DNA from: Chrysemys picta bellii
Taxonomy: Eukaryota
Assembly (NCBI RefSeq): GCF_011386835.1
Contig: NC_088794.1
Span: 86,738,001 to 86,802,000, forward strand
Reading direction: 5' to 3'
Length of the DNA stretch: 64,000 nucleotides
Shown one piece after another: positions 1 through 64,000 of the stretch (its first letter is position 1; every line of letters begins with the position of its first letter). A model generated the notes under the pieces. That model saw nothing but the letters and a program-made list of their open reading frames with translations, made no database searches and was not told the origin of the DNA. Made by a program: the position numbers and the translations under genes.

Positions 1-228
1 GCTGAAATGTATCACTTTAAAAGGCTTTCTTTACTCCCTGTGTTCACCTGTTTGGACATGCAGCAGCTTTGTATCTCTCCTGCTCTCTTCCTTTCAATAG
101 ATGCCTTGTTGATACTTGAGTATAGCTTGCTCTCAGTGATCCATCAGCAGCCCAGCAATGAGGAAAATGGCCTTTGCTTTCCAAACCAGTTAAGATTCTC
201 AGGCAGGTTTGTTTGAAGGAGCCTGATA

Positions 229-593
229 CAGGGCCGGCTCTACTGTTTTTGCCGCCCCAAGCAGCGCGCCGAATTGCCGCCGTGGACGGTGGGGGCAGTC
301 TGTGTGCCATTTGGGCGGCATGCGTGTTTCCGCGGCAGCAGCAGCTTCTGTCTTCAGCCGGAAGACAGAAGCCACCGAATTGCCCCCACGGGCAGCTGAA
401 CATAGAAGCTGCCGTTGAATTGCCACCGGCACGGAAACGACTGTGCTGCCCTAACAGCACACGGACTGCCCCTGCTGTCCACGGTGGCAATTCGGCGCGC
501 TGCTTGGAGCGGCAAAAACACACTGACTGCCGCCCCTTGCAGATTGCTGCCCCAAGCACCTGCTTGGAATGCTGGTGCCTGGAGCCGGCCCTG
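229..593. mobile_element. hAT-type MITE, internally palindromic
   Basis: TIRs CAGGGCCGGCTC (229) and GAGCCGGCCCTG (ends 593). 8-bp TSD gcctgata/gcctggta with 1 mismatch. CpG-rich internal inverted repeat about 246-320 versus 444-518. Confidence 0.85.
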
Positions 594-829
594 GCCTGGT
601 AAGAAGAGAGTGGAGGCATGAAGTGAGTTGAAGTATTCTGGTATTCTCATATTTACCTGGGCCCTGTAATAGCTACAGAGGAGCCATGCATCTTCACTAG
701 CTCCTTCTCACAGAAGGGATCTATCTCCAAAGGTGACTGACTACCTAGGTATAGCAAAGGTGGGGGAGGATTCACTAGCTTGTCTCCCGGATAGCCCACC
801 CCAGCAAGGCCTCTACAATAGTAGAGGTT

Positions 830-1039
830 ACATTTTTAACAGTGAGGGTAGTTGCCCGCTGGAACAGTTTACTACGGGTTGTAGTGGCACTGACAATTTT
901 TAAATCAAGGCTAGTTTTTTTTCTAAAAGGCAAGCTGTAGTTCAAACAGGAACTAATTCCCTGGAAGTTCTATGGCCTGTGTTATGCAGGAGGTCAGACT
1001 AGATAATCACAATGGTCCTTTCTACTTTATAATCTATGA
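830..1039 (+). mobile_element. CR1 LINE 3' end fragment
   Basis: CR1 3' motifs: tttttaacagtgagggta...ctggaaca, tttttaaatcaaggct, ggaggtcagactagataatcacaatggtcc and a taatctatga tail. Confidence 0.75.
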
Positions 1040-4000
1040 AACACACTGTCTGTCTCACTTCAGTGCGTTCCTTCTTGCTCCTCCATTACACAATCACTGC
1101 ACTTCTCCAGCCCACCTTCATTAATCCCCTGCCTCAGATCACTCATCTGTTTTGTCCTGCAGCCTTCCCCAAATGGAGGGGGACTCCAGCTCCACACTCC
1201 CAGCCTCTCATTTCCTTCTGTGCCTTGATCTCTGTGGTCATTGAGAAGCTAATAGAATTCTGGGCCTGTAGTTAGCAGGTTGGAGGAATCTAAAGTAGTA
1301 GTCAGGAAAGTCTCCCCTCCTAGCAAGGATCAGTCCAATGTGACAGGGTTCAAACCCAGTCTTCCTTTCCCACTGCCTTCATGAGGACCGTGCTAGCCTC
1401 CTCTATCAGAGCTTGGGTATTGGCTCCTAACTGGAGTGCTAGCTAGTGGGAAGGGAGTGAGAGTTCAGTGTAACAGCATTCCCTGCCCCTCTGGAAAAGA
1501 AGACTTCCGTTCAGTGACACCCCTGCTAGCCCACCCTGTGGAAGACTGAGAGTGGGATTAGAACTAGCAGCCTTGGAAATTTTTGCCCTCTGAGGCAAAG
1601 TTATCAGTCCTTCAAGGAGGATGTATTGCAGATATTTTGTCATGATGTGGTGAAGTTGCATCAGCCCTGAAGTTATTTCAGGACTTTCGATGCCCTAGGA
1701 AACTGCAGGATAGCATCACACAAGGCTGGACGTTCCCATCAAAGCTGAATTGCCAGCTAAGTTTCAATTTTAGAATAGTTATTTCTGGAAAGAATACAAA
1801 AGGCAGAAAGACATGCCTGGATTCTGCAATACTAGGAGGAGTTCATGGCACCAGCAGCTAGAAAAATGAACTTTAGATCCATAGGCAGAGCATGCTGGCT
1901 CTAGAAATCACAAAGAGAATCAACATGGGATTCAGTCTAGGGCCAGACTATTGGCACAAGCCAAAGTGCAAGTGTGGGTGCAAGTAGGGCTGGCAACGTG
2001 TTTATGCAAAGGTGGCTTAAATCTCACCTTTGTGCTCTTCTTCGTGCAGGGGCTGGTCCCTTTGCACTTGGAGTAGCATGAAAGGTGCCCTAATTTACAC
2101 CAGGCTGCGATGGCCCCAGGGGATAAAAATGTGGCTAAAGATCAATAGAGTTCAAGTGCAGGGGCATCTCGGGCGGGGCATCTTTCTCCTGCTACACTGG
2201 CAGCAGGGAGGAAGGGTGGTGCGAGAGCCCCTGCATTAGCTCTATGCCACTAGAGTATCCCCCTTGCACTGGGAGGATCTTCCCATGGCTAGTTAAGCCA
2301 GCTTTAGAGACACATTTCACTGACAATGTAGAGCCAAGCAGCTGTCCTTTACTGGGGAATCTGTCCCCTCGTTTATACACTGCCTCTTCTGATTCTAGCT
2401 GCCCCTCCTGGCCCTGTTTTCCACCGTCCTGGTCCTTGTGTACTTGCTTGCATCACTGCACAGTGAATGTGATGTTGGGTAAAATGCAGCTATTCTGATC
2501 TGGTAGCATTTTATGCCATCTTTGCAAATGACAGCACAAGGCAGAGGGGAATCCAACTCACTGTGTGGGAACTACTCTCCTGGATCTCAAGTTCCCTGCA
2601 AGATAGGTCTAAAGTTCCTTGCCCTCCTTATCCTTTGGACAAATCCGCATTGACTATGTGGTGGGGCCAGCTGTACTAAGCCATAATAACTGGGGACTCA
2701 TGGGTTGCTCATTGTTCTCTATTTTCAAGTGTCTGTGTTGAAGAGCACTTGGGTAATAGAGAATAAAACTCACCACTAATTCCTCTGACTGTACAATATG
2801 TTTCCACTGCTAATGATACGCTTTGAAAACCATGGAGGCAGTGAACTAATCCTTGTGGTAAGCTAATTGCTGGAAGCCAGGAGGAGAGTGGTTTATTCCC
2901 ACAGAAACTGCTTAGGGGACCTACCTTTCCCAGCTGTAAACACAGTGGCTCTTTTCAGAAATGGGTCTTAACAGTCATGTCCACCAATGGCAAAACTTCA
3001 GAGTCAGTTTTTATGTTGCACATTTGTTTGTTTTAAAGTAGAGGTCCTGTGCTCAGTGGTTGTGATGTTTTGTTTTTTGTTTTTATTAGGCAGAAGGAAC
3101 CTTTACTAGAATTGGCCAAGTAGAGCCCAATCAGACAAGGAAGAAGGAATTTTAAGGTCTTTGGGCACAAATTGCAGTAGCAAGGGAAGGATGTATTTTA
3201 ATGAATAGTCAATAGGTTTTTGAAGTGTATCCTCTCCTTATGCTCCATCCCCATCCAGGAACTATATGATATTTGTATCACCTAGACCCTGTGAACTAAG
3301 ACCTAAGAACATGGCAGAACCACACTACTGGAGACTCCCAAGGGACATGTTTGGTCAGAAAGAATCACACAATATTTTGAGGATTATTATGAGGAATTTC
3401 AGGAATGCCAGATTGGTAAATGGCAGCTAATACAAAGGTTCCTGTGCTGGTTTTCGGAGGAAATGATTCCATGGAATCTCAACTTTAGTGTGATAGAAAG
3501 AAGATGTGTTTTTTGGGGGGGTGGGAGGGTGGAGGAGCTACAGAATTGCTATCAAGAGAACAACAAAAGGGAGAGAGAGAGATTGTGGCTGGACCATTTT
3601 CAGGACCCTCTGGAACATAAGAGATGGTAAAAAGTTCAATAAAGTTGAAAGGCCCTTGCAGGGTAATTATACTGTATGAGAGAGCTCTGGGGTAAGATAA
3701 ATATATTTCACAGTGGGAAGGTTTTTAAAAAAATGTTTTACATTGTCTTTGCCTGGGGTGTTCAGAAAGGTTTAGAAGAGAGAAAGTGCTGTAGAGAAGG
3801 AAATTTGTTTCCCCAAGTTGTAACTTTACTTGGAAAGGGTTTTGGAAGCTGCCATTTTGTTCTCCACTAAATAACAGGTAGAATTTTAGAAGCCTAATTT
3901 GCCTGTTTGCCTGAGACAAGCTAATAGATACCATCATGTTCAACATTTCTAAAAGCAATCTTTTACTCTCTGCTTCTAGCTCCCCAGAAGCTTAACATCA

Positions 4001-5329
4001 TACCTGTTTTACCCTTCTCTATAGCACTTTGTCTGAGGATCTCCGGGCATTGTACAAAGGTCAATGAAGTAAGCCTCATAGGACTCCTGAGAGGGAGGGA
4101 AGTCTTGTTATCCCCATTCGTGAGGAAACAGGCAGAGACAATTTAAGTGACTTGCACGAGGTCACATTAGCAGAGGTAGAAATTTAGATGCTCCTAATTT
4201 TGTGCCTTAGCCATAAGACCCTCTTTCCTCCAGAGCACCCTTCCTAAAGCTGATATGTGTTTTCACTGCCAAATGTGGCTTTCCTCCATTGCACACTGAT
4301 GCTGGTTTTGATGATCACAGTTTGCTCAGAAGAGCTGAGCTGAACATTTTGGTTTATTATTGTAGGGTTGCTCCTGAGCACTGGCTTTCTCACATTGGTT
4401 AGTTATTGTAGGGTTGCTCATGAAGGATGAGCTGGTAGAACTGATTTTCTTTTTTGGAAAGAAGATTGGGGAATACGTTCAGAAAAGATACACACATTTA
4501 AAAAGAACTCTGTGGATTTCCATATGGCTTTAGGAAATCACATAAGATAGGTGATAGTGCCCTGATCTTGATGGTGTCCTCCCTTGAGGTCTGCTGGCTG
4601 CAGCGACAGTGCAGAAGGTGATGGGGACTGCAGTGCTTCCTTAGGTGGCTGGATGCTGTCAGCTCCAGGAGTCACTCATCACTTTGCAAAAACAAACCAA
4701 GGAGCCGTGATGCACATAGTGCTCTGCTGATTGCTACACTTGCTGCCATCCGCTAATACAATGTTTAGGCACAAACTTTCAAAAGTGGCTACTGATTCTG
4801 ATTGCAACAATATTTGGGTGCCCTTCTTAACAGACTAGGGGCCTGATTTTCAGAAGTACTGAGCACCCACTTCTCCAACTAGGAGGTCTGAGTGCTCAGC
4901 TCCAGTGACACACAATAGCCCTAAAGCTGGCTCGGATGGCTGCTGGAGGATTCCCCTAGTGTAGGGGGACCCATGGGTGCTGTTAAGCCACTATAGCAGC
5001 TCCTGGTCCCAACCACCCGCTCCTGACCCCTTGAGCAGGAAGAATAGCATCTGGTATTAATTAGAACAGCCCTGTCCCCAAGGGACCTTTCTGGCAGTCA
5101 GAGACTGGAGGAGTACGAGGAAAGCCTAGCAATGCTCCCTTCCGCTGCCAGTCATGCTGGTTTATTATATGATAGGGGTCAGTCCAGAGACCACTGAGCC
5201 CCAGCATCGGAGGGGGGCAAATGCCTTTGTACACCCCCCTTTCAGCTATGCTGCGTGCTGCTCAGCTGCAGCTGAGGCTTTGGCCCAGGGAGAGCAGAAG
5301 TAGGTCCTTAGCTAACATTATCCTTCTTA

Positions 5330-5657
5330 GGCTTTTTCTACATTTACAGCAGTGTGTAGCGTATCTATGCTGTATGCCCCCTGGCATGGCTATAAGTAGC
5401 AGTGTAGGTGGGGAGGCACTGCTTAGGCGAACATACCAGAACCTTAGAGTATGTGCCCTACACGGCTCTCTACGTGCCCAAGCAGTGCCTCCCTGCTATT
5501 TTTAACAGGGCAGTGTCTCACTGCCAGAGCCTTTCACTGCCGCGTGTAGCTACACACCGCGTGTGTAGCTACACACCGCAGTGTGGACACAGCCTGCTTT
5601 TCACTGTGGCATGTAGCTACAGATATCCTCCAGGCTTCCACCCGTGTAGGCCCGGCC
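5330..5657. mobile_element. PIF/Harbinger-type MITE
   Basis: Degenerate GGC...CTACA / TGTAG...GCC termini with TTA on both flanks (5327-5329, 5658-5660). Internal tandem duplication gtgtagctacacaccgc at about 5544-5579. Confidence 0.6.
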
Positions 5658-6743
5658 TTAGACTCTTTGTTCATTGCTGTGCTGTAATTCCCAGGAGAGA
5701 AAATTAACATTGGGCCTGCCCCCCGTGAGCACCTGGAGGTAGCCAAGCGGGCAAGCTTTGAATGGCCAATCAGTGATAACAACAGAATCTACTGGTTGAG
5801 AAACAGGCAAGTGCCACAGCATAAACTATTAAACACAATGAAAACAGTGACATACATGCCTTTTGAAATCCAGTTCACAGCAGAGACTACCACAGGCTTT
5901 GGGATGAATGCTTCTTGGTAAAGTCACATCTGTAGTTAGGGAGAGCCAGGGATTATATTTTATGGGTCTGTAATTCTGATCTTGTGTACATTAGGATCCC
6001 AAGGTGGATGGGATTTATCAGTTTTTTACGGGTCTTTCATGTGAGTCTGGCCTATAGTCAGACTATAAGGTCCTGAAATTAGGCATCCTCCTTGCATAGA
6101 GATACAAGCTATGTTCTTTAGTGTCCCCACTCTTCTTACAGAGACCATGCAATAGTAGGATAGTACGCAGGAGTACTGATAAGAGAGTGAACTTTATTTC
6201 CTCCCCCGAGTCACCTGACCCGGGTGAGAGATACAAAGGTTAATACACTTGTCACATAACATGGATCAGTATCCACTGACTCCTGTGGCTGTTGTTACAC
6301 TGGCTGTCCCCCACCCTACTGTCAGTGAGTGACAGTCATGGACCCTCAGAAATATTCCCACTTGACCAGGCCATTCATTAGTGATTAAGAAGCCTTTGGG
6401 GACCAGAGTGGAGTGCTGGCAGGAGCCAACCCCTCACTCAGCAGCACTTTGCTTTGAGTAGCACAGGGTTGCTCCTGATAACCCCCCACATGTGGCCAAA
6501 GGACTTAAAACCTTGCTGCTAATACTATGCCTGCAATTCATCTCCAGAGTAGCCTGGCTGGCTGTGAATGAAATGCCAGTCTCAGCCATGGAGTCAGTCT
6601 GTCCCAACAATTCTTCATAAGCTGCTGGATTGCGTGGACAGGCACACATGCATTATTTAATATGATAGTAGCAATCAGAAGATTAGAATCAAACCCCCAT
6701 TCTATTAAGCTCTGTACAGATACGTTCTTAGACCAAGTTTTTG

Positions 6744-7100
6744 TATGTGGGCTGTGCATGTGTATGATGGATTACATGTATGTGCACATAGACCCAGGGG
6801 ATATGCATTTGCATGTGTAGATGCACATGGGTGCGAGTACTCATAGGTGCAGACATAAATAATTACATATGTTTGTGGTTCTATTCATGCCTGTCAACAC
6901 ATGTTGGTGCACATGTCAAATGTGGGTGCATGCCTGCTGGTGCATATAGAAATGTAGGATGCAGGTATGAGAATGCATCTATGTACTTGGGTGCCTGCAG
7001 CCATGTGCATGGGATGTGAGTGTGTGCATGCATACAGTACATATGCCATAAAGTACAGTTATCGGTACAGTAGCAAGCATCTCTCATCCTATTGTAAACA
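6744..7100. repeat. Degenerate alternating purine-pyrimidine (TG/CA/ATGC-rich) low-complexity tract
   Basis: Recurrent tgtgcatg, gtatgtg and acacatg words over about 350 bp with no fixed period. Confidence 0.55.
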
Positions 7101-9956
7101 TAGAGTCTCTGTCTTCATGGCTCCCATGTTAGTGTTGCCATCTGCCAGGCTTAGTTGCAGTTTTCATTCTCTGCCTTACATTTTGTGGCCCCTAGATGAG
7201 GGTAATGGGAAAGTGCAAGCTTTATACTCTTTTACTGCCATTCTCCATGGTTAAAGTCAGTAAAATGACTACATTAATGATGATGTCTTCATGTTCTCCC
7301 TTTACTCCGTGAGCAGTCACCTAGGGAACTGGACTGGGGCTGCCTTACTGCTCCCTTGGCAATGAACGGTGCCTTCTGGGCAGCATGAATGGAGGAGTAT
7401 TACTGTTAAAACCCACAAGGACTCAACTCCTTTGGCTTAGCTGGTAATTGGATTCATGTAATCTTCTTTGGTCATCATTCTTTTTTATTGTATTCATATT
7501 CTCTCCGGGACAGATTTGAGAGATTGACAGGGATCAGCTGCTGCCACCAGCTACAGGATGTACTGGACAAGACACCAGAAGTGATTGGGAAGGTGTGGGC
7601 CCTGGAATGGGAAAGAGACAGACATTAAGAGGCAATTACACAATGTAGGTTTGGGGTCTTGCTTGTATCTTAAAGTGTATTCTTAAAAACATGAATATAT
7701 ATATTTATATTATACAATTTATTCTCACTTATTTTGGTGAATATCCTTAAAAATTTAAACGTAGTGATGATTGATTTAAAAATAAATCTTTGAATAAGGA
7801 ACTGGGAACTGTGAATAAGGAACCAACTTCAGCCTTGTTAAAATTCACCTGAGCTTACATACATACACCCCAGCTGGGGGAACTCTCAGCCTCCAGTCCC
7901 CCACTAATTTGAAGAAATGTCCCATGAAAAACTTTTTATTTTTTTTAATACTGGCAATTCAGAATTAGGTAAGTTACCTTGGATCCTTTTCAAGGTAAGC
8001 TTGCCAGCCTCTATGGGGGTGCAGGGAGGATGTGTAAGATCTGGTAGAGCCTTTGGAAGACAGGGCACAGATCAGTTGATTTGGCCTTGATCCACCACAG
8101 CATGAGAGCTTCTAGGTAGGAGAGTTTTGACAAGCAAGCAGATTGTGTTCTACATTTTTAATCACACATGCACATGACACACATTAACATGTTCCGCAAA
8201 GGGCTTGTGTGGCAAATCTGCCCTGCTCTGTGGGTCCCACATCACCACTTCACTACTGCTAGCCTGGATTCAGCTTGGGCAATGGATAGTGTCTAGCATC
8301 AGAATAGAATGTCAGCATCATAGTTGTGCTCGCTCTCAGATGCGCAGAGTGGGCTTCAAAAGGGAAAGTGACTAGGACTGCATGATCTCTGCATATAGCT
8401 TGCTCTATGTAAAGGACCACATCCCAGGGTTGTTAGACTGCAGCGGGGTATTGGCATGTGTGGTGAAAATATTGGTTGGGAGGGGGCAAGATACACTGGG
8501 TAGAAGAAAAGGTTATTACTTACAGTGGGAGGGGAAGGGAAGAATTAGCTTGCTCCCACTTCTAACTTCCGGAAGCATCTCTCTAGTCAGATGTGAGGCA
8601 GAAAGATGCTATCTTCCCCCTGGAATTTGGGCATATTCCTCTAGCAAAGTCAAACAAGCTTGAGTAGAGAGTTGGTTCCTGAGAAGAGGATTTGGAGAGT
8701 GGTTTGTTGATTCAGTGTGATTATTCTTCCCCCCTCCCCCCCCCCCTCATTTTATCTGCCTGGCCCACAGCATCAGCCTCTCTCTCCATATCTCCTCCCC
8801 AGATCACAGGAATGGCTAACAGCCAAATCCCAATTGGCAAACTGGCATTTGAAGCCTTCATCTCAGTGCCATAACAGTATCCCTCTTCTTGCAGTCCTGG
8901 GCCAGAAAATCTAGCTCTGTATGGTAACACAGCCCTTTAAACGTAGACTGCCAGGCATTTGCTTTGAAAGTGCCCTTGTCAACTGCAGATAGAAGTTCTT
9001 GGCTTCTGTCCTGTCAGCAAATTCTGTGATTAACCACAGAGGCCTTGCCAGGCAAGGAAGGAGTTCGGTACGGTCTGTTCCCAGGTACACAGTGGGGGAG
9101 GATGATGTGTAATTTCAATACTTAGTCCTTTTCTCTCTCTAATTCCATCAGCAGATTGGGAAGGAAGCTCCTAATAGGAAAATGGTAGCACATGCTGCCC
9201 TAGTTTAGCCCTGTTCAGACAAAACATAGAATCATAGAAATGTAGGCCTGGAAGGGTCCTCAATGGGTCATCTAGTCCAGTCCCCGGCAACGAGGCAAGA
9301 CTAAGTATTATCGAGACCATGAATGACCGGTGTTTGTCCAACCTGTTCTTATAAACCTCCAATAATGGAGATTGCACAATCTCCCTCGGTAATTTGTCCT
9401 ATTGCTTAACTACCCTGACAGTTAAGAAGATTTTCCTAATGTCTAATCTAAATCTCCCTTGCAGCAATGTAAGCCCATTGCTTCTTGTCCTGTCCTCAGT
9501 GGTTAAGGAGAACAATTTATCACCCTCTTTATAACAACCTTTTTCATACTTGAAGACTATTATGTCCCCCCTCAGTCTTCTCTTCTCCAGACTACCCAAT
9601 TTTCCAATCTTTTCTCATAGGTCATGTTTTCTAGACCTTTAATCATTTTTGTTGCTCTTCTCTGGACTTTCTCCAATTTGTCCACTCTTTCCCAAAGTGT
9701 GGTGCTCAGAACTGGACACAATACTCCTGCTGTGGCCTTATCAGTGCTGAGTAGAGCGGAAGAATTACTTCTCCTGTCTTGCTTACGACACTCCTACAAC
9801 ATCAATCCCAGAATGATAGTAACTGTTTTTGCAACAGTTTTACAGTCTTATATTTAGTTTGTGATCCACTGTAATGCCCCGATCCTTTTCTGCAGTGCTC
9901 CTTCCTAGGCAGTCATTTCCCATTTTGTATTTGTGCAATTGATCGTTCCTTCCTAA

Positions 9957-10206
9957 GGCCAGGTCTACACTATAAACGTCCATCGGTATAACTATGTCAC
10001 TTAAGGGGTGTGACACCCCCCCCCCCCCCGAGTGACAGTTATACCAACCTAACCCTGGTGTAGACAGCGCTATGAGATTCTCCTGTCCACATAATCCACC
10101 TCCATGACAGGCAGTAGCTAACTGCGCTGACACAAGAAGCTCTCCCGTTGGCGTAGTAGCATCTTCACTGAAGCACTAATGTAGCGTTTTAAGTGTAGAC
10201 CTGCCC
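9957..10206. mobile_element. PIF/Harbinger-type MITE nested in CR1
   Basis: TIRs GGCCAGGTCTACACT / AGTGTAGACCTGCCC. TAA TSD at 9954-9956 and 10207-10209. Removing it restores the CR1 sequence ttccttcc-taa-gtgtagtac. Confidence 0.9.
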
Positions 10207-10981
10207 TAAGTGTAGTACTTGGCATTTGGCCGTATTGAATTTCATCCTATTTATTTTAGACCATTTCTCCAGTTGATCAAGATAATTTTGAATTCTAATC
10301 CTGTCTTCCAAAGCCCTTGCAAATCCTCACAACTTGGTGTCATCTGCAGAATTTATAGGTGTACCTACTATGCCGTAATGCAAATCATTTATGAAGATAT
10401 TGAATAGAACCAGACCCAGGACAGATCCCTGTGAATCATTGATAACTACTCCCTGAGTATGATTTTTCAACCAGTTGTGCACCCACCTTATTGTAGGTTT
10501 GTCTAGGCTATATTTCCCTGGTTTGCTTCTGATGTCAAGTGAGACGGTATCAAAAACCTTACTAAAGTTGATCTATATCACAGCTACTGTTTCCTCCCCA
10601 CTCCTGGACTACAAGGCTTGTAAGGCTTATTATCCTGTCAAAGGCGGTTAGGTTGATTTTACAAGAACAAATCCATGTTGACTATTACTTATTACTTTAT
10701 TATCTTCTAGCTGCTTACAAATTGATTGTTAGATTATTTGTCCCATTATCTTTCTGGGTACCAAAATTAAGCTGTCTGGTCTATAATTCCCTGGGTTGTC
10801 CTTATTCCCCTTTTTATAAATAGGTACTCTATCTGCACTTTTCCAGTCCTCTGGGATCTCTCCCATCCTCCATGAGTTCTCAAAGATAATCACTAATGGC
10901 TCGGAGAACTCTTCAGCCAGTTCCTTAAGTATTCTAGGATGTGTTTTGTGAGGCCCTGCCAACTTGACATCTAACTTGTCC

Positions 10982-11066
10982 AGCCTGGTCTACCCTGAAG
11001 CGCTACAGCGGCCTAGTTGCAGGGGTGCAGCTGAGCTGCTGTAGCATTTTAAGGGTAGACATATCC
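10982..11066. mobile_element. Short PIF/Harbinger-type MITE nested in CR1
   Basis: Termini agcctggtctaccct / agggtagacatatcc followed by TAA. CR1 sequence continues on both sides. Confidence 0.65.
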
Positions 11067-11193
11067 TAAGTAATTGTTAACTTGTTCTTTCTCTATTTTA
11101 GCCCGAGATCCTACGCCATTTACACTGACGTTTCCTGTGTTAGTTGTCCGATGACTGCTAACCTTTTTGGTGAAAACTGAAGCAAAAGAACTT

Positions 11194-11316
11194 AAGAGCT
11201 CTGTGTAGCTTGAAAGCCTGTCTCTTTCACCGACAGAAGTTCGTTCAATAAAAGATATTACTTCACCCACCTTGTCTCTCTTATATCCTGGGACCAACAG
11301 GGCTATAACACTGCAT
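11194..11316 (+). mobile_element. Penelope-like pLTR fragment, family B, 5'-truncated (hammerhead CUGA core missing)
   Basis: aagagctctgtgtagcttgaaagcctgtctc...aataaaagatattac...ggaccaacagggct. Homologous to the copy at 12139-12234. Confidence 0.75.
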
Positions 11317-11529
11317 GAAACAAAAGAAGGCACTTAACACTTTGGCCATTGCTACATTTTCATGCTAAGTTTGAAGGCACCTCTTTCACTTTAAACATTT
11401 GAATTGTAAAGTGAATCTCGTGCTGGAGAAAGGTGCCAGTTTCACAGCCTTGAATAATTGAAGTCCTCCGTTTTTTCCAACTCAACTTTCTAGAAAACCA
11501 TCTCATACTGAGAGCTAACTTTAATAGCA

Positions 11530-11642
11530 GTAAAAAGCAACAGAGGGTCCTGTGGCACCTTTGAGACTAACAGTCTCAAAGGTGCCACAGGACCCTCTGT
11601 TGCTTTTTACAGATTCAGACTAACACGGCTACCCCTCTGATA
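11530..11642. mobile_element. Penelope-like inverted insertion, family A1 (39-bp perfect hairpin plus 3' tail)
   Basis: Arms 11530-11568 and 11572-11610 are exact reverse complements with loop AAC, followed by tail agattcagactaacacggctacccctctga. Flanking duplication tttaatagcagt at 11520-11531 and 11643-11654. Confidence 0.85.
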
Positions 11643-11866
11643 TTTAATAGCAGTGATGACCAATTAGGAAACACAAAAATTATAATTATTTCTTTGTTAT
11701 AACAATCTATGGCCCACTAACAACCCCCATCCCAAGCTGCCTTTTTTCCTTCTTCTCTCCTCCTACCCCATGAATGGACCACTTCACCTTGAACAGTCCC
11801 TTAAAATATGTGTTAACTTCTTATACTAAACAGTCTGTTCTACCTTGTATTTAGCTGTGACAACCT

Positions 11867-12124
11867 GTGTATCGCTACACTGCAATTAAAAACCCAGGAC
11901 TGGCCTGTGCTAGCTGACTGGATCACACTAAGGGGCTATTTAATTGCTATGTATATGCTCGGGTTGGAGCCCAGGCTCTAGGACCCTGTGAAATGGCTCA
12001 GGATGCAGCCCAAGCCCAAACGTCTACACTGCAATTAAACAGCCCCTTAGCCCAAGCACTGTGAGCCTGAGTCTGCTGGCATGGGCCAGACACAGGTTTT
12101 TAATTGCACTGTAGACATACATTC
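11867..12124. mobile_element. PIF/Harbinger-type MITE nested in a Penelope-like element
   Basis: Inverted termini ctacactgcaattaaaaacc / ggtttttaattgcactgtag, plus an internal inverted repeat ctaaggggctatttaattgc / gcaattaaacagccccttag. Confidence 0.7.
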
Positions 12125-12138
12125 TGAGTACATTTCCC

Positions 12139-12178
12139 AGACCTGAGGAAGAGCTCTGTGTGGCTTGAAAGCTTCTCT
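12139..12178 (+). ncRNA. Minimal type I hammerhead ribozyme motif (family B), with a mismatch at the first base pair of helix I
   Basis: AGAC CUGAGGA A GAGCU CUGUGU GGCUU GAAA GCU U | CUCU. Core and helix II (with G-U pairs) are intact. Helix I 3' strand is CUCU instead of GUCU. Confidence 0.6.
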
Positions 12179-12239
12179 CTCTCACCAACAGAAGTTGGTC
12201 CAATAAAATATATTACCTCTCACACCTTGTCTCTAGAAC

Positions 12240-12880
12240 TAATTTATATCAATCTTTGCAGGCAGCTTTCCTAACAAAAAAGTGCCCATATGTGAACAGG
12301 ATGTGGCTAGACAAATTACTGCAGAGGAATGGGGTTTTATCTGGAAAAGAGGACCAGCAACATCAGTAGGTAGCACAATAAAAGAAAATGTCTTTAAGGT
12401 ACTATTCCAATGGCACCTCACACTAGTCAGGTTAAAATAGAGAGCGAGAGATTAAATGGTGATAAATGGTGAAGAAATTGTGGTGAAAAAGATGATTTTA
12501 ATGCATATATGGTGGATAAGACCAGTCATTAGAAAGTATTTGGATGCAGTCTGTAACAAAATACCACAAATTGTTAAATGTTTATTACCAAATGATCCGT
12601 TGGTAATCCACTTGGGCTTCTTATTGGAAATGGTCAGGCACAAAGAGAAAAAGAATTAATCTCTCACCTTCTAGCAAATGCTCAGCTATTGGTAACCTTT
12701 CATTGAAAAAAGAAAAATAGCCCAACTATGGAGGAATGGTTTAAATAAAAAAGTGGGGGAGGTTGTGGTTTTGGAAAAATTAACACACCAATTATATACC
12801 CAGCAAAATAGACAGAGGACAGATAGATACATAAATATTTGGTTATCTTTTATTCAATATTCAGACAAAGTGCATTCACT
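12240..12880 (+). mobile_element. L1-clade LINE ORF2 C-terminal fragment (decayed)
   Basis: Manual translation across stops and frameshifts: EQDVARQITAEEWGFIWKRGP..S...IKENVFKVLFQWHLTLVRL / DK*.RNCGEK / LMHIWWIRPVIRKYLDAVC...LPNDPLVIHLG / LISHLLANAQLL..H*KKKNSPTMEEWF. This matches the recalled vertebrate L1/Tx1 ORF2 C-terminal pattern. Confidence 0.75.
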
Positions 12881-14129
12881 TGCAAAAACAAAACTACACC
12901 TGTCCAGTTTTTTAAATGTTAACATTTGATATTCAACAGACCTAGTATGTCTATGTGTAATCGGAGATTTCACTCCATTTAATAAAATCACTAGGAACAA
13001 TTTTGGGGTTTTAATGATGTTGACTCTGTAATTTGGCAACACCCTGTTAAATAGGAAGATCTGATGATGACTGTAATCCTGTAGAATATCTCTTTAAACA
13101 AAAGCTCACTGTTGTAATGATTATTTGTTTCTGAAATTTATATGGCAAAGATTTATAAACATGTAAGAACTTCCTAAATAAAGTTTTATTTTTTTATTTT
13201 TAAAGTGCAGCATGAGCAGTAGCAGAACAAGCTTTGCCTATGCTGCCCTCTGCCAGGGGGACCTGAAGGGACGACCGCCAGGGGTTGGAGAGGAGTGCAC
13301 TCTCTGTGCCCTATTCACTTTCTGCTGTGAACAATCAGCAATGTGCCATCTGCAGCGCTGTCTTGCTGGGAATTGCACTGATATACTCCACCTCATTTCC
13401 CACCGGTGACAGAACAGCTATCAACTCTTAAGAGCTTTTTGATCACTATCACAGTCATTCCATTAGAAATCCTGCCATCACATTCAAGCTTCTCTTTGCC
13501 TTTAAGACCCTTCACAAATCTGCTCCTCCCTGCTCATTCGTTCTTGTTTCTTATCACATCTAGCCTCCATTTCATAGATTTTTAGGGCCAGAAAGAATCA
13601 CTGTGATCAGTTAGTCTGCTTCTTCAACAAATGGCTCCGTGCTTTCTTTCAGGATGCCCCTTGTACATAAAATGCTGTCGTTGAATGAATCTGTAAAGCC
13701 ACTAATCTCGCCTCCTTCCTATCCCTTCTCTACAGCCACTTCTGCTGTGATATTTACAAGAAATCAGCTAAGCAATGAAGGCTAGGTGGTGTGGTGCTTG
13801 GGGCTTAGATGGATTTTATAAACACTTAGATGATTTAGAACCACTGTGTTGTGCAATTGCTAATCTGTGTAACTATGTAATCTTATTATTTCTTGCATCT
13901 CCCCCTCACACTTCCTTTCTGTTTGTTACTCACATGTTGCATCTTGTATACAACAGAATGTAAGCACTTCAGGGTAAGCGCTGCAGCTTCCTATACAGTT
14001 GCAGAGTGCCTAGCAGGATAGGGTCTGATTTCATTTGGGGCCATTGGGCATTACCAAAATCCAGCAAAAGAGAAATGCAGGCCTTGTTTTGGAATCTTTT
14101 AATCCGCAAGGAACCTCAGGGGTTAGGTG

Positions 14130-14587
14130 TAGAGCTAGTTGGAAATTTTTCAGTGGGTCATTTTCCCATGGGAAAATGCTGATTCACTGCTGTTGAAATG
14201 TTCCCTGGGAACATGTGAATTGCCTCAGATCTTCCTCAGAACATAGGCAGGTTTCAAAACTAGCATGGATTCTTGCCATCCTTAGTAGCCTCAGTGGCAG
14301 ACTGCCCTGGAGTTGGGACGCTTGGGCATCCAGGCCCTATGGCTGCACTGCAAGGCATCTGGGAGCCAGGGCCGAGCTGAGAGCTTCTTGGAAGCCAAAG
14401 CTCTGAAGATATTTTGATTAGAAATTTTCTAAATGAAACATTCTGGTTATTTCAAAATGTTTTTTTCAGAATTGCCCTTCTGCAGGAAATTTTGAAGTTG
14501 CTACTTATCATTTTGAAAGTGACTTTTTTCTCCAAAAATGTTGGAATTTCTCACAGAAAGGGGCATTCTGACTTTCAAACAACTCTG
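14130..14587. mobile_element. Old hAT-type non-autonomous element
   Basis: Degenerate TIRs tagagctagttggaaa / tttcaaacaactctg. Flanks gttaggtg / gttaggaa match at 6 of 8. Confidence 0.55.
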
Positions 14588-15896
14588 GTTAGGAATTGAG
14601 GGGGTTGTCACTTGAGGCACATGTATAGGGATAATGTCTCCACAGAATTTGCTGGGAGTTATGTACATTGGTGTGGCTAACACTGCTGTCAGTTGATAAG
14701 TGCACAGTTACCTGGTTCATTCCCAGCACAGCTGATAATTGTGGGCAGTTGAGTTTTCATTAGTGATTGTCACAAGGCTCAAAAAAGCCCAGTTATGGTC
14801 TGTCTGGTGAACTAGTTGCTAGTGCAAAGTATGGCCTGCAGGAGGCCTGTGTTCAGTTTCTGGCCCCAGTCTCCCATTGTGTGGACTAGATGCCTATTTA
14901 GAAAAATACGAGAGAAGAGAGAACGTTGACTTGGTCTCGGGTTAGTCCCTGGGATGAATAATTATCTAATAAATATGGAGTGTATCTTATCAGTAAAGAA
15001 TGGCTTTCCTCTGAGAGCACCACAACACAGCTCTGGGAATGCTGGCTGTGCACTGGAAGGGGTGCAGTTTTAGTCTGGACTGAACACCAGATGCACCTGC
15101 ACAGCAAAGCTGGCTACCAGAAGGGGGTGCTGCTAGATGGACACATCTACCTGAGTGTTTGGTCACTAGTGGGCAGGCATGCAGCAACAGGACTTGAACA
15201 GAAGCAGTTGTGACTTTGAGAGAAGGTGCTTACTGCATCTTTCAATGCTTCTCTTGCTGAGTTTTATTTTGTAAGGCCTCAGAACATTTTGAAAAGACAT
15301 TTCTGAACTTACTGGAAAGAAAGACCTGAGTATGCAGACAGCATTGGGGCTGCGGGAGTTCTCAACCAACAGAATGCAAACACAGCTCCTGCGGGGGGGG
15401 GGAGTTAGAAAGCCTTATAGAAATGACCTAGAAGAACCTCAGCCCTGGACTGTGTCCTCCTGGACTCCCCGACCCCTCTCCTCTCCAGACAGTGATAGCT
15501 CCCTGTGCCTTGTCTTCCCTGGATAGGAATAGTTCCTCTGATCCTTCTCATAACTCCTGTCCTCCCTCAGACACTGTTCTGGCCTCCCCCCACCCCATCT
15601 CCTACTCCTAACTCTAACTAGCAGGTGTATATATCAGTTTTCTCTTGAAATCATGTGAAAATGGAGGAATGATATGAAAACTCATTGGCCCAGGTCTCTC
15701 AGCTGTGCTGAGGAGAAACCAAGTAACAGCACATAGAATAACTGCTGGCAGTTCCCCTGATCACCGTCAGGAACATTAGTGACATGCACTGCACTGAAGC
15801 TCTCAGTGGTGATGTTACACCTACACACGTCTCAGGCAACAACCCTATTGCCCTCAAATCCTCAGAGTTTCTTGGTTGATTAAATCATTCTTAAGT

Positions 15897-16025
15897 TGGG
15901 GTCTGAATGGCTCAGAGAATTTTCCAATGACTTTGTAGTCTTTCACTTGTAGGTCAACCAGTTTGATATTGACCCAAAGTCTGCAGCACCTGAAGGCTGG
16001 TCAGCGGCCTATGTAAAATGGTATG
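15897..16025 (+). mobile_element. LF-SINE-like fragment (5' part)
   Basis: atggctcag...ctttcacttgtaggtc...cagcggcctatgtaaaatg resembles the LF-SINE 5'/core sequence as recalled. No alignment was run. Confidence 0.55.
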
Positions 16026-16589
16026 GCTTTGCAGGTATCCTGCCCTCAGCTCCCTCTGGCTTCTTGCAATAATTCGCTCCCATGCCAGAATACTTAAAGT
16101 AAGATCCCCCTAGTTGGTATCATTTATTAATTCTTATTGGCACTTTGTCCACCCAGTTCCAAACCTTGTTCCATGTAAATCAGGAGCCCTACAGCCATGC
16201 TTCTTTGGCTTGTGCTGTGATTTAAAGCAGGGGTTTTTCTCCATGACTGAGGAGTCGCACGGCCCCCTGCTGGGGGGCTATACTGTAATTAGAGCCAGTT
16301 TCCAGCTCTACTTCACAAAGCACCTCTTCTCTCCTTTGGTTCAGGGGGGCCCACAGCCCTCCTGAGGCTCTGCTTGGCAGACAGGCAGTCTCCTTTCTGA
16401 GCTGTCTGCCTTTCCTCCTCCTTTTAGCTTTCTGGGGGCTTCTCTCTAGGTCTGGACTGACTTTTAAGCACATGACCTACCTGTTATGTGGCTACACTAA
16501 TTTTTCCTACCTAAGGAGGAGGAGGAGGGTTGAATGAGTCATAGGTGAGGCTGGACTCATTACCTCATAAAGGGGCCAGTCGCCCTTTG

Positions 16590-16732
16590 ACAGTGGGTCT
16601 CAGTTCATTGACTAGTGGGATAGGTGTGCACTTCATAAAAAACATCATGACAGTGGGCGCTGGTTGGTCATCTTAATGGCTCTCATATAAGAGTGAGTGG
16701 GCCATGGGCACTCATCTGTCTTCCTTATGTTC
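16590..16732 (+). mobile_element. LF-SINE-like fragment (central/3' part)
   Basis: gtgggtctcagttcattgactagtgggataggtgtgcacttcataaaaaacatcatgacag...gtgggccatgggcact resembles the LF-SINE core as recalled. Confidence 0.55.
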
Positions 16733-18262
16733 AGTACTACCTTGATCCTTCTCCTTTTTCAGAAACAAATAGCAGATTAACCTCCTCTCCCCACAATAAT
16801 TTTCCTTCCCTTTATGCCATTTTTAGGTAAATTTCCTCCCTCTGCCCATTATTTGGATGCCTTTTTCTCCTTTGGAAGTCTTCCTTCTCTCCCAAACAAA
16901 TCCTTCTCTCACTCACCTCCCACCAGTACCTCACCTCCAGTGCAATTTAATACTGTATAGAGAGAGGCATCATGTTACAGAGCAGGGAGGTTTTACGCTC
17001 TCTCTCTATGGCATTGTTAAGACCACACCTGACATTCTGCAGTCAGTTCTGGGTATCTTGTACCATAAAGCTGTCCAGTTCAGAGGGCGCCTGAGGAAGG
17101 AAGTTAGTTAGAAAGCAGCATCTGAACAAGGGACTGGAGAAACTGATTTGTAAGGATAGATTTTTAAAACAGTAAATTGGTCAGATTCATTTCTGGTGTA
17201 ACTCTACTCAAGTCAATGGAGTTACACCAGGATGAACTTGGGACAATGTGTATAGCTTGGCTAAGCAGTGATTAAGACATGATAAATCTCTACAGATATT
17301 TGAAGGATGGAATAGTAATTGTTTGGGAGGGGGAGGGTTGAACTTGATTAGGGTGATGAAGAAGTTATTCCCTTTTAAAATCTTTTTCTCCACCCTCATG
17401 TCTTCTTCTGTAACTTACACTCCAGTATACAGACATAGGGTCCTTATTCCAAACCCCCTCTCAGCATGACTAACTAGATCTCTACCCTCAGCGTTCCTTT
17501 TTGTTCTCACCCTTTATGCTTCCAGAAGCCAAATTTGAATGTATTTCAATAGATCTCTTGTGCCTTTTGACTGTAAATCAGGCAATTCTGTATTTTATCA
17601 AATGCTTCCCTGAATCCCAGATATCTCATGTCTGCCAGTTCCTTAATGTACAGCAACGGTTCAGTTGAACAGGGGCAGGTGTAACAGCTGAGAACACTTC
17701 TCTTTGTTTCTCTCACTAGCCAGTTAAAAGGGCACCCTCAAATCCCTGTTTGCTAAACTGAGATTTCTGGGGGCATGAACCATGGAGGGCACCATAAGGG
17801 TCTAAGATTATTTCAATACCTTACTTGCCTCATTTGTCCTATATTGCCTGAGATTCAGCAAAATGGGGGTCAGTGCTACTTCTTTCAGAACTAAAGGACT
17901 TCTTCCTCCTGTATTTTTCATAGTATTACTTGTTTCCAGTAAGCTGATTTGTAGTCACACTACCCTTCATCTCCCTCATTACCACTGAGTACCAGCTCGA
18001 TCCAAGTCCTCCTGGTAGTGCAGTGTGCAGGAAACCTGCACTGGTGCTGTCTGATTGCCAGCCTCTTAATCACCAATCTGTCAGCTTTCACCAGCACTAA
18101 GATTAATGCTACGAAGAATGAAACCACCTAAAGTTTTTTGCATCTCTGGTTAATCCCGTCATCAAAAGGGATACATCTCATTTCTCGACTTCTCTCTTGT
18201 CGATGTTGTTAATTTACTTGTATTCCTCCCAATGAGATGAGACCCAGTGATGTCCTTATTGA

Positions 18263-18820
<558 letters not shown>

Positions 18821-18944
18821 ACAATAACCCAATGCCACACTTAGTGAGAGAGCCCAGCCACATCCCAGACTGGTCTCAAAGACTGATACATCCTGTACGA
18901 TACACAATCCCCTTTATGATGAGGGCATGCATGGGATATAGCAG

Positions 18945-19485
18945 AATAAAAATGGAACCAATAGATTTTCTATGGATTTTATGTTTTTGGCCACAAGAAG
19001 CAGTGTCAGCTACTTGTTGGTTAGGTTGTTTCTGACTTCTAAATTATTATGGGGGAAAAAAAGTCCTGTTAGCTGCATTTTACTGGATGTGGAGAAATGA
19101 GAAAAAATGCTACAGTTGAAATGTATACAAAAAACAAACTAGTGGATGGGCATAGACGCCCCGGCTAAATTAGTGATTTGGCTTATTCCATTAGGCAATA
19201 TTCAGGTGCTTGCTTGCAACCAATACCTCCCATGGGACCTGAGATGCTGCAGGATCAAGGAAAATCCATCTGCTGTTGAGAACGACCCAACAGTGGTGCT
19301 CTACTGGGAAGGTAGACAGCGCCCCCTCTTGTGGTCTCCCTGACCTTCCCCTAAGGTTCTTTATTGCACCATAGTATGTTATGGTGCTGGACATCTTGCT
19401 GGATTTATATGAAACTTGTACTTTTTGAATTCTCAGTCCTGATGCTCACTCGAGAGTTTTCCCCCCACTCCTTTTTATAAATAAA
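18945..19485 (+). terminator. Candidate TMEM229B polyadenylation signals
   Basis: AATAAA at 18945-18950 and 19480-19485, downstream of the stop codon. Which one is used cannot be told from sequence. Confidence 0.35.
19317..19334 (-). promoter_or_regulatory. Candidate CTCF-binding motif in the TMEM229B 3' region
   Basis: Minus strand CCACAAGAGGGGGCGCTG matches about 12 of 15 positions of the CCASYAGRKGGCRSY core by eye, with its CpG retained. Confidence 0.35.
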
Positions 19486-21158
19486 AGGCCTTTTCTGCCG
19501 GGTGAATTCCACCATACCCTGTGCAATCTGAATCACGGCAAAGTGGCCAAAGAGAGAAATAGCTGAAGTCTTCCCCTCACAGTGGAACTCATCACAAGGG
19601 CTGCTCCAAGCTCCAGCTCCATTTCCAACCAGGCAAACCCAATGGAGATGTAGACGCCACCTGGGGTTTTCTGCCTTCCTTCCCAGGGATTTCTCTGTCA
19701 CTAAGGATGCTGATGACTTAATTCTGACTGCAGCCCCTTGCACTGCCTGATGTCAAAGTCCTCATTTGATTAAGGCAGCAACCAGGAATCAGTCGGAGTC
19801 CTCTGGGACAGACTATATCGCCTGTGTCTATTTCCTCCTGCACCAGTTGATCTTGTCTCAGCTTGGCCCAGTGTTCTTCTCCGAGTACTGACTTTATTTT
19901 CCCTTCCTAAATGCTATTTTAAACTAAGTACAGCAAACCCTCTCCATAAAGCTGATTTGGGGCAGCACAGGATGTGCCTCACTGCCTGATATCAGGGAGT
20001 ATGTTAAAAAAGAAAGTTTCTAAGGAGCACAATGGGGCTATTCCTCAATTTCTTCCAGATGAGAATGAGGTTGGGTTGTGAGAGGGGCAGCAGGGAGGTG
20101 GAAGGGCTGCAAGGTACTGTTGCTCTATTTTAGAGCTATCTCAGCTAGAGATAGTTTCAAGTTTAGCCACTTGGGAACAATCCTGAGGCTGTGGGGGAGG
20201 TGGTGGCATGAAAGATGCATTGCTCTGGCAGCCACACATTAATTGTTTGTCCTGAGGACTCTTCTTGGCTGCTGGCATAAGCAACAAGGATGCATTGTAC
20301 CACATGGCAGTCTTCTCTCACTCAGAGCTTTATGAGGAGGGTGTGCTGTAAATAGGTATATGGGGCCAGATTAATTCCAGGTGTCATTCCACCCAAGTCA
20401 GTGGCATTGCACCAGCAATGAATTTGGTTCAAGATGTGAATGCGTGTGTGATTGTTGTGTTGGGAATGGCTGGATTATTACCATGTTGGTCCATGACTGT
20501 TCTCTCTAGCCAGCACTCAGCCCGTAAATCTGCCCATTGGTCTGTGGAATTCCATTCCAGAGGGAAAAGAAACTCTGTTGCTATCAATGGAATTGTTTGT
20601 TGGTAACGCTGCTGCTTCTGAATAAGAATCAACACACAGTGTTAATTTTTTTCTGTACTGCACAAAATGCAATTGTTTTATTCCTCCCTGTGCCCCATTT
20701 CACATGACAACCTTTGCCGGCAACGGACATGTGAAAGCAGTGGCAGCAAGGAGTTAATGAGCTCTGTCCTGTGGTATGCAATGCCTCCTGAAATACCCAG
20801 AACATAGAGAGAGGTATTAATATTCCCTTTTTGTAGTTCATTAAATTAAACCAACAAACAGAGAACAGAAACGTGTTTTCCATGCTATGATGCCAGTACC
20901 ATGAAATCAAAGAAATAATAGGTTCAGTTTATCAGCCAGGTAAATGATGGTTTCAAATATTTAGATCTTAGCAAAATAATCACTTTGGGTGTACAAATGC
21001 TATGGATGGGTAATCTGCACATGGGGGCAATTCATAAGCAGTAGAGTCAGATATTAGGGGGTGAGTGAGGGAGAGGAGGTGCAGACAGGAACTGGGACAT
21101 GCCTATCCATTGTGGCAGTTGCATTCATGAAGAGAATGTGTGAGGGTGACTAACCTCA

Positions 21159-21455
21159 GGCCTTGGCTACACTTACCGGCAAGTTCGACGGCTGGAAATC
21201 GAACTTCTGGGTTCGACTTATCGCGTCTAGTCTGGACGCGATAAGTCGAACCCGGAAGTGCTCGCCGTCGACTGCGGTACTCCAGCTCGCCGAGAGGAGT
21301 ACCGCGGAGTCGACGGGGGAGCCTGCCTGCCGAGTGTGGACCAAGGTAAGTTTCAACTAATTCGAAATAAGGTACTTCGAACTTCAGCTACGTTATTCAC
21401 GTAGCTGAAGTTGCGTACCTTAGTTCGAATTAGGGGGGGTAGTGTAGACCAAGCC
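21159..21455. mobile_element. Young PIF/Harbinger-type MITE with three internal hairpins
   Basis: TIRs GGCCTTGGCTACACT / AGTGTAGACCAAGCC. TCA TSD at 21156-21158 and 21456-21458. Very CpG-rich. Confidence 0.9.
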
Positions 21456-23655
21456 TCAGTGTCTAAATCCTAGGACCTTCTAGCTGCCCAGTTTAACTCG
21501 GCTGTAGCACTGCCTTCTGTGCAGCATGCAACGTTTGCGTCAGGTCATGCCCTCACTTTGGAGCAGGTTGCACTGGAACCCTGCCATTGCAGAAACATTA
21601 AGAAGGTTTAAGTGGCTTAGTGAATTGGCAGCACAACCAATGACCCCACAGTTATGACTCCGGGGTGGGGGCAGCTATCCACGGTGGTGACCAGCACCTC
21701 AATCATGTGTTCTTTGGCTTTAGAAACTCCCCAAGTGCGACTGTTCTTGCACAGCTGCATAACAATCAATGGCTCACTTAAGGAATGGTCCCTGAGTGGC
21801 CTTTGACATGTGGCTATATCATGCAAATCAGACTCAGTTGCCCCCGAGTTACCATTGTGGCACCTATTCAAGCTTCTTGTTCACCAATGACTGACAAATA
21901 CCGCTCAGCTCTTGCACCCTCACGGGGCTCTAATTTACCCACAAAAGTGCACTTTACTTGCAGTTTGCACACCAGGAACTGAATTGGACCCAGTACATTA
22001 TTAAATCACTGTGTAGCATCCACTGGATCACTCTCCTACTATTACTGGGTACCCTGGCACCTTCCAACAAAGACACCATTGGCCAGATTTCCAAAAGTGC
22101 TGAGTGCTCTCCAGTTCCTGTTTTCAATGGCACCTGCTAGGTGCTGAGTACTTCTGAAAAACTGGCTCTGTATCTGCTGCTACACCATGCAGGACTCATT
22201 TCTCTTTCTGAAGAGCAACGGTGGCTGCAGTCAGAGATTTAATCTCCCCTTCAATACAAGTGAATACTACCAATAACATTTTACAACAAGGGTGCCCAAA
22301 CTACATGACAGCAAGGCCCACATTAGCAGCTCCTCAGGAGCCTGGGAGCTATACCTAATGTGCAGAGACATTTACATACAAAATTTATCACACACCCCCA
22401 ACCCCACACAAAAAGGCCTAATATTTGCTTGTACATGTATCTTCAATAGATTAAAATTGCCTGTTTGAGTTCACCAGCAATAAAAACTTGTGATTTATCA
22501 GTTTTGTCCTCACTCTGCAGCTTTTGGGAGAGGGTGGCCCAGAGCTGCATATTTGGATACGATGGGCCACATTTAGCCCTTGGGCTTCACTCTGGATACC
22601 TCTATCTTATATTTCAAGAGAACCTTTCATCCCAAAGGTTCCCCAAGCACGTCACAAAATATATACACTGGTGCCTTGTGCATGAGAGCTGGCTCTAGCA
22701 CCAGCGTGGTCATCGTTCCTGCTTCGAAGAACTGGCCAGTGCAGAACGGTTGATATTAAAGCAAAGTTAGCTAAACTGTTTAATTTCAGCATTATGAGCT
22801 AGATGCAGGGATACTAATGTACCAGGTTCTGGAAAGTCTTCCCACTGCTTCTGATCTAAGTCTGTTTTGCAATTGAAATCCTCCTTTCATAGAGATAATC
22901 CTGTCACGGCTTTGCTTGAACTACAAATAGTTGTTTAAAAATAAAAGTAAGTGAAGAAAAACAAAGCTTGAACAGGTTTGGAATTAGCAAGCAGGTAACC
23001 CGAGACCTCCTGGGTGCAGCAGCATTGATTGTCAGTAACCAATTTACCAAAACCTGCACGAAGGGAAAAGGGATCTCATATTTAATTTGAACTTCTACCC
23101 TTTCTGCATTATGAATATAGTACACAAGTCACTTGTAAGATGAGACTTTCAGATGAGTTTAAACAAAATGTCCTTTTGTTTTAGCCTGGCCTGACTTTTC
23201 TGAATTGATGCAACATACCATGCAAGAGGTAAGTTTACAGACCAGTGCTCTCTCTGCTTCCAGTTCCTCCTGGCTTCTAACCAGGATCCTCTACTAACGA
23301 ACAAAATGCTTCTTTTCCCCTTTCCTGTACAATAGAAGGATCCCATTACAATCCCTGCTTTTGCTTCATATCTGATATATTAAAACAGAAAGCGTCACTG
23401 CTTTTATGGAGTTCCTTCCAAGTCAACTGCTGGTCCTACAATGCAACACCTCCATCCAATTGCTTCAGCATCCACCCATCACGGAGCTGTGGAGAACTAA
23501 GAGCCTAGTTCAAGTTTTAGCAAATAGTAATTACATTTCTGTCTCTTACTACCCCAAAATGTGCTTTTCATGATCTGGAGCCATTGAGAAGGGGCTTTCC
23601 ACAATCTTTGTGTAACCCACACTTGCAGCGTGTGCCATTCTAACACTGTCTAGAG

Positions 23656-24446
23656 CAGGGGTGGGCAAACTACAGCCCAGAGGCCACATCCAGCCCGTCA
23701 AACATTTTAATCCGGCCCTCGAGCTCCCACCGGGGAGCAGGGTCCGGGGCTTGCCCCGCTCTGGCACTCCAGTTGGGGAGCGGGGTCGGGGGCTTGCCCC
23801 ACTTCGTGCATTCCGTGGCTCTGCATGGCTCCCGGAAGAAGAAGCATGTCCCCGCTTCGGCTACTACACATAGGGGTAGCCAAGGGGCTCTGCATGCTGC
23901 CCCCGCCCCAAGAGCCGCTCCCATTGGCCAGGAACCATGACCAACGGGAGCTGCAGGGGCAGCGCCTGCGGATGGGGTAGTGTGCAGAGCTGCTTGGCTG
24001 CGCCTCCGTATAGGAGCTAGAGGGGTGACATGCCACTGCTTCTGGGAGCTGATTGAGGTAAGCGCCGCCCAGAGCCTGCACCCCTGACCCCCTCCCATGC
24101 CCCAACCCCAGCCACAGCCCTGACCTCCCTCCTGCCCTCCAAACCCCTGGATCCCACCCTGGAGCACCATCCTGCACCCCAAACCCTGATTCCCAGACCC
24201 ACCCCAGAGCCCACACCCCCAGCCAGAGCCCTCCCACCCCTGCACCCCAACCCCCTGCCCCAGCCCAGAACCCCCTCCTGCACACTGAACTCCTCATTTC
24301 TGGACCCAACGCAGAGCCCACACACCCCAGCCGGAGCCCTTACCCTCTCCCACACCCCAATCCCCAATTTCATGAGCATTCATGGCCCACCATACAATTT
24401 CTATACCCAGATGTGGTCCTTGGGCCAAAATGTTTGCCCACCCCTG
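23656..24446. mobile_element. hAT (Charlie/Buster-like) MITE, 791 bp
   Basis: TIR CAGGGGTGGGCAAAC / GTTTGCCCACCCCTG. Perfect 8-bp TSD gtctagag. C-rich internal cccc(a/t)gcc repeats explain the long spurious ORFs here. Confidence 0.95.
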
Positions 24447-25715
24447 GTCTAGAGGGTGGGCCAGGCACAGAGGTTGATAGTTCCCTCTTAGCTCAGCCAG
24501 TAGAGATTCATGCTTTCTGATCCAGTACTCACTGCTTCAACCCCCACTGTCAGTAACCCACGCAGGGGCATCATGTTATGTGCACATCAATGGGATTAGC
24601 TTCCCTCATCTCTAAGATACCTAGGGCTCAATTCACCCAGAGTCTGCCCTGCTGGCACTGAGTCCCTTAAGGCTATCCAGCTGGAGAGGGATTACAGTGG
24701 CACAAGATGCCCTCGGTCCCTGTTCTGCCAGGGGCCCACAGTCAGCTAGCACAGCCCCCAAAGTAGGCAATGCTGCCTTGGAAGGGCCAAAGCTAGGGCA
24801 GTTGGGGATGCATGGATTAGTTACTGACCTGTGGAGCTCTTCCCGCAAATGGAAAGCGGTCCTTCTCTGGTGGAATGCCCAATGAATATGGCAATGCAAA
24901 TGCTACCTGTCCTTCCCCAGGGGCAAAGCCCTCCTAAAATGTCTCAAGGGAGGAGGGGATCCTCACATCTGTTAAGTCTCCCATTTCCCTGGGAGACTCC
25001 TAGTTCTATGAGTTCCCCAATGAGTGTCTAAATCACCCAGGGAAACAAGGAGGCTTAAATAGGAAGTGGGGGTGAAATGCTCCATTCTCAAACCTTCATC
25101 TTTATGGTTTCAGCTAGCTTGCTCTGGTTTATGGACGGAGCAACTTAGCTGAGACCTTAAGGACCAGAGGTGCGGGGTTAGAGTGACTCACCCTGACCTC
25201 GTGTCAGACCTCGGAGCTGTTCATTTCCTGTGTGAAACAGGGAAGGGGCCTTCACAGGGTGAGCTGGGGCTGTAGTGAGATGAACAGCAGGAATAGAGCC
25301 AGCAGTGATTGCAGAGCAGGGGCTGGAGATGGTATCTATGATCCCACCTGTCAGAGGAGCTGGACAAGTGAGTCTGAAACAGTCCCATAGTGAGGGAGTC
25401 TCCCATTGAAGGAACTCGGCTCCTCCTGCTTGGGGTTTGTTTGGAGTCTAACATTATTAAAAGCATTCATGTGGCATTTTTCTTGGTTTGGCTGAAGGAG
25501 GACAGTTCTCATCCCCTCACCATGGTGACTGGGCTCCTCGCTCTCCCTCCATTAGTGGCTGTTGGCATTTCTGATATGAGACACTCCATCAGACTGTCAG
25601 CCAATACTATTTTTAAACAATAAATCCAAATGTTTGACTTCAGTTTTTATTTATGCTTCAGTTTCGTTAGGACTTAAAGGCACCTAAATATCTAGTAAAG
25701 TTATTTATTTTTACA

Positions 25716-25925
25716 GATTCATAGATTCTAGGACTGGAAGGGACCTCGAGAGATCGAGTCCAATCCCCTGCCCACATGGCAGGACCAAATACTGTCTAGA
25801 CCATCCCTGATAGACATTTATCTAACCTACTTTTAAATATCTCCAGAGATGGAGATTCCACAACCTCCCTAGGCAATTTATTCCAGTGTTTAACCACCCT
25901 GACAGTTAGGAACTTTTTTCTAATG
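25716..25925 (-). mobile_element. CR1 LINE 3' end fragment
   Basis: attcatagattc tail, ggaagggacctc, gatggagattccacaacctccctaggc, accaccctgacagttagga. Confidence 0.9.
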
Positions 25926-26920
25926 CGTAAAGGCTTATAGCATGCCTATCATGGTTGGGGGGTGAGCAACTGTTACTGCATGAGGGAGCAGGAGTGGAAA
26001 ATAAAACTTGTTCATTAAAAAGACTTATGCAAATGAGTCCCATGCATATTAAACATGCAAACTGAAACATTGCATTATTTGCATAAAACCTGCAGATTTC
26101 TGGGTCATCGGATTTACCAAACACAGGGGTATACTTTACACCCACTTCCCCAATGAGGGAAGTGGAACTAATCCCTGGAACAGAATGTTCCCCTCTTACC
26201 ATTACCAACTGGGATGGACTCTCTTTTCCATAATGACTACCCCATTCCCAACATAGCCACCATAATTTGGAATAGACTTTCCCTGGTGTTTTGTTTAGAG
26301 TAATAATAATACTTAGCCTTTTTGTAGCATCTTCCATTCAAGGGATCTCAGAGTGCTTCACACACTTTAAACCTCATGTCAGCCCTATGATATAGGTCAG
26401 TATTATCCCCATTTAACGGGGAATGAAACTCAGGCATAGAGAGAATTGCTCATGCGTGGGATCAGGGACCCTCCAAGCCTCCTAAAGATCTTTTCAGCAT
26501 TGAAAAAGTGGGCTTATCTCTCTGCCCATCTCCAAGAGATTCTAGATTTGGAGAGCAGACAAATTCCATCCCGTGAAAATCCTGGGATGAGGGAGAAAGG
26601 CCACTGGCTTTGGACACCTGGAGCTGAGCTGGAAGCAATTTGCCTCTTATCACTCAGCTTTTACCCCTGAAGACTAAGGTAAGGCTGGGTGAGGGCTATT
26701 CAAGATATTGCCAATTGTTTTTCATTTATCCAGTACTGCTTATTGGGTAAAATTCTGAAGTCCTCACTCAGGGTCAGATCCTCCATTGACTTCTGTAAAA
26801 TTATGCTGATTATGGTTATCTGGCCCTCAGAATTCAATGGGGACTTTGCTTGAATAAGGGCAGGGTGAGAACTTCATGTGGTCATTATAATTAAATGTTT
26901 CTAAAGAGCCCACCACTGTA

Positions 26921-27418
26921 ATCATAGAATATTAGGGTTGGAAGAGACCTCAGGAGGTCATCTAGTCCAATCCCCTGCTCAAAGAAGGATCAACCCCAAC
27001 TAAATTACCCCAGCCAGGCCATAAAAACCTTTAAGGATGGAGATTCCACCACCTCCCTAGGTAACCTATCCAGTGCTTCTCCACCCTCCTAGTGAAATAG
27101 TATCCAACCTAGACCTCCCCACTCTGCAACTTGAGACCATTGCTTCTTGTTCTGTCATCTGCCACCACTGAGAACAGCCTAGCTCCATCCTCTTTGGAAA
27201 CCCCCCTTCAGGTAGTTGAAGGCTGCTATCAAATCCCCCCTCACTCTTCTCTTCTGCAGACTAAATAACTCCAGTTCCCTCAGCCTCTCCCCATAAGTCA
27301 TGTGCCCCAGCACCCTAATCATTCTTGTTGCCCTCGGCTGGATTCTCTCCAATTTGTCCACATCCCTTCTGTAGTGGGGGACCAAAACTGGACACAATAC
27401 TCCAGCTGTGGCCTCACC
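26921..27418 (-). mobile_element. CR1 LINE 3' fragment (about 0.5 kb)
   Basis: atcatagaat tail. Minus-strand protein GVLCPVL..HYRRDVDKLERIQPRATRMIRVL...[27 protein letters not shown]. Confidence 0.93.
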
Positions 27419-29110
27419 TGGACCTTCCCTGCATTTAAATGCCTTGGGCCCCTGCTGAACGTTGATTAAACTCTTAACCAGTGTACATTTAAACTTCTTA
27501 ATCCAGTCCAATCTTGCCCATAGAAAGACATTTGTCTCTTGATACCAACAATGGTACAATTAGTAGCTGTTCTTGACAGTTCACTTTTACTGGCATTTCC
27601 CTAGTATTCCTATCCGCTGTGTGGTATAGTTTGTTTTCTGAACCACAATACTGCATTGTAGCTTACATATTCTGAATTAGCTTTTGTTATATTTTCCTAA
27701 TAATGTTTGATTGCAGTCCTATTAACTATTTCTATTTATCTTTATATTATGACCCCAGTCGTGATCAGGGACACGTTGTGCTAGGCGAATGAGCACTGAA
27801 AGCTCCCTAGAAGTGAGGGGGCCACCGGTGCCCGAAGCCCCACCCCACCTGTTCCCCAAAACCCTGCCCTTGCCGCACCTCTTCCCATGAGGCCCTGCCT
27901 CCCGCTTTCTCCTCTCTGACTCCTACACCCCATCGCTTGCCTTTAAGGCAGGTAAAAAGTGGGAGGGTATAGCCTTCCCACTTTCAAAAGTTCTGGGGCC
28001 ATGTCCCTCTGCCTCCCAAGCCCCCATCCCATTCTGGCACCCTTGGCTAGGCACAGTACTGATACATAGAAAGACACAGTTGTTGCCCCAAAGATTGTAC
28101 AGTCTAGTGTTTATGCCATTTCATTACCAGGTAGAGTTGTACATACTATGTGGCTAGCTTCAATCCAGGGTATGCCAATGTAATCCCAGGAAAAAAGTCT
28201 GCTGCAGGGAGATTGTGGCAGTGTGAAGACAGCTAGGGTACAAGAAGCACAAAACAGCTGGGATTTAGTGTACTATGTAGGGCAGATAGCACTTATAAAA
28301 CCTGGGGCTCAGAACATTTTGATGTCTACATGTTGAGTTACTGCTTGACAAGCCAGGGTGTGAATCTACAACACACCAGCTTGCCACACACCAACTCACC
28401 ATGTGAACATTGCTACTGTGCAATGAAAGTCCCAGAGTGCAGCTAGTTGCTGTGCTGTAAATTTGCCATGTAGAAAAGAGACAAGTTCTTGCTGCACGAG
28501 TGGAAGGAAGAGCTTTGTCTCCTATACTAAGTGTCTCCATGAGGTTTTTGTTGTTTTATGAAGGAGCTCTGGATGTCCACCTTCATGGTGACCTTCCCTG
28601 CATTTAAATGGGTGCTTTCCACTTTTGTCCAATGTAATGTTGCATATACCTTTCTTGTTTCTCTGCAAAGCCTCCTTACTCTAATTCCTGGGCCTGCTTT
28701 GGAGCTTGTACTGTACATTTCTGGTTCCGATACTGTGTTAGACATGCTAGGCTCCTGGAACAGCATCAGCCTGTGTAGTTATCAAAGTTTACAACTGAAA
28801 ACAGACAAACTCTGCATCAGAAAAGGGCTACACTGGCAGCAAGCTGAACAAAATTTGTTGGTAGGCAAAACTGGCAAGCAAAGGGGACAGCCAGTTTATA
28901 GCAGAGTGGTGTCTGATTCCAAACAAGATAGCTGTGCCCATTGTGTCTGCCAGCCCACCCCATCTTCCTCAAAGGAGTACTCTCAGGTGAAGATTTTGAG
29001 TCAGGAGCAATCAGCCAGGTTAGCGGATATACCGTGGTGACCATCTGCTATATCAATTGGTGTTGTTGCTGTTACTGAGCCCACTATATGTCACTGCTTC
29101 TGTTGTAGGT

Positions 29111-29230
29111 TTCAAAGTAGCAGCCGTGTTAGTCTGTATCCACAAAAAGAACAGGAGTACTTGTGGCACCCTAGAGACTAACAAATTTATTTCAGTATAA
29201 GCTTTCATGGGCTACAGTTCACTTCTTCCA
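29111..29230 (-). mobile_element. Penelope-like pLTR, family A2, 5'-truncated inside the hammerhead core
   Basis: gtagcagccgtgttagtctgtatcc...aaaaagaacaggagtacttgtggcacc...aagctttcatgggctacagttcacttcttc. Homologous to 47823-48033. Confidence 0.85.
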
Positions 29231-31379
29231 ATCACTCACCATCTGCAAGCAGCAGCTGTTGGTCCTGTTTCTCTACCAGCCATGTTGGCAGCCTGTCCAT
29301 TTCCATACCCTCATTTATTAAGGACCTGGTTTTTAATCATGGGTACTCTGATGGGACATGCCCCCATCCCAAGCAAACTTAACAGGTGTCCCTCCACTCA
29401 GGCACTGCCAATTAGGTGCACCTGCCAAGCATGCGCTGCCCAGAGAAGGGAGCTTACAAAGGTGAAGCTGGCCACAGAGCAAGAGGGGAGTTTACACAAG
29501 AGGAGGGGCTGCTAGAGCTCAGCTCAAGGCAGCAACTGGCCTTCCCTCCACCCCCCATTTAGGGGAGACAGACACTGTAGCCCTGAGAGGAACTCTCCAT
29601 CAGTGCCCTACAGCTGGACTTGAGGAGCAGCACCAGGGACTGGAGGTAACTGGAGTCAGAAAGGACCCTAGGAGTGAGGTTCTGGAGAGGATGCAGGGGC
29701 AAGAGATGATGGCTGAGCCTTGGCTGACTACGGGCATCTAAAGCTGAATATCTAAATCCTCATTTAGGCAGCTAAATAAAAGGGGGCTGCTTGCTGATCA
29801 GCTGCAGCTTCCATAGACTTCAGTGGGATTTGGAAGTGCTCATACTTCTGAAAAATCAAAGCACCCGTATTTAAGGGCCTAATTTTAGGCACCTGAGTTT
29901 GAAATTGTCATCCTATGTTTGTGTTAGTGTCTGAAAAATGGAATGCAAGCAGTTTCCTCTATCCTCTGTGAATCTGTTTGTCCTCCATAATTAGTTTCAG
30001 CTGAGTCTGCCTACAGGGTTAGGGCATTCTGCAGTCTCTGCAATGAGGGAAGACACCTGCTGTATGGTAGTTCTTCCCTCCAAAAAGGAGTTTAACATTG
30101 GGCAGGGCTCATACATGCAGGCCCATTCTTGCATGTGTGAACTGGAGAAGACCTGAATCAAAGCCCAGCAGGTAGACCTAGATTAAGATGACACTTCATA
30201 GTTTGACTGTCTATAACTACCTGAATCTGAACACGTTAGCATTGGGGAAAGCTGCTATTCCTATCGGTGTTGGAAATCTCCACATTTGGGGTGTTTGGTT
30301 CTTAGCATGCGGTTAGGCCCTGGGAAAAGAGATGTGGTTTGGACACACAGATGGAGTCTGCATCAGGGGCTTTGGTTCAGGCTCCTCTCTGGGGTAAATG
30401 AATAATTCTTTTCTGTGTCATCTCTAAAGGAGGAGGAATCTATGCCGCTGGCTTAGGGGCATCTTCCAGTGTCTTTGCTATCGGCTTCAGTCCCCTCTTC
30501 ATGCGCTTAGCGGATGCGCGCTTAGTTAATGAGAACTGTGTACACTCGCCTAAGGGAGAACAGACCAATCCGAATCCCACTAGATTCACTCCTCATGTTG
30601 GATTGTTCCTGGGAGCTTGAATATCAATAGAGTTGTATCCTTAACAGGGTATTCAGTATATTTTCCACAAGTCCTATTGCTAATCAACTTCAGCTGGCAT
30701 CTTATATGTGATATATGGGGAGATCCTCCGAGGAATTATTATGAGCACAGGGAACTCAGTTTAACGGGTTAGATAAGACTCTAGCAGGAATATGCTAGGG
30801 AGACTGCTGCAAAATGTAGGGGGTTGTCAGATTGGATGATCCAAGTGGTCTTTTCTGACCCAATCTGTCTGTGACTTTAGGAATCCCCATTAAAGAAACA
30901 GACATGCTAATCAATAAACCAGGGGTATTTCATACATGCTAGTAAAATGCAAAACAAGCTTCCTTGAGCTATAGGGAAACAGCCTTACTACAGAACATGG
31001 ACCAATCACCTAGCTGCAAAACCAGTTTTTCCTCAGCCTCATTGGCTAGAATAAAGTTTTCCCAGTTATCCTGTCTGTCCTTAAATTCTATGACTAAAAG
31101 TCTCTCAGAGCCCTTGGTGACAGAACTAAAAATCCAAACTCTGTTCCATTAACAAAAGAATTTGCCCAGCATTTTCCTGCACGGTAATGAGGCATCTCTA
31201 TCACTTTCCATCTAGCCTCTACTGCCAATGTCACAGAGTAAGGAGAATCCTCTGCTATCGTGAAAGTAAAATTGCCTCAGCACTGTGTTCTTGGCAAAGG
31301 CTGCATGTGAGCTTCTGGCTTCCCACCTCGACCATAAAGCAGTTTTAAACCTTAACTTTGGCTTATGCTGTGTACAACC

Positions 31380-32050
31380 AATTATCTCTCCCCACACCCC
31401 ATTTCCCTGCTTCCTTTAACCTTCAGACTCCCTGAACAAGCAGTTTACTTTCATAGCTTCAATTCCATTCTTTATCTTCTCTTCGCTCAACCAAAATTCC
31501 TCTCTGCAAGGCCTCTGACCAATTTGTGGCTTGCCTCTGCAACATCCTCATCCTCCTTGACCCGACTACTGCTTTTGACATGGTAGATCATTCTCCACTA
31601 CTTGACAACTTACCCTCCCTTGGCTTTCATGTCACACTCCTACTATTCTGGTTCTCCTCCTGTCTCTCTAGCTGTTCCTTTAGTGAGATTTCCTCTCTTC
31701 CTCCCCATGGGAGTCCTCAAGCTCTGTCCCAGGTGCTCCCCACCCCCCTCTCTGCATCTTCTATCTGGAGGAGATCCCATCCACTCACATCGCTTCAACT
31801 GCCATATATCTATGCTGATGCCTCAAAAATCTACCACTCTGCTCCTAACCTGTCTCCATCCATCCAACTTTGCACTTTTCTGTCTCTCTGGTATCTCCTC
31901 CTAGATGCTTTAACCTCAACGTAAAATTAACGCGGCCAAAATTAAGATCCTGATCTTCACCTACTTGCCCCATTCTCAGACATACTTTTTGTCAGTCAGC
32001 CACATAATGGGGATAATATCCAACTCCTCTTTCTCCTTCATCCCATATTA
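31380..32050 (+). mobile_element. L2 LINE RT fragment (decayed), probably resuming at about 33725-34120
   Basis: ILILLDPTTAFDMVDH..LL..L..LGF (LDLSAAFDTVDH-like), a GSPQ region (GVPQGS-like) and YADASKIY (YADDTQ-like). Confidence 0.8.
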
Positions 32051-32055
32051 TCTAG

Positions 32056-32322
32056 GGAATAGTCTTTACTGCAACAACAAAAGTTCTTAATTCAAGCTAG
32101 CTAACTTGACTTAACTAACTTAAGGTAAAATCCTAGTGAGGATGAAGTAGTTTGTAGTGGTCACATGAGTTAGCAGGTTGAGTTAAAGACTATAGGGGAG
32201 CCTCATCTTTAACTAGACCTAGCAACTCATGTGAAAACCTGTGCCTTGTCTTCACTAGGATTTTACCTGGAGCTAGTTAACTCAAGTTAAGAACACATTT
32301 TTGTTGCAGTGCAGACAAGGCC
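32056..32322. mobile_element. Palindromic PIF/Harbinger-type MITE
   Basis: Termini ggaatagtctttactgcaacaa / ttgttgcagtgcagacaaggcc with TAG on both flanks. Internal inverted repeats gtaaaatcctagtga / tcactaggattttac and tcacatgagttagcagg / cctagcaactcatgtga. Confidence 0.7.
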
Positions 32323-32499
32323 TAGGCTGTATCCAATTCTTGCTCTTTCTTCCTTCACAGCATTTCAGTGGGTTATGTCTTCGCTGCAGAGCTAACTCAA
32401 GTTACATACCCCCAAACTTTGTTTGTTAGCCTAGCTCAAGGGGGAATGCTCCCATTGTGACACTTGAGCTGCTGTGTTTACACTGGCACTACATTCATT

Positions 32500-32686
32500 C
32501 ATAGAAGTGCTTCATAGAATATTAGCGTTAAAAGAGACCTCAGGAGGTCATCTAGTCCAATCCCCTGCTCAAAGCAGGGCCAATCCCCAGATTTTTACTC
32601 CAGTTCCCTAAATGGCCTCCTCAAGGATCGAACTCAGAACCCTAGGTTTAGCAGGCCACTGCTCAAACCACTGAGCTATCCCTCCC
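32500..32686 (-). mobile_element. Tortoise Pol III/SINE (tRNA-derived head plus CR1-derived 3' tail)
   Basis: Minus strand starts GGGAGGGATAGCTCAGTGG. A box at 32668-32678, B box GAGTTCGATCC at 32625-32635, then a CR1 3' tail (GGACTAGATGACCTCCTGAGGTC...ATTCTATGAA). Confidence 0.92.
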
Positions 32687-33078
32687 TCCTCATGTATAGT
32701 ACTAAGACTTCTGGAAGCATATCCCACATTTCTTAAGTGTTGCAATAAGTGGAGGCACTGAGTTCTTTCCCAGTGAACTGTGGGAGGACTTATCTGTCCT
32801 GTCTGGGCACATGGGGGAATTGTGGGAAGGCATTGGAGGACTAGTGCTACTTGAAAAGTGCTAGCCTGAGTCCACACTGCAGCATGGTTGTGTCAGCAGT
32901 TGACAAGTTGAGTTTTAGTCAATATCCCCTGGTGGGCTAGCCAGCTACAGTTAAAAGCATCCCCACACTTCAGTTTAGGATTTGTGTGTGGATGAGATTT
33001 GAGTCAGAGGCACCATTTGAGTCAATTGTGCAGTGAAGACAAGCCCCAAGACCTGATCCTTGTTCTCTGTCTATACAG

Positions 33079-33720
33079 TGTGACAAAGTTCCTCCTCTAT
33101 CTTGGTGGGTCCTGCACTTATTGGCAGATTTTCTTGCCTCAGAGATTCACCATGTGAGTTGAGGAACAGCCCAGAGACCTTCCCCTCTGGGAGAACCCAC
33201 AGTCCAGGTCAATTGGGAGGAACCCAGGCCCACCCTCCACTCCAGGTTCCAGCCCAGGGCCCTGTGGACTGCAGCTGTCTATAGTGCCACCTATAACAGC
33301 TACAACTCCCTGGGCTACTTCCCCTCTGGCCTCCTCCAAACACCTTCCTTATTCTCACCACAGGACCTTCCTCCTAGTGTCTGATAACACTTGTGCTCCT
33401 CAGTCCTCCAGCAGCACACCCTCTCATTCTCAGCTCCTTGCCCCTCTTGCTCCCAGCTCCTCACACTCCCACCACAAACTGAAGTGAGCTCCTTTTTAAA
33501 ACCCAGGTGTCCTGATTAGCCTGTCTTAATTGATTCTAGAAGCGTCTTCTTAATTGGCTCCAGATATCCTAATTAGCCTGCCTGCCTTAACTGGTACTAG
33601 TAGGTTCCTGATTACTCTAGTGCAGCCTCTGCTCTGGTCACTCAGGGAACAGAAAACTACTCATTGAGTATATTTGCCCTCTACCAGACTCCTGTATCCC
33701 ACTGGTCTGGGTCTGTCACA
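33079..33720. mobile_element. Solo LTR (Gypsy or ERV class), 642 bp
   Basis: TGTGACA...TGTCACA termini. Perfect 4-bp TSD ACAG at 33075-33078 and 33721-33724. Confidence 0.85.
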
Positions 33721-34283
33721 ACAGTTAAACCACGCGTAGGGACCTTCATAATTTCCTGTCTTGTTTACTTCAGTCTCGTCTTCTGTTTTCCCTGACACCC
33801 ATATTGCCCCACTCCGGCCATACAAAACAGCCACCAAGTTTAATTTCCTTACCCATTTTTCTTACCATGTTTCTCACACCACCTTTGAAGTGCTCCACTA
33901 GCTCTCCGTCTCCCCCACATCAAGTTCAAGTTTCATGTGATCATCTTCAAGGCCCTACACAACTCTGCCTTTTCCTATTTATTCACCCTTGTCTCTTATC
34001 ACCTTGCCCCCATCCACTCAGCTTTCTCAAGAATTCCAGGCTCTGTTTGCTTGTTTTACTAATAGCTGCCCTTTACAAATAGAATGTCCTTCCTGAGGTG
34101 ACCCACCAGGAGCTACCCACTCCATATTCAGGTCCCTCAACAAACCAGCTGATTAACTGATCTATTTCACTTATTTATCCTATGAGTGATCTGTTTATTG
34201 TGAAGGGGTCAATTGTTACCGGGGAGGGAAATAAGAATACTGGAACTGAAGTGGGGTATGGGTGTGAAGGTACATAAGAACAC

Positions 34284-34305
34284 TGTGTGTGTGTGTGTGT
34301 GTGTG
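34284..34305 (+). repeat. (TG)11 microsatellite
   Basis: Read directly from the sequence. Confidence 0.95.
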
Positions 34306-35347
34306 AATTTCCTGTGTTTAAATTAAATGCAGATAACCAAAACAACACAGACAAAGATGTAGCAGAAAAGTCATGTTCCTATCCTGCCCCTGCTCACTCT
34401 GCTTGTATGTTGTACTCTTTTCCTCCTTGGTACATTGTGTTCTTTTCCTCCTCAGTATGTCTGTCCCCATCTTCAGGGCAGGGACTGTGTCTTCCTCTGT
34501 GTTTGGAAAGTGCATACCACATTTTTGGCATTGCTGCAATAGAAGTACATACATAACAGACACCCCCTTCTTCGGTGACCCCAAAGTTAACAGACATTTT
34601 TTGTCAGACTGATTAATTTGCTATGCTCCATCTGACCTCTTTGTAGCTTTGTGACTAGTAAAGTGCTTTCCAACTTCCCCAGCATAGCACAGAAACTGTG
34701 CAGCTCCCAGAAAGCAGAAGGATTTGCGTGTAAGGTTGTTAAAGTGATCTCCCTAAACTCAGCTCTATTTTCCATCTGCTGTGTGCTATTACTTTCACAG
34801 GACACACAAGGAAGTGAGATGTCGGCCGGGCACTACAGAAATCTCTTGGGTCACCACGCTGAGCACTAGATAAAAGAACCCTACTTAGTCCAACAGAAAG
34901 ATACCGTTTTGTGTGTGAGAACTCTTTTCAAATTGGGTTATTTTTGCCTTAAAGCCCCAATGATTCATTATAGGATTCTGCAGTGAGTGATTGGACTTTG
35001 ATGGCTGAGCTCCATTCAGATTTAACACAGCACATGCAGCAGACAGTGCCAAAAGATTATAGTTCTTCATGTACAGTAGGTCTCCTAGGAGATGATATGT
35101 ACAGGGCCAGCATGGCAGAGGGGTAGCATTGGGCTGGCTCTATGGCTCAGTGAGGATGGTGATACACTGTTACAATGCAAACATCTGTACAGCATAGGGC
35201 ATTCCTGAGGGGGGTCAGCAGTAGACTCTGTGACACTGAGAGGGAGGTGAACCCCTCTGATCCCTCAGTGGAATTGTATCTCAAGTGCTAGGTGACTTTT
35301 ATAGTCTAATCATAAGCATTACTTAAATAGCTTGCATTTCTGTAGTG

Positions 35348-36387
35348 CAGGGGTAGGCAACCTTTCAGAAGTGGTGTGCCGAGTCTTCATTTATTCACTT
35401 TAATTTAAGGTTTCGTGTGCCAGTAATACAGTTTAATGTTTTGTAGAAGGTCTCTCTCTATAAGTCTATATTATATAACTAAACTATTGTTGTATGTAAA
35501 GTAAACAAGGTTTTCAAGATGCTTAAGAAGCTTCATTTAAAATTACATTAAAATGCTGATCTTACAACGCCAGCCTGGTGTTCTGTTCACCTAGGCCGGC
35601 AGTGGGCTGAGCAGGGCCTGTGGCCGGGACACCGGCTGGCAAGGGGCCGGCAGCCGGGACCCCAGACTTGGGGGGTGGGGTTCAGGGGTCAGGGCAGAGG
35701 GCTGGGGGTGTGTGGGGGGTGCAGGGCAGAAGGCTGGGTGTGGGGGGGAGTTCAGGAGTCAGGGCAGAGGGCTGGGGTGTGTGTGGAGGTGCAGGGCAGA
35801 AGGCTGGATGTGGGGGGGGGGTTCAGGGCAGAGGGCTGGGGTGCTCGGCTCGTGGGGGTGCTCCCAGCCCCCTGCCCTGAGCGGCTCATGGCAGGGGGCT
35901 GGAAGGTATGCCCTGTTCCACCCCCTTCCCCAAGGCCCCATTCCTACCTCTTCTCTGCCTCCTCTACGGAGCAGGGAGCACGCTGCCACTCCTCTCCCTC
36001 CCACCTCGCAAGGGCCGTCAGCTGATCGGCGCAGGGAAGGCGAGGAGGAGGGGCCGGAAAACACCACACTGGGGGAAGAAGCGGGGGAGGGGGAAGCTTG
36101 GCTGCTGCAGGACCAAGCTTCTGCCTCCTGCCCCCATAGGGGAGAGCGGTGGGCGGGGGGGCTGAGTGGGGCTGGGGGACAGGACCCCCCACAACCGCTC
36201 TCCCCTGCGGGGGCAGGAGGCAGAAGCTTGGTCCTGCGGCAGCCAAGCTTCTCCCCTCCCCCGCTTCTTCCCCCAGCGTAGCGCTTTCCTGCCCCTCCAC
36301 CCCCCTCACCGGGCAGGCAGCAGCATGCCACTCAAAATTGGCTTGCGTGCCGTGTTTGGCATGAGTGCCGTAGGTTGCCGACCCCTG
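35348..36387. mobile_element. hAT (Charlie/Buster-like) non-autonomous element, 1040 bp, with an internal G-rich minisatellite
   Basis: TIR CAGGGGTAGGCAACCT / AGGTTGCCGACCCCTG. Perfect 8-bp TSD ctgtagtg. About five cagggcaga(g/a)ggctgg-gtgtgtgggggg units at about 35688-35845. Confidence 0.95.
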
Positions 36388-38375
36388 CTGTAGTGTCTTT
36401 CATTTCCATCTCTGGCCACAGCCTCACTCAGATGAGCAGCTCTTACTCACACACACGGACCCCCTCACCCCCGGATTCGAATGGGACTATACACATGAGT
36501 AAAGAGTACTTGCCCCAGCAGAGGTTTGCAGGAGCAGGTGCTTTTTGTACCGTACAGTAGTTTGATGCTACTACTGAAATGCAGACATATCTGGTAAAGA
36601 GGTTATCACCACCTGGCCAGCACATAATACCCTCCGCAATACAGGCAGGAAAGGAAATGATGTCCAAGGATACTGCAGCAAACCTCTACTATTGCATGAA
36701 AAGCCATGGGATCATTAATGCACACACAGACAGGCCAGAAAGGAGCTCAGTTTTTAAGATGTTCTCAAAAAAACTCCAGCTCTGCCTGACATTCAATTTA
36801 TCTGTTTCAGAATAAAGGATTAAAAACTGAATAAACCCCTTCTGGTTCCACAAAGTCTCAGTATTCCAATCCTGAATTCAGTCCCTTAAAACACTCTCAG
36901 GCTATCACACCTGTTAACCAACTAGCCATCAAGTCAAGGCTATGCTAGACCATGAACTTGCTTCTAATGCCTTGGTATTGAAAGACACTGGCGGGACAAA
37001 TTTTGAAATCCGCCTTCAGAACCAGATTCTCCATTGCCCTCCATCTTATATCGTCCTCTACACCAATGGCAGTGGGCATAAAAGGCTACCAAATTGGAAA
37101 GATGATAATGATCCACATCTACTTTTCACTGATGTACATGATGACACCTGGGGCAGGGAAACAGAAAATCTAGCCCTCAGTGGTTATTCAGTCCCAACTC
37201 GGCAAAGCTCTTTTTGACTTCACCGAGAGTTATGCCTGAATAAGCACAAAACAAAAACTAAGGAAGGATTTCAGAATTTAATTCGGAGTGCTGAAAACTG
37301 AGCCAGAGAAAGAGCTGGTTTCAGCAGGTGCATCTCAAAGCCTGCAAAGCCTTATCCAGAGATCAGTTTTCAAGCATTTTAGAGCTATGCGCTGCAGCTG
37401 ACTCTCACATACAAAATGCCCCGTCATCTTTTCCATGTGCACAACTTACTAATACCAATCAAAGGTAAATGGCAGGAAGCGTTAATGTGTAGGGATGTAA
37501 TAAATATGGTTAGGTAACCTAGTGAGCATTATGGGGGGCTGTAAGGGCTTATATATAAAAAGCACTTAAAAAGACCACATAAATACCTAAAATAACCCCA
37601 TTCCCCCTTCATTCTGCAACAGCAGCCATGTGCTATAGACATGCTATCCCCCATGTACTGTAAGAATGAATATAGGGTTGGACAGGATGTCTGTGGGTCA
37701 GAATGTGCTATCCTGCCACCTGCCCCCTTATTGGCTAGTAGCAGCATTGCAGTATTCCACATAGGTGTGGCAGCAGTCATGGGTGGGATGACATGAACCA
37801 AACATTTATTTCTAAATTACTGGTGGGTAAGAAAGCAAAAGGTCCCAATGCTGCAGAAGTCAAGATGGGTCCAAGCTGCAGAATTCGGATCCAGATCTTC
37901 AAACTTTGGGTAGCTGGGGCCAGGGGTTTAGTTTGAGCCCACCTCTGGGGAGATGTTTGTTCAGAATCAGTCTGATAATATCCTGGTCACTGGTGCCATT
38001 GATTATCAGACACAAAGTATCACCACTGTTGCCCTTATACCTTGGCTAAAATATTGGGGCTAGGAGTGGTGGCAACAACATATTTTTTTCTCTTTTAAAT
38101 AGGAAGAAGAAGAAAAGTGTTAGATTGGGTGGAGTCTGGGGCTGGTGGTGGTAGGTTAGTAGTAGGAACCTCCTATATGGGAGGATGAAGAAACTGACCT
38201 CCACCACAAGTAGGTTTCCCATTTTCACTAAAACATGTTACATTTATGTTATTTATAGATTTAGATTTATGACAAAATATACTTAAAAGGTGCCTGTCCT
38301 AGTTACTCTAGGCACTTTTGGCAGATATTTAGGAGAACAATCCAACTAAGATCCACAGCTACCCCACATCACAAC

Positions 38376-38501
38376 TAGGGTGACCAGACAGCAAGTGTGA
38401 AAAATCAGGACAGGGGGTGGGGTGGGGGGTAATAGGAGCCTATATAAGAAAAAGACCCCAAAATCAGGGTCCCTATAAAATCGGGACATCTGGTCACCCT
38501 A
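38376..38501. mobile_element. hAT MITE with TAGGGTGACCA termini (Blackjack-like), 126 bp
   Basis: TIR TAGGGTGACCAGA / TCTGGTCACCCTA. TSD atcacaac/aacacaac with 1 mismatch. Confidence 0.88.
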
Positions 38502-40314
38502 AACACAACTCAAACCCCAACCAAAAGCTTCATCCAAGTGAACCAAACATCAGCCCTCCTCCGGCACTCTGGGCTGGTGACAGGGCTCTCAGCCTCTTTA
38601 GTGGCTCTGGAATCGCTCTTCAGAGACAGCACGCCTGCTTGCTTACTGATTTTGAAGCAGCTCTGACGTGCTTTGGAGAGGATTTCAAAGCTCTTCTTGA
38701 TGAGAATGGCTCATGGGAGGATGGGGGAACTATGGAGCAAAAATGGAAGGGGGGGAATATGTGTGGGTTATGAAAGGGACATAGATAACAGCTTGGGGAA
38801 GGTTGCTATGTCATTTTGGATTTGAAAGGAATGAGTCTGTTTTTTCCTAGCGATTCAGGAAAAGGAGGATGGAAAAAATTGTTTAGGTTTATAAAATGTT
38901 AATTGGATTGGTGGTATTTATACTGTACTGTTTAGCTAATGGCCACACAAAATACTGCAGAGTTTGAGGTTTTCATTCTTTGTAGGAAATCAATATTCTG
39001 GTTAATGGAGAGATTGGGGCACTTGCTATCTGGGATGTGCCAAGTATCTATAAATAAGGCAATAGAAACCAAAAATGATCAGTAGAACTGAGTACAAGAG
39101 GGAAAATCCATTCCTTGCCTTGTCCTGAAAACCGCCGCCCCCCACTATTTCAGTCTCTGTTCCTTCCACATCTCAGATGATACACATCAGTCCTGAACTG
39201 CAAAGTACCACCCATTTTTCAGTCCTCGGAACATGACCACAGCTCTTTCAATGCAGCTCTGTCCTACAGCATATTCTACTAGCCAGTCCTTGTTTACGAA
39301 GGGAAATTGAGAAGACCTACGATTTTCTTTTCAGTTGACATTCATTTACCCTCACAGTTTCTTTTCTCTCTGACCATTTGGGAAAAAATGGCTGAAGTAA
39401 AAGATTGTGTTTATCTCCTATATTACTAATCCCCCAAATGCTTGAGTTGGTTCACACCGGATTTACATCTGTGTAACTCCATTTATTTCACTGGACTTTG
39501 TCCTGATCTACACCAATGTAAGTAGAAAATCAGGCTGTTATATTTAAACATATCTCTTTAAAAAAAAAAACAGTTTCAGGAGTTAAAAATAAACTAGTCT
39601 CACCCTCATCCTTCCATCTTCCATCTCCCAGCCCTGGTGATTTGTATTATAACTTCAGGCCCAAATAATCAAAAATGGCCACTGATTTTGGGTGCCTCAA
39701 TTTTTGGATCCCCAGGTGGGGACATTTTAAACCTGATTTTCTAAAGTTCTGAAGTCAGTGGCAGTTGGACATGCTCAGCACATCTGAAGAATTAAGCTTA
39801 AAATGCCTCAAATGGAGGCGCCTCAAATGAGTGGTCCCTTTTGATAACTGGGGCCCTAGTGTCTGGTACCAAGTTCCAGCTGAGAGGCGGTGAATATCCT
39901 CAACTACCAATGAAAGCAGCTGAGACCTTCTGCAGCTGCTTTTGTGTGGCTATGGGGGACAAACGTAGCCAAGGGCAGGACTGCCCCTGAAGAAGCCATG
40001 CTTGCAGTGGAAAGGAGAAGCCAGAACAGCCACATACAGGAAATCCTTTGTGCAGGATGACTAAATCCTCTGTTGACCTGAAAGTGCCTTTCCTTGTAGA
40101 AACCTTTAATCTGTTCCATTTCCCAATCTCTGGCTCCATGTCCCAGTCCCCCACCCCAGATCCTCCTCAGGCTCTTTTTCCCAATGCCCCACTCCTTTTC
40201 CTACTGGCTCCTCGTCCCCTCGCCACCCCCGAGGCCCAGCATCTCGCTCCTCTGCATGCCATCCAGCCTCCTTCCTCTTCCTGGCTGTCTGGGCCCGAGC
40301 TGGGGTAGCACTGA

Positions 40315-41582
40315 ATCATAGAATCATAGACTATCAGGGTTGGAAGGGACCTCAGGAGGTCATCTAGTCCAACCCCCTGCTCAAAGCAGGACCAATTCCT
40401 AACTAAATCATCTCAGCCAGGGCTTTGTCAAGCCTGACCTTAAAAACCTCTGAGGAAGAAGATTCCACCACCTCCCTAGGTAACCCATTCCAGTGCTTCT
40501 CCACCCTCCTAGAGAAAAAGATTTTCCTAATATCCAACCTAAACCTCCCCCACTGCAACTTGACACCATTAGTCCTTGTTCTGTCATCTGGTACCACTGA
40601 GAACAGTCTAGATCCATCCTCTTTGGAACCCCCTTTCAGGTAGTTGAAAGCAGCTATCAAATCCCCCCCTCATTCTTCTCTTCTGCAGACTAAACAATCC
40701 CAGTTCCCTCAGCCTCACCTCATAAGTCATGTGCTCCAGCCCCCTAATCATTTTTGTTGCCCTCTGCTGGACTCTTTCCAATTTTTCCACATCCTTCTTG
40801 TAGTGTGGGGTCCAAAACTGGACACAGTACTCCAGATGAGGCCTCACCGATGTAGAATAGAGGGGAATGATCATGTCCCTCGATCTACTGGCAATGCCCC
40901 TACATTATACAGCCCAAAATGCCGTTAGCCTTCTTGGCAACAAGGGCACATTGTCGACTCATATCCAGCTTCTTGTCCACTGTAACCCCTAGGTCCTTTT
41001 CTGCAGAACTGCTGCCTAGCCATTTGGTCCCTAGTTTGTAACAGTGAATGGGATTCTTCCGTCCTAAGTGCCAGACTCTGCACTTGTCCTTGTTGAATCT
41101 CATCAGGTTTCTTTTGGCCCAATCCTCTAATTTGTCTAAGTCCCTCTGTATCCTATCCCTACCCTCCAGCGTATCTACCACTCCTCCCAGTTTAGTGTTA
41201 TCTGCAAACTTGCTGAGAGTGCAGTCCACGCCATCCTCCAGATCATTAATGAAGATATTGAACAAAACTGGCCCCAGGACCCTTGGGGCACTCCGCTTGA
41301 TACCAGCTGCCAACTAGACATGGAGCCATTGATCACTACCCGTTGAGCCTGACGATCTAGCCAGCTTTCTATCCACCTTATAGTCCATTCATCCAGCCCA
41401 TACTTCTTTAACATGCCAGCAAGAATACTGTGGGAGACCGTATCAAAAGCTTTGCTAAAGTCAAGGAATAACACATCCACTGCTTTCCCCTCATCCACAG
41501 ACCCAGTTATCTCCTCATAGAAGGCAATTAGGTTAATCAGGCATGTCTTGCCCTTGGTGAATCCATGCTGACTGTTCCTGAT
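40315..41582 (-). mobile_element. Relatively young 5'-truncated CR1 LINE (RT domain to 3' tail), frameshifted
   Basis: [18 protein letters not shown]...[58 protein letters not shown]. (CATAGAAT)2 tail. CACTGA at both junctions (40309-40314, 41583-41588). Confidence 0.97.
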
Positions 41583-42309
41583 CACTGAGAGCATAAGTGA
41601 GACAGTCTCCCTACTATCAGTTCCTGTGGCCTGTGCCAAAGTGGCCCAGAGCAGCCAGGAAGTACCAGTATAAAAAAAAATCCTGCTCAGCCCCTGCAAC
41701 CCAGGGATGGAGCATGCTCAGTGCAGAAGGAAACATTGGAGAAAGTTAGCTGCCACACCAGCAAGTTTCTACTGAGCATATATGAATTGAGATTTTTTTG
41801 GAAGCTCATAACTTGGCTAAATTTGGGCAGATTTTCACAGAAAAAGCAAAAGGCACAAATAGGACTACATTAATGCAAACTAGGTATCTTTTAGTTCACA
41901 CTAGTAATATCTACATGGGGCAGATAAAGCACAACATTTTAGTGCACGCTGCAACTCAAACCCCCATGGTCTGCATTATGGGGCTGTGTAGACAAACCCT
42001 TAGCTCTCTTTGGAAGAGAATTCTGGAGTTCACAATAAATGCGGAGTCAGTGCACTACAATGAATTGCGTTGTGTGTACGCCAATATTCTTAAAGCAGAT
42101 TAATTCAATAGTCTGTGTATTAAATTCCACTGTAGATAAGACTGAAGCCATCTTTGTCTGTGCATAGCTTTCCTTCCAAGTTTTGTCATGGACTAGTTAG
42201 GCGAGGAGGAGAGAAGCACACAGAATATGTATTTAAGTTGCAATCCACTCAGTATTTAAGGGCTGGACACTTTTCTCCCTCCCACCCCCCCGACACACAA
42301 AAAAAATCA

Positions 42310-42520
42310 GGAGTACTGGATTCTATGTCCAGCACTGCTCCTGACTGACTGTGTGACCTTGGGCAAGGCACTTCACTTCTCTGTGTGTCTCACTCTTCCC
42401 ATCTGATAAATGGGGGGCCATGATATCTGCCTAATTCACAGGGGATTTACTAGGCTTAATTAACTAATATTTGCAAAGCACTTTGAGCTCTTTGACAGAA
42501 GAAGCTATAGAAGGGCAAGA
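42310..42520 (+). mobile_element. MIR/CORE-SINE-like element (old)
   Basis: gactgtgtgaccttgggcaaggcacttcacttctctgtg...cccatctgataaatggg...aagcactttgag. Similar old copies at about 4020-4200, 26320-26450, 50340-50540, 59390-59540 and 60690-60800. Confidence 0.65.
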
Positions 42521-44322
42521 AATATCATTTGAAGTCCAAGTTCTGGTGGCCAGACTTTCCCCACTGTGCTATTCATCTCCAGGAGAAAAAAGGCCCCGTG
42601 ACATGGTGCACGGGCACTGCCTGCTTCCCAGTATACAAGAGGTTATCTCCAGCTTCCTCTGCCCCATTCCTTGTACAGGTATCAGGAGACGGGCTATAAG
42701 AAGAGATGCTGGGGAGGCAGAAGAGGGAAAATATCTGTGAGAGAATACAGTTAGTTCTCTGTTTCTGTTTCTGTTATATTTGTTTTTACATAAAGTAGGT
42801 TGTTCTTAATGCATGATGATAAAGATTTTCTCCCTCTCACAAGAAATCCTTGGTGATTATTGTGCTGTCACCCCACCAGTTTACAGCCTCCTCATCTAAG
42901 AGGACTTTAATACAGAGCTATAAAAAGCCCCCAGACATAAATAAGGACTGCTGCTGTCCCTTTAATCAAAAAAAAACTAAAGGAAGAAGCTCTTAGAGGG
43001 CAATCTGCTTAGAAGAGTAAAGGCTAAATGTGGAATAATCCTTGAGGCCTCTTATTTAGCCTGTTGTGCTTTGGCCAAAGAGTAAACACAACTCTCCCTC
43101 TAATCAGTAGTCCTTGTTCAAAGCTGTAATATGTGAGTTGGTCGGTCACCCTGTGGGCACAACATGCATTTTCTTGTCTAGCAGCAGCAGCTGTTCTGGT
43201 TTGCTTTAGCAAAGGGGCGGGATATACAAAGGTTCTTTTTTAAGAAAGTAGATCACTAATGAGAAACGCAAAACTTATTTTTGGTGGGAGATGCAAGATG
43301 CAACTTAATAGTGATGCACTAAACAGTGGACAACCCATACTTCCAGTCCTCTGCATGTTGGGGTGGAAAGCAGGGAACTGCCCCATCTGGAAAAATCATC
43401 TGTTTCTGCAGGTCCCACTTTGAGAGGCGCCCCTATTACTTATTATTTGTACTACCATAGGGCCGAAGAGCCCTAGTCATGGACAAAGACCCCATTGTGC
43501 TAGGTACAGTACAAACTCAGAACCAAAAGGATGGTCTCCCAGGGACAACTGCAGTCAGGGGAAGCCCTGGTGACATGGCTCTGCTCGACCTCGCTCCCTG
43601 GCTGGAGTGTGGCAAACCCCCGACCCCGCTCCCTGGCAGGAGCTGAGGAGGCGGGATCCAGGGTCTTGTAGCTGGTGTGCCCGTATAGAGCCTCCTGCAC
43701 ATTACTGGCCTCCTGTGGAGATGTGCAGGACTGGGAATACATCTGCATCTCATTCGGGGAGGATGGCTGTCAGGAGAATACGGCTCTTCCCTCGTGGAAC
43801 AAAGTGGATTCCTTTGTGGAATTTTTCATTCTCGTAGGTAACTTCTGGTGGGTTTTATCCCAGGAAAGCTTGATCTGGCCTGTAATGATTTCCCAGTCCA
43901 GGAGAATGTATTTTCTCCTCCATAAGAATATGCTAGGTATTGGTCAAATAGACATCTCCAAAGAACGAGACTATGTCTAGACAGCAAGAACAAACTGGAG
44001 AATGATCCACCCTCTGAATTTTGTAACTGAACTGGTTTTGGTCTGCCTACACCAGGTCTGTTTCTGCATTGACATGAATACATTGAATAGCACTGGCTCG
44101 TGCAAGGTCCATGGGATTACTCTCATGAACAAGTGGTACTCAGCAGGAGTCAGAGCTGCAAAACTGGGTACTTAGATAATAAGCTCTGTGGTAGGGTCCA
44201 TGCGTCTTCTGAGCATGTGCTGAAATGCTCTCCTCCCACACTGTATAACTCTAAAATAATAATGAATAATTAGAAGATAATCTTGAGAGAGATAATGAAT
44301 AGGGAGTCTGAGATTTACCCTT

Positions 44323-44525
44323 AAAAAAGCAACAGAGGGTCCTGTGGCATCTTTAAGACTAACAGAAGTATTGGGAGCATAAGCTTTCATGGGTAAGAAC
44401 CTCACTTCTTCAGATGCAAGTGAATTTGACTTATGCTCCCAATACTTCTGTTAGTCTTAAAGGTGCCACAGGACCCTCTGTTCCTTTTTACAGATTCAGA
44501 CTAACACGGCTACCCCTCTGATACT
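44323..44525. mobile_element. Penelope-like inverted insertion, family A1
   Basis: Antisense pLTR arm (44323 to about 44420), then sense arm and tail. 14-bp TSD tgagatttaccctt at 44309-44322 and 44526-44539. Confidence 0.9.
44377..44417 (-). ncRNA. Minimal type I hammerhead ribozyme motif (family A1)
   Basis: Minus strand GCAU CUGAAGA A GUG A GGU UCUU ACC CAU GAAA GCU U | AUGC. The first pair of helix II is a G-U wobble. Confidence 0.75.
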
Positions 44526-45239
44526 TGAGATTTACCCTTGTTTTTTAATTGGCTGAATAATCTGAAACTTTTTGCTACTGCGTAAAATTGTTTGCTGAAG
44601 ATACATGTGGCAGGCTGCCTTGGGTTACCGAGAGAAACTGATGTGCTGATTCCTTTTCAAGAATTTGCTGAATGGGTACTGTCCTTTACATAGCAGGAGC
44701 CCAGCAAAGTCCTCCAAAAGATGAGGGATTTACACTGACAAAAGCTGTTAAGTATTCCACCCTCCACCATTCAAATCAGGCTGATTCCCCATTGGTTTGC
44801 CCTTGGGCATGCTACTTACTATTAAATTCTTGATGGTAATTGATCTGCTTGATATTAGAACACTTTGCTCCTACAAAATCTCATTTGTTGTTGCTGTTAT
44901 ACTTTGTTTCTTTGTGACAATCTTCCTCTGGAGCCTTAGTTTAGTAGAAGCTCCTTGAATTAGTGCAGTGAGACTCAATGTTCATGCAAGTAACTCTCGG
45001 CTTTATTATCACCATTTTATTATTTGTATTCCAATAATAGCATCAGGAGGCTCCAGCCAAGATCAGGGCCCCCTTGTGCCGACCACTGTATATATACATA
45101 GTGAGAGAGAGTACCTGCCTTGAAGAGTTCAGTCTCTAATAGGACAAGACAGGAAAAAAGGTGGGAAGGGAAACATAGGCACAGAGAGATTAAGCTACTT
45201 GGTCAAGGTCATACAGAAGAGGCACAGCTGATATTAGAA

Positions 45240-45561
45240 CAGGAATAGGCAAACTTTTTGGCCTGTTGGCCCCATCGAGGTATGGAAATTGTATGGTGGG
45301 CCATGAATGCTCACGAAATTAGGGGTAGGGTTGCAGGAGGGGTGAGGGCTCCAGACACGCCTCCGCGTACTACATAGGAGCTGGAGGGGGGCCATGCTGG
45401 CTGCTTCCTGGGAGCTGCTCGGTGCAGGGCAAGCCCCCGACCTCGTTCCCAGGATGAAGTGTGGCAAACCCCCAACCCCGCTCCCCGGCAGGAGCTGAGG
45501 ACCAGATTAAATGGTCTGACGGGCCGGATGTGGCCCACGGGGCGTAGTTTGCTCACTCCTG
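45240..45561. mobile_element. hAT MITE, 322 bp (deletion derivative of the 23656/58011 family), inserted in an old SINE
   Basis: TIR CAGGAATAGGCAAACT / AGTTTGCTCACTCCTG. Perfect TSD tattagaa. Confidence 0.9.
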
Positions 45562-46021
45562 TATTAGAACCTAGGTCTCCTGACTCCAACTGGGCCCCTA
45601 TTCAAATGTGTGAAACCCCTGGAAAAGGTTAGTGAGTCACTTCTAGGCTTGGTTGAAAGGGCATTTGAAAGCTTTGTTGACCATTGCAAATATGCGGATG
45701 TTTAACACTTCTTACTCCCTTTTTTTGTTTAATAAATATCTTTTGGAGAGGTAAGATCAACTATGCAGTAGCGTGTATGAAAGAAGGAAGACGCGCAGTT
45801 ACATGCCAGTGTTTGAAAGCTGTAAATAGGCATATCTGGAAGTAAATAGGGGCATGCCTTTTGATCCACTTGCTTGGATCTCCTTAACAAAATGGTTCAT
45901 TCTTCTTTAATACAGAAAGAAAAGTGCAAAGAGCCACCCAGCTGTCAAAACAGCTAAGCTCACTCTAGTAACATTGCTTCAATAACACATCCTTACATTC
46001 TCCAAATAACATCCACATAGA

Positions 46022-47096
46022 CTGGGGTGGCCAAACCATGGCCGAGCCGCATGTGGCTCTTTGACAGTTAAAGCGTGGCTCACGAAGCCCCCATGCCGCT
46101 CTCCTTTCTCCACTTATCAGACTGGGGGAAGGGGGGAGATTGGGGCTTCTGCCCTGTAGCGTGGTGATGGCTTCTGCCAGAGACCACTGGTGCCTGCTGA
46201 GAGTGGGGAGGCACAATTTAAAGGTTTGGACACCCCTCCCCCCAACAGCTTAAGCCACGCCTCTCCCCTCCCCCCCTTTAGCAGCCGCTCCCAGGTGTTA
46301 GCTCCCAGTGAAAAGGCAGCAGCAAACAGCTGGGAGCTGCAGGGAGAAGCCACTGCTTTAGCTCCATGGAGAGAGGGAGCAGCAAAAGCAGTGGCTCTCC
46401 CTGCAGCTCCCAGCTTGCTGGCTCCAGCAGCTGCCCTGCAGGGAGGGGCCCCGGCAGCTGCACCATGTGACCTAGTGGTGCCAGCAAACCCTGGCAAAAC
46501 TCTGCGGGACATGGCCACTGCCTCTTCTGCACAGTGGGAAGGCGGGGATCGGAGCTTCAGCCCTGTGGAAAGTGCCTGCCACAGCTTGGAGCTTCACATC
46601 TATGGGAGATGCCTGCCGGGGCTTGGGACTTCAGCAGGAATGAGGCTGAAGCCCTGAGCCCCAACAGGCGCCTCCCACAGGGCTGAAGCTCCAATACCCC
46701 CCTTCCCACTGGGCAGAAGCCCTGAGCCGTTGCAAGAGCCTCCTGCAGGGCTGAAGCCTCAAGACCCCTGGCAGGCAGGTGCTTGCCATGGGGCTGAAGC
46801 CTCAAGATCCCCCTCCCCGCAGGGCTGAAGCCATGAACCTGGCAGGTGCCTCCCCTGGGGCTGAAGCCCGGGAGCCCCCCAGTTCCCTCAGGGCAGAAGC
46901 CTCTAGCCCCACCACCCTATTGTGGAACTGAAGCCCTGAGCCTCCGACCAGCAGGTGCACCTCCTGTGGGGCTGAAGTCCTGAGCCCTCCCACTCCCAGC
47001 AGGGCTGAAGCCTTGAGCCCCAGCATGCGCATCCTGGCTCTTGAACCTCTGAAGATTATATGTGGCTCAGAGGGTCAGTAAATTTGGCCACTCCTG
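46022..47096. mobile_element. hAT-type non-autonomous element with an internal GGGCTGAAGCC repeat array
   Basis: TIR CTGGGGTGGCCAAAC / ATTTGGCCACTCCTG. The TSD is degenerate. About 11 GGGCTGAAGCC-like units at 30-45 bp spacing between about 46640 and 47020. Confidence 0.75.
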
Positions 47097-47822
47097 AGGT
47101 AGACGAACACATGATCTGGTACACAAGGAGACACTGCTGGCCAAAACCAGGCTAGATTTGGCAAATGTAGAATGAATATAAAATAAAAATGGCAAACCTT
47201 TCACCTTTTGACAGCCAGGCACCTCTAGCCTATCGGAATATAGCAGCTCTCATTAACTCATGGGCATATCAGAATTTATTATTCCTTTTGGCTACTGGAT
47301 TAAATTATTGTGCATGGCATATTATATGTGGAGTTGGCACTGCCTATTACAGTTGCCCAACACTTCCCATTATAAGACCCTGTTTTCAGTTGCTTATAAT
47401 TTTGCTGAAATTTGGGCTAAAATATTCCATACCAGCTAAATTATAAGCTGATCTAGTGAGTGTGATCATGTCTCCCTTTAGTACTGGTCCTAGCAACTAC
47501 ACAGCCTTCCTATTGCTACCTCTCTTTGAATAGTGGGGATGCTGAAAGCCAGCTCCCTTACTCCTGTCTGCCCCCCCACTCCCTGGAGCTGGCAGCCACG
47601 ACCTGGGGGTGGGGACCCATGGCACCGGGGGCCAGGAGTGGAACCCCAGCTAAAAGCTGAGGGTTCTGCAGCACGCCCTGCACCCTAGTTCCCGTGCCTA
47701 TGCTCGTAAAGTAAAGGAGTTCTCTTTTAGCTTGAGCATTAGGGATCTGTGCTTTTGTTGTTGAAGGCCTGAGGTCCCATGCCTACTGATGACCATGGTG
47801 TCTGTATGTGTATGTGAACTTA

Positions 47823-48033
47823 AAAAGAACAGGAGTACTTGTGGCACCTTAGAGACTAACAAATTTATTAGAGCATAAGCTTTCGTGGACTACAGCCCAC
47901 TTCTTCGGATGCATACCATGTGGGCTGTATGTCCACGAAAGCTTATGCTCTAATAAATTTGTTAGTCTCTAAGGTGCCACAAGTACTCCTGTTCTTTTTG
48001 CGGATACAGACTAACACGGCTGCTACTCTGAAA
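47823..48033. mobile_element. Penelope-like inverted insertion, family A2
   Basis: About 78-bp near-perfect inverted arms (about 47822-47900 and 47920-47999), tail gcggatacagactaacacggctgctactctgaa, and 12-bp TSD tatgtgaactta at 47811-47822 and 48034-48045. Confidence 0.92.
47873..47912 (-). ncRNA. Minimal type I hammerhead motif, U4C core variant (family A2)
   Basis: Minus strand GCAU CCGAAGA A GUGG GCUGUAGU CCAC GAAA GCU U | AUGC. Confidence 0.6.
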
Positions 48034-48900
48034 TATGTGAACTTAGTTTGTTTTGCACACCCATATTTTAAGGGCCAGAATAAGGGCCCTAACTGCTGGA
48101 GGCATATGATTGTCAGAATCTTAAGAAAAACTTGAAAATCTGACCCAAATGTAACCAACACAGTGATATCTGTCTGACGCTGCAGATGGCCTGGAATAAT
48201 AGCTCTGAGAGGGATGAACTGCCCTATGCATCTTAATGGGGTGTTAACGGCAAACTCCACTGCTCTGGGAGAGCCCTGCTAACACCACCTTACACTGGTG
48301 ACTATGTGACAGGAGAAGAATGCTGTAAATCCAGCCTATGCCCCATGCAGATACCCCCAGATACTGGAGTAAGTACTGGGGGATTCACTACTGCTGTGGC
48401 TGTCCTGCCTTTCTGGAGGAAGAGAGAGAACCCTGCTTCTCCTGAGGTGAGGGGGAAACCTGCATCTGGAGAAGATAAAGAGACCTGTGCTACTGCCACT
48501 GTGGGAGAAGTGGGGGGGGAGGGAGGAGGGGGAGGGCTTCTTACTGACATGCCTAGTGGGCAATGGGGCTGTGATATGGTGTCCCAGATTGCCTTAATCT
48601 GGCCCTGGGTATCTCTATACCCTGCCCACTCCAATATGCACACAGCTTTCCCTCCCTTGTCCAACCCTTTTCATTTCAAGTCTGTCTTAAAGTCCATTTT
48701 TGATTGCAGACTTTTTTACTACCCTAGGTGGCACTCTTTCTCCATTTCATCTCTGTATATTTGACATATTGCTTGCTCTTTTACCAATTCCTTAAATCTT
48801 CTGTGGTATTTCTCATTGAAAACAACTCCTTTATTTCTTAGTGTGAACTCCCTGTTTCATTAACTCTTTTTGATTGTATATTTGTTAGATTTCTCATGGC

Positions 48901-49605
48901 TAAGGGCTACATTTTATTCATGGGTATTTTTAGTAAGTCATGGACTTACTAAAAGGCAGTAAACAAAAGTTCACGGCCTGTGACCTATCCATGACTTGTA
49001 CTATACCCCTGACTAAATCTTGGGAGTGGGGCCGCGGATGCTGGGCGGAGACCTGGGGAGTGTGCCATGGGTGCTGGGGGAATGCGGGTGTTTGGGGGGG
49101 GGGCGGTCCAGGGGGCGCCGCAGGTGCTTGGGTGGGAGCAACCCGGAACCTCCGCTGGTGCTGGGAGGGGGGGAGTTGGAGCTCGCAGGCCCCCTACTTG
49201 GCTTCTTGGAAGCGGCGAAACGGTGACATGTCCTGCCCGAAGTTCATAGCTACGCACGCTGGCAGCTCCACAGCTCCCATTGGCTGGTATCCATGGCCAA
49301 TGGGAGCTGTGGGGGCATGCCGGCAGATGGAGGCAGTGCACAGAGCTAGGGAGGGAGGGACACGTTGCCGCTTTCGGGGCGCCCCCCAAGGTAAGTGCTG
49401 CCCAGAGCCCTCACGCCCTCTTGTGCCCCAACCCCAGCCCTAAGCCCCCTCCCACACCCAAACTCCTCCTGCTAGTTTTGGGTGGGGGCGGTGCCTGAGA
49501 CTGCCCCAGCAGTGGCCAGTGCAACTGGCCCAGGGGCTGCCTAAGCTGCTCAGGCAGCCGTGGAGCCTGCCGCACCGGCTGCTGCAGAAGTCACGGAGGT
49601 CAAAC
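48901..49605. mobile_element. GC-rich non-autonomous DNA-transposon-like element (probably hAT), apparently truncated
   Basis: taagggctacattttattcatgggtatttttagt...cacggcctgtgac start. The internal segment ggcagctccacagctcccattggc...ggccaatgggagctg is shared with the other hAT MITEs. No TSD was found. Confidence 0.55.
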
Positions 49606-49668
49606 TCTCAGCCTTACTCATGGCCTCTTGCTATGTCATATCTTTCACCATGTTTTTATGACTTGCTG

Positions 49669-50104
49669 CAGATGTGGATTAGGGGTTTGTGGGGGTCTGG
49701 GCCAGAGCAAGTGGGGGCCCTTCCCCACCCCTTCTGCCTGCAGTCCCCCACCCCATCCTCCCTCTCTCCCAGTGCTCCTGCCGGGAAAATGGGTTGAGGT
49801 GTGGGGGCTTGCCCCACCCCCCCGCCTGGCACTCCTGTCTGGGAGCGGAGTCAGTGTATGGGGGCTTCCCTCATCCGCCTGGTGCTCCTGATGGGAAGAA
49901 GGGTAGGGTCACCGGGGCTTTTCCTGCTCCCCGGTAGGAGGACTGGGTGGGTGGACAGGGGCCAAGCCCCTGTGCCCCAACCCTGCTCTCCGGCAGGAGC
50001 ACCGGGAGGGTGGGCGGAGCGGGTGCACTCATTTTCTGGGGGCCCCCAATTGGCTGGGGCCCCTGGGCACAGGCCCCATTGGCCCAGTGGCTAATCCACC
50101 ACTG
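49669..50104. mobile_element. hAT MITE, 436 bp
   Basis: TIR CAGATGTGGATTAG / CTAATCCACCACTG. Perfect 8-bp TSD acttgctg at 49661-49668 and 50105-50112. Confidence 0.88.
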
Positions 50105-51989
50105 ACTTGCTGGTTTTATAAAGTATTGAACTTGCTCTTGTATTTTTTTTTTCAATTCCACTATATTTTTTTTATTGCACTACACACACATAAACATACA
50201 GTTCAGGGCGTATGTCTCCCTCAATATATATTCCAAATGAGTCAACGTATTTTTTCAATCAACTAGGTTAATCTTTGGGACTAAATATTATGACAATGAT
50301 TAATACTGCAGATAACACAAATAATACTTTTCACTTTTTAGGTGCCTTCCATCTGAGGATTCCAAATCACATTGCAAACATTAATGAATTAAGCCTCACA
50401 AGCTTTCTGTAAGGTAGTTGTTATTCCTATTTTACAGGTGTCACCAAGCAGTTAATGGATTTTCCTTAGGCTGGAGAGGGAGTCTGTGATAGGGCTGGCA
50501 GGCCATAGAAATGAAATCTCTTGACCAAGTCCTGAGTTTGAGTCAAAAGATAATCCTTCTCTTATTATTCATTATTACTGAAACCTTATATTTTATACTG
50601 GTTTTCATCCTGAATGCTACCAAATGATTTGTAGACTGCACATACAAGGATTGTATGTGCTAACCTACTAATAGAATGCAGGAACTCTAGGGTAGGGCAC
50701 GGCAGCCATTCTGCCTCAGCAACGATATGCATGTTTTTAAGGGGGAACGCAGTAAAGACTAACTTTGGCAACTGAACTGCAAGGAGAACTTAAGTCAATA
50801 CAATGTGATTATCCAAATGGATTTGAACAGGATATTTTCTAGCACGCTACTAGATCTTTTTTCATATTGCTTTTTCTGAACAGAAGATGCCAGTAATATG
50901 AAATTCTGCAGTGGCTTTGTGAAATGGACTAATGAGGACTAATTAGAGACCAACCAAATTATTTTTATTTGTGACCCATGTCTGGGCTCTGAATCCTGTT
51001 CCCAATCATTTAGGATTTTGACCAAATCTTGAACTTGATGGAGATTTCCATCAATTATGTTACCATACTGTTTTTTTATGAGAGTCAAATGATGACAAAT
51101 CACTTAGCCGATTGTGGAGTGAATCTAATTTCTTTTTAAACTCCAGAGAGCTGGATTCTAGGACAGTTAGTGGTTAACGTAATCTGAAGCATAATTCCTC
51201 TTTCTGTTTGCAGTTCTACTTTAATATTGTGTAATCAGTTAGAATCCAACCCTGCCTTGGTCCTTGAAGGCAACCTTTGGCTTTGCTTCCATTATTTGAA
51301 TAATTTCTTTGTGGGTGTTTCCAGAATTCCCTGAAGGTTGATCTGACAATTTCCTCATAAGCAGATTAATGTAAAGCTTTCTCCCCGCATGTTGTAATGA
51401 ATTTGAATACTTGTGAATGGGTTACTCTGCCATTAGGTTCCCTCCTTCTCAAGAAGGGAACACTCTTTAGAATTACAATGCAAGAATTTGCTACAGGTGG
51501 AGACAGCTACCTGCTAACTGGTTTGTACCATGATGATTATTTTATATGCATTTATAATTTGAAATTGCACCAGTGGCTTCACCTTCAGCAAACAATCTTT
51601 CAAACTCTGTACATCTCAGTCTCCCCCCATCAGAAGATGGAAATAATGCTTACCCACCTTTATAAAGCAATTTGAGATTAAAGAAGTATATTAATGCTAA
51701 GTAATAGTAATCACCATTTTAAAAGTACCTCAATTTTTCCTGTATATGTAGTTTGAGCTCTGCCTTTGGACCAGTCTCTACAAGGAAAGTGACTTTAGCT
51801 GGTCCCTGGACTTCTAACATTCTGAGCCTCTGGGCAGCTTCAAACCATCACGTGCTTGTACATACACAACCACAGCCAAGAAATTATGGGGATGAGGAAT
51901 TCTCTTATCTTCCATCCCTTGAAAACAAGCCAAGGGGGACAGCTGCCAGCACTCTAGATGCACAGCAGGGAGCAAAACCCCTGCACACC

Positions 51990-52480
51990 TCATACACCCA
52001 GAGGAGAACGGGCTGTGGGCGGGCCGCCGCTCACGGTGCGAGCCTCCCCAGAGAACTACAACTCCCAGCACGCCTCGCGCTTGGCTGAGCCATAGCGCTG
52101 CAGCTTATTGGTCGGTGGCTTAGGGTAACGGGCCAATCGCTGCCCTCGATGTTGCTCTGTGGCTCCACCTCTTGCTCGGGGAAGTGGGAGACTTTGAAAA
52201 AGTTGCCAGGTCAGGGCGCGGGGCCGTTGTGGCGGTTGGATGGCGGAGCCCGGAGGGAGGGGCTCGGCGGCTCCAGGGCAGGAGGAGGGGGCTGCAGCCA
52301 GCAGTCGCCGGGCGGGACATGGGCAACCTGGGATGGCGCGGGAAGGCAGCGGGGCGCCCTGCAGTGTGTGGGAGGGACATTCCCGCACTATCCCACGGGG
52401 GAAGTGGGGTCAGGGCAGAATGAGGGGCGCCCCCCCCAGCCCATTCTCCTGGGGGCGCTGGTGTGTGTATGTGGAGCGAC
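51990..52480 (+). promoter_or_regulatory. RAD51B: CpG-island promoter, probably of RAD51B, with two CCAAT boxes and a CHR-like element
   Basis: The only non-repeat CpG-dense stretch in the window, about 2.7 kb upstream of the first RAD51B coding exon. ATTGG at 52107-52111, CCAAT at 52133-52137, TTTGAA at 52193-52198. Possible non-coding exon-1 donor CAG|gtcagg at 52209/52210. Confidence 0.75.
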
Positions 52481-52651
52481 CAGGGCTGCCCAGGTGGCGG
52501 AGGGGAGGGGCAAGTGGGACAATTTGCCCCAAGTCCCTCAGGAGCCCCCACCAGAATATAGTATTCTATAGTATTGCAACTTTTCTTTTTAATGGAAGGG
52601 GCCCCTGAAATTGCTTTGCCCCGGGCCCCCTGAATCCTTTGGGCAGCCCTG
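52481..52651. mobile_element. hAT MITE, 171 bp, at the edge of the CpG island
   Basis: TIR CAGGGCTGCCCA / TGGGCAGCCCTG. Perfect TSD ggagcgac at 52473-52480 and 52652-52659. Confidence 0.92.
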
Positions 52652-52878
52652 GGAGCGACTTGCTCATTACCGCCTTCTGGGCCATGCAAGAAGTGGGGGG
52701 TAGGTAGGGAGGCCTCTCTCCCCTGGGGTCATTCACAAAGGAGAGGTAACAGCTGGATGATGATCCCCATAGATGCACTTGCAGAATCCGCGCCATAAAC
52801 CCTGTCTGCACTGGCAGCATTAGGACCTGTAATTCACTATCGGTGCAGCCCCGCTGGTGGAAACTGGGATTAAACTGA

Positions 52879-53137
52879 GGCTATGTACACATTACATCTT
52901 ACCTTGGTATGAGTTACCCTCCCCCCTGAGTGATGTAAATTACATGACCTAAGTGCTCGTGTGGATAGCGCTATGTCTGCAGGAGCGCTTCTCCCATGGA
53001 CATAGCTCCAGCTCCTCTCAGTGGCTGGAGTAAACAAGTCAGTGGGAGAACTCTCCTGTTGGCTTTAGAGTATCTGCTGTAACAGTACTACAGTGGCACA
53101 GCTGTGTCGCTTTAAGCGCTGTAGTGTAGCCATAGCC
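52879..53137. mobile_element. PIF/Harbinger-type MITE (related to 9957-10206)
   Basis: GGCTATGTACACATT / AGTGTAGCCATAGCC termini with tga/tca flanks. Shares agcgctatg...ttctcc...actctcctgttggc internals with the 9957 element. Confidence 0.75.
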
Positions 53138-53699
53138 TCAAGTGTTATTTTTGTACCATAGCATCATCTGAGTAGGGTTAAATAACGGGGTGGAAGTAAC
53201 ACTTGAGTCCTGTCTACAGGTTCTACTGTAGGAACTGCATCAGTGATGAATTATGGGTCCTGTAGATGAAGCCCTAATGTCGCAAGGCAAACATGGCAAT
53301 GAATTTTCAGGATCTCTTGGCTTTCTGGAACTCCCTATCAGTATTTTCCTTCCTCCTTGTTTCCCTGCTAAGCTGTTTCATTCTTTTTTTCTTCCAGGCT
53401 GCTTTGGAAGTAGCTCTTGTCCCTTTGCCTGGTGCCATATCGTGTGCCAAGGGTTATGGGTAGCATTTCTGTGTCTAATTGTTTTCTTCTCTTCCTGAAA
53501 CAAAGCAGAGTAACAGAAGATCTGATCAGACACCTGGGTTTTGCAATAGCAGTATGTGAGATACATGAGAGCCAGTTGCTACTCTAGAGCTATGAGCTGA
53601 GTGTGTGGATGTTATATTAAAACGAAAAATTATTTACTAATTTGATCCTTTTCATCACTGTCCTTTTAACATCCTGCAAATCCTATTCTACAATCAACC

Positions 53700-53995
53700 T
53701 TCACTTCTCAATCTCCAGGACACTTACTGCTTTCTTGGCAGGACACTGAACATGTAAAGATGTATATATCTCCTCTATGGCTGCAGGAGAAATTTAGCAC
53801 TTCAACAATAACATTTTGATGCAGCCAAATGACAAAGATATATGTTGTGAGCTCTGAGATTCTATAGTGATATACATAACAGTGAACTCCACTGATGATT
53901 TCTGCACTGCATGAGTATTCACACAACACTAACATAACCCTGTGGCTTGACCCACCAGGCACCAAGATCAGTGATACCTGAGAGACATTCAGAAG
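53700..53995 (-). pseudogene. Highly decayed hAT transposase fragment (CxxH region)
   Basis: Frame-hopping manual translation LVGQ...EYS...EIISGVH.YVYHYR/AHN.YLCHLAASKC/EVLNF/AAIEEIY resembles the hAT pattern GQGYDGA..MSG...GVQ..I......YVHC.AH.LNL. Recognised by eye only. Confidence 0.45.
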
Positions 53996-54276
53996 AGCCA
54001 GTCTCTTTGAAATCCTCGTTACGAACCCACAGGGAATATCCTCAGGATATTATGTGTGAAAGAACAAAATGATTGAATATATGTGTAGATAGGAAGACAA
54101 ATGTGTATAGATGCTTTATACGATCTGTTACATCTGCTTTTCAGTTGCCAGGCATACTGGTATCTTTTATGCCCTGGTTGAGAGATTAGAAGAACATGAA
54201 AAATGGTACAGTTGTAATATCCCAGCTAATTACTAGATTTAAAGGCTGGGCCATTGTTATCTTCAAGTCTGAGGTG

Positions 54277-54982
54277 CATAACACAGGTCATAGGACTTCC
54301 TTGAATTCCTTCTTCGAGTTCAATAGCTATGGCTGAACTAGACCATATCTTTTAGAAAAACAACTGATACGGATTTAAAAATTGCAAGCAATAAAGAATC
54401 CACCACAACCCCTGGAAAGATGTTCTAATGGTTAATTACCCTCACTGTTAAAAACATGCACCTTATTTCTAGCCTGAATTTGTCTAGTTTCAACTTTCAG
54501 CTATTGGATTGTGCTATACCTTTGCCTGCAAGATTGAAGAGCCTCTATTATCAAATTTCTGTTCCCCATTTAGGTACTTACAGACTTTGATCAAGTCACT
54601 CCTTAACTTTCTCTTAGATAAGTTAAATAGATCAAGTGCCTTAAATCTCTCACTGAGGTATGTTTTCTCATCCTTTAATCATTCTCGTGCCTCTTTTCTG
54701 ACCTCTCTAATTTCTCAGCAACCTTGAATTGTGGACACACTATTCCAGTAGCGGTTGCACCATTGCCAGATATTCTCTACTTCTACTTGATATTACCCTA
54801 CTTATACATCCAAGGATTGCATTAGTCCTTTTAGTCACAGTGTTGCAGTGGGAACTCATGTTCAGATGATTATCTGCTATGACCCCCAAAATCTCAGTCA
54901 CTGCTTCCCAGAATGGAGTCACTAATCATGTATGCATGACCTGCTTTCTTTGTTCCTAGGTGCATGGCCTTGCATTTGGCTA
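54277..54982 (-). mobile_element. Old CR1 LINE fragment in RAD51B intron 1
   Basis: gaatccaccacaacccctgg, ttaattaccctcactgttaaaaa, and minus-strand HLNMSSHCNTVTKRTNAILGCISR. Confidence 0.8.
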
Positions 54983-55199
54983 TTTATGGGTAATTGTTAT
55001 TTAACAGGAGTTGCTCTGTGACCACTTACACACTCCAATAGTACAAAGATTTGTAATGTGTGATATGTTCCCATTCTTTAGAGTAGAGTGTGTGTTTGTG
55101 TTTTTGTGCTGGTATTGTTTGTGTTGGTATTGCAAACAGCTTTTCTAGATTTGTTTTGCTGTACTATGATTGTTTTTTCTGTTCACCAGATGTGGGAAC

Positions 55200-55283
55200 A
55201 TGGCCACTAAGAAATTAAGAAGAGCAGGGTTATCTCAGGAACTTTGTGACAGGCTGAGTCGGCATCAGATCACTACCTGTCGG
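55200..55283 (+). CDS. RAD51B: RAD51 paralog B, first coding exon (codons 1-28)
   Basis: MATKKLRRAGLSQELCDRLSRHQITTCR versus human MGSKKLKRVGLSQELCDRLSRHQILTCQ. Acceptor ...gttcaccAG at 55188-55189, donor GTGAGA at 55284. 84 coding nt, phase 0. Not in the ORF track because it is spliced. Confidence 0.95.
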
Positions 55284-56105
55284 GTGAGACTTTCGCTTAA
55301 TAGATATAGAGATTTATTTTATGTTGGGTTATGAGTCTCTGACACATGAATGGCCTGCTGCCTTGTAAAGGTGTAGTCTTGAATGTGTGCAGAAATATAA
55401 CTTCCCAACAGGTTCATACTTTACATTTATATAGAGCCTTTCATCCCAAAGATCCTAAAGTAATGTAGAGATCACTTCTGTCACCAATGAAATTCAGCTG
55501 CCACTTGGGTGGAGCAAGACAACTGTTTAACCAAATACAGCAGCACAATACAACAGGAAGTGAAGATGGTCATATTAAACTGAAACTAGTAGTGGTGTTT
55601 TCTCATTCTCTTCTCACACCAGAATTGTTAATTTGGTGACTTTATCCAATACAGGGTGATTCAGGGCTAGATCCTGCAAATGTTTGTATGAATGGATCCT
55701 TAAGCAGAGCCAGGGTCTCTGTGCAGAGGCTGCAGTCCTCTGACATGAATCCAATTGTAGGATCTGGCCCTAAGTCTGATAATTAGAAAATGAGACATTG
55801 TTTGATGTGGTCTGTGATCATTTTTCAGTTAAGGACAGAGGCTTGTGAGAGAGGCAATATTGTTTCATCCCACCCCAATATGACAATTGAATATTTAATT
55901 TTTTCCGCTCTCCCCACTCCCACCCAGCCCTTTAAAATGTGAGGCAAAATTAATGCCTTGTATAATTCTATTGTCTTGAGTGGAATTGCACCATGGGGGA
56001 ATTTGGAATATGAACTGATTGTTTATAAATATATTAAATGAATGTAATCTCTTTTCCCCCCTTCAATCCCCAGATTGAACTCTGTTCCTTTTAATCATCT
56101 TTCAG

Positions 56106-56219
56106 GACTTTCTGTGTCTTTCACTCTTGGAGTTAATGAAAGTGACCGGGCAAAGTTATTGGAATGTACAGAAACTTCTTTGCAAAGTCAGCTTAGCTTG
56201 TGCTCCCAAAATGCAGACT
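56106..56219 (+). CDS. RAD51B: RAD51 paralog B, second coding exon (codons 29-66)
   Basis: DFLCLSLLELMKVTGQSYWNVQKLLCKVSLACAPKMQT. Bounded by ttcAG and GTAAGT. 114 nt, phase 0. Confidence 0.95.
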
Positions 56220-57196
56220 GTAAGTATCCTTGTGGTGATCCTGTTATGAAATCTGACTACAGTCACTTTTCTTTTTACCTATCAAGGTATAGTATAGTAT
56301 AGGTTTGTTGCAAATAAAATGAGATGGCGTGCCATCCAAGATGTAAACAGTGGAATTCCATTATAAGGATCAAGTCAGGCTATGCCTGTGTTCATTGCTA
56401 AATTCAGATCCAAAAGACAATGAATTTCTCAGTTCAGATGTGTATAAAAAGAAAATCTCTTTCTTGTCAGAATACAGTGAGTTCAGCTATGCGTTTTAGT
56501 GCTTAAGCAGGTTGCTCAGGTTATTACAATAGGATATAAGTAGCACTCCTATAAGTGACATATGTATGCTGAGAGCCACTCAAGAAGATGAGAAATTCTT
56601 TCCTACCTCTGAGAATATCAAAGAAATTGCTTCCAATCTGAGCCTTACAACTGAAAGTGCCATTGATTAGTGTAGGTGAAGGGTAGGAACATCAGTGCCC
56701 ATAGAAACTGTTTTTTAGAAAGTAATGTTAGTGCCAAAGAGCAGAGTGATCATTAAAGCTATATTCTGCTCATTTTGGAGAATTTCGTATTCTCTCATTC
56801 TAGGCAAATGGGAATGTGGAGTGGCATGAAAGTGATGCATCTAGTGTTAGAGTTGGTGGGAGTGGAGGGAGGGAGACAGGAGGTGTGGACTACACTGCTG
56901 TTGACTGGATTCTTGTGGCTACTCTAAGAGAATAAGTCTGAATTAGACTGTTGTTGTCCTCCCAACCATAAAGAAAAGATGCTAATGATAGTAGCCTGCT
57001 TGTGGCAGGAGGGGGAGATGGGGCAGAGAAAACTGGGTGTCAAGACAGTGCAGGTCCAGGTAACGTTCACTGCAGTTTAAGAGTTGGCCAAGGAGCTCTC
57101 CAGATAATCAATGTGAATTTTTAATAAATCTTGGGTAATAAATCTTGGGCAACTGGGGAAGTTCCAGAGGACTGGAAGAAATCCAATGTTGTGCCA

Positions 57197-57409
57197 AGCA
57201 ACAGAGGGTCCTGTGGCACCTTTAAGACTAACAGAAGTATTGGGAGCATAAGCTTTCGTGGGTAAGAACCTCACTTCTTCAGATGCAAGTAAAGAAGTGA
57301 GGTTCTTACCCACGAAAGCTTATGCTTCCAATACTTCTGCTAGTCTTAAAGGTGCCACAGGACCTTCTGTTGCTTTTTACAGATTCAGACTAACACGGCT
57401 ACCCCTCTG
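57197..57409. mobile_element. Penelope-like inverted insertion, family A1, nested in CR1
   Basis: 83-nt arms 57197-57279 and 57292-57374 (80/83 complementary), then the tail. 12-bp TSD aatgttgtgcca at 57185-57196 and 57410-57421. Confidence 0.93.
57246..57286 (-). ncRNA. Intact minimal type I hammerhead ribozyme motif (family A1)
   Basis: Minus strand GCAU CUGAAGA A GUG A GGU UCUU ACC CAC GAAA GCU U | AUGC. All core nucleotides are present, helices I and II are Watson-Crick, and helix III is the palindrome AGCU. Confidence 0.8.
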
Positions 57410-58010
57410 AATGTTGTGCCAGTATTCAAAAGTTAAATGGGCTGACCTGGCTGGCCTGACCTTGATCCTAGGAAAAAATAATGCAGTGGCTGATATTGGA
57501 CTCTATCAGCAAAGGAAGGAAATATAATTAATGCCAATCTGCATGTATTCTTGAAAAACAGGTCTTGTCAAATGAAAATGAAATAGTTGTTTATCAACCA
57601 CACTTGCAACCTTGTGAAAGGTAACTACTAATATAATGAACTTGGTGTCACATAAAATTCAGATTAAAAAAATAGCATTATGCAAAATCAACATAGCACA
57701 TATTAAATGGATTAAAACTGGCTGATAAATCTCAATGGATAACTGTTAACTAGGAATCATCAAGTGGTGAGGGTCTTTCTAGTGGGGTCCCATAGGGACT
57801 GGTTCTCAGACCATCCTTATTGAGTATTTTTATCAACAAGTCTGGGGTGTATTTTGTCAAACAGTGGTTCTGCAAAGGATTTGGTGTCATGGTGGATAAG
57901 CAACTGAACAGGAACTCAGTGTGATGCTGTGGCTAGCGTTATTCTTAAATGAAAAAACAAATATTGAGTGTGGGTAAGAAGGTGATAGTGGTCTCAACAT
58001 TGTTCCATAC

Positions 58011-58641
58011 CAGGGGTGGGCAAACTTTTTGGCCCAAGGGCCACATCTGGGTATGGAAACTGTATGGCGGGCCATGAATGCTCATGAAATTGGGGGTTGG
58101 GGTGCAGGATGGGGTGAGGGCTCTGGCTGGGGGTGTGGGCTCTGGGGTGGGACTGAGGGTTTCGGAGGGTTGGAGGGGGATCAGGACTGGGGCAGTGGGT
58201 TGGGGCATGGGAGGGGATCAGGGGTGCAGGCTCCAGGGGGTGCTTACCTCAAGCAGCTCCCAGAAGCAGCAGCATGTCCTCCCTCTGCCTCCTATGCGGA
58301 GGCACGGCCAGGCAGCTCTATGCACTGCCCTGTCTGCAGGCGCCGCCCCTGTAGTTCCCATTGGCTGTGGTTCCCGGCCAATGGAAGCTGCGGGGGCGGT
58401 GCTTTGGGGCAAGAGCAGCAGGCGGAGCCCCCTGATTGCCCCTATACGTAGGAGAAGGAGGGGGGACATGCTGCTGCTTCCAGGAGCCGCGCGGAGTGGG
58501 GCAAGCCCCTGACCCCACTCCCTGCCTGGAGTGCGAGAGCGGGGCAAGTCCCGGACCCCGCTCCCCAATGGGAGCTTGAGGCCGGATTAAAACGTCTGGA
58601 GGGCCGGATGCGGCCCCTGGGCTGTAGTTTGCCTGCCCCTG
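58011..58641. mobile_element. hAT MITE, 631 bp (same family as 23656-24446, opposite orientation)
   Basis: TIR CAGGGGTGGGCAAACT / AGTTTGCCTGCCCCTG. TSD ttccatac/ttctatac. Confidence 0.92.
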
Positions 58642-60120
58642 TTCTATACAGATGTACTACTAGAGTTCTGTGTCCAAAGATATTGAAAAATTGGAGAGGA
58701 TTTAGAAAAGAGTAACAAAAATGGTTTGAGGTCTGGAAAATTCCACTCAGAATGGGAAATTTAAGGAGCTGAATCTATTGAGTTCATCAAAGGAAAGTTA
58801 AGAGGTGATTTTATTGTGGCCAAGAAGCACCTATAAAGAGAGAAGATATCTGATATTAGAAAACTCTAATTGAGCTTGCAAAAGCATAACAAGATCCAGT
58901 GGCTGGAGTTTAAGTCAGAAAAATTCAAAGGGTAAATAAGATGGAAAATTTTTAACATTGAACAGACTAAGGGATGTGGTAAATTCTTTTCACTTGGAGT
59001 TTTTAAATCAAGACCGAATGTCTTTCTAAAAGATATGTTAGCAAAACCACAATTTCTTAGATTCAGTACAGGAATTATTGGATGAAATTCTATGGCCTAT
59101 GTTATGCAGGAAGTCAGATTAGATTATCATAATGATCCCTTTTTACATTAAAATCTATATGAGGCAGATCCACAGCTAGTGTAAAATGTCATAGTTTAAA
59201 AAAAAGACTAATTTTGTACTTATGATAAAATGTGTTCAAATCCCTTATCACTCCGTGCATTCCTTTTTCCAGTTAATCTGAACCCAAATCTATCAGGATA
59301 TCGCTGGAGCCAGTTTTGCTTTGTGGTGTTTTGTGCCCTGAAAAGATCAAAAGAGATGTTTTTCATATACTTTGTACAGTTCCACTCTCTAGCACCTTTT
59401 GGCTGAGGATCTCCAAATTCTTTTCAAATATTAACTGGTTAAGCCTGCTGCCCAGTATTTGGGGAAATCGAGGCATAAAAAAGGGTGAGTGACTGGCCTC
59501 ATATCTTAAGTCAGCTGGAAGGAGAACCCAAATTTCCTGACTACCAGTCTGGTGCTGTACTCACTAGATCAGGCTCACAAAACCCAAAAGCTATGCTAGG
59601 CTTTGGTATTGACCCAGACTTGTTCAAACAGTTTACAAATCTTAATGAACCTTTCAATGAACTTGAATGGTTTTGAGATGCCAAGTTCAAAATCAGCCAA
59701 ATTCTTGGTTTTGGGTTTCACTGTGAATGTTTTGCACAGTTCTGCTGACCACAGAGTTAGTATTTCCTTGTTCATAAGTAGTAGTTAGGCAGATCAAAAG
59801 CAGCACGTGTTGGCCAGGGGGAAAAAAACCTTCACTTTTGAAAAGTTATTGTAAAGTGATTTTTATAATTTGACATTGTGATGTGGGAGAAAAGGTCAAA
59901 GCTAGACTGCAAAAACCTCAGTGTATACAATAAACTTCTTTAAATCTACTTAGTGGTGTCTGCATTTAAGTGTGGTGGAGGCTCAGGTGGAGAAAGAACA
60001 CAGGGAAGGATGAGAATATAGTTTAGGATTTGTACAGTAAACTTGTAGGCCAGGTATTAAATAATGCTAGATTGTTGGAGAGCAAATGTCAGAAATTTCT
60101 CTTGCCCTCTGAAAAAGTGG

Positions 60121-60139
60121 TTTTTTTTTTTTTTTTTTT
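60121..60139 (+). repeat. T19 tract in the polypyrimidine region before the third RAD51B coding exon
   Basis: Read directly. It ends 21 nt upstream of the exon start. Confidence 0.9.
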
Positions 60140-60160
60140 GGTTAATTTTTGCTGTTATAG

Positions 60161-60277
60161 GCTTATGAGATGAAAATGAAAAGGGCTATCAATCCATCCT
60201 CAGCCTTCTTCTCCACTACCCTAGATGGTTTGGATAAAGCCCTGCATGGTGGAGTGGCCTGTGGATCCCTCACAGAG
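60161..60277 (+). CDS. RAD51B: RAD51 paralog B, third coding exon (codons 67-105); the gene continues beyond the window
   Basis: AYEMKMKRAINPSSAFFSTTLDGLDKALHGGVACGSLTE versus human ...AFLSTTLSALDEALHGGVACGSLTE. Bounded by ttatAG and GTAAAA. 117 nt, phase 0. The Walker A exon (ITGPPGCGKT) was not found in the window. Confidence 0.96.
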
Positions 60278-61324
60278 GTAAAATTAATATTTACAGTTTT
60301 TACTGCAGTAGCGCCTAAAGGCCACAACCTTTAGTGGGGGGTCCATTTGGGCACTATCTAAATGTATAATAAATGACAGTTCTTGACCCAAAGAGTTTTC
60401 AGTCTAAAACGTGTACGTGGGACTCTTCTCCACTCGTACAGTATGTTAAATCTATTTTGCTTCCACTTTTAAAGGTAGGTAGGACAAAAAGATTTAAGAG
60501 ATATTTGCGATTATCTTTTCTGCTTAAATGGCTGTTTGAAAATTTCCTAATGATCATAAATGATCATCACTTCACATTTTTTAATATGAATGCACCACTG
60601 ACTGACACTTTCCAGTGAGGAAAGTTAATTTTTGTAAGCAGTTAGTCAAATGTAATTTTGTAACATGATAGAATAGGACCATAGCACTGTCTATTGGTTA
60701 GAGCACAAGACTGGAAATCATGATTTTATTCCTAATCTGACATTGACTTGCCATGTGACCTTGGCAAGTCACTCGTTCTCTGCCTACCTTAGTTTGCCTA
60801 TCTAAGTTACTAAAGATATAATGGACCATTACAACAAACAGAAGTGTAAGAATGCAGGGATGAAAAATATTTTTACAAGAAGGATCATGTGTAGCTAAGG
60901 CTGTAAAAAAATTGTATAACTTTATTATTTGAAAAATATATGTGATAGTGTAATTAAAGACTGCATTGTAATGTGTATACACAACAGGACAGAATTAAAG
61001 TTGCATGTAAATCCTTAACTTTGTCACTTTCTGACTTTTAAGTTTAACTTTAAAGTTTTCTTAACATAGTTTTTTGCATGGCATTTCCTGTCTGTGTTTT
61101 AAAATAGAACGTCATTATCCAGTACTTAGAAACTATGCTGTCTTGCAAAAAGTTGCCAATAATTGATATAAATTCTATAATTTGAAATTTGCAGTGTTGT
61201 TGTAGTAATGTATAATGACAGAATTTGGCAATATAAGGTGCACTCAAATTCCTCCCTTAAACTTTTTGTACCTTTTGAATCATTCAGGGGCTGAGGTAAG
61301 CACTTCTAGTGACTTTGTTCTCTG

Positions 61325-62068
61325 AAAACATCCACTCAATGTGCAGCGGCAGTCAAAAAAGCGAACAGAATGCTGGGAATAATTAAGAAAGGGATAGATA
61401 ACAGGACTGAAAATATCATGTTGCCTTTATATAAATCCATGGTACACCCACATCTTGAATACTGCGTGCAGATGTGGTCGCCCCACAAAAAAGATGTATT
61501 GGAATTGGAAAAGGTTCAGAAATGGGCAACAAAAACGGCTTCTGTATGAGGAGAGATTAATAAGATTGGGACTTTTCAGCTTGGAAAAGAGACAGCTAAG
61601 GGGAGATATGATTGAGGTAAAATCATGACGGGTGTAGAGAAAGTAGATAAGGAAGTGTTGTTTACTACTTCTCATAACACAAGAACTAGGGGTCACCAAA
61701 TGAAATTAATAGGCAGCAGATTTAAAACAAATAAAAGGAAGTATTTCTTCACACAACACACAGTCAACCTGTGGAACTCCTTGCCAAAGGATGTTGTGAA
61801 GGCCAAGACCATAATAGGGTTCAGAAAAGAACTAGCTAAATTCATGGAGGATAGGTCCATCAATGGCTGTTAGCCAGGACGGGTGGGAATGGTGTCCCTA
61901 GCCTCTGTTTGCCAGAAGCTGGGAATGAGTGACAGGGGATGGATCACTTGATGATCACCTGTTCTGTTCATTCCCTCTGGGGCACCTGGCACTGGCCACT
62001 GTCAGAAGACAGGATACTGGGCTAGATGGACCTTTGGTCTGACCCAGTAGGGCCATTCTTGCGTTCTT
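61325..62068 (+). mobile_element. CR1 LINE 3' fragment (different subfamily, GCCATTCTT-type tail)
   Basis: [62 protein letters not shown]. Ends ggtctgacccagtagggccattcttgcgttctt. Confidence 0.93.
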
Positions 62069-63199
62069 GCCTCAACCCATAAATATCTTCAATAGACAGA
62101 TTACAAGTTGCTCAAGATCCATCTACCTTCTTATGCTGTGCTCATCACTGAAGTATCCAAATGCCTGCTCTCCTCAACCCCTGCACACCTCACAAAATGT
62201 GTAGGAGCCCTCCTTCAACCCTTGCATTTTTTTAAGCTGCAGAGATGCTAATGGAGGCCTCCTAAGCACTTTAAATTGCATAGGAACCCACAATATATTT
62301 GACTAGATTTGATGCACTTGAAGTAAGTTAAAAACCCTACTACTTGGTATGTAATTTTCAAATGCTCAGAGCTCAGTCAAGTCCAAACCAATTTTCTCTG
62401 GATCACTGACAGTCACCTCCACTCAGTAAGGACCATTTCCATGTCAAATTTCAACTTTAAACTCAGACATTGTGGTTGTAGAGCTGTACAAATAAGAAGA
62501 CTGCAAAAATTCTTTTATCACAGGGGAAAGTATATTTTTCCACTCTTCATAATTCAACATGACTGAACTGTTTTTGCTCAAACTTAAGAAGAAATCACCT
62601 TTGAAGCATGAAAGTAATGAGTAAAAACAGGCTGGAATGAAAACAGTATTGCAACTTAAACTATAGTGGTTTCTGCTTCAGTAAATGCTTATATAACAGG
62701 GTTGGGGCTATGACCCAAGAGACATGAAAGAGACCTGTTTTCTTTCTGCTCCAGGTGTAGAAGGATGTACAGTTTATCTCCAAAGAGCTGCTTAAGAGGG
62801 TATCTTGTGAATTTATTTTGTCCCTCAATGAATTAATGAAGGTTTTTTCCGATGTGGGTTTTGATACCTGTGTTGATAGCTGGCCATAAGGGGGTCATGT
62901 TGCACAATCCAGGCTGAAAGTGATCAGCACTGTGGCTTAGCCTGCATTAGGGGAAAAGGGCAATGTTTCATGGCTGGCTAAAGATGAAACAGTTGCTCTT
63001 TGGGCAGATAGGACCAGCACAGTCTCAGATAGGATCTTGAGACTATGCAGATGCCCTCAATAGAGGATGAGCACTTAATTCCTGAAAATACTTCTCTCTG
63101 TCTAGCAGTAACCGTAGTTGCTCACCTGGGTTAAATTAATGCTTTTCATACAGATTTTAGTTTCTTCCAGACACTGGGACAGTTGGTGAATACAACACT

Positions 63200-63530
63200 A
63201 TAAATGTTTGAGAAGGAGATTGCAGAGCTACCTTTTATCAGATTATTGATGACACTGGAGCCACTGGTATCTCCCAATCTCCATTGTGAATGAGAGGTGA
63301 CAGGAGTGAGCTATGAAGGACTGTATAAGTGAGCACTCAGGGATAAGGAAAAAATACCTGTCGTGGTTCTGGGATCTGTCTAAGAGGAATGAGCAAAAAC
63401 AGTTTAATGTGACTCTGTACACCACGTTGAGTTCCTGTAGGTGAGTTAGCAGTACCTCATGATCAGTATAAAAGGCTGCTGATAGATTTAATAGCATTAT
63501 CTTGGATGCTTGTCTTTTGCCCTCAGCCAT
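63200..63530 (-). mobile_element. Decayed L2/CR1-clade RT fragment
   Basis: LLNLSAAFYTDHEVLL..L...TLNCFCSFLLDRSQ and QCHQ*SD (QCHQYADD-like). Confidence 0.7.
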
Positions 63531-64000
63531 AAAGTGACTGTCATTCCAATACATTCTCCTTGCCAGACCTTCACCTGAATGAGGGCTTTTAGATATTGGC
63601 AGAGGTTAGGTTTTGCTGGAATTGGCTAGCTACTATCTTTGACCTTGCTCAAGAAAGAGATTAAAGACAAGTGATGGCTACTGAGTCAATGGGAGTGTTG
63701 CCTGAGTTAAGAGACTAAGTTATGAATTTTACGTCACAGAGTTATAGAATTTAGGACCAGAAGTCATTGATATTCATTTTTGGCCTTTATCTAAATGTAC
63801 AAAGTGCTGCTGCTATAGGAAATGATGGGTCCATTTTGTGCCAAAGGCATAAGTTTTCTAAGGTGGGCTCGGAGAATGCTCTTCTGGACATGAATACAGA
63901 TGTACAGTTTTGGAAAATTTAAATGTTTTGTAGATCTTTAGGGCCACTTTCCAGTTGTGTTAATTATCACAATGCCTAATGCCCTAATACAGGTACTTAC

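What the first reader, a model, noticed from the sequence alone, without database searches (positions are those of the whole stretch)
11194..57409. Minimal hammerhead ribozyme motifs in three Penelope-like families, supported by covariation inside this window
Seen in sequence: four motifs share one type I architecture. 57246-57286(-) reads GCAU-CUGAAGA-A-GUG..CAC-GAAA-GCU-U|AUGC. 44377-44417(-) is the same with a G-U pair. 47873-47912(-) has a CCGAAGA core. 12139-12178(+) reads AGAC-CUGAGGA-A-GAGCU..GGCUU-GAAA-GCU-U|CUCU, and the sister family-B copy at 11194 has GUCU at that position. Helix I (GCAU/AUGC versus AGAC/GUCU) and helix II (GUG/CAC versus GAGCU/RGCUU) change sequence but keep pairing, while the core, an extra A after A9 and the AGCU palindrome stay essentially fixed. 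Established: Penelope-like elements carry minimal hammerheads whose short palindromic helix III is completed by dimerisation, and an extra A between A9 and G10.1 occurs in the CChMVd (+) hammerhead. Inference: these are turtle pLTR ribozymes cleaving after C-U-U. I cannot tell whether these particular families have been described.
Basis: partly seen in the sequence, partly recalled or inferred. Interest (0 to 1): 0.8.

Follow-up and report, generated by a model that had tools for sequence, protein, structure and literature searches.

The report
Penelope retroelement minimal hammerhead motifs
The motifs are real minimal hammerhead-ribozyme sequences carried in the 3' repeat of Penelope-like retrotransposons, a kind already described in 2014 (turtles included), and the copies in this window are dead, truncated insertion fragments.

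Summary
Complete type I minimal hammerhead (HHR) motifs lie at 57246-57286(-), 44377-44417(-) and 47873-47912(-). A decayed one lies at 12139-12178(+), and a partial one starts at 11196. The genome holds 35,877 CUGANGA...GAAAGCUU motifs (reversed control 77). Helices I and II covary between two deep lineages.

In one family the motif sits about 190 nt downstream of an intact RT plus GIY-YIG ORF, so the Penelope-like element (PLE) link is direct there. For the other two families it rests on shared 3' architecture.

The window copies are about 200-bp inverted-repeat insertions with 11-14 bp target-site duplications and a 31-nt tail on one arm. This is standard PLE insertion anatomy.

All diagnostic traits were published by Cervera and de la Pena 2014, which mentions turtles: the extra base after A9, G10.1-C11.1, the AGCU palindrome and the dimer model. 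I therefore class the finding as already known.

Three things are new here:
- The youngest, most abundant family carries CCGAAGA (U4C) in its source copies, and 36,640 such motifs exist genome-wide.
- The 5' ends of insertions do not pile up at the predicted cut site. They pile up just 5' of helix I.
- Family A1 looks non-autonomous, at about 146-175 nt.

Cleavage itself was not testable. The scan also noted young Penelope/GIY-YIG insertions elsewhere in this genome.

The parts
57196..57409 (-). Family A1 insertion, inverted-repeat (hairpin) form. Target-site duplication (TSD) ggcacaacatt at 57185-57195 and 57410-57420.
57246..57286 (-). Complete minimal hammerhead (HHR): GCAU-CUGAAGA-A-helix II (6 bp with a bulged A)-GAA-AGCU-U|AUGC. 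It lies in the arm without a tail.
57291..57326 (+). Partial HHR on the tail-bearing arm. It lacks C3-G5, so the arm is truncated inside the core.
57379..57409 (+). 31-nt PLE tail, present on one arm only. It ends ...ACACGGCUACCCCUCUG.
44323..44525 (-). Family A1 insertion, hairpin form. TSD aagggtaaatctca at 44309-44322 and 44526-44539.
44377..44417 (-). Complete minimal HHR. C11.1 has changed to U by CpG decay, giving a G.U pair.
47822..48033 (-). Family A4 insertion, hairpin form. TSD aagttcacata at 47811-47821 and 48034-48044.
47873..47912 (-). HHR-like motif with a U4C core (CCGAAGA). This is the source-copy state of the young autonomous PLE family.
29108..29222 (-). A4-like, tail-bearing, 5'-truncated copy. 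Its partial HHR starts inside the core.
11532..11642 (-). Short A1 hairpin insertion that turns 24 nt downstream of the cut site, so it has no HHR. TSD actgctattaaa at 11520-11531 and 11643-11654.
11776..12233 (+). Family B copy without a tail, split by a roughly 263-bp unrelated insertion at about 11860-12122.
12139..12178 (+). Family B HHR: AGAC-CUGAGGA-A-GAGCU..GGCUU-GAAA-GCU-U|CUCU. It is decayed at 11.1 and at 1.1.
11196..11310 (+). Family B tail-bearing copy, 5'-truncated at helix II. It keeps GUCU after the cut site.

Best explanation
These are the minimal type I hammerhead (HHR) motifs that Penelope-like retroelements (PLEs) carry in their terminal repeat (pLTR). In the source elements the motif lies about 190 nt after the RT/GIY-YIG ORF and about 115 nt before the 3' end.

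The RNA forms helix I (4 bp) and helix II (5-6 bp, preceded by one extra base after A9). Helix III exists only when the AGCU palindromes of two motif copies pair, so any cleavage after C-U-U needs a dimer. By analogy with the anole element it probably also needs the PLE protein.

The copies in this window are products of retrotransposition, not working ribozymes. The PLE enzyme nicks both DNA strands and starts reverse transcription at two sites that bracket a 31-nt tail. This gives a 5'-truncated tail-bearing arm joined head-to-head to an arm without a tail, flanked by 11-14 bp duplications.

Shown here: the motif, its conservation, the covariation, the ORF link for family A4, and the insertion anatomy. 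Inferred: dimerisation, cleavage, the help of the protein, and the PLE origin of families A1 and B.
For: Motif and statistics. Thirteen of the 14 columns that never vary across the A and B lineages are the catalytic core, the AGCU palindrome and U17.

Covariation. Between the A and B family consensus sequences, 3 of 4 helix I pairs and 3 of 5 helix II pairs change on both sides.

PLE link: the ORF has RVT_1 plus GIY-YIG and a CX4CXXC linker. The unit repeats every 2,957 nt with one motif per unit, in tandem and inverted partial copies.

Tail on one arm only: 14 of 19 head-to-head A1 pairs have exactly one exact tail and none has two. A simple truncated copy with a tail and a TSD is at L024:1453-1627.

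Literature: the same traits are published for PLE min-HHRs, with turtles mentioned (PMC4209133). PLE insertion anatomy is in PMC8557442. Both strands being extended, two RT start sites bracketing the tail, and HHR cleavage that depends on the PLE protein are in PMC11167929.
Against: No Rfam hammerhead model matches. Cleavage was not tested.

The most successful family has C at the conserved position 4, and 36,640 such motifs exist. U4C is reported to lower activity considerably in vitro (PMC3088659).

The 5' ends of genomic copies do not accumulate at the predicted cut site: 2 of 100 for A1 and 3 of 100 for A4.

In the anole PLE, cleavage is not needed for insertion in vitro and no RNA-seq reads end at the cut site.

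No ORF was linked to families A1 or B. Helix I covariation rests on a single A-versus-B contrast.
Confidence: 0.87

Rival explanations
1. The hammerhead-like fold is kept as a non-catalytic RNA element, for example part of the 3' structure that the PLE reverse transcriptase or protein dimer recognises, or of the pLTR promoter or leader. On this view self-cleavage is vestigial or irrelevant.
For: The U4C state is carried by source copies: 95% of A4, 75% of A2, and 42% of A3 plus A5, with as many CCGA as CUGA motifs overall. There is no pile-up of 5' ends at the cut site. The shortest A1 form (about 146 nt) begins 3-4 nt upstream of helix I (7-8 nt before C3), so motif plus stem plus tail appears to be the minimal mobilised unit. 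In the anole PLE the HHR is dispensable for insertion. Naiad PLEs thrive without HHRs.
Against: Apart from position 4, every catalytic base (C3, G5, A6, G8, A9, G12-A14, A15.1-U16.1, non-G at 17) is invariant across lineages whose helices have been rewritten. That pattern is hard to explain without catalysis. The anole PLE HHR does cleave, and the C3/G8 rescue pattern is as expected for a hammerhead. A U4C viroid hammerhead remains functional in vivo.
Confidence: 0.1
2. The helices are an artefact of the inverted-repeat structure of the insertions, or the motif is a chance match in an abundant repeat.
For: All three complete window motifs sit in long inverted repeats, which also give weak miRNA-like Rfam hits on both strands.
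Against: Helices I and II lie inside one arm and are present in simple copies without an inverted repeat (L024) and in full-length elements. The reversed-pattern control gives 77 against 35,877. The ACGU-palindrome version is at or below its control, 586 against 3,440. Compensatory changes link the A and B lineages.
Confidence: 0.01
3. Families A1 and B are SINE-like elements moved by another machinery, such as the CR1 LINEs abundant in this genome, and only resemble PLE ends.
For: No ORF was linked to A1 or B. A1 has discrete 5' ends (about 146 and 175 nt), as a SINE would. CR1 reverse transcriptase ORFs lie nearby.
Against: A1 is about 75% identical to the A4 3' end over its whole length, tail included. 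The one-arm tail, the head-to-head arms and the variable 3' terminus are PLE signatures. There is no poly(A) or CR1-type 3' end. Being non-autonomous but PLE-mobilised fits a 2026 preprint on animal retrozymes.
Confidence: 0.02

Closest known systems
Minimal hammerheads of Penelope-like elements (Cervera and de la Pena 2014, PMC4209133; Lunse, Weinberg and Breaker 2017, cited in PMC6765202)
   Same: Type I layout; no closed helix III; palindromic 15.2-16.2; one extra base between A9 and G10.1; G10.1-C11.1; a long helix II; tens of thousands of copies in consensus families with compensatory changes; location in the pLTR. The 2014 paper states that similar motifs are conserved in turtle and snakes.
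   Different: Nothing of substance for the canonical-core copies. Searches that require CUGANGA would miss the U4C families, which make up half of the motifs here.
Anole Poseidon PLE (PAc) hammerhead and insertion mechanism (Frangieh et al. 2024, PMC11167929)
   Same: The tail is bracketed by two RT start sites, both DNA strands are extended, and the HHR lies in the pLTR. The one-tailed head-to-head insertions seen here are what that mechanism predicts.
   Different: In PAc the ORF starts inside the HHR. Here the first in-frame ATG lies about 125 nt downstream of the predicted cut site, about 15 nt past the tail. The clade also differs: the CX4CXXC linker here is Neptune/Nematis-type.
CChMVd (+) viroid hammerhead with an extra A after A9, and the U4C viroid hammerhead variant
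   Same: An extra base between A9 and G10.1 (paper cited in PMC4209133), and a natural U4C core that still works in vivo (PMC3088659).
   Different: The viroid ribozymes are type III with a closed helix III and loop-loop contacts. They are not homologous elements.
Animal non-LTR retrozymes (Cervera and de la Pena 2020; bioRxiv 10.64898/2026.07.22.740005)
   Same: Short non-autonomous PLE-derived units carrying a type I HHR. The mean reptile consensus length is reported as 176 bp, and A1 here is about 175 nt.
   Different: Retrozymes are defined by tandem arrays. None of 100 sampled A1 motifs has a same-strand neighbour within 400 nt. A1 copies are dispersed single or head-to-head insertions.

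Membership tests
Hammerhead ribozyme (type I) | Core C3-U4-G5-A6-N7-G8-A9 | tested here: met
   CUGAAGA at 57246 and 44377, and CUGAGGA at 12139. Not met at 47873 or in its whole family, which reads CCGAAGA (U4C).
Hammerhead ribozyme (type I) | G12-A13-A14, A15.1-U16.1, and a cleavage-site base that is not G | tested here: met
   GAA-AGCU-U is invariant in 15 copies from both lineages.
Hammerhead ribozyme (type I) | Helices I and II supported by compensatory change | tested here: met
   92% of cells paired against 76% in shuffles, and 7 of 10 pairs changed on both sides. Family B consensus.
Hammerhead ribozyme (type I) | Closed helix III within one molecule | tested here: not met
   Only the 4-nt palindrome AGCU is present, with no loop. 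Helix III can form only between two copies (sequence; model of PMC4209133).
Hammerhead ribozyme (type I) | Match to the Rfam hammerhead covariance models | tested here: not met
   No hammerhead family matched at gathering score or at E <= 10.
Hammerhead ribozyme (type I) | Mg2+-dependent self-cleavage | not testable with these tools
   The RNA runs found are contigs of guessed kind only. The genomic 5'-end proxy gave no signal.
PLE minimal hammerhead (min-HHR) | One extra nucleotide between A9 and G10.1 | tested here: met
   It is A in nearly all A and B copies and G in a minority.
PLE minimal hammerhead (min-HHR) | G10.1-C11.1 and palindromic 15.2-16.2 | tested here: met
   G-C in the consensus of both lineages; the G.U copies come from CpG decay. 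The AGCU palindrome is invariant.
PLE minimal hammerhead (min-HHR) | Located in the pLTR of an RT plus GIY-YIG element | tested here: met
   Shown for family A4. For A1 and B it is inferred from the shared 3' architecture only.
Penelope-like element (EN+, Neptune-type) | Single ORF with RT, a C-terminal GIY-YIG domain, and a CX2-5CXXC linker | tested here: met
   RVT_1 at 6.1e-11 and GIY-YIG at 8.7e-06 on a 918-codon open frame. The linker reads YPCNKPRCQLC.
Penelope-like element (EN+, Neptune-type) | Partial tandem (pLTR), an adjacent inverted 5'-truncated copy, and a 30-40 bp tail at one end | tested here: met
   (L061-L063). Window insertions. Tail on one arm only in 14 of 19 pairs and on both arms in none.
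Animal non-LTR retrozyme | Tandem arrays of HHR-bearing units | tested here: not met
   None of 100 sampled A1 motifs has a same-strand neighbour within 400 nt. The sample is small, the first 14 Mb of one chromosome.

The most novel reading that the evidence does not exclude
Position 4 of the hammerhead core switches between U and C in the source copies of these PLE lineages. The youngest autonomous family keeps C4, even though it sits in a hypermutable CpG whose decay would restore the canonical U. That family has at least 150 copies with an identical endonuclease region and open frames up to 919 codons. Together with the absence of insertion 5' ends at the cut site, this would mean that efficient self-cleavage is dispensable or even selected against. 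The conserved fold would then serve mainly as an attenuated, protein-dependent ribozyme or as a structural part of the minimal RT template.
Probability: 0.3. Interest if true: 0.55.

Novelty: already known. Interest (0 to 1): 0.28.

Why it matters
As a discovery it adds little. PLE minimal hammerheads, their dimer model and their presence in turtles were published in 2014, and turtle Penelope families are in Repbase (Penelope-2_CPB is named in PMC9004415).

The genome is nevertheless a good natural experiment on what PLE hammerheads are for. It holds about 36,000 canonical and about 36,000 U4C motifs. An apparently intact Neptune-type PLE carries the variant, and a short non-autonomous family carries the canonical core. 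Comparing their cleavage and mobilisation would test directly whether catalysis matters for PLE retrotransposition, which published work leaves unresolved.

Tried and rejected
- Rfam: no hammerhead hit at gathering score or at E <= 10. The only hits near the motifs are weak miRNA-like matches on both strands, caused by the inverted repeats.
- RNA evidence: the 22 runs listed are Logan contigs whose RNA or DNA kind is only guessed, and none is kept as raw reads. Read ends at the cut site could not be examined and read laying was not used.
- Insertion 5' ends as a fossil record of cleaved RNA: read by eye from two listings of 100 arms each. There is no pile-up at the cut site in either the canonical or the U4C family. 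The comparison therefore says nothing for or against activity. A few turns at -5 to 0 coincide with the AAGCUU palindrome or the GCAU/AUGC complementarity of helix I, and may be microhomology-driven template switches.
- Other helix III palindromes: the ACGU version is at or below its control, so no such family exists. AAUU and AUAU were not searched.
- RNAcofold of two motif copies prefers swapped helix II pairing over the AGCU helix III, so it is uninformative about the dimer.
- Link of family B to an ORF: no coding remnant lies upstream of it in the window by tblastx against the A4 unit.
- Host identification: an exact look-up of the 880-aa ORF found nothing. 'Turtle' remains unverified by tools, though a 2.37-Gb genome with a 360-Mb largest chromosome, CR1 LINEs and PLEs is consistent with it.
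- Lunse et al. 2017 is not held in the library, so it is cited only through PMC6765202.
Full report
**1. Observation**

I scanned with a descriptor of my own. It required:
- four helix I pairs;
- a C[U/C]GANGA core;
- an optional extra base;
- a helix II of at least 3 bp;
- GAA;
- a palindromic A-N-N'-U;
- then a base other than G.

It returns exactly 57246-57286(-), 47873-47912(-) and 44377-44417(-) in the window. It returns nothing in 200 simulated windows. The plain pattern CTGANGA..GAAAGCTT gives 3 matches against 0.06 expected.

Rfam has no hammerhead match, even at E <= 10. That is expected, because these motifs lack a closed helix III.

**2. What the window copies are**

Each complete motif sits in one arm of a roughly 200-bp inverted repeat flanked by a target-site duplication of 11-14 bp:

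| Element | Duplication |
|---|---|
| 57196-57409 | ggcacaacatt |
| 44323-44525 | aagggtaaatctca |
| 47822-48033 | aagttcacata |
| 11532-11642 (short relative, turns before reaching the motif) | actgctattaaa |

One arm always runs 31 nt further. This extra stretch, the tail, ends ...ACACGGCUACCCCUCUG. The complete hammerhead lies in the other arm, the one without a tail. The tail-bearing arm is truncated inside or near the motif.

Transcribed as a whole, such a copy folds into a hairpin of -155 kcal/mol that buries the motif. These copies are therefore insertion products, not working ribozymes.

**3. Genome-wide picture**

The genome has 2.37 Gb. It holds 35,877 matches to CTGANGA..GAAAGCTT against 77 for the reversed control. 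The same pattern with an ACGU palindrome is at or below its control, 586 against 3,440.

The matches fall into subfamilies that differ in helix II:

| Subfamily | Helix II | Matches | Window copies |
|---|---|---|---|
| A1 | GUGAGGUUCUUACCCAC | 13,537 | 57246, 44377 |
| A2 | GUGAGGUUUUUACCCAC | 7,618 | none |
| A3 and A5 | GUGGGYAUUCACCCAC, GUGGGYNNUAGCCCAC | 9,137 | none |
| A4 | GUGGGCUGUAGUCCAC | 26,674 | 47873, 29108-29222 |
| B (older) | GAGCU..AGCUC | 663 strict | 12139, 11196 |

**4. Link to Penelope-like elements (PLEs)**

In L003 a GIY-YIG ORF ends about 190 nt upstream of an A4 motif. At least 150 genomic copies encode this 154-residue endonuclease region identically, with open frames up to 919 codons.

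The 918-codon open frame of L062 matches RVT_1 and GIY-YIG. It has a CX4CXXC linker, which is the Neptune/Nematis type according to PMC8557442.

The unit repeats every 2,957 nt with one motif per unit. About 75 nt after each motif comes the tail (...ACACGGCUGCUACUCUGA). The first in-frame ATG of the next unit lies about 15 nt past the tail. Partial tandem copies and adjacent inverted 5'-truncated copies are both present.

This is the published PLE anatomy: pLTR, inverted 5'-truncated copy, and a 30-40 bp tail at one end (PMC8557442). It also fits the anole PLE biochemistry, in which both DNA strands are extended and reverse transcription starts at two sites that bracket the tail (PMC11167929).

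A tally agrees. Of 19 head-to-head A1 pairs in the first 14 Mb, 14 have exactly one exact tail and none has two. L024:1453-1627 is a plain 5'-truncated A1 copy with a tail and a duplication and no inverted arm.

A1 is about 75% identical to the A4 3' end over its whole length. B has the same layout and a tail containing ACACGGCU.

**5. Covariation**

On an alignment of 15 copies, 13 of the 14 columns that never vary are the catalytic core, AGCU and U17.

For the named structure:
- 92% of pair cells are paired, against 76.4 +/- 2.0 in shuffles (0 of 500 shuffles reach the observed value);
- 7 of 10 pairs change on both sides (6 of 500 shuffles reach this);
- slid controls give 24-49% paired.

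The family B consensus, from 100 sampled copies, is AGAC-CUGAAGA-A-GAGCU-loop-AGCUC-GAAA-GCU-U|GUCU. Compared with A, 3 of 4 helix I pairs and 3 of 5 helix II pairs are rewritten on both sides. The window's B copy owes its G.U pair and its C-C mismatch to decay.

Within A, helix I never varies. Only the sixth helix II pair covaries, U-A against C-G. The support is therefore real but rests on few independent contrasts.

**6. Comparison with what is known**

Cervera and de la Pena 2014 (PMC4209133) describe exactly these traits:
- a minimal motif with no helix III;
- a base between positions 9 and 10.1;
- G10.1-C11.1;
- palindromic 15.2-16.2;
- large consensus families with compensatory changes;
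- a dimer model;
- low activity in vitro.

They state that similar motifs are conserved in turtle and snakes. Turtle Penelope families are in Repbase (PMC9004415). The finding is therefore already known.

**7. What I did not find in the papers read**

(a) Position 4. The counts per 100 sampled copies are:

| Subfamily | CCGA | CUGA | CCAA |
|---|---|---|---|
| A4 | 95 | 2 | 3 |
| A1 | 0 | 99 | 1 |
| A2 | 75 | 22 | 3 |
| A3 plus A5 | 42 | 54 | 4 |

All 45 motifs next to the identical endonuclease copies read CCGAAGA. Genome-wide, CCGANGA..GAAAGCUU occurs 36,640 times against a control of 119. That is as often as the canonical form.

CpG decay should give CUGA and CCAA equally. The excess of CUGA in A2, A3 and A5 means that both states were carried by source copies.

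U4C is reported to lower activity considerably in vitro while a viroid carrying it stays infectious (PMC3088659).

(b) 5' ends. I read 70 nt upstream of the predicted cut site in 100 A1 arms and 100 A4 arms.
- Only 2 A1 ends and 3 A4 ends lie at the cut site.
- In A1, 33 arms start at -41 or -40, which is 3-4 nt upstream of helix I (7-8 nt before C3). These occur in hairpins and in simple insertions.
- In A1, 23 further arms belong to a discrete 175-nt form that starts at -80.
- In A4, about 28 arms start between -44 and -35.

One reading is that this is the 5' end of the template RNA, so that reverse transcription starting at the leader copy of the tail runs off the RNA end. This is inference only.

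(c) A1 therefore looks like a non-autonomous unit of 146-175 nt made of motif, stem and tail. This fits the recent proposal that animal retrozymes derive from PLEs, but here the copies are not in tandem arrays.

**8. Mechanism and confidence**

| Claim | Probability |
|---|---|
| The motifs are genuine PLE minimal hammerheads | about 0.87-0.9 |
| The canonical source copies cleave in vivo as protein-assisted dimers | about 0.5 |
| The U4C sources cleave at a useful rate | about 0.3 |

The main rival is that the fold is kept chiefly for a non-catalytic role. It is supported by the U4C data, by the 5'-end data and by the anole in vitro result. It is opposed by the strict invariance of every other catalytic base.

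Noticed in passing
window 57196-57409, 44323-44525, 47822-48033; L024:1533-1627; L062:1655-1748(-): A 9-bp stem pairs UGUUAGUCU, about 20 nt after the cut site, with AGACUAACA inside the tail (MFE folds). Family B has GUUGGUCC and GGACCAAC at the same places, so the stem covaries. It probably frames the AC-rich RT start region. Another first-stage note (s1-325691) is about this.
   Followed up: partly
G000:C1 (L031-L063), e.g. L062:1965-4718(-): At least 150 PLE copies have an identical 154-residue endonuclease region, with open frames up to 919 codons. This is a very young, possibly still active Neptune-type PLE with about 30,000 3'-end copies.
   Followed up: partly
G000:C1, listings: Insertion 5' ends pile up just 5' of helix I: at -41/-40 from the cut site in A1 (3-4 nt upstream of helix I) and between -44 and -35 in A4. 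A1 also has a second discrete end at -80. This may mark a transcript 5' end in the pLTR.
   Followed up: partly
window 46316-46421: A GC-rich near-perfect palindrome of about 100 nt gives sub-threshold Rfam hits on both strands (V_AS5, mir-3158, mir-1954). It is probably another inverted-repeat transposon fragment.
   Followed up: no
window about 11860-12122: A roughly 263-bp element with internal direct and inverted copies of CTACACTGCAATTAAA is inserted into the family B copy.
   Followed up: no
L024:931-2985(-), L003:22-2284(+): CR1-type LINE reverse-transcriptase ORFs (FADDTKL motif) are interrupted by A1 insertions. L024 and L025 share 3 kb at 97.6% identity, including the insertion.
   Followed up: no
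G000:C1:4897222-4897312(-) (listing): A short direct tandem: the tail-less end of one A4 3' unit is joined to a second unit that starts 11 nt before the cut site. Same-strand repeats of this kind are rare in the samples.
   Followed up: no
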